In this document: positions 1-64,000 of the stretch, one piece after another | Layout of the letters: the number at the start of each line of letters is the position of its first letter | How positions within the stretch are numbered: position 1 is the stretch's first letter | IMG/VR virus record: IMGVR_UViG_3300032272_000006 | Span: 1-64,000 of that record | DNA length: 64,000 nucleotides | Direction: 5' to 3' (one strand) | Origin: a virus | Lineage: Duplodnaviria; Caudoviricetes | Made by a program: the position numbers and the translations under genes | The notes under the pieces: generated by a model | Told to the model about the DNA's origin: nothing | Seen by the model: the letters and a program-made list of their open reading frames with translations, nothing else | The model's database searches: none

Positions 1-11
1 ACGAGGCGAAC

Positions 12-311
12 GTGCCGCCTGGCGGTTCACGTTGGTTCGGAATGTTCTGGCGCGTCGAGGTATCGGGCCACCAGTCGCTCTTCATCACCAATGCTCAATC
101 AGCCGTCGAGCATCCCATCACCGGCGTGATCGCCGAGAACGGAGACATCATCTATTCGAGGTACCGGCATGACTATCGAGTGTCACCAGATGGGACGGCT
201 ATGGTCGATGGTGGGCGCGATTATTTTCGGACGGGTCCCGTTGGAATCGGCACCGTTACCTTGATGATCCAGGACGGTGAACTCGTGGAGGTGGATCGTG
301 CCTTACGGTAG
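12..311 (+). CDS. Hypothetical phage protein
   Basis: ORF with YSRYRHDY...VDGGRDY motif seen in small phage proteins; start uncertain. Confidence 0.6.
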   Translation: MPPGGSRWFGMFWRVEVSGHQSLFITNAQSAVEHPITGVIAENGDIIYSRYRHDYRVSPDGTAMVDGGRDYFRTGPVGIGTVTLMIQDGELVEVDRALR

Positions 312-465
312 TGGACATGACGAGGATAGGGTTCGAGCGCGCGCTCGCCTGCGACGACGCCTAGCATTTTTTAAGGTGTGGTACTGGATCAACTACCCGC
401 TGGAAATCATTAACTTACAACGGGTTAAGGACGAGATCGACCGCCTGGAGAAAGCGCTACCTTAA
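298..465 (+). CDS. Small hypothetical protein
   Basis: GTG at 298 preceded by GGAGG; overlaps upstream ORF end. Confidence 0.5.
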   Translation: MPYGSGHDEDRVRARARLRRRLAFFKVWYWINYPLEIINLQRVKDEIDRLEKALP

Positions 466-473
466 ACTGTTGT

Positions 474-502
474 TGCATGGCGAGTATAAGTCGCTTATAG
501 TT
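474..502 (+). promoter_or_regulatory. Sigma70-type promoter with operator TATAAGTCGCTTATA (485-499)
   Basis: TTGCAT-17 bp-TATAGT; inverted repeat overlaps spacer and -10. Confidence 0.75.
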
Positions 503-531
503 AAGGCATCAACGAAATAAAGGTGACTCAC

Positions 532-1044
532 ATGACTTCTCTAACAATTCGACTTGCCCTCTGGGAGGAATTTACAGGGCTCTATTTTTCCGAGCGCACG
601 TTCAAGATCCTAGAGACGTATGGCTTCGGTTTAGGCATGGGCATGGGGTTCGATCCTAGCTGGAACGGCCGCAAGTTGACGCTCGAATTCTGCAATCTCG
701 ACACCTGCAACCACGTTGTGGAAGCCCCTAGCGGTGAAGAACCTTACCGATGCCAATTCCGACTCTTACCTAAAACGGCGCGGTGCACTGTCTTCGAGGT
801 GGAAGCAACGCTGATAGACGAACGGCTCGAGTATGTATTGCCCGCCGATCATCTCCTACCGTGGCCCTACCTTCGCGAGTGCAAGGCTTTCGACAAACTC
901 GCGGTCGCACGTCGCGAGATAAAGACCCGCATCGCGTCGGCTGGGCGGCATAGTGCAACGTTCCGTCTGTCCGACATTCCGCGCGAATTCCAAGAGATCA
1001 TAACGGCTCAGGAACGCATGGAAATTTATAGGTCGGCACAATGA
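532..1044 (+). CDS. Hypothetical protein
   Basis: ORF downstream of promoter, AAGGTG RBS. Confidence 0.7.
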   Translation: MTSLTIRLALWEEFTGLYFSERTFKILETYGFGLGMGMGFDPSWNGRKLTLEFCNLDTCNHVVEAPSGEEPYRCQFRLLPKTARCTVFEVEATLIDERLEYVLPADHLLPWPYLRECKAFDKLAVARREIKTRIASAGRHSATFRLSDIPREFQEIITAQERMEIYRSAQ

Positions 1045-1090
1045 TCAAAACCAACCCGCTCATGTTGTGGGCGTACTAAAGGAGAAGACC

Positions 1091-1540
1091 ATGCCTCGAG
1101 TAACTCACGTCAAGAAAGCCAGGAAGCCGATCCCATCAATTGGGGTCGAGGTAGGAGATTCCTACTACTGGTGGCAGTTTGCTTTCTCGCCGCGTTCCGT
1201 GTCGAAGACGCCTCCGAAGCCGTGGCAGTTGACGCGGTCGCCGTTCATGCAGGAATTGCTCCAGCTCCAGGATGAGTTGGGATCGCTCGATCTCGATGGG
1301 GCCGAGGACTTTGCTCAGCGTGTCCGTGCCCTCGGTGAGGAACAGCAGGAGAAGCTCCAGAACATGCCCGACTCGTTGCAGTATGCACCATCCGGTGAAC
1401 TGCTCCAGGAACGCGAGGAGGCCATGACCGCATGGGCGGACGAGATTGACGAAATCTGGGGCCGTGCTGAGGACGATCTGTCCGAGGACGACCTCGAGGA
1501 ATTGGTCGAGGAGCTGCGCTCGTGTGAGGCTTCGCTATGA
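1091..1540 (+). CDS. Hypothetical phage protein, basic N-terminus and acidic helical C-terminus
   Basis: GGAG RBS, ATG 1091, coupled to next ORF. Confidence 0.8.
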   Translation: MPRVTHVKKARKPIPSIGVEVGDSYYWWQFAFSPRSVSKTPPKPWQLTRSPFMQELLQLQDELGSLDLDGAEDFAQRVRALGEEQQEKLQNMPDSLQYAPSGELLQEREEAMTAWADEIDEIWGRAEDDLSEDDLEELVEELRSCEASL

Positions 1541-1731
1541 AGTATTACCTTAAACAGGATCTGGTCATTCCTGCCGGGACTGAGATTACTGTTCCTCCCA
1601 CGGCATCAAGTCGTTGGGGCAAGGATCATGAGGCAGTGGTTCATCTTCATAAGGACCTTGCTGGCTATCTTTCAATGGACATTCGTGAGGCGACCTTCTT
1701 GGGTATCGTCCGCGCAGAAAAGGAGAGTTGA
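1537..1731 (+). CDS. Hypothetical protein
   Basis: ATGA overlap coupling. Confidence 0.65.
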   Translation: MKYYLKQDLVIPAGTEITVPPTASSRWGKDHEAVVHLHKDLAGYLSMDIREATFLGIVRAEKES

Positions 1732-2024
1732 TCATGGCTTGGTATTGGATTGTTGCGATTGCGTGGGCGGTGGGCACCGTCGCCTTTGTTGCTGGTGCGT
1801 ATTGGGCGGGCAGTCGTCGTCCGCGCCAGGAATGGCAGCATTCGTTCCTGACTGGGATGATGGCGATCTTCCATGAAGGTGAGATTGCCCGGGCGCGTTG
1901 TTTCCTGATGAAGGAGAACCCATACGTTCACGGGACGCCGGAATGGCGGTCGTGGAATTTCGGATGGGCGTGGGTTGACAGTCGGACAAAGGACGACTCG
2001 CCTTATCCGCCGATCAAAGCTTAG
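1728..2024 (+). CDS. Small membrane-anchored hypothetical protein
   Basis: N-terminal hydrophobic helix; overlap coupling. Confidence 0.65.
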   Translation: MIMAWYWIVAIAWAVGTVAFVAGAYWAGSRRPRQEWQHSFLTGMMAIFHEGEIARARCFLMKENPYVHGTPEWRSWNFGWAWVDSRTKDDSPYPPIKA

Positions 2025-2030
2025 GTCAAT

Positions 2031-2195
2031 CTCTCGCTATAACGTGTGATCATGATCAACGAGTTGAGCAATTGTTCACTTCGTGGTCATGCGGTCAATG
2101 CGGTGCAGTATTAGCAAATCGTTGTTTTCTTTGTGACTTTGCTGGATTCATATCACCGCAAACTAAACCGCATCACGATCACACGTTATAGAGAG
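2031..2195. repeat. Composite inverted-repeat element, copy 1
   Basis: Perfect 15-bp IR CTATAACGTGTGATC (2037-2051) / GATCACACGTTATAG (2177-2191); inner ATGCGGT x2 vs ACCGCA x2; blocks shared with 45599-45757. Confidence 0.85.
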
Positions 2196-2245
2196 CAGGA
2201 TAGTAAGGTATTGAGAACTGGGATTTCCCGAAGAACGGACGCCAA

Positions 2246-2275
2246 TTGACAATCCGCCGCCTCTCCTGATATAAC
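2246..2275 (+). promoter_or_regulatory. Promoter of packaging operon
   Basis: TTGACA-18 bp-TATAAC upstream of terS. Confidence 0.65.
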
Positions 2276-2309
2276 TCACTTAGGTAAATTATTCAGGTAG
2301 AGAGATCCA

Positions 2310-2753
2310 ATGCCCGTCGCGAACAAGAAACCAAAGCCCGAAAAGCAGAAGAACGGTCAGCCAAAAAAGGCCTCAGGACCGCACACTGATGCCGAGGCTC
2401 CGATTTCCCGCGATGAAAAGCCCCTTGCCAAGGACGGCAGTCGGCGTGGGCGGATCCCAGGTTCGAAGAACAAGGCAGCGCAGCTTCTCGAAGACGCCCA
2501 GAAGCTGATTGAGGAGAAACTAGGTGTCGTCAACTTCCATCCCGTGACCTATATGCTCCTGGTCGCGGCTGACGAGGAGAAGGACGACAACCTGCGCATG
2601 ACTGCCGCTGGTAAGGCGGCTCCTTACGTTGCGCAGCAGCTCAAGGCCGTCGAACTCACGGGCGACGACGGCGGACCCGTTCAGGTCGAACTCACCGACG
2701 CGAAGGCACGTCTGGCACAGATGGCGGGCCTCGACGTTGATTCCGAGAAGTGA
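2310..2753 (+). CDS. terS: Terminase small subunit (probable)
   Basis: RRGRIPGSKNK AT-hook-like motif, C-terminal ELTGDDGGP typical of TerS, upstream of terL. Confidence 0.75.
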   Translation: MPVANKKPKPEKQKNGQPKKASGPHTDAEAPISRDEKPLAKDGSRRGRIPGSKNKAAQLLEDAQKLIEEKLGVVNFHPVTYMLLVAADEEKDDNLRMTAAGKAAPYVAQQLKAVELTGDDGGPVQVELTDAKARLAQMAGLDVDSEK

Positions 2754-2953
2754 CCGGCTTCGGCCTTGGGTTGGGTATCGGCATAGGCCCCTTACTTAGA
2801 GCCCTTAAACCTGATCCCGCTGAGGTCCTATTCCTGTACCAAGGCAAGCCTATCACCCGGGAGTTGTTTAAGATCCTGGTTCGATATAGAATCGCCCGTA
2901 TAGCCGGAATAGTCCCGGCTTGCATTTTGCCACAAGTCGTCTGCATAAGGTAG
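2750..2953 (+). CDS. Small protein with head-fiber-like MTGFGLGLGIG N-terminus
   Basis: GTGA overlap with terS stop; N-terminus matches that of 43995-45269. Confidence 0.45.
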   Translation: MTGFGLGLGIGIGPLLRALKPDPAEVLFLYQGKPITRELFKILVRYRIARIAGIVPACILPQVVCIR

Positions 2954-2963
2954 GAGAACCATC

Positions 2964-3113
2964 ATGACCTTTCGCCAAATCATTCAGGGCTTTATCCGCA
3001 CTTTCATCCTCACTTCCATCTCGAACGCGCTGGTCACCGACATTGCGACCAACGGCCTCACGCCGGCGGACGAGGTGATCATTGATGCCTTCCTCGATCA
3101 GACAGCACCGTAA
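2964..3113 (+). CDS. 49-aa hypothetical protein (not in ORF track)
   Basis: AGGAG RBS, ATG 2964, TAA 3111-3113; MTFRQIIQGFIRTFILTS... Confidence 0.6.
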   Translation: MTFRQIIQGFIRTFILTSISNALVTDIATNGLTPADEVIIDAFLDQTAP

Positions 3114-3122
3114 GGACGACTC

Positions 3123-3728
3123 ATGGATCTCGGACGCATCGTAGGACCGAACAATGAGGATGGGCACCGACCCGTCCTCGTTGACGGTGAGCTCTTGGGC
3201 GCTCATGGGGCCCTTGTGGTTATCGGCGTTGAGCATTACCGCATCCATCAGCACCAGGTGTTCACGGTATCGGCAATCTCGGAAGGCGTTGTAGACGACG
3301 CTTCAGTAGAGGTCCTCATCCGTGTTCCTTCGGGGTACGACTGCCATATAGACATCACAGGTACGGCGTCCCATGATGCCTTCGGGTACATCTTCGACAC
3401 GCCCACAGTGACAGCGGACGGCACCCCACTAACACCTCACAACCATTCCCGAAACGTTCCCGAGGGAACTCCCGCCTCGGCAGTCAGCATCTTCAACGCG
3501 CCCACAATCTCAGACGCCGGTACTGAGATTTTCGCGACGTACCTACCCGGTGGGCAGAAGAACCAAGCCACGGGCGGCTCGGCGACTGGTGCGGGAGAGT
3601 GGAACCTTCATGCAGGCGACTACCTCCTTCGGTTTACGAATAAAGGTGGGCAAGCCGCGATCATGAGCATGACCCTTTGGTGGTACGAAGGCCTCGAAGA
3701 GAATCCGCTGGATCAAGGTGGCGGCTGA
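3123..3728 (+). CDS. Hypothetical beta-rich protein, possibly virion-associated
   Basis: 201-aa ORF, genome-typical codon use, RBS. Confidence 0.7.
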   Translation: MDLGRIVGPNNEDGHRPVLVDGELLGAHGALVVIGVEHYRIHQHQVFTVSAISEGVVDDASVEVLIRVPSGYDCHIDITGTASHDAFGYIFDTPTVTADGTPLTPHNHSRNVPEGTPASAVSIFNAPTISDAGTEIFATYLPGGQKNQATGGSATGAGEWNLHAGDYLLRFTNKGGQAAIMSMTLWWYEGLEENPLDQGGG

Positions 3729-5070
3729 AGTGACTGAACGCATCACCATGGACGTCCTCAGGTCCTTAGCCAAGGCCGACGCGAAGGAATGGCTTGACTC
3801 ACTCACCCAGGACGAAGTAGAAGCCTTGTTCAAGGACTGGTCGTTCATGGCACGCGGTGAGCAGTTAGCCCCTGCAGGAGACTGGGCGAATTGGATTTAC
3901 TTGGCAGGCCGTGGCGCGGGCAAGACGCGCACAGGAGCGGAGTGGGTACGGTCACAGGTCAAGCAAGGGTTCATGCGCGGAGGCCTCATTGCTCCGACGG
4001 CAGGCGACGTTCGAGACGTCATGGTGGAGGGCGAGTCGGGCATCTTGGCTATATCGTTCGCCAATGACCTCGACGACAAGGGCCGAGTCATGGGCAAGCC
4101 CCTCTACGAGCCGTCGAAGAGGCGCCTTACCTGGATGAACGGTGCACAGTGCGCCCTATACTCAGCAGACGAGCCGGAACGTCTTCGTGGTCCCCAGCAC
4201 GAGTACCTTTGGGCGGATGAGCTATGCGCTTGGCGTCGTCCTGAGACATGGGACCTTGCCATGTTCGGTTTGCGCCTGGGCAAGAATCCTCAATCGTTCA
4301 TCTCGACGACACCGAAACCCAAGAAGATCATCATCGACCTTATGAAGGATCCGTCCACCGTGACGACGCGCGGGACGACCTACGACAACCGAGCCAACCT
4401 CGCAGGCAAGTTCTTCGATCAGGTGGTGAAGAAGTACGAAGGCACTCGCCTCGGTAAGCAGGAACTGATGGGCATCTTGCTCGAGGAAGCGGAAGGCGCC
4501 TTGTGGTCGAGGCCCAATCTCGACGAAACCCGTTTAAACAAGCTCCCAGGAGGTGGCTTCTACTTCAAGCGCATTGCGGTCGCCGTAGACCCCGCGATCA
4601 CAGCCAAGAGCACCTCGGATGAGACAGGCATCACCGTTGCAGGCCTCGGCTCAGACGACCATGGCTACGTCCTCGCGGATTACTCGGGACGATACAGTCC
4701 CGCGGATTGGGCGAAGAAGGTAGACATGGCCTGGAAGATGTGGCAGGCGGACGTCGTCATTGCGGAAGGCAATCAGGGCGGGGAGATGGTCAAGCATACG
4801 ATCCAGACCCAGAATAAGAACATCAACGTCCAGATCGTCCACGCCTCACGAGGCAAAGCAGCACGGGCCGAGCCGGTCGCGGCCTTGTTCGAACAAAAGC
4901 GTTGCCACCTCGTTGGGAACTTTAACGAGATGGAGGACCAGCTCTGCGTCTGGGAGCCTTTGTCAGGTGACGAGTCGCCCGACCGCCTCGATTCCGTGGT
5001 ATGGGGCCTGACCGCGTTGATGATCGGCAAGGGTGAAGTCGGTCAAGGTGTGATCAAAGGAGCCTACTGA
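3718..5070 (+). CDS. terL: Terminase large subunit
   Basis: Walker A GRGAGKT, Walker B WADE, nuclease VAVDPA...DETGI and DRLDS motifs. Confidence 0.95.
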   Translation: MAAEVTERITMDVLRSLAKADAKEWLDSLTQDEVEALFKDWSFMARGEQLAPAGDWANWIYLAGRGAGKTRTGAEWVRSQVKQGFMRGGLIAPTAGDVRDVMVEGESGILAISFANDLDDKGRVMGKPLYEPSKRRLTWMNGAQCALYSADEPERLRGPQHEYLWADELCAWRRPETWDLAMFGLRLGKNPQSFISTTPKPKKIIIDLMKDPSTVTTRGTTYDNRANLAGKFFDQVVKKYEGTRLGKQELMGILLEEAEGALWSRPNLDETRLNKLPGGGFYFKRIAVAVDPAITAKSTSDETGITVAGLGSDDHGYVLADYSGRYSPADWAKKVDMAWKMWQADVVIAEGNQGGEMVKHTIQTQNKNINVQIVHASRGKAARAEPVAALFEQKRCHLVGNFNEMEDQLCVWEPLSGDESPDRLDSVVWGLTALMIGKGEVGQGVIKGAY

Positions 5071-5175
5071 GACCTAGGAACGAAATCGACATCCACGACA
5101 CCAGTCGCTATAGTGGTCGTGAGGTGACCGGCGCAAGCGCAGGACTTCATAGGGCCTCCGATCAAGGAGGTAACC

Positions 5176-5589
5176 ATGAGGACCAGAGCGGAGCGTCGGT
5201 CACCTGACCCGCAACGAATTAACCCGGAGCCCGATATGCCCAAACACTTCGACATGATCACAGCCGGTGGATACTTTCCAGCATCCGGCAAGAACACGAT
5301 CCGCAAGGTAGCGGGCAAGTATGCCGGCATGAAGCCGGGCGACACCGTGACCATGACCTACTGCGACCGCGTCGAGAACGGTATTGCAGTCGATCAATTC
5401 GCGATTGAGGAACTGACCGTCGCAGCAGTCGCCCATGCCTCATTCAATCGCATCATTGCCCTGCACGTCGAAGAGAACCACGCGGTCGGGTGTGGGCACA
5501 GCGAGTCATCCATCCTCGACCTCCTGACTGATATCTACGACGTTCAGGACGGCGACGAGGAACAGTTTCTGGCGATCTATTTCGCCTGA
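5176..5589 (+). CDS. ASCH/PUA-like domain protein
   Basis: GKNTIRK...KPGDTV motif resembling ASCH GxKxxT/ExR; two possible starts (5176, 5236). Confidence 0.6.
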   Translation: MRTRAERRSPDPQRINPEPDMPKHFDMITAGGYFPASGKNTIRKVAGKYAGMKPGDTVTMTYCDRVENGIAVDQFAIEELTVAAVAHASFNRIIALHVEENHAVGCGHSESSILDLLTDIYDVQDGDEEQFLAIYFA

Positions 5590-5597
5590 CCCAGGTT

Positions 5598-5693
5598 CGG
5601 GTTCCCTAGCTTTGAGGCGACTCATACTCGCCTCTCGGTTGTCCCACGCCTTGAGCAAGCAGGGACGGCAACGCTCAGGCGCTTAGGGGCCCG
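5598..5693 (+). ncRNA. Candidate structured RNA upstream of tRNA
   Basis: Closing stem 5598-5610/5681-5693, hairpin GAGGCGA-CTCATAC-TCGCCTC, further stems 5647-5656/5673-5681 and 5638-5645/5662-5672. Confidence 0.35.
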
Positions 5694-5709
5694 GCACGCT
5701 TTCAACAGC

Positions 5710-5785
5710 CGAGGAGTAGCTCAGCAGGTAGAGCACTTGGTCGATAACCGAGCGGTCGCGGGTTCGAGTCCCGCCTCCTCAACCA
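5710..5785 (+). tRNA. tRNA-Ile(GAT), atypical (C1:A72 mismatch, C33)
   Basis: 76-nt cloverleaf: GCTC/GAGC D stem, CTTGG-TCGATAA-CCGAG anticodon arm, GCGGG-TTCGAGT-CCCGC T arm, encoded CCA. Confidence 0.9.
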
Positions 5786-5800
5786 CGAAGGAAACGAAAG

Positions 5801-6040
5801 ATGGACGCCGACCAAAATGAAGAAATAAGCGCCAAGATCGGGCTCAAGTTCGACGCCCTTAACTCTGAGCTGAAGCACACCGAGCAACGTCGAGTCATTG
5901 CCCAAGGCAAATCCGACACCTACAAGCTGGAGCTCCAGTCCTTGCGCAAGGCGCGTGAGAAGGGCCGACGCGCGAACCGCAAGCTGCGGGATCAGATCAC
6001 CGAACTCGAGGCGAAGCTGTACCGCCTCACGAACCGCTGA
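5801..6040 (+). CDS. Coiled-coil hypothetical protein
   Basis: AAGGA RBS, helical heptad pattern. Confidence 0.7.
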   Translation: MDADQNEEISAKIGLKFDALNSELKHTEQRRVIAQGKSDTYKLELQSLRKAREKGRRANRKLRDQITELEAKLYRLTNR

Positions 6041-6041
6041 C

Positions 6042-6398
6042 ATGAGAGAATGGATCGGAGTAGACCTCGACGGCACCCTTGCCCAATACGACGGATGGAA
6101 GGGCCCTGAGCATATCGGCCCGCCCATACCCAAGATGGTCGAACGTGTCAAGCGCTGGCTTGCTGCTGACGAGTACGCGGTAAAGATCTTCACCGCCCGG
6201 GTATCGTGTCGGGATGACGAAGAGCTCTTCCGGGTTCACTGCGCCATTCAACGATGGCTCTTCGAGCACATAGGGCAGGAGTTGGAGGTGACGTGCACCA
6301 AGGACTATGCCATGGCTGAGTTGTGGGACGACCGGGTTGTCCAGGTGACCCCGAACACGGGCGAGCCTGTGGGCACGAGCAGGCGCGGCCTGTCTTGA
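6042..6398 (+). CDS. HAD-superfamily phosphatase-like protein
   Basis: N-terminal GVDLDGTLA motif, WDDR motif. Confidence 0.8.
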   Translation: MREWIGVDLDGTLAQYDGWKGPEHIGPPIPKMVERVKRWLAADEYAVKIFTARVSCRDDEELFRVHCAIQRWLFEHIGQELEVTCTKDYAMAELWDDRVVQVTPNTGEPVGTSRRGLS

Positions 6399-6425
6399 CA
6401 CTTTCTTAATACCTTGGGCCCATGA
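6395..6425 (+). promoter_or_regulatory. Promoter with CtrA-like site TTGA-N7-TTAA
   Basis: TTGACACTTTCTTAATACCTT resembles early-promoter family. Confidence 0.45.
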
Positions 6426-6458
6426 TGATGGCTCCGAAACCAACGAAAGCTGCTTACC

Positions 6459-6797
6459 ATGTCCGTTAACTTCTTCGCCGACAAAATCCTGATCCTCGAC
6501 GCCGACGCGATAATCCATGGGCACGAAGGAAAAGTCTACAACAACGTTGACTACCCGAAAGACACTGTGCTATGCACCGACGCCGATGGGAATGTCTACC
6601 GCTACGACATGCCGAAGGATGCCTCCCGCGACGTTTACACCTGGCCCAAACGTGAGGACAAAGGTATTCCATTGTTCCGCAACTACTGGACGTATATCTA
6701 CACGGGCCCACGTTCTACCCTTGGGCCTTACTTCCTCGCCATCGAAGACGCTCCCAAGACGACCATCATCCCGCCGATAGGGACCAACGAACTATGA
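6459..6797 (+). CDS. Hypothetical protein
   Basis: 112-aa ORF, coupled to next. Confidence 0.65.
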   Translation: MSVNFFADKILILDADAIIHGHEGKVYNNVDYPKDTVLCTDADGNVYRYDMPKDASRDVYTWPKREDKGIPLFRNYWTYIYTGPRSTLGPYFLAIEDAPKTTIIPPIGTNEL

Positions 6798-7015
6798 GGA
6801 TCCTGCGATCAATCAAAAGAGGCATGGGTTACGTCCCGGGGTATGGAGAACATCCCGGGACGCCTATCTTGATCATGTTCGGATTTCTCGGTGGCATAGC
6901 AGGTGCAATGTCGCACGGATTCTGGGGCATGCTATCAGGTGCGGCTTTGTTCCTCGGCGTCATGGGCATTCCATACCTTATAGGCGCCTATGAGCGAGGC
7001 AACGGGACAGAGTAG
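6794..7015 (+). CDS. Small membrane protein
   Basis: Two Gly-rich hydrophobic segments. Confidence 0.7.
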   Translation: MRILRSIKRGMGYVPGYGEHPGTPILIMFGFLGGIAGAMSHGFWGMLSGAALFLGVMGIPYLIGAYERGNGTE

Positions 7016-7034
7016 CATAACCTCGACTTCACTG

Positions 7035-7069
7035 TTGCGGAATGGGCGTCAATCAGTTATGATTGGCGC
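7035..7069 (+). promoter_or_regulatory. Portal promoter with overlapping imperfect inverted repeat
   Basis: TTGCGG-17-TATGAT; GCGTCAATCA-gtta-TGATTGGCGC. Confidence 0.6.
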
Positions 7070-7099
7070 TCAATTCGTTTAAACGTAGGCCCGAGGATC

Positions 7100-8569
7100 A
7101 TGAGCGGACAGATCAACATTACCGACTGGCATTCTGACTACGCCCATCGAACGGCACAGTGGGCGAAGATCCGAGACGTCATTGACGGCGAGGACAAGGT
7201 CAAGGACCAGGGCGCAACGTACCTGCCCAAGCCCTCAGGCATGGCGGACGCCAATCAGTATTCCGCATACAAGACCCGCACCTCCTTCTTCCCAGTTGCA
7301 GAACGAACCATGCGCGGCCTGTCCGGCATGGTCTTTCGTCATGAGCCAGTCCTTGAGATTCCCAATCGAATGGAACCGATGCGCGAGAGCCTGTCAACCG
7401 ATGGGTACTCGTTCGAGGTTCTTGCGGAAGAGGTCGTGCGCGAGGTGTTGACCATCGGACGCTATGGCATCCTGGTCGACTTCCCAGTTCACAATACCTC
7501 CAGCACGGCAATGCCGCATTTTGCCACCTACTTCGCGGAAGACATCATCAATTGGGAGCAGGCTTTCGTCGAAGGCAAGAAGGTCTTGACCCGGATCGTC
7601 CTGCGTGACGACATAGACAACACGTTCGGCGACGACACTGTCCAGTACCTCGAGTTGATCCTCAACGAGGATCTCCAGTACGAGGTTCGCAAGTGGCAAG
7701 TGCAAGTTTCCGAAGGCGGCGCGGTCGGAGAGATCGGAACGACCAAAACCTTTATCATGACCGCGCAGTTCGTGCCCACCGTCAACGGAGCCCCGCTCAG
7801 TCGGATCCCATTCGTCTTCATCAATACCTTTGACATGCGCCCAGACATCGAGAAGCCGCCTTTTCTTGATCTCGTCAACGTCAACCTGGGTCACTATCGC
7901 AATTCCGCTGACTACGAGCATGCGCTGTACCTCACGGCACAGCCGACGCCGTGGATCGCCGGACAGCTTGACGCCGGGAACAAACCCAACACGATTGGGT
8001 CCGGCACGATCTGGTATCTGCCGCAGGACACGCAAGTCGGCATGCTTGAATTCCAAGGAGCCGGTGTAGGCGCTCAGCGCCAAGCCATGATCGACAAAGA
8101 AGATCGGATGGCCTCACTCGGTGCCCGTATGATCAAGGATCAGGCCCGGGGCAACGAGACGGCCGAGACAGCACGCCTGCACGGGCGCGGAGAGACGTCG
8201 CTCTTGACCAACGCCGTGAATATGGCACAGGCAGGCATGGAGAAAGCCTTCCGCATCGCATCCGAATGGGTTTCTACCAACCCTGACGACGTGACGGTCA
8301 AGCTAAATAAGGACTTCATCGAGACACGCATGAGTTCCGAGGAGCTGGGCGCAATCGTGAAAGCATGGCAGGGCGGCGCAATCAGCCGGACGACGATGCA
8401 CGAGAATCTCCAGACAGGCGAGATCATGCCGCCTGACCGCACGGTCGAAGAAGAAGAGGACATGATCGAAGAAGAAGGTGGCGGTCTGCTCAATGAGTTG
8501 ATCCCACCCGCGCCCGCTGCGGCACCTGCGCCTGGAGCGGAACCTGGAGCAGGAACTGAGGAGACATAA
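7100..8569 (+). CDS. Portal protein (DUF4055-type)
   Basis: YLPKP, KPPFLDLVNVNLGHYRNSADYE motifs; 489 aa; follows terL. Confidence 0.9.
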   Translation: MSGQINITDWHSDYAHRTAQWAKIRDVIDGEDKVKDQGATYLPKPSGMADANQYSAYKTRTSFFPVAERTMRGLSGMVFRHEPVLEIPNRMEPMRESLSTDGYSFEVLAEEVVREVLTIGRYGILVDFPVHNTSSTAMPHFATYFAEDIINWEQAFVEGKKVLTRIVLRDDIDNTFGDDTVQYLELILNEDLQYEVRKWQVQVSEGGAVGEIGTTKTFIMTAQFVPTVNGAPLSRIPFVFINTFDMRPDIEKPPFLDLVNVNLGHYRNSADYEHALYLTAQPTPWIAGQLDAGNKPNTIGSGTIWYLPQDTQVGMLEFQGAGVGAQRQAMIDKEDRMASLGARMIKDQARGNETAETARLHGRGETSLLTNAVNMAQAGMEKAFRIASEWVSTNPDDVTVKLNKDFIETRMSSEELGAIVKAWQGGAISRTTMHENLQTGEIMPPDRTVEEEEDMIEEEGGGLLNELIPPAPAAAPAPGAEPGAGTEET

Positions 8570-8570
8570 G

Positions 8571-8975
8571 ATGACTCGTGACGACGTAGTAGCCGGATTC
8601 GACGCGCTCCTGGAAACAGAGCGCGCTGATGCGTTTAAACAAGGCCGAAGCAAAGGCAGTCAGGATGCTGCTCAGCATGTTCAAAGCGAACTCGCCAAGA
8701 AGAAGTTTGAGCTGATCGACCAAGGCAAAGCACAAGGCCTCAACGAGGCGCAGCCCCTTATCGACGCCGCTCGAGAGGCGGGACGTGTCCAAGGCGTCGA
8801 GGACGGTCGTCAAAGTGCAGAGATGACCGCAGACAAGGTAGCGATGCGGCAGGCTTATAACGAAGGCAAGCAAGCTGGGTACCAAGACGGCTTCAAGATC
8901 GGCCGTGGTGAAGGTTACCGTGCTGGCTGGAACGACGCGGTCAACTCGCCGCCCAGTTCTCACAAACCCAAGTAG
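8571..8975 (+). CDS. GxxxG-repeat helical protein
   Basis: Repeats such as YNEGKQAGYQDGFKIGRGEGYRAG. Confidence 0.7.
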   Translation: MTRDDVVAGFDALLETERADAFKQGRSKGSQDAAQHVQSELAKKKFELIDQGKAQGLNEAQPLIDAAREAGRVQGVEDGRQSAEMTADKVAMRQAYNEGKQAGYQDGFKIGRGEGYRAGWNDAVNSPPSSHKPK

Positions 8976-8982
8976 GACCCTA

Positions 8983-9126
8983 ATGGCTAAGAAATCAGAA
9001 GCAAGCGTAGCGGGTCCCAATCCGAAGAATCGGCATCGCCGCACGTCGGTTGGGAACTCACCGAACACCCGCCCGACGAACAAGAGCAAGCGGCGCACGT
9101 TTAAACGCAGTCGTGGTCAAGGGTAA
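8983..9126 (+). CDS. Small basic protein
   Basis: ATG 8983 after TAGGA; K/R-rich, ends KRSRGQG as in small basic phage proteins. Confidence 0.65.
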   Translation: MAKKSEASVAGPNPKNRHRRTSVGNSPNTRPTNKSKRRTFKRSRGQG

Positions 9127-9137
9127 TATACGGTAAT

Positions 9138-9287
9138 CCGCATAAACTCGAGTTATGCGGTAACTCGTATAAGCGACTTGATTGTTGAAGGTTCGCTCCT
9201 TCATTTGGCATTGAACCTCTGAACGCTCCAATCCATAATCGCTAGTTCATCACAGGCGCCCGCCGCGGCGCCTTTTTCAATGCCAAA
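9138..9287 (+). promoter_or_regulatory. Structured leader upstream of nrdJ
   Basis: Hairpins 9138-9160 and 9186-9203; perfect 12-bp IR 9204-9215/9276-9287 enclosing GC hairpin plus T-run. Confidence 0.5.
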
Positions 9288-9302
9288 GAAACGGAGCTAC
9301 CA

Positions 9303-11024
9303 ATGTCCTACGGTCCCATCAATCCTGTCGCCATGTTCGAGCACGATGCCAAATACTGCCACGATGGGGAGATGTTCCTGGATCAATGCAATCGAGTGTC
9401 TGGAGCCTTAGCGGATAGCGAGGAGCATCGGCGAGACATACGAATGAGTATGCTGCACCAGTGCTTCTTGTTCGCAGGACGCATCCAACGGGCAGTCGGG
9501 TCGCCTTTACGAGTGACACCTTATAACTGCTTTGTATCCGGCCGCGTCGAGGACGATTCCGAGATCATCTTTGACCGTGTCAAGCAAGCATTTATGACGA
9601 TGCGCACAGGCGGCGGCATTGGCTACGATTTCTCGGAGCTCCGACCGCTCGGCGCAAACATCAAGTCAGTAAACAGCGGCTCCTCGGGAGCCGTTTCCTT
9701 TATGAAGCCATTTGACGCAACCTGCGCCGTCTCACGATCAGCAGGCGGGCGACGTGGTGCAATGATGGCGGTCCTCCGTGCTGATCACCCGGACATCGAG
9801 GACTATATCAAGATCAAGCAAAACCTCACCGAACTCACCAACTTCAACACCTCAATTGGCATACCGGACTCGTTCATGGAAGCCGTAATGCAATCCGAGA
9901 TGTATGATCTCGTCCACGAAGGCACCGTCTACAAGCAAGTCGATGCGCCGGCCTTGTTCAATTCGATGATGCGGGCAACGTGGGACTGGGCAGAGCCTGG
10001 CGTGCTGTTCCTAGACACCATCAACCGCATGAACAATCTCTACTACTGCGAGACAATCGCCGCAACGAACCCTTGCGCGGAACAGCCCCTACCTCCTTTC
10101 GGTGCGTGCCTGCTCGGGTCTGTGAACTGGACCCCATACGTTCGCGAGAATGGACGCCGGTTCATTGACTTTGAAGCGATGAAGGCCGACATTCCAGGTG
10201 CCGTCCGTGCACTCGACAACGTTATTGACCAGGCGATCTATCCTCTACCCGAACAGGAGGCCGAGGCGAAGAATAAGCGTCGGATGGGCATCGGAGTAAC
10301 GGGCGTAGCGAACGCAGTCGAGGCTCTTGGGTATGAGTACGGGTCAGACGCCTTCATCGGGACGCTACGCGAAGGGCTGACGATTCTACGGGACGAAACG
10401 TACCGAGCGAGCATCCGTCTTGCAGAGGAAAAAGGTTCCTTCCCACTTTTCGACCGCGAACAGTACCTGGATGGGTATTTCGTCGCAACACTGCCCGAAG
10501 ATATCCGGGACGGCATCGCGAAGCACGGCATCCGCAACTCACACCTTACTTCCATCGCACCGACGGGCACAATTTCCTTGACAGCGGACAACATCTCATC
10601 CGGCATCGAGCCGGTTTTCTCGCTGCGGCAGAAGCGCGAGATCATCAACCCGGACGCTATCACGAGCCGAATGGTCGACCTCATTGACTACGGTCTTGCC
10701 AAATGGGGCACCGAGGCACGATGCGCCGACGACCTGACGCCTGAGGAGCATGTAGACGTGCTGTGCCATGCTCAGGAGTTCGTCGATTCCGCGATCTCGA
10801 AGACGTGCAACGTTGGTGAAGACGTGACGTTCGACCGCTTCAAGGATCTCTACATGCGCGCCTACAAAGGCGGGGCTAAGGGCTGCACGACGTTCCGGGC
10901 GGCGGGCAAGCGGTTCGGCGTGATCACGAAAGTAGAAGAAGGTTCCAATTCGTTTGGTGAGTCGACAATCGGCGGTGAAGCATGCTACATTGATCCGGCT
11001 ACTGGAAGCAAAACATGCGAATAG
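9303..11024 (+). CDS. nrdJ: Class II (adenosylcobalamin-dependent) ribonucleotide reductase
   Basis: PYNC, GGGIG, ATNPCAEQ, SIAPTGTIS, KGCTTFR motifs; no class I small subunit in window. Confidence 0.92.
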   Translation: MSYGPINPVAMFEHDAKYCHDGEMFLDQCNRVSGALADSEEHRRDIRMSMLHQCFLFAGRIQRAVGSPLRVTPYNCFVSGRVEDDSEIIFDRVKQAFMTMRTGGGIGYDFSELRPLGANIKSVNSGSSGAVSFMKPFDATCAVSRSAGGRRGAMMAVLRADHPDIEDYIKIKQNLTELTNFNTSIGIPDSFMEAVMQSEMYDLVHEGTVYKQVDAPALFNSMMRATWDWAEPGVLFLDTINRMNNLYYCETIAATNPCAEQPLPPFGACLLGSVNWTPYVRENGRRFIDFEAMKADIPGAVRALDNVIDQAIYPLPEQEAEAKNKRRMGIGVTGVANAVEALGYEYGSDAFIGTLREGLTILRDETYRASIRLAEEKGSFPLFDREQYLDGYFVATLPEDIRDGIAKHGIRNSHLTSIAPTGTISLTADNISSGIEPVFSLRQKREIINPDAITSRMVDLIDYGLAKWGTEARCADDLTPEEHVDVLCHAQEFVDSAISKTCNVGEDVTFDRFKDLYMRAYKGGAKGCTTFRAAGKRFGVITKVEEGSNSFGESTIGGEACYIDPATGSKTCE

Positions 11025-11033
11025 GAGGCCGTT

Positions 11034-11399
11034 ATGAGGTACCTCGCAGCATTACTGATCAGCATTTTCTTTTCGACCGCGGCAATCGCGACACAGCCCC
11101 AACCCGGGCAGATGGCCCTTCTAGGTGCATGGTGCGCGACGGCGGACGAGGTACGCGAGGCAATCGCGACGGGCGACGACGGCAACGCTTACTTACAACT
11201 CCTTAAGGATCCAAGCAACGGCTGCTTCGACGTTCAAGTGGCGACCCGAATGGGTATTGCCTCCATGCCCATCTACGCTCAAATACTAGAGGTCGTGGGA
11301 ACTGTCGAGCAAGGTAAGTACATCGTCACCATCTTGAAGGTGGGCACGGACGAGGGATTGCGCTACACTTGGCACGTTGAAGAAGCGCAGAATGCCTGA
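11034..11399 (+). CDS. Exported hypothetical protein
   Basis: Signal-peptide-like N-terminus, Cys pair. Confidence 0.7.
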   Translation: MRYLAALLISIFFSTAAIATQPQPGQMALLGAWCATADEVREAIATGDDGNAYLQLLKDPSNGCFDVQVATRMGIASMPIYAQILEVVGTVEQGKYIVTILKVGTDEGLRYTWHVEEAQNA

Positions 11400-13182
11400 A
11401 CCGTTAAATGAGATCCTGAACAACTTTCAGGTCGCTCAACAGATTCGATGGGTTCGAGTCGCGAACAAGAACGCGGCTGAGATCACCAAGCGAATGGAGC
11501 GCCTCGACGAGGAACTGAGGGCGTTTCTCAGCAGGCAGGACCTGACCGAGTTCACGCGGGCCCGATCCATCGGCATCAAGCGCCAAGTAAAGGATATCTT
11601 CGACTCCTTCTACAAGGCGGAAATCACCCCGCTCCTCGACGGCCTAGCCAAAGACATGGCGGCTGACTCATTGAATATCGAACGCGAGGCACTGTCCCGC
11701 GGCCTCGATAAGTCGGGCATGTTCCAGAACACTTTCGGGCGCGTCAAGAACGCGACGAAGATTCCGGGCGCTCTTGCACGTTCAGACAGGATCAAATTGA
11801 CCGAGGCACTAGCTGACGATCTCGTTGCTGCTGTGAAGGAATTCCAGTCGGGCCTATTCCGATCAGAGGTGGGCGGGTTCACGTCGATCCAGAATTTCCT
11901 CCGCACGGGATCAACGAGAACCTTGGGTAACGTGCACTCGGAGGCCAAGCTCCAAGATTTCATCAAGCGCATTGACAAAGCATTCCAATCCTCTCGCCTG
12001 CAGGCTGACTCGCTCGTCTTTCGAGGCATCAACGGTGTTGACGTGTTCGGGGCCGATCTCAAGGACCTAAAGGTTGGCTTTGAATGGACGGAGAAGGGCT
12101 TTGTCTCAACGTCGTCCCAAGAAAGCGTTGTCAAGCGGAAGTTCCTGAACGCGCTCAACCGCGGTGATAAGCCGGTCATGATGAAGATCAAGGTGCCGAA
12201 GGGTGCACCAGTCATGAACATGGACGCGGTCGCGGGTGCGATCAAAGAGAGCGAGGTTATGATCGCTCGAGGTATGCGCTACCGGATCGTTTCCGTCCGC
12301 GGCAACGTCGTCGAGGTAGAGCTTGTTCCAGCAGTAGACAAGCCGCCGGCAGTACCCTCACAAGGACGCGCTGGCGGCATACGAGTCAACCTTGACGTGA
12401 TCACACCCAACCCAGGTGTTGTTGCCACCTCAGCATCCTCTATGCCGTTCAACGGATTCCCACTCAACGAATGGATCCAGGGAATGAACGCTGCCGACTT
12501 CAATCGAACGTGGTCGACGGTACAGGACGGTATGATCCAAGGCCGAACGAACCAGGAGATCCTTGCCGACGTGCTCGGGACCCCAGGCGCACGGTTCAAG
12601 GATGGGGCTCGCAACATGACGCGCAACGGAGCGAAGACGCTCGTGCGCACGCTGACCAACCATGCCGCATCCCAAGGCCGTCAGGCCGTATGGGAGGAGA
12701 ACGAAGACATCGTCCGGGCGGTGCAGTGGGTCGCAACACTCGACACGCGCACGAGCCCTGTCTGTCGCGAACGAGATGGACGAGTCGGGCCCGTCACGCG
12801 AGGAGACGAGGACTTCACATTGAAGGCCGGCGAGAAGCTGCTCAATCCACCGATGGCTCGACCGCCTGCGCATCCTAACTGCCGGTCGACCACTGTCGCC
12901 GTCACGAAGACATTCCGGGAGATGGGTTTCGACGTTGACGACTTCACAGCCGAGACGCGAGCGTCGATGGATGGCAAGGTGTCGTCTGATCTGACTTACC
13001 ACGAGTGGTTGAAGAAACAGTCGAACGCAACGCAGTTGGACGCCCTTGGTCGGAAACGCTTCGACCTATGGAAAGAAGGAGGCGTTGCTCCAGAGCGGTT
13101 CATCAACGACGAAGGCAGACAGTTTACTCTTGACGAACTGAAACGAAAGATGCCAGATGCTTTTAGCGACGCCGGGCTCTGA
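11392..13182 (+). CDS. Head morphogenesis protein (MuF/SPP1 gp7-like) with internal ADP-ribosyltransferase domain
   Basis: MuF motifs WVATLDTRTSPVC and PPAHPNCRS; R-S-E ART motifs VFRG, FVSTS, KESEV at about 11.7-12.4 kb. Confidence 0.88.
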   Translation: MPEPLNEILNNFQVAQQIRWVRVANKNAAEITKRMERLDEELRAFLSRQDLTEFTRARSIGIKRQVKDIFDSFYKAEITPLLDGLAKDMAADSLNIEREALSRGLDKSGMFQNTFGRVKNATKIPGALARSDRIKLTEALADDLVAAVKEFQSGLFRSEVGGFTSIQNFLRTGSTRTLGNVHSEAKLQDFIKRIDKAFQSSRLQADSLVFRGINGVDVFGADLKDLKVGFEWTEKGFVSTSSQESVVKRKFLNALNRGDKPVMMKIKVPKGAPVMNMDAVAGAIKESEVMIARGMRYRIVSVRGNVVEVELVPAVDKPPAVPSQGRAGGIRVNLDVITPNPGVVATSASSMPFNGFPLNEWIQGMNAADFNRTWSTVQDGMIQGRTNQEILADVLGTPGARFKDGARNMTRNGAKTLVRTLTNHAASQGRQAVWEENEDIVRAVQWVATLDTRTSPVCRERDGRVGPVTRGDEDFTLKAGEKLLNPPMARPPAHPNCRSTTVAVTKTFREMGFDVDDFTAETRASMDGKVSSDLTYHEWLKKQSNATQLDALGRKRFDLWKEGGVAPERFINDEGRQFTLDELKRKMPDAFSDAGL

Positions 13183-13193
13183 TGGGTTTAGGT

Positions 13194-13266
13194 GTGGCCG
13201 AGCGCAATGCAGTGAGCGGCCAGATTGTGGATCTGGTGTTATCGGGTGCAGATCCCGACGGTCACC
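13194..13266 (+). tRNA. tRNA-His(GTG)-like cloverleaf, degenerate, no encoded CCA
   Basis: GTGGCCG/CGGTCAC acceptor, CGC/GCG D stem, CCAGA-TTGTGGA-TCTGG anticodon arm, TCGGG-TGCAGAT-CCCGA T arm, C73. Confidence 0.7.
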
Positions 13267-13288
13267 CCTAAGCCCATTGGAGGAATAA

Positions 13289-13744
13289 ATGAGTTTCACG
13301 CTAGGACGGCACTCGAAGAACGAACTAGTCGGCGTTCACCCAGACCTCGTCGTGGTTGTCAATAGAGCAATCGAGGTAACCTTGGTCGACTTCACCGTCT
13401 ACGACGGCCTGCGAACAGAGGCCGAGCAGCGCGAGTACGTGCGCACAGGCGCGAGCAGAACGCTTCATTCTCGACACCTCAAGCAGAAAGACGGCTTCGG
13501 ACACGCGGTCGACCTTGTGCCGTGGGTCAATGGCAAGCTGCGCTGGGAGATGCCCCTCTGCATCGCAATCGCTCGTGCGATGGCAAAGGCGTCCGACGAG
13601 AAAGGTGTTACTCTGATCTGGGGAGGCGGCTGGTCACGTCTCGGTGACGACGATCCTTCTCATATGGTCGAGGCATACGCCGAGCGGAAGCGCCAGATTG
13701 GCGAGCCCGCGTTCTACGATGGTCCACATTTTCAACTCGCATGA
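13289..13744 (+). CDS. Endolysin, M15-family (L-Ala-D-Glu-type) peptidase
   Basis: GLRT..EQ, SRHL...GHAVDL, DGPHFQL zinc-peptidase motifs. Confidence 0.88.
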   Translation: MSFTLGRHSKNELVGVHPDLVVVVNRAIEVTLVDFTVYDGLRTEAEQREYVRTGASRTLHSRHLKQKDGFGHAVDLVPWVNGKLRWEMPLCIAIARAMAKASDEKGVTLIWGGGWSRLGDDDPSHMVEAYAERKRQIGEPAFYDGPHFQLA

Positions 13745-13810
13745 GGGAAAACTGCGCTCGACACAACCGAGGAAACTGGCTACCTTGATTGCATCACAAG
13801 GAGGACGTTT

Positions 13811-14560
13811 ATGCCGGAGTCGCAGCAGAAGAAAAGACAGAAGAAGCGCATCGTTGAAAGCACCCGGGAGAAGATCGAACCGCTAAACAAACACCAAGCC
13901 ATCTACCTCGACATGCTCAAAGAGGCAGAGTGTGTTGCCGCCATCGGGCCCGCTGGAACGGGGAAGACATTTCTCGCCTGCTCACACGCCGCCCACCTTC
14001 TTGCGACACGCAAGACAGAAAAAATCCTCCTCACCCGTCCGACGATTGGCGTAGCCAATAGGACCCTCGGCTTCCTGCCCGGGCGCATCGAGCAAAAGAT
14101 GGAGCCATGGGCCCGTCCACTCGTCGATGCGTTTAAACGCATCCTAGGCGGGAACCAAGTCACGAACCTCCTTGCCAATAAGACAATCGAAGTCGGGGCC
14201 CTCGAGCATATGCGCGGGTTGACTTTCGACGATGCGGTGATGATCATTGACGAGGGCCAGAACACTTCCGTCCTCGAGATGAAGGCTTTTCTCACTCGAA
14301 TTGGAGCCAGATCCCGGGTCGTGGTATGCGGCGACGTAAGTCAGTCCGATCTTGGCGGCGAGAATGGGCTCTCCGCGGTCGTGGCTTCGATTAAGAAGGG
14401 ATTGGTACCAAGCGCCCAGTTAATGGAGTTCGATCACGACGACGTAGTTCGCTCGGAGCTGTGCGCACAGTGGGCGCGAGCATTTGACGTACTCGCGCTA
14501 CCGTCGATTGTTCAACCGGGAGTTCGTGGGACGCCGAGACGCAGTCAGGCGATGCCGTAG
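13811..14560 (+). CDS. phoH: PhoH-family ATPase
   Basis: GPAGTGKT, LGFLPG, HMRGLTF, IDEGQN, GDVSQSD. Confidence 0.95.
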   Translation: MPESQQKKRQKKRIVESTREKIEPLNKHQAIYLDMLKEAECVAAIGPAGTGKTFLACSHAAHLLATRKTEKILLTRPTIGVANRTLGFLPGRIEQKMEPWARPLVDAFKRILGGNQVTNLLANKTIEVGALEHMRGLTFDDAVMIIDEGQNTSVLEMKAFLTRIGARSRVVVCGDVSQSDLGGENGLSAVVASIKKGLVPSAQLMEFDHDDVVRSELCAQWARAFDVLALPSIVQPGVRGTPRRSQAMP

Positions 14561-14772
14561 TCCTTCGCAAGCTTGGCCTCGAGCCATGAGAGATCTATTT
14601 CCGCCTGGGCGCACCAGAAACGTCTCGACCGCATCCACTCACCGTTGGTCGCGGTAAGGAACTGCAGGGCCTCTCGCTTTATCATCTCGCGTTCTGAACC
14701 GCCACCCGCTAACTGCGCATCGAGTATAGCACGCTCGATGACCGCAAGGGCTAAGGTTCGGTCGACACTCAC
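14545..14772 (-). CDS. Hypothetical protein
   Basis: Last ORF of minus-strand cassette. Confidence 0.6.
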   Translation of the reverse strand: MSVDRTLALAVIERAILDAQLAGGGSEREMIKREALQFLTATNGEWMRSRRFWCAQAEIDLSWLEAKLAKDYGIA

Positions 14773-14912
14773 CGTCCGAGCGATGCAACGCGGTCAAAGC
14801 TCTCGTTGACCTGATGAAGGTCAGCAGACACCTGGCCGATGGTCGCCTGGATCGAAGGCAGGTAGTAGCTCGCGAAGAAGGCTACCATGACAACTGCAAT
14901 TCCGTACTTCAT
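14769..14912 (-). CDS. 47-aa membrane-anchored protein
   Basis: ATG 14912 after AGGAG; N-terminal hydrophobic helix. Confidence 0.6.
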   Translation of the reverse strand: MKYGIAVVMVAFFASYYLPSIQATIGQVSADLHQVNESFDRVASLGR

Positions 14913-14923
14913 TGTTCTTCTCC

Positions 14924-15121
14924 TTAGGATTTGACGACGCGCAAGGAACCAGCGTCGCCCATGGTGCAATCGGAGCCCTTGGCGAGTGAGGCACGAGCGA
15001 CGTCCAAGTCCCAATCTTCCCAGGACAGGATAGTCGCGCCACGCTCGACGGCCGCTTTCTTCGTGGGGAAACGTTCGACGAAAGCGTCCGCGTCGTCAGG
15101 GGCTCCGATTAAATTCCACAT
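14924..15121 (-). CDS. Hypothetical early protein
   Basis: GGAG RBS within early-type leader. Confidence 0.7.
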   Translation of the reverse strand: MWNLIGAPDDADAFVERFPTKKAAVERGATILSWEDWDLDVARASLAKGSDCTMGDAGSLRVVKS

Positions 15122-15124
15122 TGT

Positions 15125-15185
15125 CGTCTCCGTTGCTTCGTTTCGATGATGCTATACTAGCACCCAGATATTAAGATACCGTTAA
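15125..15185 (-). promoter_or_regulatory. Early-type promoter with CtrA box
   Basis: TTAA-N7-TTAA at 15171-15185, then GTGCTAGTATAGCATCATCGAAAC as in the 39-42 kb promoters. Confidence 0.75.
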
Positions 15186-15187
15186 TA

Positions 15188-15460
15188 TCAGAAAGGAATA
15201 TCGTCCTCGAATATACCGGGGTTGGTGACTTCGAGGTCGGGATAGTTGTCAGCGGTGAACTCGGCTTCTTCACACCAATCGTCTTCCGGATGACGTCCAG
15301 GCTCTCCCGTATAAAAAGGATTCTTGTGCCAGACGTCTCGGTCAGTCAAAACCCACTCAACCTCGACGTTGCGCTCTCCTAGATCACGGGCCTCGGCGCG
15401 ATCCCAGTCGGCGTCGGTGGCTACGACGAAATCCGCTTCTTCCTGTTCTTGAATGTTCAT
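15188..15460 (-). CDS. Acidic hypothetical protein ending DDIPF
   Basis: AAGGA RBS; acidic C-terminal tail. Confidence 0.75.
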   Translation of the reverse strand: MNIQEQEEADFVVATDADWDRAEARDLGERNVEVEWVLTDRDVWHKNPFYTGEPGRHPEDDWCEEAEFTADNYPDLEVTNPGIFEDDIPF

Positions 15461-15489
15461 TTCTAATTCCTTGTTCCGTTGATCTGATG

Positions 15490-15519
15490 CTTATAAGTCA
15501 GTTATACCGTCCATGTCAA
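15490..15519 (-). promoter_or_regulatory. Promoter with operator-like TATAAGTCAGTTATA (15492-15506)
   Basis: TTGACA-18-TATAAG on minus strand; perfect operator TATAAGTCACTTATA nearby at 15552-15566. Confidence 0.7.
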
Positions 15520-15675
15520 TACCTAATTTGATCAGGGAAAAATGCACGAGATATAAGTCACTTATACTCAGCATGCTTGATGCCTAACCGACTTATGATC
15601 ATACTAGCCCTCGAACGTTTAAACGAGGTGGCCTCGTCTGCGTTCTAGGCAGAGCCGAAACCAAGGAGCGATAAT

Positions 15676-16491
15676 ATGCCATTGATGAAAGTGAAAGACG
15701 CCGAGGGCAATGACATTGAAGTGGATGTTCCACTCGATGCCTCAGTCCCCGAAATCAAATCACTGGTCGACGAAGCAGTAGCGGCAGCGACCAAAGGGCT
15801 TTCTTCGAACCGGGACGAAATCCTGACGGAGAAAAAAGGCCTTCAAGCGAAGTTGGACGAGCTGGGCAAGCAGTGGGAGGGATTGGATCCCGCCGTGGTC
15901 AAAAATCTCGTTGATCGAATGAACAACGACGAAGAGACCAAGCTGATTGCCGAAGGGAAGATCGACGAAGTGGTCGAAAAGCGGGTAGCCGCGATGAAGA
16001 CCGATCTCGAATCTCGCCTGGAAGCAGCGACCGAGAAGCTGGCGACGCTGGAAGGTACGAATGGGACGTTGTCCGACAAGGTGAAGAATCTCGTGATTGA
16101 CGGGATGGTGCGCCAGGCCGGCAGCGAGTTGAAACTTCTACCCACGGCGATTGAGGACGCGATTGTCCGAGCCAAGGGTCGGTTCCAACTCGACGAGAAC
16201 GACAACCCAGTGGCTCGTGACGAACATGGCACGTTGCTAATTGGTAAGGACGGCAAGAACCCGTTGAAGCCAGTCGAATGGCTCGAGGGCATGAAGGAGC
16301 AGGCACCGCATTGGTTCCCCACTCCGTCAGGTGCTGGAGCTGGTGGCGGATCGGGGTCGGGCAACGGCAACCCGTTTACTTTGTCACGCTCGGAGGCTCG
16401 GGATCCCCAGGCTTACCGGACGGCGAAGGACGCGGCTGCCAAAGCAGGTCAACCGCTGCAGATCGTCGATGACGCTGCCGCGGGAGGCTGA
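15676..16491 (+). CDS. Capsid scaffolding protein
   Basis: Coiled-coil, PHWFPTPSGAGAGGG C-terminus; directly upstream of MCP. Confidence 0.85.
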   Translation: MPLMKVKDAEGNDIEVDVPLDASVPEIKSLVDEAVAAATKGLSSNRDEILTEKKGLQAKLDELGKQWEGLDPAVVKNLVDRMNNDEETKLIAEGKIDEVVEKRVAAMKTDLESRLEAATEKLATLEGTNGTLSDKVKNLVIDGMVRQAGSELKLLPTAIEDAIVRAKGRFQLDENDNPVARDEHGTLLIGKDGKNPLKPVEWLEGMKEQAPHWFPTPSGAGAGGGSGSGNGNPFTLSRSEARDPQAYRTAKDAAAKAGQPLQIVDDAAAGG

Positions 16492-16589
16492 GGCACTCTC
16501 GAAACGTCGCCAAGGTTGCGCTCGTCGTATACTAAGGTGGCAAAAGAACCGCGCGACGAGCGCATAAACCTTGAGGAAGGACCAAGACC

Positions 16590-17810
16590 ATGGCTAACGT
16601 ACTCGGCAACTACAATCCGACTTTCTTCGCCAACGAGGCGCTCATCCAGCTTTTCAAAGCACTTGGAATGGCTGGCCGAGTTCACCGAGGCGCCGAAGAA
16701 GAGCGGAATTCCGCAGGCCGCGAATTGGGCGACACGATCAACATTCGCCGGCCGTCTCACTTCACCGCGCAGACCCACGTTCCGGGTACCGGCACGACCG
16801 ATCAGGACGTAGTCGGGCAGAACGTTCAGATCTCGCTCAACAACCACCAGGAAGTCAAGTTCGCCTTGACTGACCGTGAACTCGCCTACTCCTCGGAACG
16901 CATCATCGACGAGCACATCTCGCCTGCAGCGTATGCCCTGGCCGACAAGATCGACCAGGACCTTCATGCACTGGGCGCGACGGTGGGCCCGAAGAGCACG
17001 CTGACCGGTTCGGTGGGCGCAAACTTCATCACCAACCCTCGCGCGGTACTTCGTCAGAACGAAGCGCCGATGGACAACAACGTCCATTACCTGGTCGATA
17101 CCGGCATGGAAAATTCCTTCCTTCAGCTCGGCATCTTCCACGAGGCGCAGATTACCGGCCAAGGCGGCAATACCGATGCCTTGCAGAACGGTAGCCTGGG
17201 ACGCCGGTTCGGCGTTGAGGTCTTCACCACGCAGAATGCGGATGTGTCCGTCGCGGCCCTGTCCTCGACGATCACGGCGTCTGCTGCGACCGGTGACAAC
17301 CTCATGGCAGTGGTCGGTGACACGGCAGCCAATGTCTCGAGCCTCTCGCTCGATGGCGGCTCGCTGGTCGAGACCGCGCAGATCGGTGATACGTTCACGA
17401 TTGCCGGCGATACCACGACCTACATTCTGACCGCCAATATGACGTTGGTGGCCGGTGCAGGCACCGCGACGTTCTACCCCGCCCTGCGGACGAACGTCTT
17501 GGACAACGCGGTCGTGACCTTCGACCTCCTGTCCGCGACTCAGGAAGCCACTCACTTGCGGAACCTGATGTTCCACCGCAACGCCTTCGCTCTCGCGTTT
17601 GCTCCGCTGCCCATGACGGGTGACGGCGCCGGTGCGCAGATCGACACTGTGACCGATCCGATTACCGGCCTCAGTGTTCGTGCCCGTATGTTCTACGACG
17701 GGGACACGGCGACCAACAAGATCGCGCTCGATGCGCTGTATGGCACCCAGGTCCTTGACGGTCAGTTGGCCGTTCGGGTCGTGCGCGCCACCACCATCGC
17801 GCCGGTCTGA
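16590..17810 (+). CDS. Major capsid protein (P22 coat-like) with Ig-like insertion
   Basis: GDTINIRRP, FHRNAFALA, DALYG motifs; 406 aa. Confidence 0.9.
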   Translation: MANVLGNYNPTFFANEALIQLFKALGMAGRVHRGAEEERNSAGRELGDTINIRRPSHFTAQTHVPGTGTTDQDVVGQNVQISLNNHQEVKFALTDRELAYSSERIIDEHISPAAYALADKIDQDLHALGATVGPKSTLTGSVGANFITNPRAVLRQNEAPMDNNVHYLVDTGMENSFLQLGIFHEAQITGQGGNTDALQNGSLGRRFGVEVFTTQNADVSVAALSSTITASAATGDNLMAVVGDTAANVSSLSLDGGSLVETAQIGDTFTIAGDTTTYILTANMTLVAGAGTATFYPALRTNVLDNAVVTFDLLSATQEATHLRNLMFHRNAFALAFAPLPMTGDGAGAQIDTVTDPITGLSVRARMFYDGDTATNKIALDALYGTQVLDGQLAVRVVRATTIAPV

Positions 17811-17824
17811 GCCTAAGCGATAAC

Positions 17825-17846
17825 GGAGGGCCCTTCGGGGCCCTCC
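17825..17846 (+). terminator. Hairpin after MCP
   Basis: GGAGGGCCC-TTCG-GGGCCCTCC. Confidence 0.8.
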
Positions 17847-17889
17847 TGATCGTTTTCACCGCAACCTCGAAGAAGAAAGGCCCGAACTC

Positions 17890-18195
17890 ATGGCTACAGC
17901 AAAACGCAAGCCCACCGTCCACATCGTCAATCCCAAGGATCCGTCTGATCCTGCCCCGTGGATCGCGAACGTGGACGACGTGGCACTGAAAGGTTGGACC
18001 CTCTGGGCCGACCGTCACGATCCGAAACTCGCCGCCGACGTTGAGAAAGCGGCCGAGGTCGAGGTCGAGAAAGTTGAGTCCGACGAGAAGGGCCCCGAAG
18101 CCCCCAAGGACAACAAGACCGACGACAAGCCGGCCGAAGTGAAAGACGGTTCCGCCGTCGATCCGAAAGACGTCAAAAAGGCGCCCGGTAAATAA
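17890..18195 (+). CDS. Charged low-complexity hypothetical protein
   Basis: K/E/D-rich C-terminus. Confidence 0.7.
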   Translation: MATAKRKPTVHIVNPKDPSDPAPWIANVDDVALKGWTLWADRHDPKLAADVEKAAEVEVEKVESDEKGPEAPKDNKTDDKPAEVKDGSAVDPKDVKKAPGK

Positions 18196-18230
18196 GAAGA
18201 GCCGTAAGGCTCCCCTCCCGTTGTGAACTT

Positions 18231-18264
18231 TAGGCCCCGGATTAAAACCCCGGGGCCTATTTTT
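18231..18264 (+). terminator. Rho-independent terminator, paralog of 54499-54530
   Basis: TAGGCCCCGG-ATTAAAAC-CCGGGGCCTA then T-run. Confidence 0.8.
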
Positions 18265-18324
18265 ATGCTTCACACCGACCGGCGAATGTCTTAATATGTT
18301 GCAACCACTGAAGGTGAGTTTACT

Positions 18325-18645
18325 ATGGAAGCCCTCGCAATCTCATGGCCTGCTGCCGTCGCTATTATTGCGTCGACCATCGCTATCACTGTAGGAGCAA
18401 TTAGGATCATGGGCCAGGGTAAGGACACCATCACGGTCGGAAGTTTGAAGAAGGATCATGCCGCACTCAACGAGCGAGTGCGCGGTGTCGAAACGTCGAT
18501 GGCAAAAATGGAGTCCGACTTGTCCGGTGTGATCACAACTCAGATCAAGGATCTGAAGAATGACGTCCAACGCCTAGACGGTAAGATGGACACCATGGTA
18601 AAGGAAGTCATCAACGCTCTAGCATCCCTCAAAAATAAGGATTAA
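18325..18645 (+). CDS. Membrane-anchored coiled-coil protein
   Basis: One N-terminal TM helix and heptad repeats. Confidence 0.7.
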   Translation: MEALAISWPAAVAIIASTIAITVGAIRIMGQGKDTITVGSLKKDHAALNERVRGVETSMAKMESDLSGVITTQIKDLKNDVQRLDGKMDTMVKEVINALASLKNKD

Positions 18646-18647
18646 AC

Positions 18648-20288
18648 ATGGCAGGAGCTGCACCGCCGGCTCTCACGGAGGCAGACCTTCGCGAGACACA
18701 CCGCGTCTTTATGTTGATGGGTGGCTCAGTACGAGGCACCTCAAAATTTATTGGAATCAGTCGAGCGTCAGTCAGGAAGCGTCTCGACAAAGCACAGACC
18801 GAACTCGGTCTCGAATGGAAGGCCGATCTTGTTGGCGGACGGATCGAGCCTCGCAAGGCGACGAAAAAGAAGCTACCTGCCAAGAATTCAGTCGCCCATT
18901 ACATCATCACATCCGCCCAGAACAACACGACCGCGAACTACGCCTTCTGGGACAACCTCCTTGCCTACGCGAAGCACCTCGACGCCGAGATCCTCGTCTC
19001 GCAGTTCACCTACAACAAGACACGGTATGGGCGAAAGTCAGTCAAGCCGGGCTCCGAGCCGACGGCGGACGACGTTGCAGATCTCTGGTACGATGATGTC
19101 TTCGACGGATACATTGCCAACGACCCAATCGAATTGGCGCCCATGCTCGTCTACTGCGGTGAGCAAAACACTTTGCCTACCGACGTGCGCCCACTCTCCG
19201 GCCTCGAGACGTACACAGGCGCGAAGTCAGGCATATTTCCTCATGCCAAGATGGCCCTCACGAGCGTCCCGTCTCTGAAGGAGCACGGCGCAAAGTTCAA
19301 CTACACGACGGGCACGGCAACGGCTCGAAATTACATCCAGAAAAAGACGGGCCTCAAAGCCGAATTCCATCACACCTATGGCGCCTTGCACGTCGAAGTC
19401 GATCACGATGGCAACTGGTTCGTTCGCCAACTCAACGCGACCGACGACGGCGCCTTCCAAGACCTGGACGTGATCGTTGACCGGAAGAAGGTAACGACCG
19501 GCAATCGCGTCGAAGGTATCAATTGGGGCGACGTTCACCGCGAACAGATCGACCCAGTTGTCCGCGCGATGAACTGGGGCGGCGGTGCCAATTGCATCAT
19601 CGACGAACTGCGACCCAAGTACCAGTTCATGCACGACACGGTCGACTTCTATCGACGCAATCACCACGCCCGCGGCAACGCTCATAAGAATTTCGCGCTG
19701 TGGGTCAAAGGTACCGAGAGCGTCGAGGAGGAAATGCTCAACGTCGCCACCTTCATGCGCGACGAGGCGAGTCGGGACTTCTGTAAGATGGTGGTCGTCG
19801 ATTCCAACCACGACAACGCACTGCTAAAATGGCTGCGCGAAGGCGACTACCGGAACGATCCTGTCAACGCATTGTTCTACCTTCGAAGTCAGACGGCCGT
19901 TTACGAAGCCATCGCGTCCCAGGATGCGAACTTCCACATCGTCGAGCACGTCCTGCAAAGCCAAGGCGTTCCTAAGAAGGTGACGTTCCTTCGGGACGAT
20001 GACTCCTTCGTTATCGCGGGATCTATCGAGTGCGGCATGCACGGGCACATAGGACCGAACGGCGCACGAGGTATGCCGCAGAACCTTTCCCGTATGGGCA
20101 AGAAAGCGAACACCGGTCACACGCATTCCGCACAGATCATAGACGGCATGTATGTTGCTGGCACTTGTTCATTGCTAAATCTCGACTATAATACAGGTCC
20201 ATCTTCTTGGTCCCATTCGCATGTCGTCACATACCCGAACGGCAAGCGCGCAATCATTACCGTCTACAACGGGAAGTGGCGGGCCTAA
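18648..20288 (+). CDS. Metallophosphoesterase-fold protein resembling T5 A1, with N-terminal HTH
   Basis: ITSAQNNT; WGDVH, SNHD, HGH, GHTH metal motifs; YPNGKR C-terminus. Confidence 0.7.
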   Translation: MAGAAPPALTEADLRETHRVFMLMGGSVRGTSKFIGISRASVRKRLDKAQTELGLEWKADLVGGRIEPRKATKKKLPAKNSVAHYIITSAQNNTTANYAFWDNLLAYAKHLDAEILVSQFTYNKTRYGRKSVKPGSEPTADDVADLWYDDVFDGYIANDPIELAPMLVYCGEQNTLPTDVRPLSGLETYTGAKSGIFPHAKMALTSVPSLKEHGAKFNYTTGTATARNYIQKKTGLKAEFHHTYGALHVEVDHDGNWFVRQLNATDDGAFQDLDVIVDRKKVTTGNRVEGINWGDVHREQIDPVVRAMNWGGGANCIIDELRPKYQFMHDTVDFYRRNHHARGNAHKNFALWVKGTESVEEEMLNVATFMRDEASRDFCKMVVVDSNHDNALLKWLREGDYRNDPVNALFYLRSQTAVYEAIASQDANFHIVEHVLQSQGVPKKVTFLRDDDSFVIAGSIECGMHGHIGPNGARGMPQNLSRMGKKANTGHTHSAQIIDGMYVAGTCSLLNLDYNTGPSSWSHSHVVTYPNGKRAIITVYNGKWRA

Positions 20289-20307
20289 CGTTTAAACGGA
20301 GTGCCCC

Positions 20308-20790
20308 ATGGCTATCACGGTAGGAACAGACACCAACCAGACCCTCGTTGAAGCCGACCTTTACTGGTCAAATCGAGGCAACACCGACTGGGCAGCTCTC
20401 TCGGACGCAGATAAAGAAATCAACCTGCGCAAAGCCGCCGACTGGCTAGAACGGAATTTCCGTTGGCGCGGGACGCGCAAGACGGCATCCCAGCGACTCG
20501 GGTGGCCGCGGGACCAGGCTTTCGACGAAGACAGTTTTGTCATTGGTGACACAGCGGCTCCGCCCATCGTCAAAGAGGCCGAGGCAATCGTCGCTGATCT
20601 TTACCGTGCAGGCGTGAACGACCTCGAAGGCATTGTTACTGATACCGAGTCGGCAGTCATCAAAGAAAAGGTTGACGTGATCGAAGTCGCTTATGACTCG
20701 ACATCTCGCATCCGAGGCGCCGACGTGATCAGTCATGTCCACCTCATGCTTCGCGGTGTCGTTCTCGGCAATCAGTTGTTGAGGTCGTAA
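20308..20790 (+). CDS. Head-tail adaptor (DnaT-like neck protein)
   Basis: EADLYW, QRLGWPR, KEKVDVIEVAY motifs; position. Confidence 0.8.
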   Translation: MAITVGTDTNQTLVEADLYWSNRGNTDWAALSDADKEINLRKAADWLERNFRWRGTRKTASQRLGWPRDQAFDEDSFVIGDTAAPPIVKEAEAIVADLYRAGVNDLEGIVTDTESAVIKEKVDVIEVAYDSTSRIRGADVISHVHLMLRGVVLGNQLLRS

Positions 20791-21170
20791 TGTCTGCTTT
20801 CTACGACAACCTGCGAGACAATGTTGCCGGCCCTTTGATCACCAAGTTCGGGCGGGATGCAACGCTGCGGCAGCAAACCAACACCTACGTTCCGGCGACC
20901 GGTGTTGCCACCAACGTCAATGTTGACACCGCGGTGAAGATCGTTACTTTGCCCATGTCGAAGGCGAAAGACGTCTTTCGTGACGATCTCGTGGAATCGT
21001 TCGACCAATTTGTCATTATGTCGGCAGAGCAAACGGCAGCGGCTGCGATAGAGCCCGGTACCGATGATATCTTGGTGATCGGGTCGGAAATAAGTCGCAT
21101 CGTAGCGCTGACCCCGTTAGAGCCCGACGGGACCAAGGTGATCTACAAGATCGGAATTGCGAGAGCTTAA
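20790..21170 (+). CDS. Head closure / head-tail joining protein
   Basis: Size, synteny, YVPATG motif. Confidence 0.7.
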   Translation: MSAFYDNLRDNVAGPLITKFGRDATLRQQTNTYVPATGVATNVNVDTAVKIVTLPMSKAKDVFRDDLVESFDQFVIMSAEQTAAAAIEPGTDDILVIGSEISRIVALTPLEPDGTKVIYKIGIARA

Positions 21171-21574
21171 TGGCGGGAAAAAGCGCTACGGCGTTCAATA
21201 TCGACCTAAAGAAATTCGGTGACGTGACCGAGCAGCAGGCCGGACAGATCTTCCGCAAGATTGCGCTTGATCTTGACCGTTCGGTTGTGCTTGACACGCC
21301 GGTCGATGAAGGCCGGGCGCGTGGCAACTGGTATCCCTCGATCAACAGCCCCTCGAGCGAAGTCAACGAAGACAGCAAAGGTGCGGCAGCATCTCTCGGC
21401 CGCCTCGGCGGTGTCGTCGGTGGGGCAAAGCTCGGTCAGGTAATCTGGATGACCAACAACCTGCCCTATATCCTACCGCTCGAGAACGGGCACTCAGGAC
21501 AGGCGCCTGACGGTATGGTGGAGGTCAACGTGCAAAGGGCCGCGGCAACATTCGGCGGGAGTATTGAGCGATGA
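21170..21574 (+). CDS. Neck/tail completion protein (HK97 gp10-like)
   Basis: TPVDEGRARGNW, NNLPYILPLENGHSGQAP motifs. Confidence 0.8.
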   Translation: MAGKSATAFNIDLKKFGDVTEQQAGQIFRKIALDLDRSVVLDTPVDEGRARGNWYPSINSPSSEVNEDSKGAAASLGRLGGVVGGAKLGQVIWMTNNLPYILPLENGHSGQAPDGMVEVNVQRAAATFGGSIER

Positions 21575-21990
21575 CTTACGAGGCACAGGACAACGCAATC
21601 AGGACTCGCTTCTCGACGCAGTACGCGCTCGGGACCAATCATCCCGTAGCATATCCCAATGCAGAATTCTCGACGAAACCGACGGACGACGTCTGGCTTC
21701 GCTTCGTCATGCAGGACGCTGGCGCCAATCAAGTGTCGATGGGAGACCCGGGTAATAATTTCCATCGACATACCGGGTTACTTACCTTTATGATATTCAC
21801 GCCTTTAAACCAAGGCGATGCTGAAGCGTTGCAGGTCGCGGATGAGGTTGCTGCTATCTTCCGGGGATGGCAGGATCCATCGTCGAGAGTTTTCTTCCGC
21901 CAGCCGCCTTTCGTTCGTCGCATTGGTGCAGATGGCAAATGGTACCAGGTAAACTTGTTGTGCCCGTTTGAGCGCGACTCATTGTTCTAG
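21571..21990 (+). CDS. Tail terminator protein
   Basis: Synteny; VAYPN, WLRF, WYQVNL pattern. Confidence 0.75.
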   Translation: MTYEAQDNAIRTRFSTQYALGTNHPVAYPNAEFSTKPTDDVWLRFVMQDAGANQVSMGDPGNNFHRHTGLLTFMIFTPLNQGDAEALQVADEVAAIFRGWQDPSSRVFFRQPPFVRRIGADGKWYQVNLLCPFERDSLF

Positions 21991-22014
21991 GCCTAGAACA
22001 CAAGGAGAAAGAAA

Positions 22015-23223
22015 ATGACTTTTGCTGTTTCCAACCGAGTGGCCCTCCGATACGTCGCGGAAGTGACGTGGGGCACGACTCCAGGAACTCCTACGCTGCT
22101 GAATCTTCGGTTCACGTCGGAGTCCCTCAACTACAATGCCGACTTCATTACCTCGGAAGAGATCCGAGCCGACCGCATGGTTCCTGATACCGTCCAGGTG
22201 TCGTCCTCGGCTGGTGGAGACATCAACGGTGAGCTGTCCTACGCCACCTACGATGACTGGATCGAAGCCGCGATGTTCAGCACCTGGATCACGGCAGCGA
22301 TTGCTGAAGGTCCGAACTCGGACGTGACCTTGACCAAGAGCGCTGGAACGCCGAACACTTGGGACATGACGTCCGCGGCTACTGCTGACTGGACGGCCAT
22401 GGGTGCTGTCGAAGGTCAGATTGTCCGCGTCACTGGCTACGTGACTGCTGGCACGTTCTACGCGCGCCTGACCGCTGCACCGACCACGCTCGTTCTTGCC
22501 ATCGCGCCTTTCCAAGATATCGCCACGGAAGCCTCAGGCGCTGCGATCACGGTAACGCCTCTCGATTACGTTCGGAACGGCGTGCTCAATCGCTCGTTCA
22601 CCGTGCAGAAGGAATTCTCGGATCTCACGACTCCCGAATTCTGGAACTTCACAGGCGCCCGAGTCGGTACCTTCAGTCTCGAACTTGCCACTGGGTCGAT
22701 CCTCAACACCTCGTTCTCGGTGCTTGCATCGGACGCGGCGATGACCGAGACGCAGTTTGCCGGTTCCTCGATCACGGCGGCGAATACCAACACCGTCATG
22801 AACGCGGTTGACAATGTGGCGACGATCACCTTTGACAGTGACGCTGGTGGGACTCAGTTCTTCTTCAACTCCTTGTCGATTGATCTCGACAACGCCCTCC
22901 GGGGACAGGAGGCGATTGGGACGCTGGGCTTCTTGGGTGTCGAGCCAGGCCGAATTGCCTTGACCGGCAGCATCGAGCTCTACTTTGAGTCCTCGGCGTT
23001 GTTTGATCTGTTCCGCGCCGCTACGGCCTTCGCCCTTGACTTCCGCGTTGCCGACCCGAGCGGCAACGAGTACGTCATCTCGATTCCGCGTGCCAAGTAC
23101 ACGTCAATGGACATCACGGCCGGTGGCCTTGATCAAGACATCTTCGCTTCAGCCGAGTTCGAGGTTATTATCAACTCCGCCGGAACGTATATGTACCAGA
23201 TCAGCCGACGCGCTGGTCCGTAA
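22015..23223 (+). CDS. Major tail tube protein
   Basis: EVTWGTTP, SEEIRADR, SFTVQK motifs; 402 aa. Confidence 0.85.
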   Translation: MTFAVSNRVALRYVAEVTWGTTPGTPTLLNLRFTSESLNYNADFITSEEIRADRMVPDTVQVSSSAGGDINGELSYATYDDWIEAAMFSTWITAAIAEGPNSDVTLTKSAGTPNTWDMTSAATADWTAMGAVEGQIVRVTGYVTAGTFYARLTAAPTTLVLAIAPFQDIATEASGAAITVTPLDYVRNGVLNRSFTVQKEFSDLTTPEFWNFTGARVGTFSLELATGSILNTSFSVLASDAAMTETQFAGSSITAANTNTVMNAVDNVATITFDSDAGGTQFFFNSLSIDLDNALRGQEAIGTLGFLGVEPGRIALTGSIELYFESSALFDLFRAATAFALDFRVADPSGNEYVISIPRAKYTSMDITAGGLDQDIFASAEFEVIINSAGTYMYQISRRAGP

Positions 23224-23312
23224 GATCCGAAGGATCCCGAACATCCTGCGCAGGATTGGGAGGCGGTGGTCGGGTCGCCGCCTCCCTTCTCTAACCCGAC
23301 TGGAGTCAATAT

Positions 23313-23744
23313 ATGTTTGACCTTAACTCTCTACGAACGAACGAAGACCTCGAAAATTCCGGTGTCTGGCGAGAGCTCGGCAACGGAGCAAAGCTGCTTC
23401 TTGCCCGCCTCGGCAACGCCGAATTCTCGAAAATGTTTGCCGAACTGGTGCAGCCGTATGCCGAGACAGGAACGAAGGTTCCGGTTGACGTGCAGAAGGA
23501 AGTGTCGGTCAAATGCCTCGCCCGTACCGTATTGCTCGGCTGGGAAGGCATCTTCGACGGCGAGACGCCGTTGGAATACTCATACGACAATGCTGTCCGC
23601 GTCCTGACCGAGATCAAGGATTTCCGGGAACTCGTCTTGAAGCTGGCAGCCGACCTCGACGCCTACAAGGACAAGAAGGACGAGGAGCTGGTGGGAAACT
23701 CTCCGAGTGCGTCGGATGGCTCACCCAGTTTGGAGACAAACTAG
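23313..23744 (+). CDS. Tail assembly chaperone (G)
   Basis: Between tube and tape measure; LLGWEGI motif. Confidence 0.85.
   Translation: MFDLNSLRTNEDLENSGVWRELGNGAKLLLARLGNAEFSKMFAELVQPYAETGTKVPVDVQKEVSVKCLARTVLLGWEGIFDGETPLEYSYDNAVRVLTEIKDFRELVLKLAADLDAYKDKKDEELVGNSPSASDGSPSLETN
23693..23699 (+). other. Programmed -1 frameshift site G GGA AAC
   Basis: X XXY YYZ heptamer near end of G gene; -1 frame open to 24103. Confidence 0.8.
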
Positions 23745-24103
23745 AGACGCTCGAGAAGATCAAAAGCATGGGTGGTAAGGCACCGCCCATGCTCGCGAGC
23801 CAGCCGAAACTTCTCGCCGAAGCACAACCATTCTTCCAAGCCTTCTGTCGACTTCAAGGCTCAAGGCGCCCCGGGTATAACGAAATCGGCGCTATACCAA
23901 TGTCGGAGATTTCTTCCTACTTCGACGTGTTCCGAATTAACAACCTCGACATGCGAGACCGTTATGTTAAACTAATCACTGCCTGTGATAGGGCCTACTT
24001 AGAAGCCCAGGAGAAGAAAAGTGGCACAGGAAACAAGTCTAAGGGTAGGAGTGGACAGCCGGCCGGCGGAACAGGGCGTCCGCCGAGCGCGAGGAGCGCT
24101 TAA
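23693..24103 (+). CDS. Frameshift extension of tail chaperone (T part of G-T)
   Basis: FQAFCRLQGSR...IGAIPMSEI motif typical of T domains. Confidence 0.75.
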   Translation, partial: GKLSECVGWLTQFGDKLETLEKIKSMGGKAPPMLASQPKLLAEAQPFFQAFCRLQGSRRPGYNEIGAIPMSEISSYFDVFRINNLDMRDRYVKLITACDRAYLEAQEKKSGTGNKSKGRSGQPAGGTGRPPSARSA

Positions 24104-26750
24104 AGGTCTACAATCCGAAGCCCGGAAGACAGAAACCCAATTTCAGAAACTGCAGAATTCCTTGGGCGGGTTCCGCACGCTTTTTGCTGGGATTGGGGTG
24201 GGCCTTGTCGCGCGAGAATTTGCGCAGCTCCTAGATTCCACTACCAACATCGACAACCGACTAAAGCTGGTGACGAAGACAGGCGGCGAAGTCAACGCTA
24301 TCTTCTCAGAGCTGTCTGCTATCTCACGCGAAACCCGGACGGGTCTCGAGGCGAATGCCAACCTGTTCAATCGCATGGCGCTGGCGACGAAAGAGCTGGG
24401 ATTGACGTTCCGGGAGCAGCTTGACCTCACCAAGGGTCTGAACCAAGCCCTCGTCATCTCCGGCGCAAGCGCGGCGGAGGGCGGTGCTGGCCTGATCCAG
24501 TTATCCCAGGGCCTTGCTGCGGGCGCTCTGCGCGGCGACGAACTGCGTTCTGTGCTGGAGGGCCTGCCGAAGGTCGCGGATGTTATCGCGCAAGGCTTGG
24601 GCGTCACTCGTGGTGAATTGCGGGAGCTGGGCGAGCAGGGCAAGATCAGCGCGAAGGCGGTCGTCGATGCGTTCAAGAAGGCCGCACCTGAACTCGAAAA
24701 GGAGTTCGCTAAGATTGCACCAACCATCGAGTCGGCCTTCACGGTCCTCAGCAATGCAGCCATCGAGTTCACTCGCAAATTGAATACCGCGACGGGCGTA
24801 GGCGGCGGCTTTGCCAAGGTCATCCTTGGCCTCGCTGACAACTTCAACGTCCTCGCGTCGGTCGCGGCTGGCTTCGCAGTCATCCTTGCCGGCGTTGTCA
24901 CCAAGGCAGTCATCGGGTTCGGTGTCGCACTCGCGGCAAACCCAATCGGCCTCGCTATCATTGCGGTAGGTGCGCTATCAGCGGCACTCGGCATCTTCGG
25001 TGACACGACGTCCGAGGTAGCGGGCATGACGGTCACGGGTTGGCAGCAAATTGAGGCCGCGGTCGTGACTGCTTGGGGCTTCATCAAGCCAATCTTTGAC
25101 ACATGGAAAAAGGTGTTCACCGAGATTGGGGGTTCCGTCAGCGGCTTTGCTAAAGGAATGAAAGTCGACCTAAGTGGCGTTGCTGACTTCATGAAGGGCT
25201 GGGCATCAATCGTCCTAGGCATCATGGGTGCCGTGCCCAAGTCAATTCTCGTGGTATTCGACAACCTTCCGGATGGGATTGAAGCCGTCCTTAAGCAAAC
25301 CATAAACAAGTTCCTCGACTTCCGACGCTTCATCCTCGACAAGATCGGAGCCATCCCGGGCGCGATTGCTCGCATCTTCGGGCAGGACGAAATCGCCAAT
25401 TCACTCGACAAGACAGCGGGCAAGCTTGGTGCCGCACTTGACGTTCCGCGACTCAAGCTGACTGACGGCGCTCAAGAAACTTCTGACAAGTTGAAAGCGA
25501 TATGGACGGATGCGTTCCGCACCGACCGGCTCGACAACTTCGGGGACTCCTACGAGAACAACTTGGCAAAGATCGTCGCGTCCGACAACGCCGCGCAGGC
25601 CTCGGCTGATCTGCTTAAGAACAAGTTCGGCGAACTCAATGCGAAGATGAAAGAGAACGCCGAGATCGTCAAGGCGCGGGAGAAGTTCGTCAAAAAGATG
25701 CAGGCCGACTTTGACAAGTTGCGCGAGGCGACGGGACGCGCGACCGAGGTCACCAAGGAATGGGCCGACAAACAGATTGCCGAATTGAAGCGCTTGGGAC
25801 TCGAGAACACGAAATACGCCGCCCAGTTCGAAGAGCTCTTGCTCAATCGTGTCCAAGCCGCGCGACTCAAGGACCTTGAGAACAATCAGGCATGGGCGCT
25901 GGGTCTCACAGAAACCCAACGCGGTGTTGCGGAGTCGATCAGGTCCGAGTACGAGACCATTCGAAGCGCGCGAGGCGAGAACGTTGCCCAGTTGAATGAG
26001 TGGGCAGAGATGGAGCGCGCCAAGCTGCGGGAGTTGGGGCTCGAGAACAGCATCTTCGCTCAGCAGGTAGAGGAAATCTACGCGAGCCGATTGCCTGAGG
26101 CGCGTCGTGCAGACATCAATTCGGCAACGGACGCTGTTGGCGGCATCAAGCAGGCGATGCTCGAATATACCGACTCAGTGGGAACCGCTGCTGATCAGAC
26201 GAAGAAACTCTTTACCGACGCCTTCAAGGGCGCAGAAGACGCGCTGGTCACTTTCGTTAAGACGGGCAAGCTCGATTTCCAGAGCCTCGTTGACTCGATG
26301 ATCGAGGACCTCATCCGTCTCGGCATTCAGCAGGCAATCACTGCCGCAATCGGCGGCATTGGTGGAGGCATCGGAGGCGGTGGCGGTGGAGGCGGCATTG
26401 GTGGAATCGTCACCTCATTGATTGGCGGACTATTCAAGGAGGGCGGGTTGTCAACCAATCCGCTTTCGAGTACAATGGCTCCTGCTAGCGCGTTTAAAGG
26501 CGCGCCTCACTTTGAGACCGGCGGCGTCACGGGCGGGATGCCAGCCATCCTCCACAAGAACGAAGCCGTCATTCCGCTTTCCAAAGGACGTAAGGTTCCA
26601 GTCGATATGGGTCAACAGGGTAAGCAGGGAGACAACATCGTTAACTACAACATCACCACGTCCGATGCTGACTCATTCAAGCGCTCACAAGATCAGATTA
26701 CTGCTCGCGCCTCGCGCGGCCTGCAGCGCGCAAACCGTAGGAACAACTAA
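24021..26750 (+). CDS. Tape measure protein
   Basis: QLSQGLAAGALRGDELRSV motif, long helical Ala/Gly-rich ORF, 909 aa. Confidence 0.93.
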   Translation: MAQETSLRVGVDSRPAEQGVRRARGALKGLQSEARKTETQFQKLQNSLGGFRTLFAGIGVGLVAREFAQLLDSTTNIDNRLKLVTKTGGEVNAIFSELSAISRETRTGLEANANLFNRMALATKELGLTFREQLDLTKGLNQALVISGASAAEGGAGLIQLSQGLAAGALRGDELRSVLEGLPKVADVIAQGLGVTRGELRELGEQGKISAKAVVDAFKKAAPELEKEFAKIAPTIESAFTVLSNAAIEFTRKLNTATGVGGGFAKVILGLADNFNVLASVAAGFAVILAGVVTKAVIGFGVALAANPIGLAIIAVGALSAALGIFGDTTSEVAGMTVTGWQQIEAAVVTAWGFIKPIFDTWKKVFTEIGGSVSGFAKGMKVDLSGVADFMKGWASIVLGIMGAVPKSILVVFDNLPDGIEAVLKQTINKFLDFRRFILDKIGAIPGAIARIFGQDEIANSLDKTAGKLGAALDVPRLKLTDGAQETSDKLKAIWTDAFRTDRLDNFGDSYENNLAKIVASDNAAQASADLLKNKFGELNAKMKENAEIVKAREKFVKKMQADFDKLREATGRATEVTKEWADKQIAELKRLGLENTKYAAQFEELLLNRVQAARLKDLENNQAWALGLTETQRGVAESIRSEYETIRSARGENVAQLNEWAEMERAKLRELGLENSIFAQQVEEIYASRLPEARRADINSATDAVGGIKQAMLEYTDSVGTAADQTKKLFTDAFKGAEDALVTFVKTGKLDFQSLVDSMIEDLIRLGIQQAITAAIGGIGGGIGGGGGGGGIGGIVTSLIGGLFKEGGLSTNPLSSTMAPASAFKGAPHFETGGVTGGMPAILHKNEAVIPLSKGRKVPVDMGQQGKQGDNIVNYNITTSDADSFKRSQDQITARASRGLQRANRRNN

Positions 26751-27427
26751 TGGCTTTCATCGACGAACGCTTGCCCGTCAACATTGAGCGAAATTCCGAC
26801 TACGGTCTCGGCTTCAAGACGACCGTCCTCGAATTGGAATCCGGCTTCGAGCAGCGGAACAAAGACTGGTCGGTCGTCAAAGGCAAAGGCGACGTTGGGT
26901 ACTCAATTCAGAGCTCCGACAACTTGAAAGAGGTCCGAAATCACTTTATGGTCATGAATGGCAAGTTCAACACCTACCCCTTCAAAGACTGGTTTGACTA
27001 CGAGGTCGGTGATCCAGCGGACGCCGTCGCGACCAAGCAATTGATTGCTCTCGGCGACGACGCGACGACGACTTTCCAAGCGTTCAAGACCTACACGTTC
27101 GGAGTCGGCGGATACAACCGGTCGATTGTCTTGCCGATCCTGACGACATGCCGCGCGTGGCAGGATGCCGTAGAACTGACTCGTGTTACGGGCGCGCCCG
27201 GGGCAGGTCAATTCCGCATCACTCGCCCAGGCGGTGTGATCACCACCGGTGACGTGTTCGCTTCTACCGGCGGCTCGGGCCCTGGAGGCGAAGAAGTCTT
27301 GTCCTTGATCTGCGAGTATGACAACTACATCCGCTACGACCTCGACCGCCTCATGCCACAACTTGAGTGGGAGGGCGCAGGTTCGATCCCACAGATTCCA
27401 ATCACTGAAGTGCGGTACACGCCATGA
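26750..27427 (+). CDS. Distal tail protein (DUF2460 / RcGTA g12-like)
   Basis: SGFEQRN..W, FKDWFDY, IPITEV motifs. Confidence 0.85.
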   Translation: MAFIDERLPVNIERNSDYGLGFKTTVLELESGFEQRNKDWSVVKGKGDVGYSIQSSDNLKEVRNHFMVMNGKFNTYPFKDWFDYEVGDPADAVATKQLIALGDDATTTFQAFKTYTFGVGGYNRSIVLPILTTCRAWQDAVELTRVTGAPGAGQFRITRPGGVITTGDVFASTGGSGPGGEEVLSLICEYDNYIRYDLDRLMPQLEWEGAGSIPQIPITEVRYTP

Positions 27428-29274
27428 AGACAGCAACCGCTGGTCTCAATACTCATATCCAGCAAGAGGCAACGACCCTCGCGCAGTTCTGGAAAGTTCG
27501 TCGCACGGACGGCACACTGTTTGCCTTCACGTCGCACGATCAAGACCTGCTTATTGACACAGGCGACGGAGACGGCGAACTCACCTACGAGGCGGAGACA
27601 TCGTTTAAACGGTCCGCAATAGCTAACAACGACCTGCTCTCGGTGGACAATCTCGACGTTGAGGGACTCCTACGATCAGACAAGATTGGCGAGACCGAAT
27701 TGCGGCGCGGCCTGTTCGACTTCGCTGAGGTTTGGGTCTTCATCGCGAATTATGAGACCCTGTCGGACGGATTTGTGCGCATGAGGCGCGGCTGGTTTGG
27801 TGAGGTCACGATCACGCCGAACGGTGTATTCCAAACCGAATTGCGTGGCATGACTCAGGTCTTGGCTCGCGTTCGTTCGCGCGTCTACAATGTAGAGTGC
27901 GAGTATGACTTGGGAGACACTGGCTGCGGTGTACCAATCAGTCCTGACGTACTACCAACAGGCACCTCAGTTGCCGTCGGCACGACGTGGAAGGTTCCGC
28001 TTTCCCCACCCTTGGAAGAGTGCCGCGTTATTGGCATGAACTTCGAAGGCGCCAATGGTTCGACTTCGGGTGTTGGATACGACAATATTAGTGGTTCCGC
28101 TTTCGGGATCGGTCAGCCAGACACTCGCGTCGGCGGGCAGAACATCGACACAAGCCAAGCCCCGCGAGGCGCTGGGTCCTCCTCCTCTTTGTTCCTTGAC
28201 GGCTCAAATGACTACCTCGAGTGGCTAACCAATCCCGCTTTCGATATTTCCGACACCTCGGAAGAAGTCAATTTGCAATTCAGCTTCCGACCTAATGCCA
28301 TCGGCGTCAATCACTGGATCTTTAGTGACTACACCAGCACATCTAACGGGCGCGTCTTCATCATGGGCGTAAGGTCGGCTGCCAACGTGTTCACGTTTGA
28401 ACTTTACCAGAGTGACGGGGCTACCTTAGACTTCGCGATAGTCGGCACGACGGTCATTGCTGTAGGCACCGACTACCACGTTTCAGTCTCTCGCGACTCA
28501 GTAGGGGACTGGCGGCTGTTCGTTAATGGCGTCCAAGAAGGCGCAACCGCGACGCCAACGAGCACCCCGCACCCTAACGAAAATGATCTCCGCATTGGCG
28601 CGATTTACTCAGGTGGCACCCTCTCAACGACCCACGGCTGGATCGACTGCGTAGAAATGCTGGTAGGCGCGGCTCGATGGACGGCCGGTTTCACGCCGCC
28701 CACTGACCTTTTCGTAGAACCCCAGACGGCGTTTGCTTATAACGAACTCACCGAGAACGACTTCATCGTCACGGTTGCAGGCACGACGGGCAATTGCTTA
28801 GAGATACCTGACGAGACAATTCCGAATACTCACGCCCAAGGCGGCGCAACACTGCAGGCCGTCGAGCCATGGTCGCGTCGAATTGAAGTGACCGCCGTTG
28901 GGGCGGACGCGCGTCGAGATTTCACCGTCACCGAATTGACTCCGAACAGCGGTGGCGTGATTGAGGGCAAGGACTTCTTCCCGGATGACTCGCTGAATGG
29001 AGGCGTGGTATTCTGGCTGACGGGCGACAACGCAGGCCGCGGGATGGAGGTCAAGGACTTCGTTGCGGATGATGGCATCACGATCACCCAGGACCTGAGC
29101 CTGTTCCTTCAGATGCCTTTCGACATTGCTATTGGAGACATCGCGACTGTCTACCGCGGGTGTGATAAGTCCCGCGCGACGTGCCGCGACATCTTCGCGA
29201 ATGCCAGTAGGTTCGGCGGGTTCCCAGACATTCCCGGGCAGCAGATCTTCTCCTATCCGAATGCTAAGTCATGA
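27424..29274 (+). CDS. Baseplate hub (DUF2163 / RcGTA g13-like) with inserted LamG-like domain
   Basis: RRTDGTLFAFTSHDQDL N-terminus; GCDK..ATCR..F.N..RFGGFPDIPG C-terminus; central beta-rich insert. Confidence 0.85.
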   Translation: MKTATAGLNTHIQQEATTLAQFWKVRRTDGTLFAFTSHDQDLLIDTGDGDGELTYEAETSFKRSAIANNDLLSVDNLDVEGLLRSDKIGETELRRGLFDFAEVWVFIANYETLSDGFVRMRRGWFGEVTITPNGVFQTELRGMTQVLARVRSRVYNVECEYDLGDTGCGVPISPDVLPTGTSVAVGTTWKVPLSPPLEECRVIGMNFEGANGSTSGVGYDNISGSAFGIGQPDTRVGGQNIDTSQAPRGAGSSSSLFLDGSNDYLEWLTNPAFDISDTSEEVNLQFSFRPNAIGVNHWIFSDYTSTSNGRVFIMGVRSAANVFTFELYQSDGATLDFAIVGTTVIAVGTDYHVSVSRDSVGDWRLFVNGVQEGATATPTSTPHPNENDLRIGAIYSGGTLSTTHGWIDCVEMLVGAARWTAGFTPPTDLFVEPQTAFAYNELTENDFIVTVAGTTGNCLEIPDETIPNTHAQGGATLQAVEPWSRRIEVTAVGADARRDFTVTELTPNSGGVIEGKDFFPDDSLNGGVVFWLTGDNAGRGMEVKDFVADDGITITQDLSLFLQMPFDIAIGDIATVYRGCDKSRATCRDIFANASRFGGFPDIPGQQIFSYPNAKS

Positions 29275-29708
29275 CCATACAAGAACAAATGATCGTTGAA
29301 GCGAAGAAGCTAATTGGCGTTCGATATAAGGACAAAGGGCGAGACGAGCACGGCCTCGATTGTGCGGGCCTCCTGATACTGGTTGCGCATCGCCTCGGAT
29401 TGTCCGATTATGACTCGTTGGATTATACGCGGCGACCCATCGAAGCAGAGATGCGCCGCGAGATGAAGAAGATTCCTCAGATCAAAATCCTCGAGAATAA
29501 ATGGGATTGGCAGAACGGCGACCTAGGAGTCTTCGCTGACGAAGGCAACGCAGTTCATCTAGGCTTCCTCGAAGTCGATCAAGGCCGCTGGTACCTAATT
29601 CACGCCTGGGCGCGCGCTCACAAAGTTGTCCGTTCCGAGACGTCGCGCGAAGTCCTCGAGCATGATAAGAAACTAAGACTGCGCCGAGTATACCGGTACA
29701 CAGGATAA
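29271..29708 (+). CDS. NlpC/P60 tail peptidase (RcGTA g14-like)
   Basis: GLDCAGL catalytic Cys, H-x-G-F and IHA motifs. Confidence 0.9.
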   Translation: MTIQEQMIVEAKKLIGVRYKDKGRDEHGLDCAGLLILVAHRLGLSDYDSLDYTRRPIEAEMRREMKKIPQIKILENKWDWQNGDLGVFADEGNAVHLGFLEVDQGRWYLIHAWARAHKVVRSETSREVLEHDKKLRLRRVYRYTG

Positions 29709-29711
29709 GCC

Positions 29712-32700
29712 ATGGCATCCCTTCTAATATCTGCAGCAATCAACATCGCCGTTGGGTTGCTCTTATCGTTTCTTTTTGCCCCTGAAGGGCAGGACGTTAC
29801 TCAAGAGGGGCCGAAGCTAGAAGACCTCAATGTAACGTCTTCGGCCTACGGTAAGAATATCAATCTCGCCTTCGGGACGGTGCGTTTAAACGGAAACATC
29901 ATCTGGTCGGACGGCATTGAAGAGGTGGTGACGAGCACGACGCAGGAACAAGGTGGTAAAGGCGGCGGTGGCGGCTCAGTTACGCAGACGACTTACTCTT
30001 ACTTCGCGACGTTCGCACTCGCACTTGCCGAAGGTCAGGCCGACAAGCTTCTCCGAATCTGGGCCGATAATAAACTGATCTACGACGTGACCGGCACCTC
30101 GAGCGCTGCGTCTAAATTTGCGGTCAAGTTCTACGACGGTCGCGACGACCAAGCCATTGACCCGATAATCGCTGCCCATATTGATGGGCTCTACGGGGCA
30201 GGTTCAACACCTGCTTATAATGGAATCTGCTACCTACTTGCCGACCGCTGGTCGCTGGCTGACTTCGGCAATCGAATTCCAAACATCACAGCCGAGATCA
30301 CATTTGAAGGTCAGGACACGCTACCATACCAAGGCCTAGTTGAATTGTCGGGCCAGGATGTTCCAGGTTCCGCCGCGGGTGGGTCGGCTGGCTACGGGAT
30401 GATGCTCGACCCAGACACAAATTTCCTTTACTTCGTCAAGAATAATAACAGCACGTCGGCGGGTGTTGCTGACGCCTTTTCCATGACTACGCTAAATTTG
30501 GTGCCGGGAGTATCATCGCTCGGCGATACCTCCATCACTGTTAACTTTAAAGACGGTATTATCTACGGTCAGTCAGGCTCCGGTAATTTTGAAGCGCTCA
30601 CTGCCAAGAACGTTTTCTCAGACACCGATCTCGGAACGAGTTCTTTCTCTTTTGGGAACGGTATATGGCCTGCGGTGATCAACGCCGAGTTCCCAGGAAC
30701 GCCTGTCCCGTCAGCCACCTGGCTTATTGTATCGCGTAAGTCGATCCTTGACGACGGAGCATTCTCGTGGATTCGCATGGACGGTCCAGGCACGTTCACG
30801 CTTGTAGGCTCTGACACGACGCCCGACGGTCGCGGCCTCAACGGAGGACCTGCGATTGCTAATTGGTTCACCCAAGAAGCCTACGTCATTATGGAGAACA
30901 ACACCAACGTTGAGATATACCGCTTCCGCGTTGTCCCGGAATTTGGTCTAACTGGAATCACAACAGGGATAGAACAGACGAAAGTAGTAGACGCGACAAA
31001 GGCAAGCCTTGGCTTTGCCGCTGCCGCAATTGAAGGTTGGATTCTGCTTCCTAACGAGAACGCAATCATCCTCGGGACGGGCCTCCCGCAGTCGGGTTCT
31101 ATGGTCAAGTTCGACCTCGACGATTGGAGCGTAATAACCTCGACGCAGGCGAACGGTACCGCAGCAGCCAACAACTTCGCGACGAATGGGTATTGGGGTA
31201 CTTGCCGAAATACATCGACCACAAGTGGCGGGCAGTACTATATCTTCGATACCGACACGCTGGAAATTATCAGGACTTACGAGGCGAGCATAGCTTTCCC
31301 GGGCGAGACGGAGTCAGCTCAGCGATCTTGCGTATGGGATCCGCGTTTCGACGCGATCACATTTAGTCGAGTCTATGCTAGCAGCCCTTCAAAACCTAAT
31401 CGCGTCGTCCGCGTCTTCCTCGGTCGCGCGTCGGGTGCTGGTGTTCCATTGGAAAACGTTGTTACCAGTATTGCGGACAAGGCTGGCTTGGTCGCTGCAG
31501 ACATCGACGTTACCGACCTGATTGGTGACACGGTTCGAGGCTACGTTGTGTCTCGCAACGGCTCCTACCGGTCAGCTCTTGAACCTCTCCAGAAAGCATA
31601 TCTATTCGACGGGGTTGAGTCGGATTGGAAGATCAAGTTCGTTAAACGAGGAGGCGCAGCCGCCCTTACGATTGCGGAAGACGACATTGGTCGACTAGGT
31701 AATGAGGAACGAATTGAAGAAAAACGAATCCAGGAAGTAGAGCTTCCGGAACGAGTTATTATTGGCTACTCAGACGCTGACCGCGACTATGAACCCGCCA
31801 CCGCGATGGACAAGCGCGTTGCCAATCCCAACCCGACGCAGTTCAGCCGATCCGAGTTGAAGATTGACTTCCCGCTCGTGTTCACACCCACCGAAGCGAA
31901 GAAACTCGCGTCGTCGGCACTGTTCACGACATGGGGCGAGCGTCTCACGCTTGACTCGTCCTTGCCGTGGCGATATCTTCGTCTCGATCCCACCGACATT
32001 GCCGACATGGTATTCCGCGGAGAGACGAGGCAGATCCGCATGGGTGAGATAGAGGTGGGCGCTGACCTATCTCTCGACTTCACCGCAGTACAGGAGGACG
32101 TCTCGACGTATGTCTCGACGGTAGTCGGGGCTGCTGGGGAAGGTTTCGTGCCGCAGGTGCCGTTTGGAGGCTTGCCGTCGAAATGGATCCCGATGAACCT
32201 GCCACTGCTGCTCGCATCTGAGGCAACGATTGGCACCGCCAATCGCGTCTACTATGCAGCTTCCGGCTATGAAGATAGCTGGCCGGGTGTCTCCATTTAC
32301 CAATCAATCGACCTAGGCAACACCTATCAGCAGGCAGCAGCTTTCACCGTCGAGGCGGCGTGGGGCGTTATTTCAACAGCCCCTCCGGATGTCTGGTCGG
32401 CGAATGGAACTGCTTGGGAACGGCTAAGTGGCGGGGCTGGTGCTTACACTTGGGACGATGTTAACACCATCGACGTTAAGCCCTTGAATGAAGGCGCTCG
32501 GTTCGCCACGTCGACCGACACCGAGGTGCTAAACGGCGCGAATGCTGCCGCGATCATCAAGTCAGACGGAACGGTCGAGATCATCCAGTTTGTGACCGTC
32601 ACGACGGTTGATGCCGGGACAATCCGGTTGTCCCGCCTACTGCGTGGGCGTCGAGGCACTGAGGACTACGCGCGTGGGCACGTCGCCGGGTCAACTATCG

Positions 32701-33749
32701 TCTTACTTGAATCCGGACGCATCGGTTCTTGGCGCAATCCTTTGACCCGAATTAACATATCCGACCTATACAAGCCGGTGACAGGAGCAACGCTTCTTGA
32801 GAACACGAGTCAGTCAACCTTCATCGCTAACGGCGAGGATCTTCGACCTTACTCGGTTGTGAATATCGACTCGAGCCGCGCAGGTGGTGACTTGACAGTG
32901 ACGTGGGAACGGCGGACAAGGTTCAACGGCGAGTTGCTCGACGGTACGGGCACGGCACCTCTCAACGAAGAGGAAGAGCTATACGACATTGACTACTTCC
33001 TGCCAGGTGAGACGACGCCCTTCTTAAGTCGCACCGACTTGACCTCGAAGACGGACACGTTGACCGCGGCCGAGTTCACGGCTCTCGTTCCGGTAGGCAC
33101 CGACCAGCTCTTTTTCCCTAACTGGAACTTTGAGCGGCAGGTCACCAACGGCACCTTCCCAGATGGGTTCGACACGGTTGCGGCGAATGATGGCAACTGG
33201 CGCGTCGAGTCGGGTGCTGTTGGGTCTATCGCAGGCCCGCCTGGAGGCGGTGGCTCGAACTATGCCGTGCTCACGACCGACAACACAAGCAGCGACTTTG
33301 CGAGGTTCGACTCTGAAAGGAAGTTGTCTTTCATCGACGATTTCTTCCAGACGGAAACTTTCATGGACGCCGCGCCGACAATTGATCTTGACGTATGGAC
33401 GAGCAATCCTACCGTGTCTGATCACGGGACGCAGGTCGACTTGCGAATCTATGACAAAGACGATACACTCATCCAGACAATTTCGTCAGGTCGTATCATA
33501 GGGACGCCTGGAACCTGGATCAACACGATAATTGCTTCGACGGCGGTCGTCTCAGGTGCTCGGACATTCGATATTCGAGTAACTGGTGACAACAACAGCG
33601 GCTTTTCTTTCGATGACTGCACAGGCGCGGTGGATCAGATCTTGATCAATTTAAATGGTATCGGAGTGGTCATTCCCGCAATCGAAGCGAAAATCTACCA
33701 GAAAAGCGCTCAGGTTTCGCAGGGCAAAGCCACAAGGCAAAGGGTTTAA
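29712..33749 (+). CDS. Central tail-tip / host-specificity protein (gpJ / RcGTA g15-like)
   Basis: SSAYG...GTVRLNGNIIW, FGNRIPNITAE, LSRLLRGRRGT motifs; 1345 aa. Confidence 0.88.
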   Translation: MASLLISAAINIAVGLLLSFLFAPEGQDVTQEGPKLEDLNVTSSAYGKNINLAFGTVRLNGNIIWSDGIEEVVTSTTQEQGGKGGGGGSVTQTTYSYFATFALALAEGQADKLLRIWADNKLIYDVTGTSSAASKFAVKFYDGRDDQAIDPIIAAHIDGLYGAGSTPAYNGICYLLADRWSLADFGNRIPNITAEITFEGQDTLPYQGLVELSGQDVPGSAAGGSAGYGMMLDPDTNFLYFVKNNNSTSAGVADAFSMTTLNLVPGVSSLGDTSITVNFKDGIIYGQSGSGNFEALTAKNVFSDTDLGTSSFSFGNGIWPAVINAEFPGTPVPSATWLIVSRKSILDDGAFSWIRMDGPGTFTLVGSDTTPDGRGLNGGPAIANWFTQEAYVIMENNTNVEIYRFRVVPEFGLTGITTGIEQTKVVDATKASLGFAAAAIEGWILLPNENAIILGTGLPQSGSMVKFDLDDWSVITSTQANGTAAANNFATNGYWGTCRNTSTTSGGQYYIFDTDTLEIIRTYEASIAFPGETESAQRSCVWDPRFDAITFSRVYASSPSKPNRVVRVFLGRASGAGVPLENVVTSIADKAGLVAADIDVTDLIGDTVRGYVVSRNGSYRSALEPLQKAYLFDGVESDWKIKFVKRGGAAALTIAEDDIGRLGNEERIEEKRIQEVELPERVIIGYSDADRDYEPATAMDKRVANPNPTQFSRSELKIDFPLVFTPTEAKKLASSALFTTWGERLTLDSSLPWRYLRLDPTDIADMVFRGETRQIRMGEIEVGADLSLDFTAVQEDVSTYVSTVVGAAGEGFVPQVPFGGLPSKWIPMNLPLLLASEATIGTANRVYYAASGYEDSWPGVSIYQSIDLGNTYQQAAAFTVEAAWGVISTAPPDVWSANGTAWERLSGGAGAYTWDDVNTIDVKPLNEGARFATSTDTEVLNGANAAAIIKSDGTVEIIQFVTVTTVDAGTIRLSRLLRGRRGTEDYARGHVAGSTIVLLESGRIGSWRNPLTRINISDLYKPVTGATLLENTSQSTFIANGEDLRPYSVVNIDSSRAGGDLTVTWERRTRFNGELLDGTGTAPLNEEEELYDIDYFLPGETTPFLSRTDLTSKTDTLTAAEFTALVPVGTDQLFFPNWNFERQVTNGTFPDGFDTVAANDGNWRVESGAVGSIAGPPGGGGSNYAVLTTDNTSSDFARFDSERKLSFIDDFFQTETFMDAAPTIDLDVWTSNPTVSDHGTQVDLRIYDKDDTLIQTISSGRIIGTPGTWINTIIASTAVVSGARTFDIRVTGDNNSGFSFDDCTGAVDQILINLNGIGVVIPAIEAKIYQKSAQVSQGKATRQRV

Positions 33750-33752
33750 ACG

Positions 33753-36641
33753 ATGGCAACTCCTAATTTTAATTGGACGGAAGTCAGCGCCTCTCAGAAT
33801 CAGAAAGAGGTGACGATCAACGACGTCTTCAACAAGATCGAAGACGCGATTTCCGCGAGCTTTACTGCCGCTATCACGGTGTCCAATACTTTCACGCTTA
33901 CGAGCGCAGAATTCCGAGAGGCCTTCTTCATCACTTGCACCGACGGTGGCTTGACTGCTGCCTCGACTGTCTTTGTTCCCGCAATAGCTCACGGCGCCTT
34001 CGCCGTGGTTAACAATTCCGGTCAGACTGTCACCGTGTCTATCTCGGGCCAGTCAGAACCCGCTGTGTCGGTCAACGATGGCGAGATGAAGATCATGACC
34101 AGCGGCGGATCGAACGTGCGCGTTCCTGTCGCGGGCGTTGCAACGTTCTTGGGTTTAACAGATTCGCCTTCTTCGTTCGCGGGTAGTGCGGGCCTTGCGG
34201 CCGTCGTCAACGTAGGCGAGACGGCGCTCGAGTTTGCAGCCGTCGCAGGTGGGGGCTCCTCGACGGCAGGTGCCGTCGCAGTGCATCCTGAGCACAAAGG
34301 CGCCCAGCTAAAGCTGTCGGGCAACTTGACCGTGACGACGAACACGCTAACGACTGTTCCGTGGGGAGCAACGCAGTACGATACCGAATTCCAGCCTGAC
34401 ACAGGCTTTGCTCAGCGATTCTGGCTAGGTGCGGATCAAACCTTCGTTGACGGTGACGTGACTACCGGTACCGACGAGGTAGCGGTGGCCGCCCACGGCT
34501 TCTCAACTGGTGAAGGCCCGTTCGAACTTACGTCCTCAGGAACCTTGCCTGCCGGTCTCGCACTCGCGACTGAATACTGGGTAATCTCCGTCAGTGCAGG
34601 CGTGCTCAAATTTGCCACAAGTCGCGCGAACGCGATTGCTGGCACAGCGGTTGACATTACAGCCGCGGCCGGTGGCGGCACCCATACAATCGAGACAGCA
34701 ACCCGCCTCGTCGTTCCGAATGGCGTCACCAAGGTGCGCCTCGTCGCGCAGGCATCGTGGGAAGATATTACCGGTACGAACTCGGGAACTCGTTTCCTGA
34801 ACATCAACAAGAACGGCGCGTCCTTCCAAGGTGGTGGTGCCGAAGAATTCAACGCGGCTGAAAGCGGTGGATCAGATGACAAATCTCGCCAGGTTGTGGC
34901 TTCAGGAGTCGTCGAGGTTGTTGAAGGCGACTACTTCGAGATGGAGGTCAGACATCGCCAAGGCGTTGACCTCGACTTGACAGTTGCGAACTCGACCAAC
35001 TTCTTCATTGAGGTAGTCGAGACGACGAAGTCGACACAATTGCCGACCGCTTTCATCTCGGTGCAGCCTGCGCACAAAGGAGCGTTGGTCAGTGAGAACG
35101 CGGCACAAGCATTTACGGGTGCCGTACTCAACCCACTGGAATTTGATACGGCACAATACGACACCGGTTTCCAGCCAGATGATGCTGGTGGAACGCAGCG
35201 GTTCTGGCTCGGTGTAGACGCTACTTTCGTCGATGGGGACGTCTCAACGGGTGCGGACACTGTCACTGAAACTGCGCACGGCTTCACGACTGGCGAAGGA
35301 CCTGTCCGACTCACAAATTCCGGCGGTGCCTTACCCACGGGCCTTGCTACGGCAACCGATTACTGGGTCATTGCGGTTGATGCAGACACGATCTCTTTCG
35401 CAACGTCGAGGGCGCTAGCTCTAGCTGGGACGGCGGTAGACATCACGGCGGCTGCTGGTGGCGGTACTCACACCATCGAGACAGAGACGTGGCTTGTCAT
35501 ACCAGCGGGCGTCACCAAGGTTCGGATGCAAGGCAACGTCCAGCTGCAGAATATGACTGGTGCCTCCGCAAATATTCAATTCAACAAGAATGGTACCACC
35601 GCCCCTGGGCTGGGCGTTGCCGATCATAACGACACAGCCGGAACTGACTTGTTCAATATTAGTTCGGGGACGATTGAGGTCAGCGAAGGTGACCGCTTTG
35701 AACTGTCTGTTTTCCCCGACGCTGCTGAGACCTTGAACGCGAACGCGAACTTCAACTGGATGGCAATTGAAGTCGTCGAGACGTCGAAGGCCCAAACCTT
35801 CCCAGGCGTCACGGTCGAGCGTCCGTTCATTGGGGCATTGCTCGCGCTCTCGGCAAATCAGACGAACCTCGCCGCTACAGCTTTCCCAGGTACCGTGCTT
35901 TCGTGGGGAGCCGAGACATACGACACAGGGTACCGAGGAACAGAATTCCATAGCACCTCGGTCAATCCCAGCCGGATCACGATCCCGGCAGGTGTAACTC
36001 GTGTCCGACTGTCGACCAACGTTATGTGGGCAGCGCCAACAGGCGCGCGGGACAAGTACATTGGAATCTTCAAGAACGGAGCAGAATTCCCGGGTTCTGG
36101 TCAAGACCTGATCATCCACGCCAACGGAATCAATCGTCAGCGCCAAGGTACCATTACGTCAGTGGTCGACGTTGTTGACGGTGACTACTTCGAAGTGTTT
36201 GGCTGGTCGGATTCTACTTCCAACGATGATATTGACGTAGACGACGAGACCTGGTTCGCCCTTGAAGTCGTCGAGACCGAAGAGGCCGCGCAGCCGCCTC
36301 TCGACCTTTCGTTCTACGTCGGCGGTACACCAGGCGCGGGTGTCAAGATCGGCAAGCATACGGCAACGCGACGCTTCACGCTTAACGACGATCTCGCTTC
36401 GAGCCAGGCGCATGCTGACACAGCGGGCACAGTTGGTGCAGCCGTCTTCGACGTGCAGCGAAATGGGGTCTCCATTGGCTCGATCACGTTCGCGGTCGCA
36501 TCGACCACCGCAACGTTCACGACCTCAGGAGCCTCGGAGGAGGTCTTCGCAATCGGCGACCGGCTGACCGTCGTCGCACCAAACCCGGCGAATGCTACTC
36601 TTGCAGACGTCGCTATTACCTTATTCGGATATAGGAGCTAA
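33753..36641 (+). CDS. Tail fiber / receptor-binding protein with three internal repeat modules
   Basis: Q.QKEVTIND N-terminus (DUF2793-like); three modules each ending IEVVET/LEVVET. Confidence 0.85.
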   Translation: MATPNFNWTEVSASQNQKEVTINDVFNKIEDAISASFTAAITVSNTFTLTSAEFREAFFITCTDGGLTAASTVFVPAIAHGAFAVVNNSGQTVTVSISGQSEPAVSVNDGEMKIMTSGGSNVRVPVAGVATFLGLTDSPSSFAGSAGLAAVVNVGETALEFAAVAGGGSSTAGAVAVHPEHKGAQLKLSGNLTVTTNTLTTVPWGATQYDTEFQPDTGFAQRFWLGADQTFVDGDVTTGTDEVAVAAHGFSTGEGPFELTSSGTLPAGLALATEYWVISVSAGVLKFATSRANAIAGTAVDITAAAGGGTHTIETATRLVVPNGVTKVRLVAQASWEDITGTNSGTRFLNINKNGASFQGGGAEEFNAAESGGSDDKSRQVVASGVVEVVEGDYFEMEVRHRQGVDLDLTVANSTNFFIEVVETTKSTQLPTAFISVQPAHKGALVSENAAQAFTGAVLNPLEFDTAQYDTGFQPDDAGGTQRFWLGVDATFVDGDVSTGADTVTETAHGFTTGEGPVRLTNSGGALPTGLATATDYWVIAVDADTISFATSRALALAGTAVDITAAAGGGTHTIETETWLVIPAGVTKVRMQGNVQLQNMTGASANIQFNKNGTTAPGLGVADHNDTAGTDLFNISSGTIEVSEGDRFELSVFPDAAETLNANANFNWMAIEVVETSKAQTFPGVTVERPFIGALLALSANQTNLAATAFPGTVLSWGAETYDTGYRGTEFHSTSVNPSRITIPAGVTRVRLSTNVMWAAPTGARDKYIGIFKNGAEFPGSGQDLIIHANGINRQRQGTITSVVDVVDGDYFEVFGWSDSTSNDDIDVDDETWFALEVVETEEAAQPPLDLSFYVGGTPGAGVKIGKHTATRRFTLNDDLASSQAHADTAGTVGAAVFDVQRNGVSIGSITFAVASTTATFTTSGASEEVFAIGDRLTVVAPNPANATLADVAITLFGYRS

Positions 36642-36644
36642 GAC

Positions 36645-37058
36645 ATGACCTGGCGCACACTCGTTACTTCTGACACACTGGCCCTGACCGGTGCCCTGCA
36701 GACAGTGCAGGAGTCGGCGGCTGATATGGAGCTCGAACTTGCCTCGTTCGAGGAGGCGCATGTCCAGTTCGAGTTCAACCCGCAGACGACACCGACCGAG
36801 GTGTGCGAGATCATCGTGCAAGGCGCGACCGAAGACATTTCCGGGACACCGAACTGGGACACGGACAACGAGCCATTTATGCGGATCCTCGTCGGCAACA
36901 CGGTTGATCCATCCTTGCGGTCGGTTGTCCTGCGCGGCCTTCGTGCCATTCGATTCCGTGCGCAGCTACTCGACTCTGATGGCACGGCCGGCGGTGATGA
37001 TACGGGCGACTTGATCATCCGCATCCGTCGCAACAACGTTGACGCGGCGCAGTCCTAA
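36645..37058 (+). CDS. Hypothetical tail-associated protein
   Basis: 137-aa beta-rich ORF, GGAG RBS. Confidence 0.65.
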   Translation: MTWRTLVTSDTLALTGALQTVQESAADMELELASFEEAHVQFEFNPQTTPTEVCEIIVQGATEDISGTPNWDTDNEPFMRILVGNTVDPSLRSVVLRGLRAIRFRAQLLDSDGTAGGDDTGDLIIRIRRNNVDAAQS

Positions 37059-37990
37059 TGCCTTTCACTATGTCCCCACCCGCGGCCCAATTGATCGTCC
37101 CGCGAGATAAGACGCTCGTGACAGGACCCGACCTTTGGTCGGGCGTCAGGTCGGGCTGCTGGACTTTCGACGGAGGCGGGGACCGCGAGTTTGTGCCGGA
37201 CATTGCTAGAGGCGGTTCCTACGGTTTAATGCCGCAAGCACTGGCGACAAAATTAACTGGGAAATTAGGTCCTGGTTTGAACGTGGGAAGCACTACAGGC
37301 ACAGGAGACATCTGGGAGTATGGTCTCCGGTCACTCTCGGGTGGAGCATTTTACGACTCGACAAACTTCCTCCGGCCTACGGCAAGTATCATCGACGCGC
37401 AAGGGTTCTACATTGAGGTCCTTGCAGAGCTGTTCTCGGCGCCGGTCGCTCAATCAGGAATATGGACGAACGCGAGGAAGACTGCCAGCTCCTACGAAGG
37501 CATCGACCTTAGCGTTGACCCTACAACCAATAGGCCTTTTATGAACTTCGGGGATAGTGACTCGACGAGTAGCACGAACCGCCGGAGCTGCTCGTGCAAT
37601 GAAGCCATGCCTGTCGGGGAACCCTGCTTAATTCAGTTTGCTACGGACGACAATTTCACGCAGACGAATTGGCACATGGGCGTCAATGGAGTATACGGAG
37701 AGTCATTCAGCGGTACAGCGTCCGACGTGCCAGAATACGACACCGTCTTCTCAACCACTATGCACATTATGGTGGGCGGTCAGAACCGCCCTTTTGTCAC
37801 CAACAACTTCCCGGGTGTAATCTACGGCTTCAACGTAATCTACCGCGACTTCAGCCCAGCGCAAATGCTCGAGCGGTATCGTCGTTTCTGGGAAATGTTC
37901 ACGCCCGCACGGACGCGCGAACTGGCGCCAAGCGGATTCCTCAACTTGCGCAACACCGGCCCCGCACCTCAGGCGCAGAGCCTATCCTGA
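37058..37990 (+). CDS. LamG/concanavalin-like domain protein
   Basis: Beta-sandwich pattern, FPGVIYG..V..R..SPAQ C-terminus. Confidence 0.6.
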   Translation: MPFTMSPPAAQLIVPRDKTLVTGPDLWSGVRSGCWTFDGGGDREFVPDIARGGSYGLMPQALATKLTGKLGPGLNVGSTTGTGDIWEYGLRSLSGGAFYDSTNFLRPTASIIDAQGFYIEVLAELFSAPVAQSGIWTNARKTASSYEGIDLSVDPTTNRPFMNFGDSDSTSSTNRRSCSCNEAMPVGEPCLIQFATDDNFTQTNWHMGVNGVYGESFSGTASDVPEYDTVFSTTMHIMVGGQNRPFVTNNFPGVIYGFNVIYRDFSPAQMLERYRRFWEMFTPARTRELAPSGFLNLRNTGPAPQAQSLS

Positions 37991-38068
37991 TTACTCGGTT
38001 GTAGGTAGACCCTTCGCCACCGATAATTCGACACCCTTACTAGAATTCTTTCGCGAAAGGAGAAAATC

Positions 38069-38284
38069 ATGCTCAAGGGTTATCGCACGATCATCTTCAA
38101 CCTGGTTATGCCAGGCCTGATGATCCTCAGCACGACTGGCGTTATCGGAGCGGGTGAAGCCCCGACCGCCGACGAGGTCAACGTGTTCCTCGACAATCTG
38201 GACGGCGTCCTTACCGCCGTGTGGGGTATCGGAAACCTCATCCTCCGGAAAGTCACAACCGGTCCCGTTGGTACGTCCCGATGA
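38069..38284 (+). CDS. Holin-like two-TM protein
   Basis: KGYRTIIFN start, two hydrophobic segments, AAGGAG RBS. Confidence 0.6.
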   Translation: MLKGYRTIIFNLVMPGLMILSTTGVIGAGEAPTADEVNVFLDNLDGVLTAVWGIGNLILRKVTTGPVGTSR

Positions 38285-38652
38285 AGGGCCTTATTGCAGC
38301 GGTCATGATGGTCTTCGCGCTTGCCGCGTGTACCATCACCGAAGGTACGGTGCCCGTGACCGGCACCGAGCGCTACGTCCAAGCCGATGGCGCCTACAAG
38401 GCGTTGCTCGTCACCGTCAAGGACGGCGTGCAGCGTGGCACCATCCAAGGGCCCAATGCCGTCCGCGTCAAGCAAGCACTTTCCACGGCCCGAGTCGCGC
38501 TCGATGCGTGGGCCTTGAACACGGAAAGCAGCACAGCCGAAGACAAGGCCATCCTCGCCCTACAGGGCGCTCGCGAACTCCTGCGAGCACTCGCGCCGGT
38601 GCCGAAACCTGTCTCGTTGGGCACGGGACCGCCTTTCGCGGTCGCGGCTTAA
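38281..38652 (+). CDS. Lipoprotein (possible spanin component)
   Basis: Signal peptide with lipobox LAAC. Confidence 0.7.
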   Translation: MKGLIAAVMMVFALAACTITEGTVPVTGTERYVQADGAYKALLVTVKDGVQRGTIQGPNAVRVKQALSTARVALDAWALNTESSTAEDKAILALQGARELLRALAPVPKPVSLGTGPPFAVAA

Positions 38653-38672
38653 TTTAAACCCCAAACCCAAGG

Positions 38673-38888
38673 ATGATCATCATGGGAACAGCAACAGCGC
38701 TTGCGCTCGGCGACTTGCTTCTCTCGGCCGGGATCAACTACCTCCTTCAGAAGCAGAAGGTGGACGCCGTCATTGCGACGGCCCGGGCCGAAGGACGCGA
38801 GGTCACGCCCGAGGAGCTCGATGCTCTGAAGGTGGAACGCGACAAACTTGCCGACGAAGTCAACGGCTTGCTGGATTCTGTGTCCTGA
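38673..38888 (+). CDS. Small amphipathic helical protein
   Basis: AAGGA RBS; follows lipoprotein. Confidence 0.65.
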   Translation: MIIMGTATALALGDLLLSAGINYLLQKQKVDAVIATARAEGREVTPEELDALKVERDKLADEVNGLLDSVS

Positions 38889-38913
38889 CGGTCACTTAAT
38901 CCAAAGCAGTCAA

Positions 38914-38958
38914 CAATAACCGGGCGGAGCCTTGCAGAGATGCGGTTCCGCCCGCTTT
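38914..38958. terminator. Hairpin between convergent genes
   Basis: GGGCGGAGCC...GGTTCCGCCC. Confidence 0.6.
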
Positions 38959-38985
38959 GTATATGACGGTGGGCGAGCGTTACTA

Positions 38986-39219
38986 CTACCCTACGCTCTG
39001 CGCGTCTCTGTCGGTGGTTTCCGCGAGGTCCAGGAGCACTTCAACGTGATCCGGGATTGACTGCCGCTCGTTGCGCCAATTCGACACAGTTTGCTCGCTC
39101 TTGCGAACAAAGTCGGCAATCTTTTTATTTGTCCATCCGAGGCGCCGTTGGCGTTTGCGGAATTCTGTGGCGTCCATTTTTGTAATTCTTTCTCGGGCGT
39201 TTAAACGAGGTTTCATCAT
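38986..39219 (-). CDS. XRE/Cro-type HTH regulator
   Basis: LGWTNKKIADFVRKSEQTVSNW helix-turn-helix; GAGGTG RBS before ATG 39219. Confidence 0.85.
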   Translation of the reverse strand: MMKPRLNARERITKMDATEFRKRQRRLGWTNKKIADFVRKSEQTVSNWRNERQSIPDHVEVLLDLAETTDRDAQSVG

Positions 39220-39237
39220 ACACCTCGAAATAAGGTG

Positions 39238-39266
39238 TTGACAGAGAAATATAAGGCACTTATAAT
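39238..39266 (+). promoter_or_regulatory. Consensus sigma70 promoter with operator TATAAGGCACTTATA (39250-39264)
   Basis: TTGACA-17-TATAAT exact consensus, divergent from HTH gene. Confidence 0.88.
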
Positions 39267-39297
39267 CCTCAACATCAACGAACAAAGGAGACGGATC

Positions 39298-39513
39298 ATG
39301 TCTACGGAATTCAAACGAGTCGAAGCGAAGACGGAAGCCGACAAGCCAGTGGGCATGACGCAGTTCTGCGGCCCCAAGGTTGGCGAAGGCGTCGACCGGA
39401 AGCGGATGCAGTTCACGGTCGGCGACCAGTGGGTCGATATGTCTCGGGCCCAGGTTGTCGCAATGGTGGCAGCAATGACTGAGTGGGTCGCCGGCGAACG
39501 GGAGGAGGAATAA
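39298..39513 (+). CDS. Early hypothetical protein
   Basis: AAGGAG RBS, ATG 39298. Confidence 0.75.
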   Translation: MSTEFKRVEAKTEADKPVGMTQFCGPKVGEGVDRKRMQFTVGDQWVDMSRAQVVAMVAAMTEWVAGEREEE

Positions 39514-39516
39514 AAT

Positions 39517-39612
39517 AACGGGCGGCGCGTTTAAACGTCGCCCGTTAATTCCTTCTTAACGACTTTGTGCTACTATAGCAACATCGAAACAACGAACACG
39601 GAGACAGATCAT
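39517..39612 (+). promoter_or_regulatory. Hairpin with GTTTAAAC loop, CtrA box (39545-39560) and early promoter/leader
   Basis: TTAA-TTCCTTC-TTAAC, TGTGCTACTATAGCAACATCGAAAC...ACGGAGAC. Confidence 0.82.
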
Positions 39613-40003
39613 GGGCGTCTACATTTACACACTGCGTGCCGAGAACAAAGTCATCGACAACAAGACAATCCACGTCGCGAAGTTCGCCGGCAAGCCCTTC
39701 TGGAATGGTCAAGGTAATGGCAAGATCGACCGCGCGGTTGGAATTGCTGACCGCACCTTCGAGAAGCGCGGCTACCGCCCTGAGTATTTCGTCCTCGAGG
39801 GCTTCGATGGCGAAGACATGGAAGTCTACCACAACCTGCACGGTTACACGTCCTTCTGCGACGACTCGACTCTCGGCGTCGAAGATCGCTGCCCTTGCAT
39901 CGGCAAGCTGGTTCGCGGCGGAATGAGTGGCTGGGTTTTCGAGCCGAAGGCGGCTCCTGAGCCAACCTACGCCGACCAATTCGAAGCAATGATGGAAAGG
40001 TAA
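39611..40003 (+). CDS. Early hypothetical protein
   Basis: Own promoter, RBS and terminator. Confidence 0.8.
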   Translation: MGVYIYTLRAENKVIDNKTIHVAKFAGKPFWNGQGNGKIDRAVGIADRTFEKRGYRPEYFVLEGFDGEDMEVYHNLHGYTSFCDDSTLGVEDRCPCIGKLVRGGMSGWVFEPKAAPEPTYADQFEAMMER

Positions 40004-40007
40004 GTTG

Positions 40008-40138
40008 TGGGGCCGCGAATAAAAACGCGGCCCCATTAACGGAATCTTCATCACTTTGTGTTATGCGCGAACTAGGTTGGGTTTTACCCAAATCCTAAAC
40101 GATAGGTGTTGAAAAGAAGGTAGCAATGTGCTAGTTTA
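40008..40138 (+). promoter_or_regulatory. Terminator, degenerate CtrA-type promoter (TTAA-N7-TTCA 40036-40050) and TTGAAA-17-TAGTTT promoter
   Basis: GGGGCCGCG/CGCGGCCCC hairpin and motifs seen in sequence. Confidence 0.6.
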
Positions 40139-40167
40139 TGATCATCAACGAAGCAATGGAGACGATC

Positions 40168-40386
40168 ATGTTTGACAAAAAAGCCTTCTCAATCCACGCC
40201 GGTTACATCACCTACAACGGCAAGTTCGTTGCGCGTTTCAAGTATCGCGCTCGTAACGCTCGCGGGTTTGCCTCCTTCATCGCCGCGAACTTCACCCCTG
40301 CAGAGTACTTCGCCCGCATGGACGCCGGCGAGCTGCCCTTGATCATCGCGCAGTCGAAAGGCTTTGCCTTCCCCGCGCCGAAATAA
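40168..40386 (+). CDS. Early hypothetical protein
   Basis: GGAG RBS, ATG 40168. Confidence 0.75.
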   Translation: MFDKKAFSIHAGYITYNGKFVARFKYRARNARGFASFIAANFTPAEYFARMDAGELPLIIAQSKGFAFPAPK

Positions 40387-40481
40387 ATCGTAGGGGCTGC
40401 GTTTAAACGCAGACCTTAACGATTTCTTCATACCTTTATGCTACTATAGCAACATCGAAACAACGAACACGGAGACGAACC
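40385..40481 (+). promoter_or_regulatory. GTTTAAAC hairpin, CtrA-like box (40416-40430) and early promoter
   Basis: TTAA-CGATTTC-TTCA, TATGCTACTATAGCAACATCGAAAC. Confidence 0.78.
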
Positions 40482-40925
40482 ATGCTTTATTTCATCCTCG
40501 ACATCCACGGCGAAGAAGTTCTCGAAGTCACCAGCGACTTCAAGCGCGCCGAAGCGGCTCGCCTGTCGGGCGACCACGAAGTCACCTCGCGCAACGACAT
40601 TGAGGACTTCGTCTACGCCGAGAACCTTGCCGAAATGGCAACCGGCCTGACGGGCGAGATTCACACCGCGGTCGACCAAGGCCTTCACCACTACCCGCGC
40701 TTTGACGTGATCCGCGTTCCGCACGTTGGCGACGAGGTGTCCTACGCCTTCAACGGTGACTCGTACCCTTGCGGAACGGTGACCGCGATCACGAAGAGCC
40801 TTCGTAAAGTGACGACGAGTGGTGGACGCGTCTTCTGGCGTCGCAAGCTGAGCGGTTCCTGGGTCAACAACGGGACCTGGTCCCTGCAGGGTGGTCACGT
40901 CGAAACTCGCAACCCGCACATTTAA
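40482..40925 (+). CDS. Early hypothetical protein
   Basis: GGAG RBS; GDEVSYAFNGD motif. Confidence 0.8.
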   Translation: MLYFILDIHGEEVLEVTSDFKRAEAARLSGDHEVTSRNDIEDFVYAENLAEMATGLTGEIHTAVDQGLHHYPRFDVIRVPHVGDEVSYAFNGDSYPCGTVTAITKSLRKVTTSGGRVFWRRKLSGSWVNNGTWSLQGGHVETRNPHI

Positions 40926-40930
40926 TCACT

Positions 40931-41012
40931 GAGGGGGCGTTTAAACGCGCCCCCTTAACGATTCTTTAATACCTTTGTGCTACTATCAATCATCGAAACA
41001 AAGGAGCAGATC
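40931..41012 (+). promoter_or_regulatory. GTTTAAAC hairpin, CtrA box (40955-40969) and early promoter
   Basis: TTAA-CGATTCT-TTAA, TGTGCTACTATCAATCATCGAAAC. Confidence 0.82.
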
Positions 41013-41222
41013 ATGTCGCAGAAAATGGAAATTATCGGTAACCTCCTGCAGAATTGCATTGCGAACGCGCCCGAGAAGGACCGTAACCAACTCGCGCAGG
41101 CCCTTGAGGACTACTTTGAGATGTTCCCGAACACGCAAATCCGCGGTCGCATGATGCAGGAATTTCTGGACGCGGCAATCGAGGGCTCCGACGCTCGCGC
41201 GACGTACAAGGTGGCGAAATGA
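41013..41222 (+). CDS. Early hypothetical protein
   Basis: AAGGAG RBS. Confidence 0.75.
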   Translation: MSQKMEIIGNLLQNCIANAPEKDRNQLAQALEDYFEMFPNTQIRGRMMQEFLDAAIEGSDARATYKVAK

Positions 41223-41362
41223 AATACTCGCTGCTAATCCTCGCCCTCCTCGTCACCGGCTGCGCCGGGGACTGGACAATCCCGGCCGCGTCGAACCAAT
41301 CCCACCAGGATTTCCTGAAAAGGAATTTCTACGCGACCCACGGAAAACTTCAATCCCGTTAA
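41219..41362 (+). CDS. 47-aa lipoprotein (not in ORF track)
   Basis: MKYSLLILALLVTGC lipobox; ATGA overlap. Confidence 0.65.
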   Translation: MKYSLLILALLVTGCAGDWTIPAASNQSHQDFLKRNFYATHGKLQSR

Positions 41363-41417
41363 GGTTTTCTTAATACCTTTGTGCTACTATCAATCATCGA
41401 AACAAAGGAATAGCGCA
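41359..41417 (+). promoter_or_regulatory. CtrA box (41359-41373) and early promoter
   Basis: TTAA-GGTTTTC-TTAA, TGTGCTACTATCAATCATCGAAAC. Confidence 0.82.
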
Positions 41418-41684
41418 ATGATTATCAGCCTCTGGAATCGCGACCTTGAATTGACCGACGAGCAAGTCGAGCGCCTGCAGACTTGGATCCTCGATTACCT
41501 CGCGAAGCGCACGAACGAGCGCGAGAGTCTGACCCACCTGGTTGGCGAGGTTCGTTGCTACACTCGCCTGAAATTCCCGACGCGCACGACCGACGCGGAA
41601 ACGATGTTCGAGGCCCTCGGTTTCACACTCGTCCGCGAGAAAAATGCCTCGGGTTGCACCCTGCGAACTTATGTGACCGTTTAA
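41418..41684 (+). CDS. Early hypothetical protein
   Basis: AAGGA RBS. Confidence 0.75.
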   Translation: MIISLWNRDLELTDEQVERLQTWILDYLAKRTNERESLTHLVGEVRCYTRLKFPTRTTDAETMFEALGFTLVREKNASGCTLRTYVTV

Positions 41685-41739
41685 GGTTTTCTTAACGACT
41701 TTGTGCTACTATCAATCATCGAAACAACGGAGACGAACC
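41681..41739 (+). promoter_or_regulatory. CtrA box (41681-41696) and early promoter
   Basis: TTAA-GGTTTTC-TTAAC, TGTGCTACTATCAATCATCGAAAC. Confidence 0.85.
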
Positions 41740-42054
41740 ATGCACGTAGCCCCTTATATCCTCCCGACCGGCGAGAAAATGAATCCGAGCAACCCAGTTG
41801 ACGCGACATACTACGACGAAGGCCAGGTCGCCTACATCATGCAGAAAGAAGACGCGACGAAGCCGACTCGGGTTTTCACCAGCTTCGGCGAACTCGGTGG
41901 CAAATGGGCAATCGGCGAAGTGATCGAATGCCGGCACGACCAGGATAATAGCCTCCTCGGCATTATGACCGTCGTCGGCACGGTCGTCTACAAGACGGGC
42001 GAAAAGGAGGGCAACGTTCCCGACCGCAAGCTCGCCCATGCGGTTTTCAAATAG
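41740..42054 (+). CDS. Early hypothetical protein
   Basis: GGAG RBS. Confidence 0.75.
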   Translation: MHVAPYILPTGEKMNPSNPVDATYYDEGQVAYIMQKEDATKPTRVFTSFGELGGKWAIGEVIECRHDQDNSLLGIMTVVGTVVYKTGEKEGNVPDRKLAHAVFK

Positions 42055-42066
42055 AAAGGAGATTCT

Positions 42067-42098
42067 TAAACGGGCGTCACTTCGGTGGCGCCCGTTTA
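42067..42098. terminator. Bidirectional terminator hairpin
   Basis: TTAAACGGGCGTCAC-TTCG-GTGGCGCCCGTTTAA between convergent genes. Confidence 0.8.
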
Positions 42099-43982
42099 AA
42101 CGTTCGTGTCCACAAGCACCATAGAGTCCCCAAAAGTAACGGTGTCTTTGTTGCGCTCGAAGTACCCTCCATAGACGAGGTTGGTATCGGCGCCAAAAGT
42201 GTCGAAGTTAATTCCTGACCCAAGAGCCGCGTTGATGTTCTCCCCGGCTGTGAAGTCATTCCGTATCACCTCAACGTCACACCAACCCGTTCCCGAAAGC
42301 AGGAATACTCCTGCAGGCGGTACATGCGACAAGTCCCAAGCCGCGCTTGTCTGGGTCAGGTATACTGCGTCTATTACCTCAAACGTCCAACCCCCATCCC
42401 ACGTTGCAAATTCTCTTGCATGACCTACCCAAGCTCCCGTCGGAGTGTCGCCTACGACGTAAGGCAGTGAAGTTATGGGTGTCTGTGGTGGGTCGTTTAG
42501 GATGCCATCATGCGCCTCAGTAGACGCCTGTCCGCTGTATCGTGCGAAGCCGGATCCCGCTGTGATTGAACCAAGCCCGGAAGGGCCTCTAACTATGAAG
42601 GCGGTATCCGTCGTCGCCTTGTTGCCCTCAACGTCGCAGCTTTGCAGCATCCCGACGTTGAAAGCCGCCCATATTGCGCCGTCCGACATGCCCGAGAAAT
42701 TAACCGTGTTCCTATGCAGCTTTGCATCCCGCAGCGCGGCCCAAGTGTAGGCGGCGTCTCGATCACAAGGCGCCGCGAACTCGACGTGATTATCTTCGCT
42801 TATGACCCTGGTTGAGTACTGAACGTTGAAAGCCTCTCGCTTCGGGGAGCCCGCTTTAACGGCAAAAGAACATGATCCACTATTTCTTGAAACGTTCACA
42901 TTCTTCGCGTGGGTTATGTTGACGAAACCTCCCGCGCCTTGGTTGAACACGTCGAAGAAAACGTTGTCTGTTGCGGTGTATCCTACCTTGGTATTTGCGC
43001 CGTTGGGGACCTCAGTAGACGTCCACCCCTGCCCATGTATCGTGTTGCCGGACAGCTTAATATTCTCACCCGCGAGTTCGAGCCAGTTAGGTGTCAACTC
43101 GCCGCTCTTGATCGTCCCGTCTTTGATTTTAAGGTCACGGCATAGGATTGAAAGGGTACGATACCGAGCCGCATCGAAGAAGCAATTCTCAAGTGATATT
43201 CGCTGATTTATATGACCTGCGGCCATCCATGACTCGTCAAGCCACAACTCAACACTCATCCTACCGCAACCGTAAATCTGAACTGATTTAAAGTCCATTT
43301 CTGAGAACGTTCCCACGGTAGCGATAGCGTTGCCTCCCACGAGCGAACTCAAGTTGCTAGGATCAGGGCTTCCCGTCTCGCGGACAACGACGTTCTCAAA
43401 AACGACACCCACCACTGGAACGTCTAAGGTGTTGTTGTTCAATTGAATTGCGGTGAAATTCTGTTCCAACAGCAAGTCACGGAAAACAAGTCGACCGTAA
43501 TTCGTGGAGTTACCGAAGTCGTCCTCGGCAAATATCGCGCGGCCCGCAGCCTTTGAGAAATTGACGTCTTCAATGTGGAAACCGTCTAAGGTCACGCCCG
43601 AGGATTTTAAATTAAGGAGGGACGTCTGATCGCTAGCAGAAACGCTGTCTGTGCCTTGTCCTGCGAGGTCCCAAGTGCCCTGAAATTCTCCACCCTTCAT
43701 CGTGAAGTTGCTACCTTGAACTCGTATGCCCGCTGAAGCTAATTGTGTACTGCCGAACTTTATTATTGTCTTTTTGTCAAGTAGAAGAGTTGTGTTGTCA
43801 GGAATGACTACAGCTGCCTCACCGGCTGATAGCTGCGATCCTATAAGGTATGTTCCAGGAGGGAAGTATACAGGACGACCTAAAGCCTCATTGACGGCGA
43901 GCTGGATCGCAGCGCTATCGTCCGTTACCCCGTTACCCGTCGCGCCTGATTGTTTTACGGAAGTTATGAACGCGGAAGCCAC
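42096..43982 (-). CDS. Right-handed beta-helix (pectate lyase-like) protein, probable depolymerase/spike
   Basis: GATGNGVTDDSAAIQ..VYFPPGTYLI N-terminus; repeated beta-helix rungs. Confidence 0.8.
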   Translation of the reverse strand: MASAFITSVKQSGATGNGVTDDSAAIQLAVNEALGRPVYFPPGTYLIGSQLSAGEAAVVIPDNTTLLLDKKTIIKFGSTQLASAGIRVQGSNFTMKGGEFQGTWDLAGQGTDSVSASDQTSLLNLKSSGVTLDGFHIEDVNFSKAAGRAIFAEDDFGNSTNYGRLVFRDLLLEQNFTAIQLNNNTLDVPVVGVVFENVVVRETGSPDPSNLSSLVGGNAIATVGTFSEMDFKSVQIYGCGRMSVELWLDESWMAAGHINQRISLENCFFDAARYRTLSILCRDLKIKDGTIKSGELTPNWLELAGENIKLSGNTIHGQGWTSTEVPNGANTKVGYTATDNVFFDVFNQGAGGFVNITHAKNVNVSRNSGSCSFAVKAGSPKREAFNVQYSTRVISEDNHVEFAAPCDRDAAYTWAALRDAKLHRNTVNFSGMSDGAIWAAFNVGMLQSCDVEGNKATTDTAFIVRGPSGLGSITAGSGFARYSGQASTEAHDGILNDPPQTPITSLPYVVGDTPTGAWVGHAREFATWDGGWTFEVIDAVYLTQTSAAWDLSHVPPAGVFLLSGTGWCDVEVIRNDFTAGENINAALGSGINFDTFGADTNLVYGGYFERNKDTVTFGDSMVLVDTNV

Positions 43983-43994
43983 GTCGCTTCCCTT

Positions 43995-45269
43995 TCAAGC
44001 ACTTAAGGCTGTTAGATCCGTGTTTGATTTTCGGTCATTAAAAATCTTAGCTTGGGCGAGATGACCGCCCAAGTGGTTTCCTGCACTATCGTGTCCATAC
44101 CGTATGGTGGTAGGGGCGTCAGTGGCTGGGAATAGAGCAGTAGCGTCTCCCGTCTCAAGGGAGCCATCAACTGCCATGATTATATCGTTGTTGGCGTAGG
44201 CGGCGGCTGCCTTGATTAAAGTATCTCCCGAGGTGACCGCTGTGCCACTGACTAAGCCGTCAGCCCCTACACTATCAGTCGTAACGAAGTTTACATTCCT
44301 GGAAGTGTCTAATTCAAGAACCATCTGGTCTGTTAGGCCGCCGTCGTCTATTGCAAGAATCACGCGCCTAGTGGCATCTTCAGTAGCATAGCGTAAACCA
44401 ACTAGTAAGGTTCCAGTAGCTAAATTGAAGTCGAGGGCTGAAATTAGCTCGACTGGAAAATCGGCATTCCGCGTAACCGCAAGTGCAACCGTCTTAATGT
44501 AGCTTGAGGCTCGAGTTCCTTTTTCAAATTGCCAACCCCAAGCAACAACTCCTTTGGTGATGTCCCCAACGTATGGGTGGCCGACTGCCGGGTTGCCTGT
44601 GGTGTCCCTCACCCATATGTGACTACGCATGCTTACGGCCAAAACCGATTGACTCATGGATATTCTAAACGTCCCACCGCCAACGTCTTGTATCGTTGCG
44701 TCCAACGCTCCTGCCGAGGTGCTTTCCACGGTTCCAGCGTCAAGATCGAAAGTGGCCCAATCCAGGAAGTTCCCGGACGTATCATTTATGGTAAGGGACA
44801 CGTACTGGCGTCCCAGCTTCTTAACGTACACCGACTGAGTCCAAATCTCACCGATCACAGCGGTAACACCAGCGTGGAAGTGGTGATGCGTGTTGTTGTC
44901 TACAGTCTCAAGGATAGAGTCCATAGTTGTGGTGCCGTCGGGGGCTACGTGAGTGTTTGCATCAATAGATGCCCGGGCTGAGATGTAGTTGGTGTGGTCC
45001 AGCTCCTCGCTTCTGAGATTGCTGTTTTCCGCCTCACCTTCAATCAGCAGCCCCAGTAGCTCACCTGTTGCTGGGTCATAGTCAAAACGAGGAACGTCAA
45101 TAGCAGCTTCTTGCAGAACGCCGGCAGAGTCGTAATAAGTTCCTGGGGATGCGCGAGTAAAAGTCACGCCACCTAAGCTTCCAGCCGCAAAGTTATGGCT
45201 TAAAACTAATGAGGGATCGAGAGCTGCCAGCGACAGCCCTAGCCCCAAACCTATTCCGAAACCAGTCAT
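43995..45269 (-). CDS. Head fiber protein (RcGTA Rcc01080-like) with C-terminal LamG-like domain
   Basis: MTGFGIGLGLGL, FTRASPGTYYD, PRFDYDP, GLLIEG, WGWQFEKG..ASSYIKT motifs. Confidence 0.8.
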   Translation of the reverse strand: MTGFGIGLGLGLSLAALDPSLVLSHNFAAGSLGGVTFTRASPGTYYDSAGVLQEAAIDVPRFDYDPATGELLGLLIEGEAENSNLRSEELDHTNYISARASIDANTHVAPDGTTTMDSILETVDNNTHHHFHAGVTAVIGEIWTQSVYVKKLGRQYVSLTINDTSGNFLDWATFDLDAGTVESTSAGALDATIQDVGGGTFRISMSQSVLAVSMRSHIWVRDTTGNPAVGHPYVGDITKGVVAWGWQFEKGTRASSYIKTVALAVTRNADFPVELISALDFNLATGTLLVGLRYATEDATRRVILAIDDGGLTDQMVLELDTSRNVNFVTTDSVGADGLVSGTAVTSGDTLIKAAAAYANNDIIMAVDGSLETGDATALFPATDAPTTIRYGHDSAGNHLGGHLAQAKIFNDRKSNTDLTALSA

Positions 45270-45517
45270 TATCGACCCACTCGAATTTCGGTCGCAGTCG
45301 TCCCAGTAGCAAGAATTTTCTTTACGCGCATGGGGTGCCACACGCCGACTGCAAGACCAATAAGGGTGACTGAAACGGAATCATTCTCGAAGAGAACGGC
45401 TAGGGTTCCCTCCCCGCCAATGTAGACTCCGCGGGTGGTCTCAAGCAGTGTACTATCGTTGGGCGTGATACTTTCTCCAGATTGAACGCCAAAGACAGTG
45501 AATTCTGGTTCAGCCAT
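45269..45517 (-). CDS. Head spike base protein (RcGTA Rcc01079-like)
   Basis: ITPNDST..TRGVYIGGEGTL...P.RV.KILATGTTAT motif. Confidence 0.85.
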   Translation of the reverse strand: MAEPEFTVFGVQSGESITPNDSTLLETTRGVYIGGEGTLAVLFENDSVSVTLIGLAVGVWHPMRVKKILATGTTATEIRVGR

Positions 45518-45598
45518 GATATTTCCTCCATGTTTTGCTTCAGCAAATACTGATGTCAGATGGGGTTTTTGTCAACCGATACGAGAGTTCCACGGACA

Positions 45599-45757
45599 CT
45601 ATATTGTGTGATCATGATCACACTCGGAACGAATTATTCACTTCGTGGTCATGCGGTCAATGCGGTTCGTTGACTGTGCTGGATTCATATCACTAAGATT
45701 TCCAACCTATCGTGATCACACGTTATAGAGCGAACCGACCGCAACGAAAACCGCATC
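45599..45757. repeat. Composite inverted-repeat element, copy 2
   Basis: Identical 30-mer (45637-45666 = 2075-2104), 16-mer (45678-45693 = 2141-2156), 17-mer (45714-45730 = 2177-2193). Confidence 0.85.
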
Positions 45758-45841
45758 GTGTCAGACCTCAGTTCGTCGTTGTGGATTTCGGGCCCAGCAT
45801 GTATAACTGGCTGGTATCAATCGCACCAATGGAGCCAGCCT

Positions 45842-46660
45842 ATGTCCCGCCTAATTGTTTCGCCTACCGTGTTCGTCGTCGCGAAGACGACCGTTGACGA
45901 GTTCCAACTCAATGATTGGGCGGCGTTCAACGACCTCGACCATACCGAGGACACACCGATCTCGCTTTTGCTCGACGAAACCGAAGACGCGGGATCCCAC
46001 CGCCTCGTCGAGTTCGCAGGGCGTCATTGCTACCGCGCCTGGAACGCAGGCCGCGAGCGGCAAGAATATATCAACAACATTATTGCCCAGAATCACGGCT
46101 CGGTACTCGAGCATGCCAACTTAACGTTCGCGATACAAGGCGTCTCCCGCACGCTGACGCATGAACTCGTCCGGCACCGGGTTGGCGTCGCAATCAGCCA
46201 AGAATCCCAGCGCTACGTCGATGGCAAAGATATCCAGTTCGTGATTCCGCCGCTCGTCTTGCACATCTCGAAAGGTGTCACCGATCCCGCTCATGACTTG
46301 ATCATCGAGTTTGAAGAGCAGTGCCTGCGCGACCTTCGCGACTACATCGAGTTCCAGTCGCAGCTCCGCATGGCGCTTGCCAACACGTCGCGCGAGCGGA
46401 TGACGATCATCAAGAAGCGCATCAACGAGGCCGCGCGGTCACGATTGCCGAACGCAGCCGAGACGCGCCTGACCTGGACGGCGAATATCCGCCTCCTGCG
46501 GCACTTCTTCGACATGCGCGGTTCCGAGCATGCCGATCTCGAAATCCGGCGCCTCGCCTGTGCCCTGCACGACGCGGTGACGGAACACGCTCCCGCGTTC
46601 TTCAAGGACTACGTCCAGGAGCCCGGTGAGTTCGGAGTGAACAACGTAGTTCGCCGATAA
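45842..46660 (+). CDS. thyX: FAD-dependent thymidylate synthase
   Basis: HGSVLEH, RHR-x7-S (RHRVGVAISQESQRYV), HADLEIR. Confidence 0.95.
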   Translation: MSRLIVSPTVFVVAKTTVDEFQLNDWAAFNDLDHTEDTPISLLLDETEDAGSHRLVEFAGRHCYRAWNAGRERQEYINNIIAQNHGSVLEHANLTFAIQGVSRTLTHELVRHRVGVAISQESQRYVDGKDIQFVIPPLVLHISKGVTDPAHDLIIEFEEQCLRDLRDYIEFQSQLRMALANTSRERMTIIKKRINEAARSRLPNAAETRLTWTANIRLLRHFFDMRGSEHADLEIRRLACALHDAVTEHAPAFFKDYVQEPGEFGVNNVVRR

Positions 46661-48402
46661 TGGACATCTCGGTACTCGGCGACTGGGGCGTCATTGACGG
46701 CGCCACCGGCAAGGTGCGCAAGCGCCTTGCTGAGGACTTGCAGACGGAAACCGAAATGGTCGGCAACCGTCTCAAGTTTCGCCCGTCGCGCACGTCACTG
46801 ACCTACCTCGCCCATACGGCAGGAGCGGAGTTCGCGCCTAATTGCCGTACCGCGTGGGGTCACTTTTTCAAGAACCGAGCCGTCACCAAGGGCGTCTTCG
46901 AGTTCAAGACGAAGCCATACGAGCACCAGGAAGAGACGTTCGACCTGATCAAGGATCGAACTTACTACGCTCTCGAATGGGAGATGGGCCTCGGCAAGAC
47001 GAAGTGTGCCCTTGACGTGTCGGCCTACAAGTTCCTCAATCACCAGATAGATATGGTGATCGTTGTCACCGACAAAGGCGTCCACGAGAATTGGGTCGTG
47101 CGCGAGATTCCCGTCCATCTTGCCGTTGACCCGAAGCGAGTCAAGACGGCTTTCTGGAACATCAATCGAGTGGAAGCCGGTATGCGCGGCATGGTCGAGT
47201 TCGAAGGCTTGTCCATTGCGACGATGAACTTCTCAGTCGTGGCGCGAAAGAAGGGCGAAGCGTTTATCCGGCGAGCATGCGCGGAGAGACGGGTGCTGCT
47301 TATCGTGGACGAGTCCGACCGTATTGCCACGCCCAGCGCTGCTCAAACCAAAGCGCTCCTGCGCTATGGCAAGTTAGCATCCGCCCGTCTGATCATGACC
47401 GGAACGCCAATTGTCAATTCACCACTCGATGCCTGGGCACCTTTCAATTTCCTGAATCCACAGATTCTGGGTCAAGACAAGTTCTGGGCGTTTAAACATC
47501 GTTACTCCGTGTTCCAGGAACTACCCGGTATCACGCATATGGTATGGCGCAAGGACAAGAAAACAGGACGATCAATCCAGGTCGAGGAACCAGTCAAGGT
47601 CGTCGTTGGTCATAAGAACCTCGACGAACTCAAGCGACGCATCGACCCGCACCGGTCTCGCTTGCTCAAAGAGGACTGCCTCGACCTGCCCGAAAAGACG
47701 TACCGTCGGCACCCGTTCGAATTGCCCGACGAGTACAAGAAGGCCTACAAGTCGCTGAAGAACGACTTGATGATCGAACTCGATGGCGACCGGCGCGTCA
47801 CAGCCCCGCTTGCCTTGACGAAATTGCTACGCCTGCAGCAGTTGGTTTGTGGATTCGTCGTGCCTGAAGACGCAGGCATGGGCGACTCGGATTTGATCGG
47901 TGAGGCGTTTTCAGAAGTCAATCCTCGCATCGAAGCCCTTTCCCAAGTCGTGGATCGGGTTCAAGGTAAAGCATTGATCTGGGCGCCGTGGCGCTACTCC
48001 CTCGCCGAGATCGAGAAATGCCTTTCAGAGAAGTATGGTGCCGACTCGGTCGTCACATACTCGGGCGCGACCTCGACGGCAGACCGAACTTACGCCATCA
48101 ATGCCTTCCAGGATCCCGACTCGCCTGTGCGCTGGTTTATCGGGCAGCAACAGGCTGGTGGCCGAGGACTCACGCTGACACAGGCGCGCGACGTGATATA
48201 CTACGCGAACACGTACTCCTACGCACTACGCCTACAATCGGAGGACCGGGCGCATCGAATTGGACAGACGGGAACGGTGACCTATACCGACCTCGAAGCC
48301 ATATCAACGGTCGATGGTAAGATCATTCAGGCCCTGCTAGACAAGCAAGAGATTGCCTCGATGATCACCGGTGACCGCCTTAAAGAATGGTTGACCGATT
48401 AG
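46660..48402 (+). CDS. SNF2-family helicase
   Basis: EMGLGKT, VDESD, TGTPI, GLTLT, QSEDRAHRIGQ. Confidence 0.93.
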   Translation: MDISVLGDWGVIDGATGKVRKRLAEDLQTETEMVGNRLKFRPSRTSLTYLAHTAGAEFAPNCRTAWGHFFKNRAVTKGVFEFKTKPYEHQEETFDLIKDRTYYALEWEMGLGKTKCALDVSAYKFLNHQIDMVIVVTDKGVHENWVVREIPVHLAVDPKRVKTAFWNINRVEAGMRGMVEFEGLSIATMNFSVVARKKGEAFIRRACAERRVLLIVDESDRIATPSAAQTKALLRYGKLASARLIMTGTPIVNSPLDAWAPFNFLNPQILGQDKFWAFKHRYSVFQELPGITHMVWRKDKKTGRSIQVEEPVKVVVGHKNLDELKRRIDPHRSRLLKEDCLDLPEKTYRRHPFELPDEYKKAYKSLKNDLMIELDGDRRVTAPLALTKLLRLQQLVCGFVVPEDAGMGDSDLIGEAFSEVNPRIEALSQVVDRVQGKALIWAPWRYSLAEIEKCLSEKYGADSVVTYSGATSTADRTYAINAFQDPDSPVRWFIGQQQAGGRGLTLTQARDVIYYANTYSYALRLQSEDRAHRIGQTGTVTYTDLEAISTVDGKIIQALLDKQEIASMITGDRLKEWLTD

Positions 48403-48443
48403 GGTCTTCCATATAGTTTCACAGCATCAGTGGAGATAACGAA

Positions 48444-48842
48444 ATGCCGCGCGTTTACATCATCAACCAGCCACGAGACAACCCTCGGGCAGCCCTAGGG
48501 CCGTCTTACGACGTGTCGCCCGCCATGCAGTACGGCGAGATTCACTTCGTTTTCCCGACGGACGACTTTCCGTCTCCGTCAGCGGATTTGGATCGCGCAA
48601 TCGAACACGCTTGGAAAGCCCTCGCCGATTTCGACGCGGAAACCGACTACGTTGTATGGGCCGGCGGCGATCCGATCTCGATGCTGATTGCAGCGCCGAT
48701 ACTGTTCGACCTTGCAGGCGATGGCGTTCGCTATCTGAAGTTCGAACGCGGTCGCGCCCCGAACGGAGACAAGATCCAGTCGGGTTACTACTCGCCCAAG
48801 ACAGTAACCTTATTCAACGAGGAAACAGATGACGAAGAGTAA
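48444..48842 (+). CDS. Hypothetical protein
   Basis: PAMQYGEI, GDP motifs; in replication operon. Confidence 0.75.
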   Translation: MPRVYIINQPRDNPRAALGPSYDVSPAMQYGEIHFVFPTDDFPSPSADLDRAIEHAWKALADFDAETDYVVWAGGDPISMLIAAPILFDLAGDGVRYLKFERGRAPNGDKIQSGYYSPKTVTLFNEETDDEE

Positions 48843-49422
48843 AGAAGACATCCTTGCCGAACTCGAAGACACAGAAGTCGCCGGTGAAGCCGAACTCCTG
48901 ACGGTCTCGAACCTGGTCGCCTTGCAGCTCACCCGCGAGGGCGAGGTCAGCCGCCTCGAGGCCGAATTGAAGGCGGCGAAAGCCGACCTGCTCGACATTA
49001 GCGACCGCAAATTGCCGGAGGCGTTGAAGAACGCCCGCACCAAGAAGTTCGTCACCGACGACGGCAAAACGGTCGAACTCAAGGAGGAGTTGACAATCTC
49101 CCTCCCGAAGAAGCGAAACGACGAGATCATTGCCAAGCTAGTGTCTTGGGACTTCGGTGACCTCGTCGCAAATACCTTGACCTGTGATATTGAGAAAGGC
49201 AAGGACAACCTCGCCGGCGAGATCATGGAAAAGGCGAACGAGATCGGTCTCGACATGAAAAGGTCGAAGTCGGTCAATGCAGGTTCGGTCAAGAAGGTGT
49301 TGAAGGACCGAATGAAGGATTGCGCTGAAGGAAAGAAGGACAAGGACGGCAAACCTCTCGAAGCCGTGGACCTAGGATTCTTCGGTGCGTTCGAAGTTAC
49401 CCGTGCTAAAATAACCCAGTAA
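48829..49422 (+). CDS. Coiled-coil replication-region protein
   Basis: GGA RBS; synteny between helicase and SSB-like gene. Confidence 0.75.
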   Translation: MTKSKEDILAELEDTEVAGEAELLTVSNLVALQLTREGEVSRLEAELKAAKADLLDISDRKLPEALKNARTKKFVTDDGKTVELKEELTISLPKKRNDEIIAKLVSWDFGDLVANTLTCDIEKGKDNLAGEIMEKANEIGLDMKRSKSVNAGSVKKVLKDRMKDCAEGKKDKDGKPLEAVDLGFFGAFEVTRAKITQ

Positions 49423-49445
49423 CCGCAGACCAGAAGGAGATTAAC

Positions 49446-50324
49446 ATGGCTGCAAAGAAAGAAGTCGCGAAGAAGGCGGAGGCAGGCCTGCCAGCCGCCC
49501 TTCTCGAAGAGCTCGAGATCGCAGGAGCCGAGCGGGAGGTGATGGGTAAGGACGATATGTCCATTCCGTTCCTCCAGATCCTGCAAAGCCTATCGCCGCA
49601 GTGCACGAAGGGCGAGCCGGAGTTCATCAAAGGCGCGGAAGCGTCGATGCTGTTCAATACGGTGACCAAGGATATGTTCCCGACGTATGACGAGGACGAC
49701 AACTCCTTGCCGGGCGCCCACGTCATCTCCATTGCCTACAAGCCATCCTTTATCGAATGGGTGCCTCGTGCGCAAGGCGGCGGCTTCGTCAACGAGTACG
49801 ACGTTGCGGTCGGGTCGACCATCATCACTCAGCGAAACGACACGAACCAGGACATTATTCAGCCGGGTTCCCCTGTCGGTACGCCGGGCAACCAGTTGGC
49901 CTATACCCATACCCACTTCGTCTTCGTCGTTGACAAAGCAACCGGTCGCATTAAGCCGGCCGTTATGTCGATGACTTCGACCCAGGTCAAGCCGTCGAAG
50001 ACATGGAATGCTCTGATCAACGAGACCGAATTGCCGTCCGGCAAGCCGGCGCCTCGCTTCTTCGGCGTATGGGCCGTCTCGACTCAGCGTCGCTCGAACG
50101 ATCACGGCACCTGGTACGTCTGGGACTTCACGCGGGATGGTTCAATCATCGACCTCGGCGACGCAGCCGGTGCGGTGATGGCCGAAGCGAAGAAATTTGC
50201 TACCGGCATCGACGAAGGCGAGGTCTCCGCTGATCATGCGAAGGCCGCGGCAGCCGAGAACCCAACCGTTGATCCCGGCAAAGACGCCGGCGGCGAAGAG
50301 GGCGACGAAGAAATCCCGTTCTAA
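49446..50324 (+). CDS. ssDNA-binding/annealing-like protein
   Basis: IPFLQILQSLSPQ motif, aromatic residues, acidic tail ending EEIPF. Confidence 0.65.
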   Translation: MAAKKEVAKKAEAGLPAALLEELEIAGAEREVMGKDDMSIPFLQILQSLSPQCTKGEPEFIKGAEASMLFNTVTKDMFPTYDEDDNSLPGAHVISIAYKPSFIEWVPRAQGGGFVNEYDVAVGSTIITQRNDTNQDIIQPGSPVGTPGNQLAYTHTHFVFVVDKATGRIKPAVMSMTSTQVKPSKTWNALINETELPSGKPAPRFFGVWAVSTQRRSNDHGTWYVWDFTRDGSIIDLGDAAGAVMAEAKKFATGIDEGEVSADHAKAAAAENPTVDPGKDAGGEEGDEEIPF

Positions 50325-50335
50325 GGAATTGACGC

Positions 50336-51865
50336 ATGAGCACTACTGATAGGTTCATGCGCCTCTTCCGCGGGTACACGAAACGGCACGGCCAGTACGT
50401 GGTCGAGAAGCAAGAAGACTCGGGCAAGTTTTCTGGCCGTGCCAATACCGTGGACACGCCTCCTGACCAGGAGGCGTTCGAGGCGCATCTAAAAGGCGAG
50501 AAAGGCATCGGGGTTATCCCGTTGACCGAAGAAAACAAATGCTACTTTGCCGCTATCGACATTGACGTCTACCCGGTCGATCATATGAAGATCGCTTGGG
50601 CGGTAAAAGACATGCCGCTATTCGTCACGAGGTCGAAGTCGAACGGCGCGCATATCTGGCTCTTCATTCCAGACGGCGCAGACGCTACCGTCGTCGTCCG
50701 CTTCATGAAGAAGGTGGCGGGCGAACTCGGCTATGGCGGTTGCGAAATCTTCCCGAAGCAGACGCAACGGGCAGGCCCGCAGGACGTGGGCAACTGGATC
50801 AACCTGCCATACTTCGGCGACTCCCGTGTCGGCGTCGTGATACGATCAGAAACGGAGAAGGTGCTCGACGAGTACCCACTCGAGCAGTGGCTCGACTTCG
50901 TGGAAGAGAATACCACGATGGTCACTCAGGAGGAACTCGACGAGCGTGCTCCTCGCGTTACCGGGACACGACGGTCGGGCGCAACCAAGAAGGACTTCGA
51001 GGATGGGCCTCCGTGTCTCGAGCGCATCATGCAAAATGGCATGGGCGAGGGTTCGCGGAATAACGTCATGTACCAGTGCATCCAATACTTGGTGCGCAAG
51101 TACACCTCAGCCGACGAGATCGAAGGCCGGGCGATGAAGTTCAATCTTGAAGCCTACGACCCGCCTTTGCCAGCGTCCGAGGTTCGGGCGGTTCTCAAGT
51201 CAGTGATGGCGAAGGAGCGCGGGTTCAAGTGTCACGAGGAGCCAATGTCCGGCTACTGCGACCGACAAGCATGTCTTCGTCGCACGTTCGGAGTCGGTTC
51301 CGACACAAGCGACCTTGAGTTTGAGATCGGCGGCTTCTCGAAATTGCTGTCTGAACCACCTATGTATGCGTTCAACGCAGACGGCAAGCGAGTCATTCTG
51401 CCGAACGTCAAAGCGCTGTCCAACCAGAAGGAGTTCCGCAACTACCTAATCGACGCGATCTCGAAAGTCATGCCGATGATGGTGCAGGGTAAGTACGACC
51501 AGCTCCTTCGCCAGTGGCTGTCGAATTGCGAAGACGTGCCCATGCCACCGGACGCTGATTTCCGGACACAGTGGGCGGATGCTCTCGTCGACTTCGTCGA
51601 GTCGCATCTTCACGACGACCGGGCCCGTATCGTCAAAGGGCACGCTTGGATCGACATGGAGGCGGGACGTGCTTATTTCCAGCTCCAGGCATTCAAGAAA
51701 TATCTCGGTCAGCAGCGTATCACCTTCACCGACGCGCTCCTTTCCGTGTACTTGGTCGAGAAGGTCGGAATGACTTTCCACGCGAAGGGCACGACGGTCG
51801 CGGGAACGTCTCAAAGGTTATATAGTATCCCGGTCGCGATGCTCGATCCAAATGCTGGGAACTAG
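50336..51865 (+). CDS. AEP-type primase(-polymerase) with PriCT-like domain
   Basis: FAAIDID, RSKSNGAHIW, NWINLPY, PPC...EGSRN motifs. Confidence 0.85.
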   Translation: MSTTDRFMRLFRGYTKRHGQYVVEKQEDSGKFSGRANTVDTPPDQEAFEAHLKGEKGIGVIPLTEENKCYFAAIDIDVYPVDHMKIAWAVKDMPLFVTRSKSNGAHIWLFIPDGADATVVVRFMKKVAGELGYGGCEIFPKQTQRAGPQDVGNWINLPYFGDSRVGVVIRSETEKVLDEYPLEQWLDFVEENTTMVTQEELDERAPRVTGTRRSGATKKDFEDGPPCLERIMQNGMGEGSRNNVMYQCIQYLVRKYTSADEIEGRAMKFNLEAYDPPLPASEVRAVLKSVMAKERGFKCHEEPMSGYCDRQACLRRTFGVGSDTSDLEFEIGGFSKLLSEPPMYAFNADGKRVILPNVKALSNQKEFRNYLIDAISKVMPMMVQGKYDQLLRQWLSNCEDVPMPPDADFRTQWADALVDFVESHLHDDRARIVKGHAWIDMEAGRAYFQLQAFKKYLGQQRITFTDALLSVYLVEKVGMTFHAKGTTVAGTSQRLYSIPVAMLDPNAGN

Positions 51866-51867
51866 AT

Positions 51868-53340
51868 ATGCTAACGCTCGTCTTGGGAGGGCCAGGTTGT
51901 GGTAAGACCACCGCTTTGTTGAATATCATCGACGACCTGCTCTCCCGAGGCGTGGCGCCTAACAAGATTGCCTACCTGACATTTACGAAGAAGGCCGCTC
52001 AGGAAGGCTTGACTCGAGCCATGGAGAAGTTCAATTTCGAGGCGGACGATCTCCCATACTTTCGCACGCTGCACTCTCTCGCATTCCAGCAACTTGCCCT
52101 CGATCCCAACATGGTCATGACCGAGACGAATTGGCGCGAGTTTGGCGCCGTCGTCGGGTTGCAATTGACGGCCCCTCCTGAGGGTGAAATTGGCGGCAAG
52201 CCGGGATCACAATTTCTAAGCGCTGTCCAATTCGCGCGACTTCGTCAGAGGCCCCTCCGGTCGGTTTGCCAGGATCTCAAACTCGACCTCACCGAGGCCG
52301 AGTACATCGAAAGTCATCTCGCCGCGTTTAAACGGGATCGAGGGTTGGTCGACTTCACCGACATGCTCGAAGCATTCCGAACCGAAGGCGTCGTCCCGCC
52401 CGTCGACTATTTGATCGTTGACGAGGGACAAGACCTCTCAACGCTGCAATGGCAAATCGTCGACCGCATAGCGAAGCGTGTTGACGATATGTGGGTTGCT
52501 GGTGACGATGACCAGGCGATCTACGAATGGGCGGGCGCCGACGTTGAGCGGTTCCTGAAACTCGAAGGCAAGAAGATCGTCCTGCCTATATCGTATCGAC
52601 TCAAAACCAGCGTCTTCGACGTGACGCAAGGAATTGCTCACACGATCCGAGACAGGTTCGACAAGGATTGGAAGCCGCATGCTGACGGAGGCGAGATTGA
52701 CCGCGTCAATGGAATTGAGCATGTAAACCTCGACGAGGGATCTTGGTACCTCCTCGCCCGCAATCATTACCTCCTAGAACCCTTGCGTCGGCATCTGCGT
52801 GACAAAGGATACTCCTACCTCGAGCACGAACAGTCCTCGACTGACAACGCGAACGTCCGAGCCATGATCCATTGGGAGGCATTGCGCAAAGGCGAGAAGA
52901 TCAACGTAGAAACCCTGAAAGAAATCTGGAATCGCCTCAAGAGAGACGCAGTAGAATCGTCTCGCCTCGACATTGACCCGGAGGCAATCGTCTCTCTTGC
53001 GGATCTCCGTGGGCACTACGGCTTGTTGACGGACGCGCCTTGGTTCGAAGTGATGCGGTTCAACGATTGGGAGATTGAGTACTACCGGGCATGTAGACAG
53101 CGTGGCGAGAAGCTGCTTGCACGTCCGCGGATCACGCTATCGACCATCCACGGTGTCAAAGGTGGGCAGGCCGACAACGTTTTCTTAATGAGCGACATGG
53201 CGCCCAAATCATACGAGGCACTGGTGCGCAAGAAATCGGACGAAGAAAAGCGGGTGTTCTACGTTGCGACATCTCGCGCGAAGGAGCGCTTGATAATCAA
53301 CAACCCCGTCTCGCCTCGATACTTTGACTTAACGCAATAG
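51868..53340 (+). CDS. UvrD/Rep-like SF1 helicase
   Basis: GGPGCGKT, VDEGQD, GDDDQAIY, STIHGVKG, YVATSRA. Confidence 0.92.
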   Translation: MLTLVLGGPGCGKTTALLNIIDDLLSRGVAPNKIAYLTFTKKAAQEGLTRAMEKFNFEADDLPYFRTLHSLAFQQLALDPNMVMTETNWREFGAVVGLQLTAPPEGEIGGKPGSQFLSAVQFARLRQRPLRSVCQDLKLDLTEAEYIESHLAAFKRDRGLVDFTDMLEAFRTEGVVPPVDYLIVDEGQDLSTLQWQIVDRIAKRVDDMWVAGDDDQAIYEWAGADVERFLKLEGKKIVLPISYRLKTSVFDVTQGIAHTIRDRFDKDWKPHADGGEIDRVNGIEHVNLDEGSWYLLARNHYLLEPLRRHLRDKGYSYLEHEQSSTDNANVRAMIHWEALRKGEKINVETLKEIWNRLKRDAVESSRLDIDPEAIVSLADLRGHYGLLTDAPWFEVMRFNDWEIEYYRACRQRGEKLLARPRITLSTIHGVKGGQADNVFLMSDMAPKSYEALVRKKSDEEKRVFYVATSRAKERLIINNPVSPRYFDLTQ

Positions 53341-53349
53341 GAGAAAATA

Positions 53350-53931
53350 ATGCTACCAATAATGGTACCTTTAGACAGAACAACACAATGGATGGAAACG
53401 CATGCTGGAAAGCAGCTGTTCCTTCCCGTCACAGAAGACATGATCGAGATCGAAGACATCGCCCACGCCCTTTCGATGCAGTGCCGCTACGCTGGTCACA
53501 CGAAGCAATTCTACTCGGTCGCGGAGCATTGCTGCCTCGTGTCGGATTGGGTGTGGCGCTCGATGAAAAATCATCCAGACTCTGAGCACCGAGTGAAGAC
53601 AGCCCTTGCCGCGCTCATGCACGATGCGTCCGAGGCGTACTTGGTCGACATTCCGAAACCCATCAAGCCCTACCTCACCAACTACGCCGAGCTGGAACAG
53701 CAGATCGAAGTCGTGGTCGCGGACAAGTACGGCTTTGAGTACCCATATGCGAAATTGATCAAAGAGGCGGACGTCCGTATACTGCTCGACGAGCGAGCAC
53801 AGCTCTTTGATTGGTCAGGACACGACTGGGAGTTGCCTGTGTCCGAGCCCCTCGGTGTCCATATCGACGCACTCTCGCCGCAACAGGCGAAGGCGCAATT
53901 TCTTGAAAGGTTCCACGACTATGCCAGCTAA
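53350..53931 (+). CDS. HD-domain 5'-deoxynucleotidase (YfdR-like)
   Basis: DIAHALS..CRY.GH...YSVAEH, MHDASEAY..D. Confidence 0.88.
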   Translation: MLPIMVPLDRTTQWMETHAGKQLFLPVTEDMIEIEDIAHALSMQCRYAGHTKQFYSVAEHCCLVSDWVWRSMKNHPDSEHRVKTALAALMHDASEAYLVDIPKPIKPYLTNYAELEQQIEVVVADKYGFEYPYAKLIKEADVRILLDERAQLFDWSGHDWELPVSEPLGVHIDALSPQQAKAQFLERFHDYAS

Positions 53932-54427
53932 AGAACATTTGATCACGCGGGAGATCGGCATCGACGCCGGTCACCGCGTTACCTACCACGGGTCGAAGTG
54001 TCGCAACATTCATGGGCACCGATACACGATCCAGGCGACCTGCGCCGGCCCGTTGTTCGATCAAGGCGAGCAGGAGGGCATGGTCCTCGACTTCGGCTTC
54101 CTCAAGGAAGAAATGATGGACGTCATTGATGGGGCCTGCGACCATGGCTTCATTATGTGGAACAAGGATCCTTTGCTCGGTACCTTCTTGAACATGGATC
54201 CCGCCACATTGACGCATGAGACGGAGGCGCATCGCATCACCGAGACGGCGGTCGGCAAGATGTATGTTGTCCCGTTCGTCCCGACGGCCGAGAACCTCGC
54301 GCGTCACTGGTTCGACCTACTCGCCAAGCGCGTCAACGAACGAACCGATGGGCAGGCGCGGATGTATCAGATCACGGTGTGGGAGACGCCAAATTGCTCT
54401 GCCCAATATCCCTCGGTGCCCACCTAG
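53921..54427 (+). CDS. queD: 6-carboxy-5,6,7,8-tetrahydropterin synthase
   Basis: DAGHR, CRNIHGHRY, LDFG, DHGF, PTAENLA, VWETP. Confidence 0.93.
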   Translation: MPAKEHLITREIGIDAGHRVTYHGSKCRNIHGHRYTIQATCAGPLFDQGEQEGMVLDFGFLKEEMMDVIDGACDHGFIMWNKDPLLGTFLNMDPATLTHETEAHRITETAVGKMYVVPFVPTAENLARHWFDLLAKRVNERTDGQARMYQITVWETPNCSAQYPSVPT

Positions 54428-54440
54428 GACGCAAATTGTT

Positions 54441-54530
54441 TTGACCGTTTGACCGTGCTACAGTACAGTCATTCGACGACATGGTAACCTCCGAACTTGG
54501 GCCCGGATTAAACCCCGGGCCCATTTTTTT
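54441..54530 (+). ncRNA. Candidate ~55-nt sRNA (promoter, CCTCC seed, terminator)
   Basis: TTGACC-17-TACAGT; ACCTCC; GGGCCCGG-ATTAAACC-CCGGGCCC plus T7. Confidence 0.35.
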
Positions 54531-54531
54531 C

Positions 54532-54560
54532 TTGACACCTAGGTATAAGTCGCTTATAAG
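54532..54560 (+). promoter_or_regulatory. Promoter with operator TATAAGTCGCTTATA (54544-54558)
   Basis: TTGACA-17-TATAAG; operator identical to 485-499. Confidence 0.82.
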
Positions 54561-54615
54561 TGTTGGGAAGGTTCGATAACGAGCTTTCTTAAATAACGCA
54601 ACAACGGAGAAGATC

Positions 54616-55335
54616 ATGTATATCGTAACTCAGAATTCAAAAGGCGTTGCCGCAGTTTTCACCGCGAACGAAGACGAGGCAAACTTGTTCAACAACGAGC
54701 CGGAGCTTTTCGCGGACGACCTCAGCGGTTGGGTGATCAGCGAGGCGGCTGATCTCGAGGCAAACTTGTCCAAAGGTCAGATGGTCGCCATTTATAATTC
54801 ACTGGCGGGTGAGAATCTGGTCAAGTTCCAGAACAAGGCGATGGGCGCCCAGCGCACAATGCCCTTGGTCGAGCGCAACGCCAAGCCGTTCGATGAACTC
54901 GGTGCCAAGCCGGTTTCGACGGATGACGGCACGACCTTGGTCGATCATCTCGACCACATCGTTGTCCAAGACAAGCCGAAGTCGCGTGGTCGCTCGGACA
55001 AGGGCATCCACAACATCCCGCCCAAAGATAGGGCGGTGGCTTGCCGTGCTGGAACGAAGCAGCAGGCTCTCATTGACGCTCTCGCGAAGGGTGCGACGAT
55101 GGCCGACCTGCTCGACGCGACGTCCGCGAAGAACGGCGGCAAGGATTGGACGGAGGGTTCTGTCAAGTCGGGCTTCTACGAAGACGTCAACACCAAGAAG
55201 GGTTATGGCGTCCGGACGGAAGTTGTCGTCGAAGGCGATCCTTCGACCTACAAGTACTTCCTCGTGTACCCTGAAGGCGCCAGCGCACCGTTGGCACCTA
55301 CCTCGAAAAAGAAAGTGGAGGATACCGACTCCTAA
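54616..55335 (+). CDS. Putative winged-helix DNA-binding protein (DUF3489-like C-terminus)
   Basis: RAGTKQQALIDALAKGATMADL motif. Confidence 0.6.
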   Translation: MYIVTQNSKGVAAVFTANEDEANLFNNEPELFADDLSGWVISEAADLEANLSKGQMVAIYNSLAGENLVKFQNKAMGAQRTMPLVERNAKPFDELGAKPVSTDDGTTLVDHLDHIVVQDKPKSRGRSDKGIHNIPPKDRAVACRAGTKQQALIDALAKGATMADLLDATSAKNGGKDWTEGSVKSGFYEDVNTKKGYGVRTEVVVEGDPSTYKYFLVYPEGASAPLAPTSKKKVEDTDS

Positions 55336-55463
55336 GATCGTTGTTGCGCCAAACGGTTCGGCGCGCTAATATGTGATGGACGGCCCGGGCCTTCGTGCCC
55401 GGGTCATTCATTAACGCCTCACCGTTTAAACACCTGTGATGGTTCAACCAGGAGACAAAAACC

Positions 55464-56318
55464 ATGGCGAAAGCGACTGTTGTCCTTTCCGGAGGACAGG
55501 ATTCTACGACCTGCCTCTATTGGGCACTAAATCAAACCTTCGACGAAGTAGCCGCGGTCACGTTTGACTACGGTCAACGACACCGCACCGAGATCGACTC
55601 GGCAATCAAGATCGCTCGGATGGCAGGCATTGCCAAGCACGTCGTCCTCGAGCTGTCACCCGACACCCTGCGCTCAGATTCGCCTCTCACGTCAGGCAAC
55701 GACCTCGAGCAGTACGACGACCACGCATCCTTGCCCGGCGGTCTCGAGAAGACCTTCGTGCCGATGCGCAACCAAACCTTCCTGACAATCGCCGCAGCCG
55801 AGGCCTACCGCAACGGGCACCAAATGCTGATCACCGGCACCTGCGAAGAGGACTTCGGAGGCTATCCTGATTGCCGCCGCGTCTTCATCGACGCGCTCGA
55901 GGCTGCTTGCAACCTAGGCACGTTCACGGGCAAGGACGGGGCGCTCGGCAAGTTGACGATCTCCACGCCTCTCATGACGTTGACGAAGGCCCAGAGCGTT
56001 GACCTCGCGATCCGGCTCGGTTGGGATTGCTGGAAAGCACTTGCCTACAGTCATACGGCCTACGACGGCGCCTTCCCGCCCATCGGTCACGATCACGCTA
56101 CCTTGCTGCGAGCCAAAGGGTTCGAGGAGCACGGCACGCCTGACCCGCTGGTCATTCGCGCAATCGTCGAGGCCGGCATGGAAATCCCGGAGTCCGAAAA
56201 TTACGACGTAGTGTCGGGCCTCCTCAACGATCCTTCCTTCCACAACGAGAACGAGATGTCCTTGCTTCTCGCCGTATGGGAAGAGATGCTAAACGGGTTG
56301 GGTGCGACCGATGGTTGA
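55464..56318 (+). CDS. queC: 7-cyano-7-deazaguanine (preQ0) synthase
   Basis: SGGQDS, FDYGQRH, FVPMRN, YPDC; C-terminal Zn cysteines absent. Confidence 0.92.
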
Positions 56319-57273
56319 GAAAGTACGTCTCGACCACGCAACGGTCGAAGCCGCCGTCCAGAAGATGTTCAACAACATCGTTGACACGGTTCCCGGCTAC
56401 TCATTGAACGTCTACGGAATCCCGCGCGGCGGAATCCCTATCGCGTACCTGTTCAAATCCATTTGCGAGAAGACATGCAAGTTCGCCGTCTCGGTCGTCG
56501 ATGATCCCACCGAAGCAGATATCTTCGTGGACGACATCTACGACACAGGCAAGACCGCTAAACGGTACGCCGACGAGTATGGCAAGCCTGTGTTCTGGGC
56601 GTTCGACAAAGCGCACGAGGAGGGCCCCGACCTATTTGGAATGAAGGTGCCCAAAGACAAATGGATTGTCTTCCCTTGGGAGGTGTCCGACGACCACGAA
56701 GAGGCCGGCGAGGATACGGTCACCCGCATGCTATCAAGGATAGGAGAAGACCCTAATCGTGAAGGCCTTTTGGAAACACCTGCTCGCGTTGTTAAAGCGT
56801 GGAATACATGGTTCGGCGGTTATGGTGTGGAACCAAGCTCTGTTCTCAAAGTATTCAAGGATGGCTCGGAAGGCGTTGACGAGATGGTGCTGGAAACCGA
56901 TATACCGGTTTACTCGCACTGCGAGCACCACCTTGCTCCTATATTCGGCGTTGCTCATGTCGGGTATATTCCTAATGGGGGCGTTGTTGGGCTTTCTAAG
57001 CTTGTGCGCCTTGTTGACGTGTTCGCGCGTCGTCTGCAGGTGCAAGAGCGCCTTACCAACCAGATCGCGGACGCACTCCAAGAAGAGTTGGGTGCGCTTG
57101 GTGTGGGAGTTGTCCTGCAGTGCCGTCACTTCTGCATGGAATCGCGCGGCGTTAAATCGTCGGGCGTGATCACGACCACGTCCGCCTTACGCGGTGCGCT
57201 CAAAGACGAGCACGACGCCCGGGCGGAATTTCTTTCCCTGATCAACATGACTCGAAAAGGTGGACCATTATGA
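56311..57273 (+). CDS. folE: Phosphoribosyltransferase - GTP cyclohydrolase I fusion
   Basis: N: [23 protein letters not shown]; C: [36 protein letters not shown]. Confidence 0.92.
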
Positions 57274-58073
57274 CCGAGAAGCTTTCCGAGACGAAAGGTC
57301 TTAAGAAGCTAGGCAGCGCTACCGAGTACGTCTATGACGGCGCGGACAAGGAGCTCCTCGAACGCTTCCCGAACCCTTTGAAGAAAGGGCCGGGTGTAGG
57401 ATCAGTCGAGATCGTCGCTCCGGAGTTCACGTCCCTTTGCCCACTGACGGGACAGCCCGACTTCGCCACCATCGTCGTCGAGTACGTCCCGCGGACGTGG
57501 TGCGTTGAGTCGAAGGCTTGGAAAATGTATCTCGGGTCCTTCCGTAACTTCGGCGAGTTCCACGAGTCCTGCGTCCGTCGAATAGCGAATGACTTGATCG
57601 AATTGCTCGATCCTCACTTCCTCAAGATCGAGGGCCAGTTCACGCCGCGAGGTGGTATACCGTTCTGGCCTACTGTCGAGTACACGCGCCCAGAAATCGC
57701 TTTCGAGTTCAAAGAGACGCCCGGCGTCCTCGAAGACAAAAATGTCTTTTTCCTCGGTGAGTCGACTTTCGAGAAATGCGAACACTCCAAGACCAGTGAC
57801 TGCCTCCTTGCACGCCAAGGCGTATTGTTGGGCACAGCCGAAGTCGCCGAGATCGAGGTTGGCTTGTTTGACGAGATGGCTCGCAAGTACGCGGCCGGGA
57901 ACTACGCTGTTGCTGATCGGGCACGCCTCAAGGAGTTCCTGGAGGAGACGACCGAGTACGCAATTGACGACGAGACGGTGGTCACCGTCGTGTGGTTCAA
58001 GAACGTTACCATCTTCGAGGAGGCTCAGGAGCTCGGCGACGCGTCTAGCATCGTTCCTCTGCATAAGGACTGA
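57270..58073 (+). CDS. queF: preQ0 reductase (type I QueF) with C-terminal ASCH-like extension
   Basis: [21 protein letters not shown] QueF motif, FHE, TPRGG; about 125-aa extension. Confidence 0.9.
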
Positions 58074-58077
58074 TCCC

Positions 58078-58737
58078 ATGGCAATGGTCGACTCGCTCGA
58101 CAAGATTATTTCTATCTACGTCGCCTGCGTTGCGGCGGAGTCGTTCGAGTATAAGGGCAAGGTTTACAATCCCAAGCCCCTGCAGGTGTCGCCTTTGATT
58201 TTCAGGGGCTTCACTTGCCCGGCTGGGTGTGGTGGATGCTGCCCACGATTCTCACTCGACTATTTGCCTTACGAGGACCTTCCTGATCTCGATTTGCAGC
58301 CGCGAGTTATAGAGGTGATCACGACAAACGGCGTCCAAGAAGTCAAGATCCTGTCCGACAAGCAGGACGACCACAAGAATCACCACTGCCGCAACCTCAA
58401 CTTGGATGACGGGCGGTGCGGTATTCACGGTCGGCAGCCGTTCTCGTGCGACTTCGAATTGATCCGGTTTCTCGAGTTCGCTCCTACCGAGGTCAGAGAT
58501 GCGCGGAGCGTCGTCACCCAGAAGTTATTCGGGCGAGGATGGGCGATGCTTCGAGTTGATGGAGAGCGAGGCGCTCTGTGCGAGATGACACCGGCGGACG
58601 CTCATACCCAGGCCGAGACTCTGCGGAAACTTCGCCGCCTTCAAGAATGGTCGGCACATTTTGGAATCCGTACTAAACTCGGGACGATTATGGAATGGGT
58701 CGCTTCGGGCCCGCACAACGAACCACTGGTAGTATAG
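58078..58737 (+). CDS. Cys-rich CxxxCxxCC protein, candidate dPreQ1 methyltransferase (DpdM-like)
   Basis: CPAGCGGCC and C-x9-C-x9-C clusters; lies between queF and dpdA. Confidence 0.6.
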   Translation: MAMVDSLDKIISIYVACVAAESFEYKGKVYNPKPLQVSPLIFRGFTCPAGCGGCCPRFSLDYLPYEDLPDLDLQPRVIEVITTNGVQEVKILSDKQDDHKNHHCRNLNLDDGRCGIHGRQPFSCDFELIRFLEFAPTEVRDARSVVTQKLFGRGWAMLRVDGERGALCEMTPADAHTQAETLRKLRRLQEWSAHFGIRTKLGTIMEWVASGPHNEPLVV

Positions 58738-58746
58738 GAGGGCGCT

Positions 58747-58983
58747 ATGTTTGGTGCAGTCAAAGAAAAGATTGAGGAGCGCAAGCGAGTGCTGGCGCAT
58801 CTCATGACTTCACTCGAGAAGTGGAGAGCGTCTGACCGTTTAAACGCGGAGCCTGGCACGCCTCGAAGTCACCTTCTGACAGACGAGGAAAAGGAACTCG
58901 CCCACGCCTACGATCTGCTCCAGAACTTAATTGGGCAGGTCCAGAAAGAGAAGCCCGGCGGGAACGTAGACATTTCCTGCTGA
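58747..58983 (+). CDS. Small helical hypothetical protein
   Basis: GGAGG RBS. Confidence 0.7.
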   Translation: MFGAVKEKIEERKRVLAHLMTSLEKWRASDRLNAEPGTPRSHLLTDEEKELAHAYDLLQNLIGQVQKEKPGGNVDISC

Positions 58984-59012
58984 TATATAACGCATCAAAG
59001 GACCCGAATGGT

Positions 59013-60053
59013 ATGTTCTTCTATATGAGCGGCACGCCCCGCAACGACGTTCTGCAACGCCAGGAAAATAGCCTTTGCTCGCATCGCCTATTCTCACTTC
59101 ATGGTGACTACCAGCGAGCGGTTCACAAATGGCTTGACGACGTTCTGGAAGATCCTTCGCACCCCTACCCTCGTTCGATCATGCTCGATTCCGGCGCCTT
59201 CACGGCGTGGAACGCGGGCGGCGAGGTAACGGTGGACGAAGTGTTCGACTCCTACAGCCGGTTCGAGGAAAAGTGCGGCGACCTGTTCGATGAAATCTGG
59301 ATGGTCAACCTCGATAAGATCCCAGGCAAGCGAGGCGAAGATCCTACCGTCCAAGAGATCAACGATGCCTTGAGGATCTCGGATATCAACTACAAGAAAT
59401 TGGTCGACCGTTTCGGTGAACGAATCTTGCCGGTGTATCATCAAGGCGAGGATACAGGGCGGCTTCTCGAACTTGCTAGCATGGCAAAGTACATTTGTGT
59501 CTCGCCTCGAAATGACATGCCCGAGTTGAAACGAGCCAAGTGGGCGGGTGAGAAACACAAAGCCCTCGACAAGCACGCGCCTGGGACGATGACTCACGGT
59601 CTCGCGACGACGGGCAACAACATGCTACGAGACGTGAAGTGGACGTCCGTCGATTCCGCGGCCTGGATCCTTCACGCTGGTTTTGGTAAGGTTGACATTT
59701 TCGAAGGCGACCGGTATCGGAATTACTTCGTGTCGGATGATCCTCGCAAGGCCGGGTTGATGAACCAGCATTGGGGCGCCCAGATCAGCAACAACCCCGA
59801 GACAGGTGCTGTGGAAGTAGCCGTGCCCGAGGCGGTAGAGCGGGGTGGTAAATTGATTGGTCCTGGCATGCCTACGTCCCAGCGACTGCGCATCCGAGAA
59901 CGCATCGAGAAGTATGGCTTCAACACCGAGGAGATCGTCACAAACTCCCGGGCCCGGTCAATTGTCTGCATGGGCGAACTAGCTGACTATTGCCGCTGGG
60001 CAACAGAATACCAAAAACGAAAGACGCGGCAAGACGGCCTGGGTCTAGATTGA
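59013..60053 (+). CDS. dpdA: DNA 7-deazaguanine transglycosylase (DpdA, likely DpdA2-like)
   Basis: MLDSGAFTAW, NLDKIPG, PVYHQGE, THGL, SVDSAAW TGT-fold motifs; que context. Confidence 0.82.
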   Translation: MFFYMSGTPRNDVLQRQENSLCSHRLFSLHGDYQRAVHKWLDDVLEDPSHPYPRSIMLDSGAFTAWNAGGEVTVDEVFDSYSRFEEKCGDLFDEIWMVNLDKIPGKRGEDPTVQEINDALRISDINYKKLVDRFGERILPVYHQGEDTGRLLELASMAKYICVSPRNDMPELKRAKWAGEKHKALDKHAPGTMTHGLATTGNNMLRDVKWTSVDSAAWILHAGFGKVDIFEGDRYRNYFVSDDPRKAGLMNQHWGAQISNNPETGAVEVAVPEAVERGGKLIGPGMPTSQRLRIRERIEKYGFNTEEIVTNSRARSIVCMGELADYCRWATEYQKRKTRQDGLGLD

Positions 60054-60196
60054 TGGCGACGAAAAAGAAAGGCGTCCTTGCAACGTCAGGCGAATGGTGG
60101 AAGCACCTTCGTTGGACGAAACGATCCTTCTGGAAAAAGAACCGGCGGCTCGAGCGCAAGGCAGTACAGGAGTTGCGCGATGCAATGGACCGCTGA
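60053..60196 (+). CDS. 47-aa basic Trp-rich protein
   Basis: TGATG coupling with dpdA stop. Confidence 0.55.
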   Translation: MATKKKGVLATSGEWWKHLRWTKRSFWKKNRRLERKAVQELRDAMDR

Positions 60197-61397
60197 GCAA
60201 GAAGGCGCCCTGCAGGCCGTCGAGCATTGGTTCCGTAATAAGACGTCTCCCTCGTTCTACCTTGCGGGTTATGCCGGGACGGGCAAGACGACTCTCGCGC
60301 GTCACTTCGCTGAAAATTGCTCAGGCGTCGTCAAGTTCGCAGCGTTCACGGGCAAGGCCGCTTCCGTCTTGAGGAAGAAAGGTTGCCCCGGCGCAACGAC
60401 GATCCACTCGCTGATCTATCGACCAGTCGGTCAGACGAACGAGAAGCAGCGACGGTCGTTGGAAATCCTTATCGAGGTCGAGGAGAACAAAGACAAGGCC
60501 GACCGTGACCCGATGGTCGAGACGTGGCGCAAAGAACTTGCCGACCTCACCGCACGTTCGCGCGCCATGTTCGAACTGCGCAAGGAAGGCGAGACCGAGA
60601 TAATGGAAGCCGACTTGGTCATCATCGACGAATGCTCGACCGTCGATGTTAAGATGGGCGCTGACCTCGAAGGATTTGGCGTCCCGATCTTGTACCTCGG
60701 CGATCCTGGGCAGCTCCCGCCCGTCAATGGCAAAGGCCTGCTCGCGAAGCGTCGTCCCGACTATACCCTCGAGGAGATTCATCGCCAGGCGAAGGACTCG
60801 CCCATCATCTGGCTTGCCCACGAGATCAGGCAAGGCCGGAAGACGGCTTTTGGCTCGTTCGGAGACGGGCAAGTTGAAATTCTTAAGAAGCGCGAGTGGG
60901 ATTGGCAGCGCGCAATCGAATCCGATCAAATGATCTGCGGCATGAACAAGACGAGACGTCGTTTAAACGCAGGCGCCCGGGAGCGCCTTGGCTTCGATAA
61001 GCTCTACCCGCTGGTCGACGACAAACTGATCTGCCTCAACAACGACCACGACGAAGGCCTACTCAACGGCGTCACTTGCTCGATGCTTGCCGACTCGATC
61101 AAGAAAGGAAACCTGCTCGAGGCGCGTATCGACTACGAAGGCATGAGAATGCTCCACTACATCGACCCTGGGCACTTCGAGGAGAACTACCAGAAGCGTT
61201 TATCCTACCCAAAATACGACACCGTCCAGCACTTCGATTATGGCTACGCTATCACGGGGCACAAGTCGCAGGGGTCCCAGTGGCCGAGCATCGTCGTCTG
61301 TGACGATAAGATGAGGGCGGACGATGTTGTTCATAGACGGCAATGGCTCTATACTGTCGTCACAAGGGCCGAGGAAGGCCTAACCGTCTATGCCTGA
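60180..61397 (+). CDS. Dda/RecD-like SF1B helicase
   Basis: GYAGTGKT, AFTGKAA, TIHS, IDECS, GDPGQL, YAITGHKSQGSQW, YTVVTRA. Confidence 0.92.
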   Translation: MQWTAEQEGALQAVEHWFRNKTSPSFYLAGYAGTGKTTLARHFAENCSGVVKFAAFTGKAASVLRKKGCPGATTIHSLIYRPVGQTNEKQRRSLEILIEVEENKDKADRDPMVETWRKELADLTARSRAMFELRKEGETEIMEADLVIIDECSTVDVKMGADLEGFGVPILYLGDPGQLPPVNGKGLLAKRRPDYTLEEIHRQAKDSPIIWLAHEIRQGRKTAFGSFGDGQVEILKKREWDWQRAIESDQMICGMNKTRRRLNAGARERLGFDKLYPLVDDKLICLNNDHDEGLLNGVTCSMLADSIKKGNLLEARIDYEGMRMLHYIDPGHFEENYQKRLSYPKYDTVQHFDYGYAITGHKSQGSQWPSIVVCDDKMRADDVVHRRQWLYTVVTRAEEGLTVYA

Positions 61398-61701
61398 GGA
61401 AAACATGCCATTCCCAGAAAGTGTTCGCGTCAAGTACGAGGTGTTCTTAACCTCGAGCGATGCGGATGCCACTTTCGTTGTATCGTCGCCCCGGCTTGCC
61501 GGCACGCTTCGAACCGACCAGATCAATGACTACGTCGAGGAACGCATCGGTGAAGTCATCAAGACCCTAAATGAATTGCAAGGCGTCACCGACTTCCGCC
61601 TCATGAACGGAACAGAAGTCGAGTGCTTCGTGCGAGGGTTCCACAAGCACAATCTACTCAATCCAGAGGAATATGATGCTGACATTGGTTTTCGACACTG
61701 A
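61390..61701 (+). CDS. Hypothetical protein
   Basis: Coupled ORF in operon. Confidence 0.65.
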   Translation: MPEENMPFPESVRVKYEVFLTSSDADATFVVSSPRLAGTLRTDQINDYVEERIGEVIKTLNELQGVTDFRLMNGTEVECFVRGFHKHNLLNPEEYDADIGFRH

Positions 61702-62275
61702 GACGACGGGCAAGGCCGACTTCAAAGCGGCAAAGCTGAACCGCCTCCACTGCCAACCCTACATTGTCCAACTTGGCGCGATCCTTTACGAGGACCAGCA
61801 GGTCGTTGCCGAACTCAACCTGATCGTTGATCCGTCCTACAAAGGAACTCGAGTCGAGGTGCCGCAGGAGGCAATTGACGTCCACGGGATCAGCAACGAG
61901 ATGATCGAAGCGGCCAGTTTCGACCATAAGGTGGTCATTCCGATGTTCAATCAACTTGTCCGCAAGGCTGACCGGCTCGTCGCTCACAACATGCAGTTCG
62001 ACTTGCTTATGGCTCGGTCGATGTTCACGCGGATCGCCGCCTCGCACGATACTCTCCTAGGTGTGCCTAAGGTTTGCACTATGTTGTCCGCCAAGCCTGT
62101 GCTAAAGTTGCCGGGTAAATACGGCGACTACAAATGGCCGTCACTCGACGAGGCCTACCGCACTTTGCTTGATGCGGATGGGTTCGAGGGCGCTCATGAT
62201 GCGATGGTCGACGTCCGAGCAGCGGCCGCTGTCCTCTTCGCTTTGGAAGACGCCGGTCACCCACTAACGCACTAA
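61673..62275 (+). CDS. DEDDh 3'-5' exonuclease (DnaQ-like)
   Basis: FDTETTG, AHNMQFD, AHDAMVD. Confidence 0.92.
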   Translation: MMLTLVFDTETTGKADFKAAKLNRLHCQPYIVQLGAILYEDQQVVAELNLIVDPSYKGTRVEVPQEAIDVHGISNEMIEAASFDHKVVIPMFNQLVRKADRLVAHNMQFDLLMARSMFTRIAASHDTLLGVPKVCTMLSAKPVLKLPGKYGDYKWPSLDEAYRTLLDADGFEGAHDAMVDVRAAAAVLFALEDAGHPLTH

Positions 62276-62284
62276 GGAGTCACC

Positions 62285-63232
62285 ATGTCGCTCGCTTCGC
62301 AGTTCCGAAAAATCCGCAAAGTGTTCTCGACGTTCAACGCCGGGAACATCAACCGCGTTGCCGTCATGGATGGACGAATTTTCGCGACGGACGACCGCAT
62401 CATCGTTTCCACACCGTTTGATAGCGACCTATCGTTTATGGTTGACGGTGAGACGTTTGGGAAAGCCGTGACTCGCGACAAGGCAACGCTAACCATTGAC
62501 GAAGCCGGGGACGTGATCGTAACAGCCGGCGTCTTCACTGCGTCGTTGGTAACCAGCGAACCTGACCCGCGGATGCGCCCAGATGGTGAGTGGCAACCCT
62601 TGCCCAAGAACCTCTTGATGGCGTTCGAGGCGCTTCAGCCCTTCCAGTCGGACGACGTGTCACGGGAATGGGCCTGTGCTATCACGATCAAGGACGGTCA
62701 CCTGTTCGCGACCAACAACTACATCTTCGCCGTATGGGACGACGAGGACGCCGCGGACATGGACGTATCCTTCCCGGCCTGGGTCGTTGACTACATGCTC
62801 GATCTCGACGAGAAGCCGACTGGTCTTTGCGTCCATGACGATTGGATCGGGTTACGGTTTGAGGATGACACCGAGATCCTTGCCTTCCGGTTGAGCCGCG
62901 AGATGGAACAGTCGGTCATGGACATGGGCCTCGCAATCGAGCGCGTAGGTGAGAAGATTCCTGAAGGTTGGAGGAAGATCCTTTCCGAGGTCGTCGAACA
63001 GCCAGGAGCGGACACCGTCGTCATAACGCCCACCCAGTTAATATGCGAGACAGACAAAGGCACGTTGGTAGCGGAAATCGCATCACCGACGACGGTCGAA
63101 TCTCAATTCTCGCCCAAGCTACTACTCACCGTCGTTGGGATTGCGACTCACATTGACCTCGACGCAGCCCCTAATCCTTCTACTTGGTACGGCAACAACG
63201 TCCGGGGTCTCATAGCAGGGAAGACAGCGTAA
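62285..63232 (+). CDS. Sliding-clamp (DNA Pol III beta-like) protein, divergent
   Basis: Repeated FATDDR / FATNNY domain starts, about 315 aa, follows DnaQ-like gene. Confidence 0.6.
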   Translation: MSLASQFRKIRKVFSTFNAGNINRVAVMDGRIFATDDRIIVSTPFDSDLSFMVDGETFGKAVTRDKATLTIDEAGDVIVTAGVFTASLVTSEPDPRMRPDGEWQPLPKNLLMAFEALQPFQSDDVSREWACAITIKDGHLFATNNYIFAVWDDEDAADMDVSFPAWVVDYMLDLDEKPTGLCVHDDWIGLRFEDDTEILAFRLSREMEQSVMDMGLAIERVGEKIPEGWRKILSEVVEQPGADTVVITPTQLICETDKGTLVAEIASPTTVESQFSPKLLLTVVGIATHIDLDAAPNPSTWYGNNVRGLIAGKTA

Positions 63233-63540
63233 TGAAATTCTCAGAATTTATGGGCAACTTGTTCAATCAGGTTGCACCCGTTCCGAAGCGCATGCCGCTC
63301 AAGACCGGTCGCCCTTGGAACGTCGGTCAAGACGGGCGTGTCTATCGGCATCCCGGCGTCGTCGTGGCGCGGAACATTCGCCAGCACGTCACGAAGGAAG
63401 GCAAGCCTTGTTTCCAAGCCGTCAAGGGCGGTAAGCGGCCACCCATCGCGACAATGGTGCACCGCGCCGTGCCCGTCGAGGTCTTCAACGCCCGGAAAAG
63501 CGCAATCAAGAGAAAGGCAATGGGTCGCTATGTTTGGTAA
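63232..63540 (+). CDS. Basic hypothetical protein
   Basis: TAATG coupling. Confidence 0.65.
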   Translation: MKFSEFMGNLFNQVAPVPKRMPLKTGRPWNVGQDGRVYRHPGVVVARNIRQHVTKEGKPCFQAVKGGKRPPIATMVHRAVPVEVFNARKSAIKRKAMGRYVW

Positions 63541-64000
63541 GAACACCCCACGCAGTCGTGAGCACGGCACCTCCCTTCAGTATCGGGAGGTGTTCTACAC
63601 GATCCAGGGAGAGGGCCCATTCGCGGGTCGCCCTGCGACGTTCATCCGCCTAACCGGCTGTAATCTCAAATGCTGGTTCTGCGATACTGAGTGGGACGAC
63701 GAGAAAGACGCCTCGTTGAACTTTCAAGACATCGCGGACCTTGCACGAGACGCCTCGCCGCCTCATTCGACGCTCGCGGTTCTAACGGGCGGAGAGCCCA
63801 TGCGTCAGGATTTGGGCCCGCTCATACAGGCTCTCCAGAGAAACGGGTTCTGTGACGTGCAGATCGAGACGGCTGGGTCATTCTGGCAGGCCTGCGTCCT
63901 TTGGCCAGGAGTGACGACCGTCATCTCACCCAAGACGGCGAAAGTCAACCCGGCCTTTAGGAAATACGATGCGAACTTCTTCTGGAAATACGTCCTCAAA
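63530..64000 (+). CDS. queE: 7-carboxy-7-deazaguanine synthase (radical SAM), truncated by window end
   Basis: EVFYTIQGEG, FIRLTGCNLKCWFCDT, LTGGEP; absent from ORF track because it runs off the end. Confidence 0.93.
   Translation, partial: MFGKNTPRSREHGTSLQYREVFYTIQGEGPFAGRPATFIRLTGCNLKCWFCDTEWDDEKDASLNFQDIADLARDASPPHSTLAVLTGGEPMRQDLGPLIQALQRNGFCDVQIETAGSFWQACVLWPGVTTVISPKTAKVNPAFRKYDANFFWKYVLK

Follow-up and report, generated by a model that had tools for sequence, protein, structure and literature searches.

The window, by which we mean the whole 64,000-nucleotide stretch of DNA analysed here, comes from a Nanhaivirus-like siphophage and carries an array of one short palindromic word that is under selection at the DNA level. 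The 8-bp form, GTTTAAAC, occurs 20 times, compared with 0.53 ± 0.74 in dinucleotide shuffles (shuffle maximum 3), and the 10-bp form, CGTTTAAACG, occurs 15 times against 0.06 expected. We propose that CGTTTAAACG is a selected cis-acting word whose most likely partner is an SprT-like protein, and we put the chances of this reading at about even. No published description of the word array was found in the literature, in agreement with an earlier note on this DNA, which knew of no described system for the motif.

Distribution of the word and selection on it

On recount, all counts and coordinates of the earlier note (20 8-mers and 15 10-mers, with their positions and flanks) were reproduced. The flanking letters are C and G at 15 copies, C and A at four, and G and G at one. 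The enrichment survived Markov models of orders 1–3, which predict 0.3–0.7 copies of the 8-mer, as well as a codon-aware synonymous shuffle of the long coding sequences (nine copies observed, 0.28 after shuffling). The full 83.7-kb genome holds 25 copies of GTTTAAAC, its most frequent 8-mer, and 17 of CGTTTAAACG, its most frequent 10-mer; the five word copies past the window are at genome positions 68023, 69804, 70700, 75687 and 81370. The density is about one copy per 3–7 kb along the chromosome.

In the full genome 11 of the 25 copies are intragenic. About 12 window copies had previously been placed in coding sequences, but only ~8–9 lie within confident ones. The sites given here are full 10-mers unless called 8-mers. 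Copies encoding R-L-N are found in terL (8-mer, 4532–4539, flanked by C and A; T-R-L-N-K, CGT-TTA-AAC), in the gene for a 1345-aa tail protein (29884–29891; R-L-N-G, with a rare TTA codon), in a small ORF at 58747–58983 (58838–58845; R-L-N-A) and in a RecD/Dda-like helicase gene (60961–60968; R-L-N-A). Those encoding F-K lie in phoH (14131–14138; A-F-K-R), in a tail gene at 27424–29274 (27603–27610; S-F-K-R), in an SF2 helicase (8-mer, 47490–47497, flanked by C and A; A-F-K-H) and in the replicative helicase gene at 51868–53340 (52326–52333; A-F-K-R). The phoH copy is the centre of a perfect 18-bp palindrome (14126–14143), as reported before. Three of the four R-L-N tripeptides are encoded by CGT-TTA-AAC, and TTA makes up 3.8% of leucine codons. 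The 10-mer is present at six of the eight positions able to encode it synonymously, and both unused positions lie within 1 kb of another copy.

The remaining copies are outside genes or at their edges. One is 16 bp 5′ of the portal gene ATG at 7100 (7077–7084, intergenic), and an 8-mer flanked by C and A follows 64 bp 3′ of the portal stop codon, where a small ORF is uncertain (8633–8640). Others are in non-coding DNA 197 bp 5′ of the ribonucleotide reductase gene (9099–9106), in a divergent control region 52 bp 5′ of the scaffold gene (15617–15624), and 2 bp past the stop of the A1-like gene, immediately 5′ of the GGAG of the next gene (20290–20297). An 8-mer flanked by G and G (33744–33751) provides the TAA stop of the gene at 29712–33749, with the next ATG 2 bp on, and an 8-mer lies in the conserved queC leader, 33 bp 5′ of the ATG (55424–55431). 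At a convergent gene junction a copy directly follows a GC hairpin and overlaps the stop of the minus-strand tail-spike gene (42094–42101). The earlier note had also remarked that the word is missing from the 42.1–45.5 kb module; this absence is not significant since the module spans only one mean gap.

Three copies form hairpin apices in early cassettes: 39529–39536 in a terminator-like hairpin (39516–39547) 16 bp 5′ of an early promoter box, 40401–40408 past the stop of the gene at 40168–40386 and ahead of an early promoter, and 40939–40946 in a terminator-like hairpin (40930–40957), also ahead of an early promoter. The earlier note placed these copies 15–16 bp upstream of what it called CtrA boxes; we find all three 16 bp ahead of TTAA-N7-TTAA/TTCA boxes. 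Such apices, the occurrence of the word at convergent gene ends in several relatives and the copies that adjoin ribosome-binding sites could indicate a transcription terminator or an RNA element, such as a hairpin loop, a processing site or a translational operator. We regard this as the least probable explanation. Across 78 sites, the surrounding sequence shows no general extended dyad symmetry, copies occur deep within long essential genes, and an asymmetric variant of the word is used in both orientations in the relative G016 and in actinophages, which a one-strand transcript signal would forbid. A hairpin loop is moreover a cost-free location for a palindromic DNA site.

Sites are kept in relatives above background, with aligned-site conservation of 6/9 compared with 15.6%, 6/8 compared with 34%, and 4/6 compared with 9%. 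The phoH position is also filled in R5C and Pan1, and the queC-leader site in R5C, Pan1, R26L, G002 and G001. In most relatives tested, the copies are spaced more evenly than chance would place them: the coefficient of variation of the gaps is 0.36–0.66, compared with ~0.92 at random placement (P 0.0001–0.019 in five genomes). The suggestion of a dedicated DNA-level site set is supported, with the sites kept by selection, spread for coverage and not bound to single genes. The proposed C..A polarity is weak. Across four genomes 15 C..A copies were counted against three T..G copies, but many copies are orthologous and coding constraints favour C..A.

A word with no reader could also spread neutrally or selfishly, by biased repair or mutational drive, as was once proposed for cyanobacterial HIP1 (GCGATCGC), likewise an exact 8-bp palindrome written into genes (PMC5861425). 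HIP1 is over-represented 15- to 300-fold, conserved within and between ORFs and non-randomly distributed, and its function is unsettled; it differs in residing on cellular chromosomes at ~1 per kb and in its tie to two DNA methyltransferases (PMC5861425, PMC4390886). The present word is carried by a phage at 1 per 3–7 kb, no methyltransferase was found and there is a candidate partner protein. We consider neutral spread very improbable. One-mismatch neighbours of the word are neither depleted nor enriched (40 observed, 43 expected), conservation and spacing depart from background as described above, the unused synonymous positions adjoin existing copies, and a sister lineage has swapped the whole array to a one-letter variant with flanks and spacing unchanged.

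The word switch in a sister lineage and candidate readers

The word is retained across the Nanhaivirus-like clade (R5C 17, R26L 20, Pan1 16, G002 10 and G003 15 copies) and is the top over-represented 8-mer in 6/7 genomes. G016, nested within this clade, uses cGTTTACACg instead, with 11 copies against 0.12 expected, evenly spaced (P 0.009). The phoH peptide is unchanged in G016 but encoded GCC-TTC-AAG, and its one GTTTAAAC coincides exactly with the −35 of the promoter of the SprT-like gene. Because G016 uses cGTTTACACg, palindromy is not essential. The dimeric reader inferred in the earlier note need not follow, as G016 and three actinophages run their arrays with this non-palindromic word in both orientations.

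That note had named three candidate readers. The A1-like nuclease gene is missing from the word-rich G003, and no DUF3489 match was found among ~80 proteins scanned. The third, a 63-aa XRE-family HTH protein (38986–39177, minus strand), could read the word if the array consisted of stoperator-like operators or roadblocks that silence transcription genome-wide. Each of the six word-rich genomes of the clade encodes a homologue, G001, G011 and G015 encode none, and the residues of the recognition helix are invariant. A copy of the word (39199–39206) sits between the XRE gene (ATG at 39177) and a perfect TTGACA-17-TATAAT promoter, 22 bp upstream of the ATG and not in the 5′ end of the gene, as had been stated; R26L and three metagenomic relatives (L176, L179 and L180) do carry a copy inside codons 5–8. 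The recognition helix, however, is identical in G016 although the word has switched to GTTTACAC, and XRE homologues are restricted to the clade whereas the word recurs in unrelated phages. No copy is near the gene in R5C, Pan1 or G002, and all-or-none specificity over 8–10 bp with copies in essential genes would be unusual for a Cro-like operator. R5C is reported to be lytic, with neither integrase nor repressor (PMC5454422). We therefore think the XRE protein an unlikely reader.

The stoperators of Cluster A mycobacteriophages (L5 gp71, Bxb1 gp69) nevertheless resemble the array in several ways. There, too, one short exact word recurs dozens of times over a phage genome, a phage protein recognises it, a copy is found in that protein's own promoter region, and lineages can differ in word and protein jointly (PMC9283540, PMC6550527). 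Stoperators differ in being 13–14 bp long, asymmetric, oriented with transcription and mostly intergenic, and in being read by the HTH immunity repressor of temperate phages (PMC9283540, PMC6550527). The word described here has 8–10 bp, is palindromic or a variant used in both orientations, is often intragenic and occurs across phages of several bacterial phyla; the phages are reported to be lytic and the associated gene encodes an SprT-like metalloprotease.

The word may instead be an enzyme target, at which phage DpdA inserts 7-deazaguanine at the flanking or first G as a regular self-mark, or which a T5-like site-specific nickase cuts. DpdA and the preQ pathway are encoded throughout the clade, both queC and the word are missing from the outgroups G011, G015 and G012, and the exact, all-or-none specificity is enzyme-like. 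The site at which bacterial DpdA acts is part of a palindrome and occurs at ~1 per 1000 nt; in several DpdA classes ~0.1% of G is modified (PMC10164549, PMC10516641). This fraction fits the 50–100 G per genome here. Against this, few core proteins are less conserved than DpdA, which shares 38% identity between the window genome and R5C, whereas the word is invariant, and G001, whose DpdA is closest to that of the window genome (53%), nearly lacks the word. The only small PD-(D/E)XK nuclease found has a Holliday-junction-resolvase fold. T5 nicks affect a single strand, occur at a short consensus of the GCGC type and lack even spacing, unlike the word here. An enzyme target, in our judgement, has a small chance of being correct, slightly above that of the XRE protein.

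A host factor or defence system, such as a Chi-like exonuclease signal, a nucleoid protein or a restriction-type enzyme, might also read the word, and the array would then be a host adaptation. The covered part of G016 holds no phage gene that explains the word change, and even spacing recalls the logic of Chi; Chi and T5-type nick sites are likewise short exact words valued for their distribution along DNA. Chi differs in having an asymmetric sequence and an orientation, and in being plentiful on the host chromosome. In five alphaproteobacterial genomes the word is less frequent than a composition-matched control, and CGTTTAAACG occurs 0–7 times per genome in 301 alphaproteobacterial genomes other than those of the actual hosts; it is thus not a chromosome-wide host signal in the genomes searched. 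The word family spans phages of Actinobacteria, Enterobacteria, Burkholderia and Alphaproteobacteria, which favours a phage-borne reader. A host reader consequently appears improbable, more so than the XRE protein.

Association with an SprT-like gene

The gene that we prefer as partner of the word encodes an SprT-like protein of 210 aa with an HExxH metalloprotease core and a C-terminal Cys4 zinc ribbon (genome 69847–70479, L082:5847–6479, 5.8 kb past the window). In an alignment, HExxH is invariant and the ribbon reads CxC...CPxxC. Membership of the SprT family is weakly assigned: the PF10263 match is below cut-off (E 0.002–0.1), and Foldseek found no similar structure at E ≤ 0.001 (model pLDDT 70.8).

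The most conserved word site adjoins the promoter of this gene. It is common to the window genome, Pan1, R26L, G002 and G016, and a copy is nearby in R5C. Six unrelated phages have SprT-like homologues with 34–45% identity. Three are enriched for GTTTAAAC (Salmonella PT1, 6 copies; Burkholderia Mica, 7; Klebsiella KA2-1, 7) and three for GTTTACAC (Microbacterium Zeta1847, 22; Arthrobacter Tweety19, 27; Streptomyces Intolerant, 40), with control counts of 0–3, and in five of the six a copy lies just 5′ of the SprT-like gene. No enrichment was found in six phages lacking the gene (G011, G015, RcRudolph, PhiJL001, Xoo-sp2 and Lacusarx). Since unrelated phages with the word or its one-letter variant share the SprT-like gene, the word is probably a landing site of this protein on phage DNA, of a kind not described before. 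The link is associative, a case of guilt by association. The zinc ribbon would probably make the contact, and the protein need not bind as a dimer.

Several observations count against the link. In G001 the gene is present (54% identity), but the word has only six copies, none CG-flanked; the G002 homologue has an in-frame stop, yet ten copies are kept; distant homologues in Bordetella CN1 and Pseudomonas Psa21-HRN come without enrichment; and in a Ponticaulis contig with eight copies an SprT-like match was not found. No alignment column separates the proteins of A-word and C-word phages, and the G016 protein hardly differs from its counterparts in the A-word sisters except for an F-to-L change in the ribbon.

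A possible function of the array

In our reading, the phage lineage writes CGTTTAAACG into its own double-stranded chromosome, about one copy every 3–4 kb, and selection keeps the copies. Where room allows, they stand in unoccupied intergenic DNA or in terminator loops, and elsewhere in genes by means of rare synonymous codons. The copy at the promoter of the SprT-like gene could mediate autoregulation. A comparable layout is known from the KorB OB sites of plasmid RK2, twelve identical palindromes over a 60-kb mobile element (~1 per 5 kb) at promoters, far from promoters and inside genes, whose reader acts at a distance; KorB differs in being a ParB-family CTPase clamp and OB in having 13 bp (PMC11790492). 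No ParB-like protein was found among the ~80 proteins scanned.

Evenly spaced copies would station the SprT-like protein along phage DNA but at no place on the host chromosome, which, judging by the genomes searched, is almost without the word. One speculative function is a global role in transcription. Our preferred guess, also speculative, is that a DNA-tethered protease clears proteins sitting or translocating on phage DNA, as an anti-defence measure like plasmid ArdC. ArdC of plasmid R388, also a mobile-element protein, combines a DNA-binding part with an SprT/Wss1-type metalloprotease domain and protects incoming DNA against a type I restriction system; it differs in binding single-stranded DNA with no known word, in its N-terminal domain and in having no known site array (PMC7213743). 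The likeness may be one of domain type; the Bordetella phage CN1 homologue is annotated as an antirestriction protein.

Abundance of the word and selection at the DNA level

The window contains 20 copies of the 8-bp word GTTTAAAC, compared with 0.53 in shuffled sequences, and 15 copies of its full 10-bp form CGTTTAAACG (0.06 expected). In the whole phage genome (83,753 bp, 56.6% G+C), which begins with these 64 kb, we counted 25 and 17 copies, respectively, the highest counts of any 8-mer and 10-mer; 25 of the 32 genomic occurrences of TTTAAA fall within the word. The excess over expectation was 38- to 800-fold. The earlier note had taken these copies for a dedicated set of sites, and the excess it reported persisted both after Markov correction, which predicts 0.3-0.7 copies (orders 1-3), and in a codon-aware comparison in which synonymous shuffling within genes gave 0.28 copies in long coding sequences vs 9 observed. 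The details it described, namely the flanking bases, the 18-bp palindrome in phoH, and three copies in hairpins, were all confirmed. A logo of 78 sites from four genomes reads (G)CGTTTAAACG(C), and no longer dyad was general around the word in these sites.

Selection on the word acts on the DNA itself. The peptides R-L-N and F-K are not raised in frequency, and CGT-TTA-AAC spells 3/4 of the R-L-N occurrences, yet TTA accounts for 3.8% of Leu codons. There are just eight places in the proteome where the full 10-mer could be encoded synonymously ([SPTA]FKR or RLN[VADEG]); six of these are used, and both unused ones lie less than 1 kb from another copy. One-mismatch neighbours numbered 40 vs 43 expected when six genomes were pooled, which argues that recognition of the word is all-or-none. 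Non-coding DNA (~11%) holds about half of the copies, and 11 of the 25 genome copies are inside genes. Frequent settings are just past a stop codon, ahead of a ribosome-binding site, where two genes converge, and in the loops of terminator-like hairpins. We read these as the cheapest positions for a DNA site rather than as a sign of an RNA role.

Other elements were recorded in the same DNA. In an array of early single-gene cassettes (window 39500-41750), the promoters have a TTAA-N7-TTAA (CtrA-type) box as -35 and TGCTACTAT as -10; the loops of the separating hairpins contain the word in three of four cases and AATAAAAA in the fourth (40010-40035). A second repeated element consists of strong promoters (TTGACA, 17 bp, TTATA(C/G/A)) whose spacer carries the near-palindrome ATAAC/GT-N3-4-CTTAT, followed by a common leader, CATCGAAACAA..GGAG. 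It lies at window 486, 39251, and 54545, at genome 67817, 69834, and 72021, and at 15492-15566 on both strands, and it is present in every genome of the clade at 6-19 per genome, including G001, in which the XRE gene is absent. Beyond the window, at genome 81370-81449 (L082:17370-17449), a word copy runs into a tRNA gene that starts with the final C of the word, and a second tRNA at window 5710-5782 has no word nearby. The lower-GC module on the minus strand (window 42096-45517) carries genes for tail spike and fibre proteins (pectate-lyase-like N-terminus, PHROG tail proteins); it is probably a host-recognition cassette that was exchanged recently.

Conservation, spacing, and a change of word among relatives

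The Nanhaivirus siphophages R5C and R26L (Dinoroseobacter phages) and Pan1 (a 'Pseudanabaena' phage) are distant relatives (best genes ~70% nucleotide identity). We found 17 copies in R5C, 20 in R26L, 16 in Pan1, and 10 and 15 in the IMG/VR genomes G002 and G003; fragments of two closer metagenomic relatives (L083 and L085) contained 3 and 2. In six of seven genomes, no other 8-mer was as over-represented as the word, and in R26L and Pan1 every TTTAAA lies within it. Conservation, which the earlier note proposed as a check, was borne out when aligned sites were compared with background 8-mers (6/9 vs 15.6%, 6/8 vs 34%, and 4/6 vs 9%). Positions common to relatives include the queC leader, phoH, the SprT-like gene promoter described below, and the N-terminus of an SF2 helicase. 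Many other copies have shifted position between relatives, so that what persists is how many there are and how they are distributed, not where each one lies. Gaps between copies were more even (CV 0.36-0.66) than under random placement (~0.92), with P values of 0.0001 for R26L, 0.003 for Pan1, 0.006 for G002, 0.017 for R5C, and 0.019 for the phage under study. Even gaps point to a coverage function rather than to gene-by-gene control.

The array takes a different form in G016, a 58-kb IMG/VR contig (75% complete) that is sister to R5C and R26L in a capsid and tail-tube tree (support 86/96). This contig has just one GTTTAAAC. At the positions where relatives carry the word, the peptide is kept and is encoded by common codons (GCC-TTC-AAG for A-F-K and CGC-CTG-AAC for R-L-N). 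It has instead 11 copies of cGTTTACACg (0.12 expected), with C...G flanks as in its relatives, evenly spaced (P 0.009), and distributed over both strands (7 plus, 4 minus). G016 has changed its word rather than lost the system. Its lone GTTTAAAC adjoins the -35 of the SprT-like gene promoter. Since the G016 array is non-palindromic, palindromy is not essential. The earlier proposal of a dimeric reader is weakened by this array.

The queC leader (window 55330-55466) is kept in six genomes as a promoter, a GC hairpin, TTCATTCAT, the word, and then CCTGTGGTGG..ACCAGGA..CCAC, a last segment that could form a pseudoknot across the ribosome-binding site. The leader resembles a riboswitch, which would fit its position ahead of a preQ gene; an Rfam scan returned two tRNAs only and gave no riboswitch match for this leader. 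In G016, a T run follows the hairpin and the word is gone.

For the genomes searched, a host signal of the Chi or uptake type was rejected as the origin of the word. Chi-like recombination signals are abundant in the host chromosome, whereas genomes of the host class are nearly devoid of the word: GTTTAAAC was below a composition-matched control in five alphaproteobacterial genomes (1-23 copies each), and CGTTTAAACG had 0-7 copies in each of 301 alphaproteobacterial genomes, a set with the true hosts not among its named members, vs 17 in the 84-kb phage.

Candidate readers and the SprT-like gene

Several candidate readers were set aside. Pfam and PHROG scans of ~80 proteins (a few small ORFs left out) found no ParB or KorB, RHH protein, or methyltransferase. 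The XRE protein, one of the candidate readers in the earlier note (63-aa HTH, window 38986-39177, minus strand), does follow the word within the clade, and its recognition helix is invariant. That helix is, however, unchanged in G016 despite the change of word, and the family is confined to the clade, which argues against it as the reader. DpdA, a 7-deazaguanine inserter, has only 38% identity where the word is invariant, and the closest DpdA is that of G001, which has few word copies. A 146-aa PD-(D/E)XK protein considered as a site-specific nuclease has the fold of an Hjc/RecU Holliday-junction resolvase; a profile search of solved structures with the nuclease alignment returned nothing. A trio like Pam3 gp32-34 was uninformative because gp34 homologues are widespread across many kinds of phages. 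Absence of a gene as the cause of the word pattern was assessed by subtraction with two outgroups (G011 and G015) and with G001 and G016, both poor in the word, and it explained nothing. Genes past the window (L082:14194-14634, 16035-17273, 17468-18337, and 18330-19354) encode a nuclease with a Holliday-junction-resolvase fold, an RtcB RNA ligase, a GIY-YIG/I-TevI-type homing endonuclease, and MazZ/MazG-like dNTP pyrophosphohydrolases; together with DpdA, queC/D/E/F, and folE, they point to modified DNA and tRNA repair.

The word co-occurs with the gene for a SprT-like protein across phyla and marks its promoter. This 210-aa homologue (genome 69847-70479) has an HExxH motif (H97-E98-x-x-H101) that is invariant in nine homologues from phages of six host genera, and a C-terminal CxC...CPxxC ribbon. 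A word copy lies beside the -35 of its promoter in the phage under study, Pan1, R26L, G002, and G016, and nearby in R5C. Homologues with 34-45% identity occur in unrelated phages, in which either GTTTAAAC (6 copies in Salmonella PT1, 7 in Burkholderia Mica, and 7 in Klebsiella KA2-1) or the variant GTTTACAC (22 in Microbacterium Zeta1847, 27 in Arthrobacter Tweety19, and 40 in Streptomyces Intolerant) exceeded controls (0-3), and in five of these six a copy is directly upstream of the gene. None of six phages lacking the gene was enriched. Counted by lineage, the association is 6/7 vs 0/6 (Fisher P ~0.004 by our own arithmetic). The homologues in Bordetella CN1 and Pseudomonas Psa21-HRN are distant and their match stops before the ribbon, and neither phage shows word enrichment; G001 has the gene and few word copies. 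No column of the SprT-like alignment discriminated between word types.

Family membership is only sub-threshold. PF10263 was the top family for four of five homologues at 12.9-18.6 bits, below the gathering cut-off of 25.6. An AF2 model had a pLDDT of 70.8, and its Foldseek matches were all weak (minigluzincins, IrrE, CapP, and Wss1 at E 1.8). A profile search of solved structures with the alignment found nothing; the GenBank record of phage Mica cites, as an annotation, an HHpred match to 6MDW.

Two further observations concern individual genomes. The SprT-like homologue of G002, a complete IMG/VR genome, has one in-frame stop (L070:13288-13857), explained either by an error in sequencing or by the gene being broken. 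Among the word-rich genomes, G002 has its copies most thinly spread (10 in 67 kb). A phage-like contig of a Ponticaulis MAG (L167+L168, G010:C7; 38.6 kb, 48% G+C) carries 8 GTTTAAAC (~0.7 expected) without CG flanks and has no SprT-like match; its sole similarity to the phage under study is the tape measure.

Known systems and a possible role

No description of the word in phages turned up in the literature searched, the R5C and Pan1 papers included. Among known systems, stoperators (PMC9283540), KorB OB sites (PMC11790492), and HIP1 (PMC5861425) come closest, and for each the comparison breaks down on at least one of the defining features tested. Stoperators of Cluster A mycobacteriophages are asymmetric, 13-14 bp long, transcription-oriented, and overwhelmingly located in short intergenic gaps, whereas the word is a 10-bp palindrome with 11 of 25 copies intragenic, and even the asymmetric variant of G016 occurs on both strands. 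Their reader is an HTH immunity repressor, and the phages are temperate; here an XRE HTH gene is present, but its helix did not follow the change of word, and the R5C paper reports neither an integrase nor a repressor (PMC5454422). HIP1-type words share an excess of at least 15-fold and conservation inside and between ORFs, but their genomes encode cognate orphan DNA methyltransferases, and elements with parS/ParB or OB/KorB arrays encode a ParBc protein; neither a methyltransferase nor a ParB-like match was present among the ~80 proteins scanned.

We give roughly even chances to a model in which the SprT-like protein binds the word, probably via its zinc ribbon, and represses its own promoter. 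It would thereby be stationed on phage DNA only, every few kilobases. More speculatively, and by analogy, the protein at the word might be a DNA-tethered protease against proteins on DNA; plasmid ArdC acts against a type I restriction system (PMC7213743). Because the word is almost missing from host DNA, such a protease would patrol phage DNA exclusively, where it could cleave proteins that are bound or crosslinked to it or that move along it, for example restriction or other defence enzymes, and word and reader would co-evolve between lineages. We put forward, tentatively and with doubt, a widespread and undescribed phage system in which evenly spaced GTTTAAAC or GTTTACAC addresses a SprT-like putative DNA-dependent metalloprotease to the phage's own chromosome.

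Should this link be borne out, a gene that is very common in phages and has no known role, annotated as a SprT-like protease, would gain a concrete, testable DNA address and a simple experimental handle, with the natural switch in G016 as a ready pair for specificity swapping. The array would also represent a new class of self-marking of the phage chromosome, which influences the codons used by essential genes in phages of both Actinobacteria and Proteobacteria and could account for part of the unexplained k-mer bias of phage genomes.

Follow-up and report, generated by a model that had tools for sequence, protein, structure and literature searches.

Positions 57,270 to 58,073 (plus strand) of the window, the 64,000-nucleotide stretch of viral DNA analyzed here, hold a single open reading frame of 267 codons plus stop in which a QueF enzyme runs directly into a 127-residue C-terminal extension (residues 141-267). 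The QueF part is unimodular and of the YkvM type (residues 1-140; 57,270-57,689). It is followed by an ASCH-like domain, a PUA-like β-barrel predicted from an AF2 model, Foldseek, VIA and the ESM Atlas (residues 141-255; 57,690-58,034), and by a C-terminal tail motif, LGDASSI (residues 255-261; 58,032-58,052), in a region of predicted disorder. The first-pass annotation had described a normal QueF of about 140 residues with an extension of about 125, an architecture that the present analysis upholds.

The QueF domain matches both Pfam PF14489 (residues 63-141, E 4.4e-30, 104.2 bits against a cut-off of 27.3) and TIGR03139 (residues 27-140, 137.8 bits against a cut-off of 86.9), and the Bacillus subtilis enzyme (4F8B) aligns with residues 1-140 from end to end (E 1.6e-38). 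The catalytic Cys57 is present within a 10-residue segment, and the 4F8B alignment retains both the cysteine in its SLCPxTGQPD context and the His-Glu (FHE) motif. [quoted passage not shown] Judged by these motifs and family scores, residues 1-140 are predicted to be an intact NADPH-dependent reductase converting preQ0 to preQ1.

The fusion frame is uninterrupted in at least eight independent metagenome proteins (P0001-4, P0013-16) and in three divergent ones. Purifying selection spans both the junction and the extension, where dN/dS is 0.14-0.26, and no internal start codon is conserved. An artefact of annotation or assembly, with two genes joined through faulty sequencing or the loss of a stop codon, is hardly conceivable, as the same unbroken frame recurs in independent assemblies from different samples; together with the dN/dS values, this continuity indicates that the fusion is real and selected.

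The fusion gene lies in a 7-deazaguanine module on the plus strand. Upstream are QueD, a PTPS protein (53,921-54,427), QueC (55,464-56,318) and FolE, a GTP cyclohydrolase I (56,302-57,273) whose enzyme domain spans residues 138-314 behind an N-terminal domain of about 130 residues weakly resembling a PRTase. The queF start overlaps the folE stop (ATGA), and the two genes are translationally coupled. Downstream is a DpdM homologue of the YkgJ/DUF3109 family (58,078-58,737; PF03692), a proposed preQ1 N-methyltransferase in which the CxxxCxxCC motif reads CPAGCGGCC. It is 38% identical to phiSM DpdM (E 3e-33) and 36% identical to VH7D DpdM (E 4e-28), the homology spanning 95-96% of its length; DpdM of these two phages has been validated, with preQ1 N-methylation proposed (PMC10516641). 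A 78-residue protein follows (58,747-58,983), occupying a slot directly before dpdA that is filled by a small gene in every related locus examined. The last gene encodes the DNA guanine transglycosylase DpdA (59,013-60,053; phrog_887, E 1.5e-46), which is 38% identical to Nanhaivirus DpdA.

The order of the module is conserved (QueD, QueC, FolE, QueF, in some loci DpdM, small gene, DpdA). Such a Nanhaivirus-like module with an adjacent DpdM homologue points to mdPreQ1 in the DNA, and the source is likely an uncultured Nanhaivirus-like phage carrying this modification. Isolated Nanhaiviruses (Pan1, R26L, R5C) encode a plain 157-residue QueF in the same module, which shows the extension to be dispensable for the basic pathway. 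Furthermore, the extension is retained in some loci from which DpdM is missing, and is thus not bound to methylation. The gene between queF and dpdM in Pan1 was considered as a split form of the fusion and rejected; it encodes the conserved small protein of these loci, which is not ASCH-like.

Predicted fold of the extension, and the stand-alone protein

An AF2 model of the extension, which rests on a very shallow alignment of four sequences, reached a pLDDT of 76.7 and a pTM of 0.69; the full-length protein folded from its single sequence gave a pLDDT of 39 and was unusable. When the extension model was compared with the PDB by Foldseek, all top matches were ASCH proteins, with TTHA0113 (2DP9) at E 1.7e-4 followed by ZmASCH, EF3133 and YqfB, each at a probability of 1.00. 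An exhaustive VIA search likewise returned ZmASCH (Z 9.2), PH0355 (9.2) and YqfB (9.0) over 96-105 aligned residues, and below the ASCH proteins its list held only members of the PUA-like superfamily. An independent ESM Atlas model of the extension showed TM scores of 0.66-0.74 to ASCH-bearing clusters, and several annotated ASCH proteins are among the BFVD matches. A degenerate second T-fold module, as in a bimodular QueF, was rejected, since there is no T-fold among the structural matches and QueF_N matches fall inside the core.

The extension is thereby predicted to adopt an ASCH-type PUA-like β-barrel. The first-pass annotation had proposed an ASCH/PUA-like domain, to be checked by structure prediction and Foldseek, and two independent predictions agree with it in placing ASCH proteins on top rather than a non-PUA fold. 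Sequence profiles, however, lend this no support. The ASCH HMM (PF04266) had no match in the extension (hmmscan, E<=0.1) and none in a six-frame search of the whole phage at E<=10, and a profile search of PDB sequences with the extension retrieved no ASCH chain.

The window encodes a second candidate ASCH-like protein, of 117 residues and standing alone (5,236-5,589, plus strand). Its maximal open reading frame begins at 5,176, and the start is most likely 5,236, in agreement with homologues and with the gene call of the database. As initially described, the gene is close to a tRNA gene, tRNA-Ile (GAT), which begins 121 nucleotides downstream (5,710-5,785, plus strand); it sits in the packaging region, outside the modification module. 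The first-pass annotation had also aligned this protein with the extension by eye and called it a paralog, and that alignment proved no better than chance. BLASTP gave E 52 over 3 residues, hhalign gave probabilities of 0.06% and 0.75%, 500 shuffles gave z scores of -0.04 (Smith-Waterman) and 1.08 (semi-global), and when the entire genome of the phage was searched with the extension (tblastn, E<=10), the extension itself was the only match.

With no sequence or profile similarity detectable, the sole link between the two is at the level of fold and runs through gp15 of PhiJL001, a phage of alphaproteobacteria. The stand-alone protein is 37% identical to gp15 (E 5e-14), and among viral structures the BFVD model of gp15 ranks third in similarity to the extension model (E 6.1e-4, TM 0.58). 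Because a homologue of the stand-alone protein matches the extension model in this way, the two probably share a fold. ESM features place the stand-alone protein at 0.95 to an ASCH-bearing cluster; its family profile met only noise among PDB sequences, and Pfam at E<=10 returned nothing relevant for the family or for gp15.

Distribution and conservation

The extension is rare and is present in no isolated phage. Sequence searches of Pfam, PHROGs and NCBIfam gave no match, and no relative was found in 50,697 phage records (tblastn, E<=1) or in a pattern scan of IMG/VR. Among 1.84 billion cluster representatives, phmmer retrieved one other cluster only, likewise a QueF fusion, the remaining matches being one fragment and low-complexity coiled-coil noise. 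The fusion is apparently undescribed in the literature, as first suspected; none was found in PMC10516641, in PMC6884629 or by full-text search.

C-terminal appendages as such are more widespread. About 30% of the nearest QueFs bear variable acidic ones, half of which carry a conserved LGDASxI tail. These appendages, 70-137 residues long and partly unrelated in sequence, swap on closely related QueF cores, and all variants are acidic. The tail is common to appendages of 75-137 residues and is missing from plain QueFs; in three fused proteins (P0014, P0016, P0004) it is lost or degenerate with the neighboring genes unchanged. Across all six frames of the window, LGDASxI-like peptides occur only once, at the QueF tail itself, and hence there is no sign of other window proteins sharing this putative docking peptide.

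In every ASCH enzyme tested, the Lys and the Glu/Thr of the octapeptide GxKxx[E/T]xR are essential. The octapeptide is not present at the α1/β2 junction of the extension in alignments of 4 and of 11 sequences, and this segment is variable among homologues save for one Cys and one Leu. Similarly, the extension does not carry the set of residues conserved in YqfB-type proteins (K21, T24, R26, D27, H70, E74, Y89). By hhalign, in an alignment that is itself not significant, K21, T24, R26 and E74 have no counterparts; KYAAG-NY faces KHAEQENM, with E72 and E74 replaced. Most of the residues that are invariant in the 11 homologues are hydrophobic or Gly, with no conserved polar constellation among them. 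The ASCH-like domain is most likely non-catalytic by these comparisons, having lost the octapeptide or never had it, and the extension consequently most likely serves for binding rather than catalysis. The first-pass annotation had postulated degenerate catalytic positions in the fused copy as against the stand-alone protein. The former holds for the extension, which lacks the ASCH motif, whereas the contrast is not supported, as the stand-alone family also fails to keep the canonical motif: homologues have K/R/R at the position of its Lys, and gp15 has F-M in place of the 'EE' of HVEENHA.

The extension is strongly acidic (net charge -15, pI 4.4; about -14 for residues 141-255). Acidity is likewise a feature of YqfB (net -7), an enzyme whose substrate is a free nucleoside. 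The best-conserved part of the ASCH-like domain is helix α2, a 12-residue stretch with a polar pattern, E-M-A-R-K-Y-x-x-x-N-Y, and the α2-α3 region around it, likewise the best-conserved of the extension, is its sole neutral-to-basic segment. In ASCH enzymes the corresponding helix lines the ligand pocket.

Candidate roles of the extension

About an even chance may be given to the reading that an intact unimodular QueF has been extended at its C-terminus by a lineage-specific accessory domain of ASCH fold, which is non-catalytic and binds a ligand or a partner. The conserved, locally basic α2-α3 segment would represent the retained ASCH pocket region, and the pocket could bind a free 7-deazapurine base or a nucleoside-like ligand such as preQ0, preQ1 or guanine. 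The LGDASxI tail would dock on a partner in the modification module. Production of preQ1 would thereby be coupled to insertion by DpdA and methylation by DpdM, yielding mdPreQ1 DNA. We infer ligand or partner binding and channeling on this basis, and a small ligand or a protein is favored over nucleic acid as the bound species because of the net charge of the extension, its pI, the acidity of all appendages and that of YqfB.

Alternatively, the appendage could be purely structural or serve only for docking, as an acidic spacer for LGDASxI or as an oligomerization or solubility module of the QueF decamer; it would then have no base-binding pocket, and its ASCH-like fold would be incidental. The interchange of unrelated acidic appendages of 70-137 residues, many of which share only the tail motif, fits such a role, as does the finding that invariant residues are mostly core hydrophobics. 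However, the most conserved helix is the polar α2, the pocket-lining element of ASCH enzymes, and some members keep the domain while losing the tail motif. This alternative deserves to be taken seriously, if only as a tentative one.

The first-pass annotation saw in the extension a modified-base reader or tailoring domain coupled to preQ1 synthesis. The extension could even be the first PUA-superfamily module dedicated to a 7-deazaguanine, either a chaperone for preQ0 or preQ1 that passes the QueF product straight to DpdA or a reader through which QueF would act on dPreQ0 already within DNA, which we regard as doubtful. A nucleic-acid reader more generally might hold QueF on DNA or flip dPreQ0 out of it, and reduction would then take place on DNA, after the insertion of preQ0 by DpdA. 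Parallels would be QueF-L, whose substrate is preQ0-tRNA, and ArcTGT and ArcS with their PUA domains, and the reading of modified bases in nucleic acids is a common function of PUA-like domains (ASCH, EVE, YTH, SRA). PMC6884629 raises the question of whether the substrate of phage QueF is the free base or DNA, and the α2-α3 segment is locally basic. Nonetheless, a net charge of -15 is poorly suited to such a role, phage QueFs assayed to date have reduced preQ0 as the free base, with preQ1 being what the cognate DpdA inserts (PMC10516641), and the QueF core here is that of a normal free-base-type enzyme with its NADPH motif. A reader thus seems quite unlikely.

That the extension is itself active in tailoring, for instance as an ASCH-type amidohydrolase whose substrate would be a 7-deazaguanine derivative or an acylated nucleobase, is very unlikely. 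While each of the 19 ASCH proteins tested in one study is an ac4C amidohydrolase and the fold matches YqfB at Z 9.0, the octapeptide Lys and Glu/Thr essential to the tested enzymes are absent, and the 11 homologues share no conserved polar constellation.

The modification of phage DNA with 7-deazaguanines is under active study, with anti-restriction and new nucleobases among the interests, and one question is how the product of QueF reaches DpdA and whether preQ0 is reduced as the free base or within DNA. A QueF joined to a fold that elsewhere serves to bind modified nucleobases provides a concrete handle on that question, and so does the set of related QueFs whose acidic appendages are interchangeable and have a tail peptide in common. 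The extension also adds to the ASCH modules that are catalytically degenerate and attached to an unrelated enzyme. Should it prove to be a chaperone or a reader, it would represent substrate channeling in phage DNA hypermodification, and the variable acidic appendages with their LGDASxI tail could constitute a general docking system of a phage modification metabolon. If the domain is only a spacer or a solubility tag, it would be a minor architectural variant.

Comparison with known systems

The QueF core shares the thioimide Cys, QPD, ESK(A)WK and FHE with other unimodular QueFs (YkvM 4F8B; those of Pan1, vB_DshS-R26L/R5C and Dp-1), and the queF of Nanhaivirus isolates has the same position in the same replication and modification module. 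The QueFs of isolated phages end after a tail of about 17 residues, whereas the 127 residues added here form a separate predicted domain. That domain has the topology of ASCH proteins (ZmASCH 5GUQ, PH0355 2Z0T, Escherichia coli YqfB 9KYF, TTHA0113 2DP9), a β-barrel with two helices, but differs from them in being fused to a metabolic enzyme, in its high acidity and in the lack of a PF04266 match. PhiJL001 gp15 resembles it in modeled structure, while in sequence gp15 is homologous to the stand-alone protein, for which no similarity to the extension is detectable. A C-terminal PUA-superfamily domain on an enzyme of the 7-deazaguanine pathway has a precedent in archaeal ArcTGT and ArcS (PMC10516641, PMC6884629). 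Their domains are true PUA domains that bind tRNA and are carried by a transglycosylase or an amidotransferase; in contrast, the predicted domain described here is ASCH-like and acidic, and it is attached to a free-base reductase of a DNA-modifying phage.

The QueF core and its C-terminal extension

The virus record is 83,753 bp long and is rated complete by CheckV, the window being its first 64 kb. The fusion gene, QueF-ASCH, is a single 267-codon open reading frame at 57270-58073 (+). TIGR03139, the unimodular preQ1-synthase equivalog, matches residues 27-140 with 137.8 bits (cut-off 86.9), and the Pfam QueF model matches residues 63-141 (E 4.4e-30). Aligned with B. subtilis QueF (4F8B, E 1.6e-38), the protein keeps the thioimide Cys, within a ten-residue stretch, the FHE motif and the NADPH motif ESKAWKMY, the last being the criterion separating reductases from QueF-L (PMC10516641). 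By these matches and motifs, residues 1-140 are an ordinary type I QueF, apparently functional, as the first-pass annotation had it.

Residues 141-267 match nothing in Pfam, PHROGs or NCBIfam and have no relative in IMG/VR. The extension is likewise absent from isolated phages, both among 50,697 phage records and in the Nanhaivirus isolates Pan1, R26L and R5C. An exhaustive phmmer search of 1.84 billion representatives returned one further cluster only, itself a QueF fusion. Querying with the QueF core found more extension-bearing relatives than querying with the extension: the same extension occurs in eight metagenome proteins of 261-270 aa (P0001-4, P0013-16), and a related but more divergent one is recognizable in three (P0088, P0099, P0120). 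All are uninterrupted reading frames from independent assemblies, and dN/dS is similar in the extension (0.14-0.26) and the core (0.06-0.29). The extension reported on first reading is therefore a genuine coding domain under selection, and an artefactual fusion has practically no chance of being the explanation.

C-terminal appendages of at least 60 aa are found in about 37 of the 120 nearest QueF relatives (about 30%), in size classes of roughly 75, 85, 100 and 135 aa (for instance P0018-P0034 and others, L005:6001-6699 and L006:6001-6645). The shorter forms are interrelated (hhalign 84-95%) and only weakly related to the ASCH-like form (28%). Every appendage is acidic, with a net charge of -4 to -17, over lengths of 70-137 aa. 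Eighteen share the peptide [LY]G[DN]A[ST]x[IV], 7-14 residues before the C-terminus, which among the 120 relatives is limited to extended forms; it reads LGDASSI in this gene and possibly serves as a short linear motif for docking.

Predicted fold and the stand-alone protein

AlphaFold2 gave a pLDDT of 39 on the single sequence and, for the extension alone with a four-sequence alignment, a pLDDT of 76.7 and pTM of 0.69. The latter model is ordered beta-beta-alpha-beta-beta-alpha-alpha-beta with the last 12 residues disordered, the tail motif among them. The top Foldseek ranks against the PDB are all ASCH proteins, TTHA0113 first (E 1.7e-4), followed by ZmASCH, EF3133, an L. crispatus ASCH, PH0355 and YqfB, with other PUA-like domains below them (McrB-N, YTH, Lon-N and the ATP sulfurylase N-terminal domain). 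An independent VIA search of 48,161 chains gave Z-scores of 9.2 for ZmASCH, 9.2 for PH0355 and 9.0 for YqfB over 96-105 residues, the remaining matches again being PUA-like. For a separate model of the protein in the ESM Atlas (pLDDT 0.80), the nearest structural clusters bear ASCH (TM 0.66-0.74). Two predictors and two aligners thus concur, and the models, predicted from a shallow alignment, agree at the level of fold on an ASCH-type PUA-like barrel, in keeping with the ASCH/PUA-like domain of the first-pass annotation. No sequence-level link to ASCH was found by Pfam search, by a six-frame search of the phage with the Pfam ASCH model or by profile searches of PDB sequences.

The first-pass annotation had also aligned the extension with a supposed paralog at 5176-5589. 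That start is probably over-extended: the gene most likely begins at 5236, with the Met of MPKHFDM, where the database gene call and two homologues begin. It encodes 117 aa (5236-5589, +) and has the large terminase on one side and tRNA-Ile (5710-5785) on the other. The alignment does not rise above chance, since BLASTP (E 52), hhalign (0.06% and 0.75%) and shuffling (z-scores -0.04 and 1.08) were all null. Indirect evidence does suggest a shared fold class: ESM features place the stand-alone protein beside ASCH-bearing clusters (0.95), and gp15 of the Alphaproteobacteria phage PhiJL001, which ranks third among the viral structure-library matches of the extension model (E 6.1e-4, TM 0.58), is a clear homologue of the stand-alone protein (37% identity, E 5e-14). 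Nor is a canonical ASCH motif kept in the stand-alone family: the Lys position of GKNTIRK reads K/R/R, and gp15 has F-M in place of both Glu residues of HVEENHA. Both proteins are probably ASCH-like, while duplication within the genome finds no support in their sequences.

Catalysis, charge and possible roles

Characterized ASCH proteins rely on an octapeptide, GxKxx[E/T]xR; in YqfB, K21, T24, R26 and E74 are required and H70 and Y89 contribute. A motif of this type is absent from the variable alpha1/beta2 segment in both the 4- and 11-sequence alignments of the extension family. Opposite KHAEQENM of YqfB, in an alignment that is itself below significance, the extension's helix reads KYAAGNY and lacks the acidic residues, and positions invariant across 11 homologues are mainly hydrophobic or Gly. 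The degenerate catalytic positions proposed at first reading are thus borne out, and a YqfB-like hydrolase is unlikely. An intact QueF followed by a non-catalytic ASCH-like domain and a tail motif is, we believe, very probably the correct structural description.

The extension has a net charge of -15 and a pI of 4.4, as compared with -2 for the core. Its best-conserved stretch, alpha2-alpha3, is also its sole neutral-to-basic segment (+1 to +3 in most homologues). YqfB, whose substrate is a free nucleoside, is likewise acidic (-7). Judged from these properties, a small-ligand or protein-binding module fits better than a nucleic-acid-binding one. We tentatively favor a binding module, whether for a ligand (a free 7-deazapurine or guanine-like compound), for a partner from the modification module or for both, that would couple preQ1 synthesis to DpdA and DpdM. 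A pure docking, spacer or oligomerization appendage, a role that would fit the shared tail peptide and the acidity of every appendage, is possible if rather doubtful; against it stands the conserved, polar alpha2 helix, which lines the ligand pocket in ASCH enzymes. A DNA reader permitting reduction on DNA is improbable given the acidic charge, even with one basic segment, and an active tailoring hydrolase, for all its YqfB-like fold, is slightly more so with the octapeptide missing.

The modification module and its known counterparts

The module runs QueD (53921-54427), an unknown 239-aa protein, QueC, PRT-like-FolE, QueF-ASCH, a YkgJ-type Cys-cluster protein, a 78-aa protein, DpdA (59013-60053), an SF1 helicase and an RNase T-like exonuclease, beyond which sit QueE and PolA in the replication/modification module. 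With 38% identity (E 3e-33) to DpdM from Cellulophaga phage phiSM and 36% (E 4e-28) to that from Vibrio phage VH7D, the Cys-cluster protein (58078-58737, +; motif CPAGCGGCC) is clearly homologous to DpdM. DpdM has been tied experimentally to 7-(methylamino)methyl-7-deazaguanine (PMC10516641), and we infer that the phage DNA probably contains mdPreQ1 (or dPreQ1), the DpdM homologue pointing to the methylated form over plain dPreQ1.

The order FolE, QueF, DpdM where present, small gene, DpdA is kept in all loci examined. DpdM is found in the window, L001 and L007 and missing from the P0004 contig, L005 and L006, so that appendage and methylation are not linked. The FolE gene (56302-57273, +) overlaps the queF start; FolE occupies residues 138-314, behind an N-terminal domain of ~130 aa with a weak Pribosyltran match (E 0.0083) that may salvage guanine released by DpdA. 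Related loci encode long (311-323 aa) or plain (184-190 aa) FolE. The long form accompanies ASCH-like QueF in 4/4 loci where both are visible and the short form goes with short appendages in L005 and L006, a pairing that may merely reflect common ancestry.

Other genes of these loci recur. A phrog_7790 protein (211-239 aa; 54616-55335, +, in the window) always lies between queD and queC, Pan1 and R26L included, and may be an uncharacterized pathway component. A small gene (57-78 aa; 58747-58983, +, in the window) always lies directly upstream of dpdA in the window, L001, L005-L008, Pan1 and R26L; its sequences, which have no assigned family, form two types or more, one with …LEKWR…AYDLLQ… and another with …VEAAF..RNA…. 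In L005, from a related phage, the radical SAM gene at the QueE position (10646-11956, 436 aa) has Hint/intein-splicing matches and looks like an intein-containing QueE.

A full-text literature search for QueF with ASCH returned nothing relevant; the main phage 7-deazaguanine papers (PMC10516641, PMC6884629) describe Gat-QueC fusions and the ArcS PUA domain and no QueF fusion. QueF-ASCH appears to be an undescribed architecture, its enzyme and pathway both being known. Pseudanabaena phage Pan1 and the Dinoroseobacter phages R26L and R5C share the module order of the window, with DpdA 38% identical, but their QueF is a plain protein of 157 aa, whereas that of the window carries the extension.
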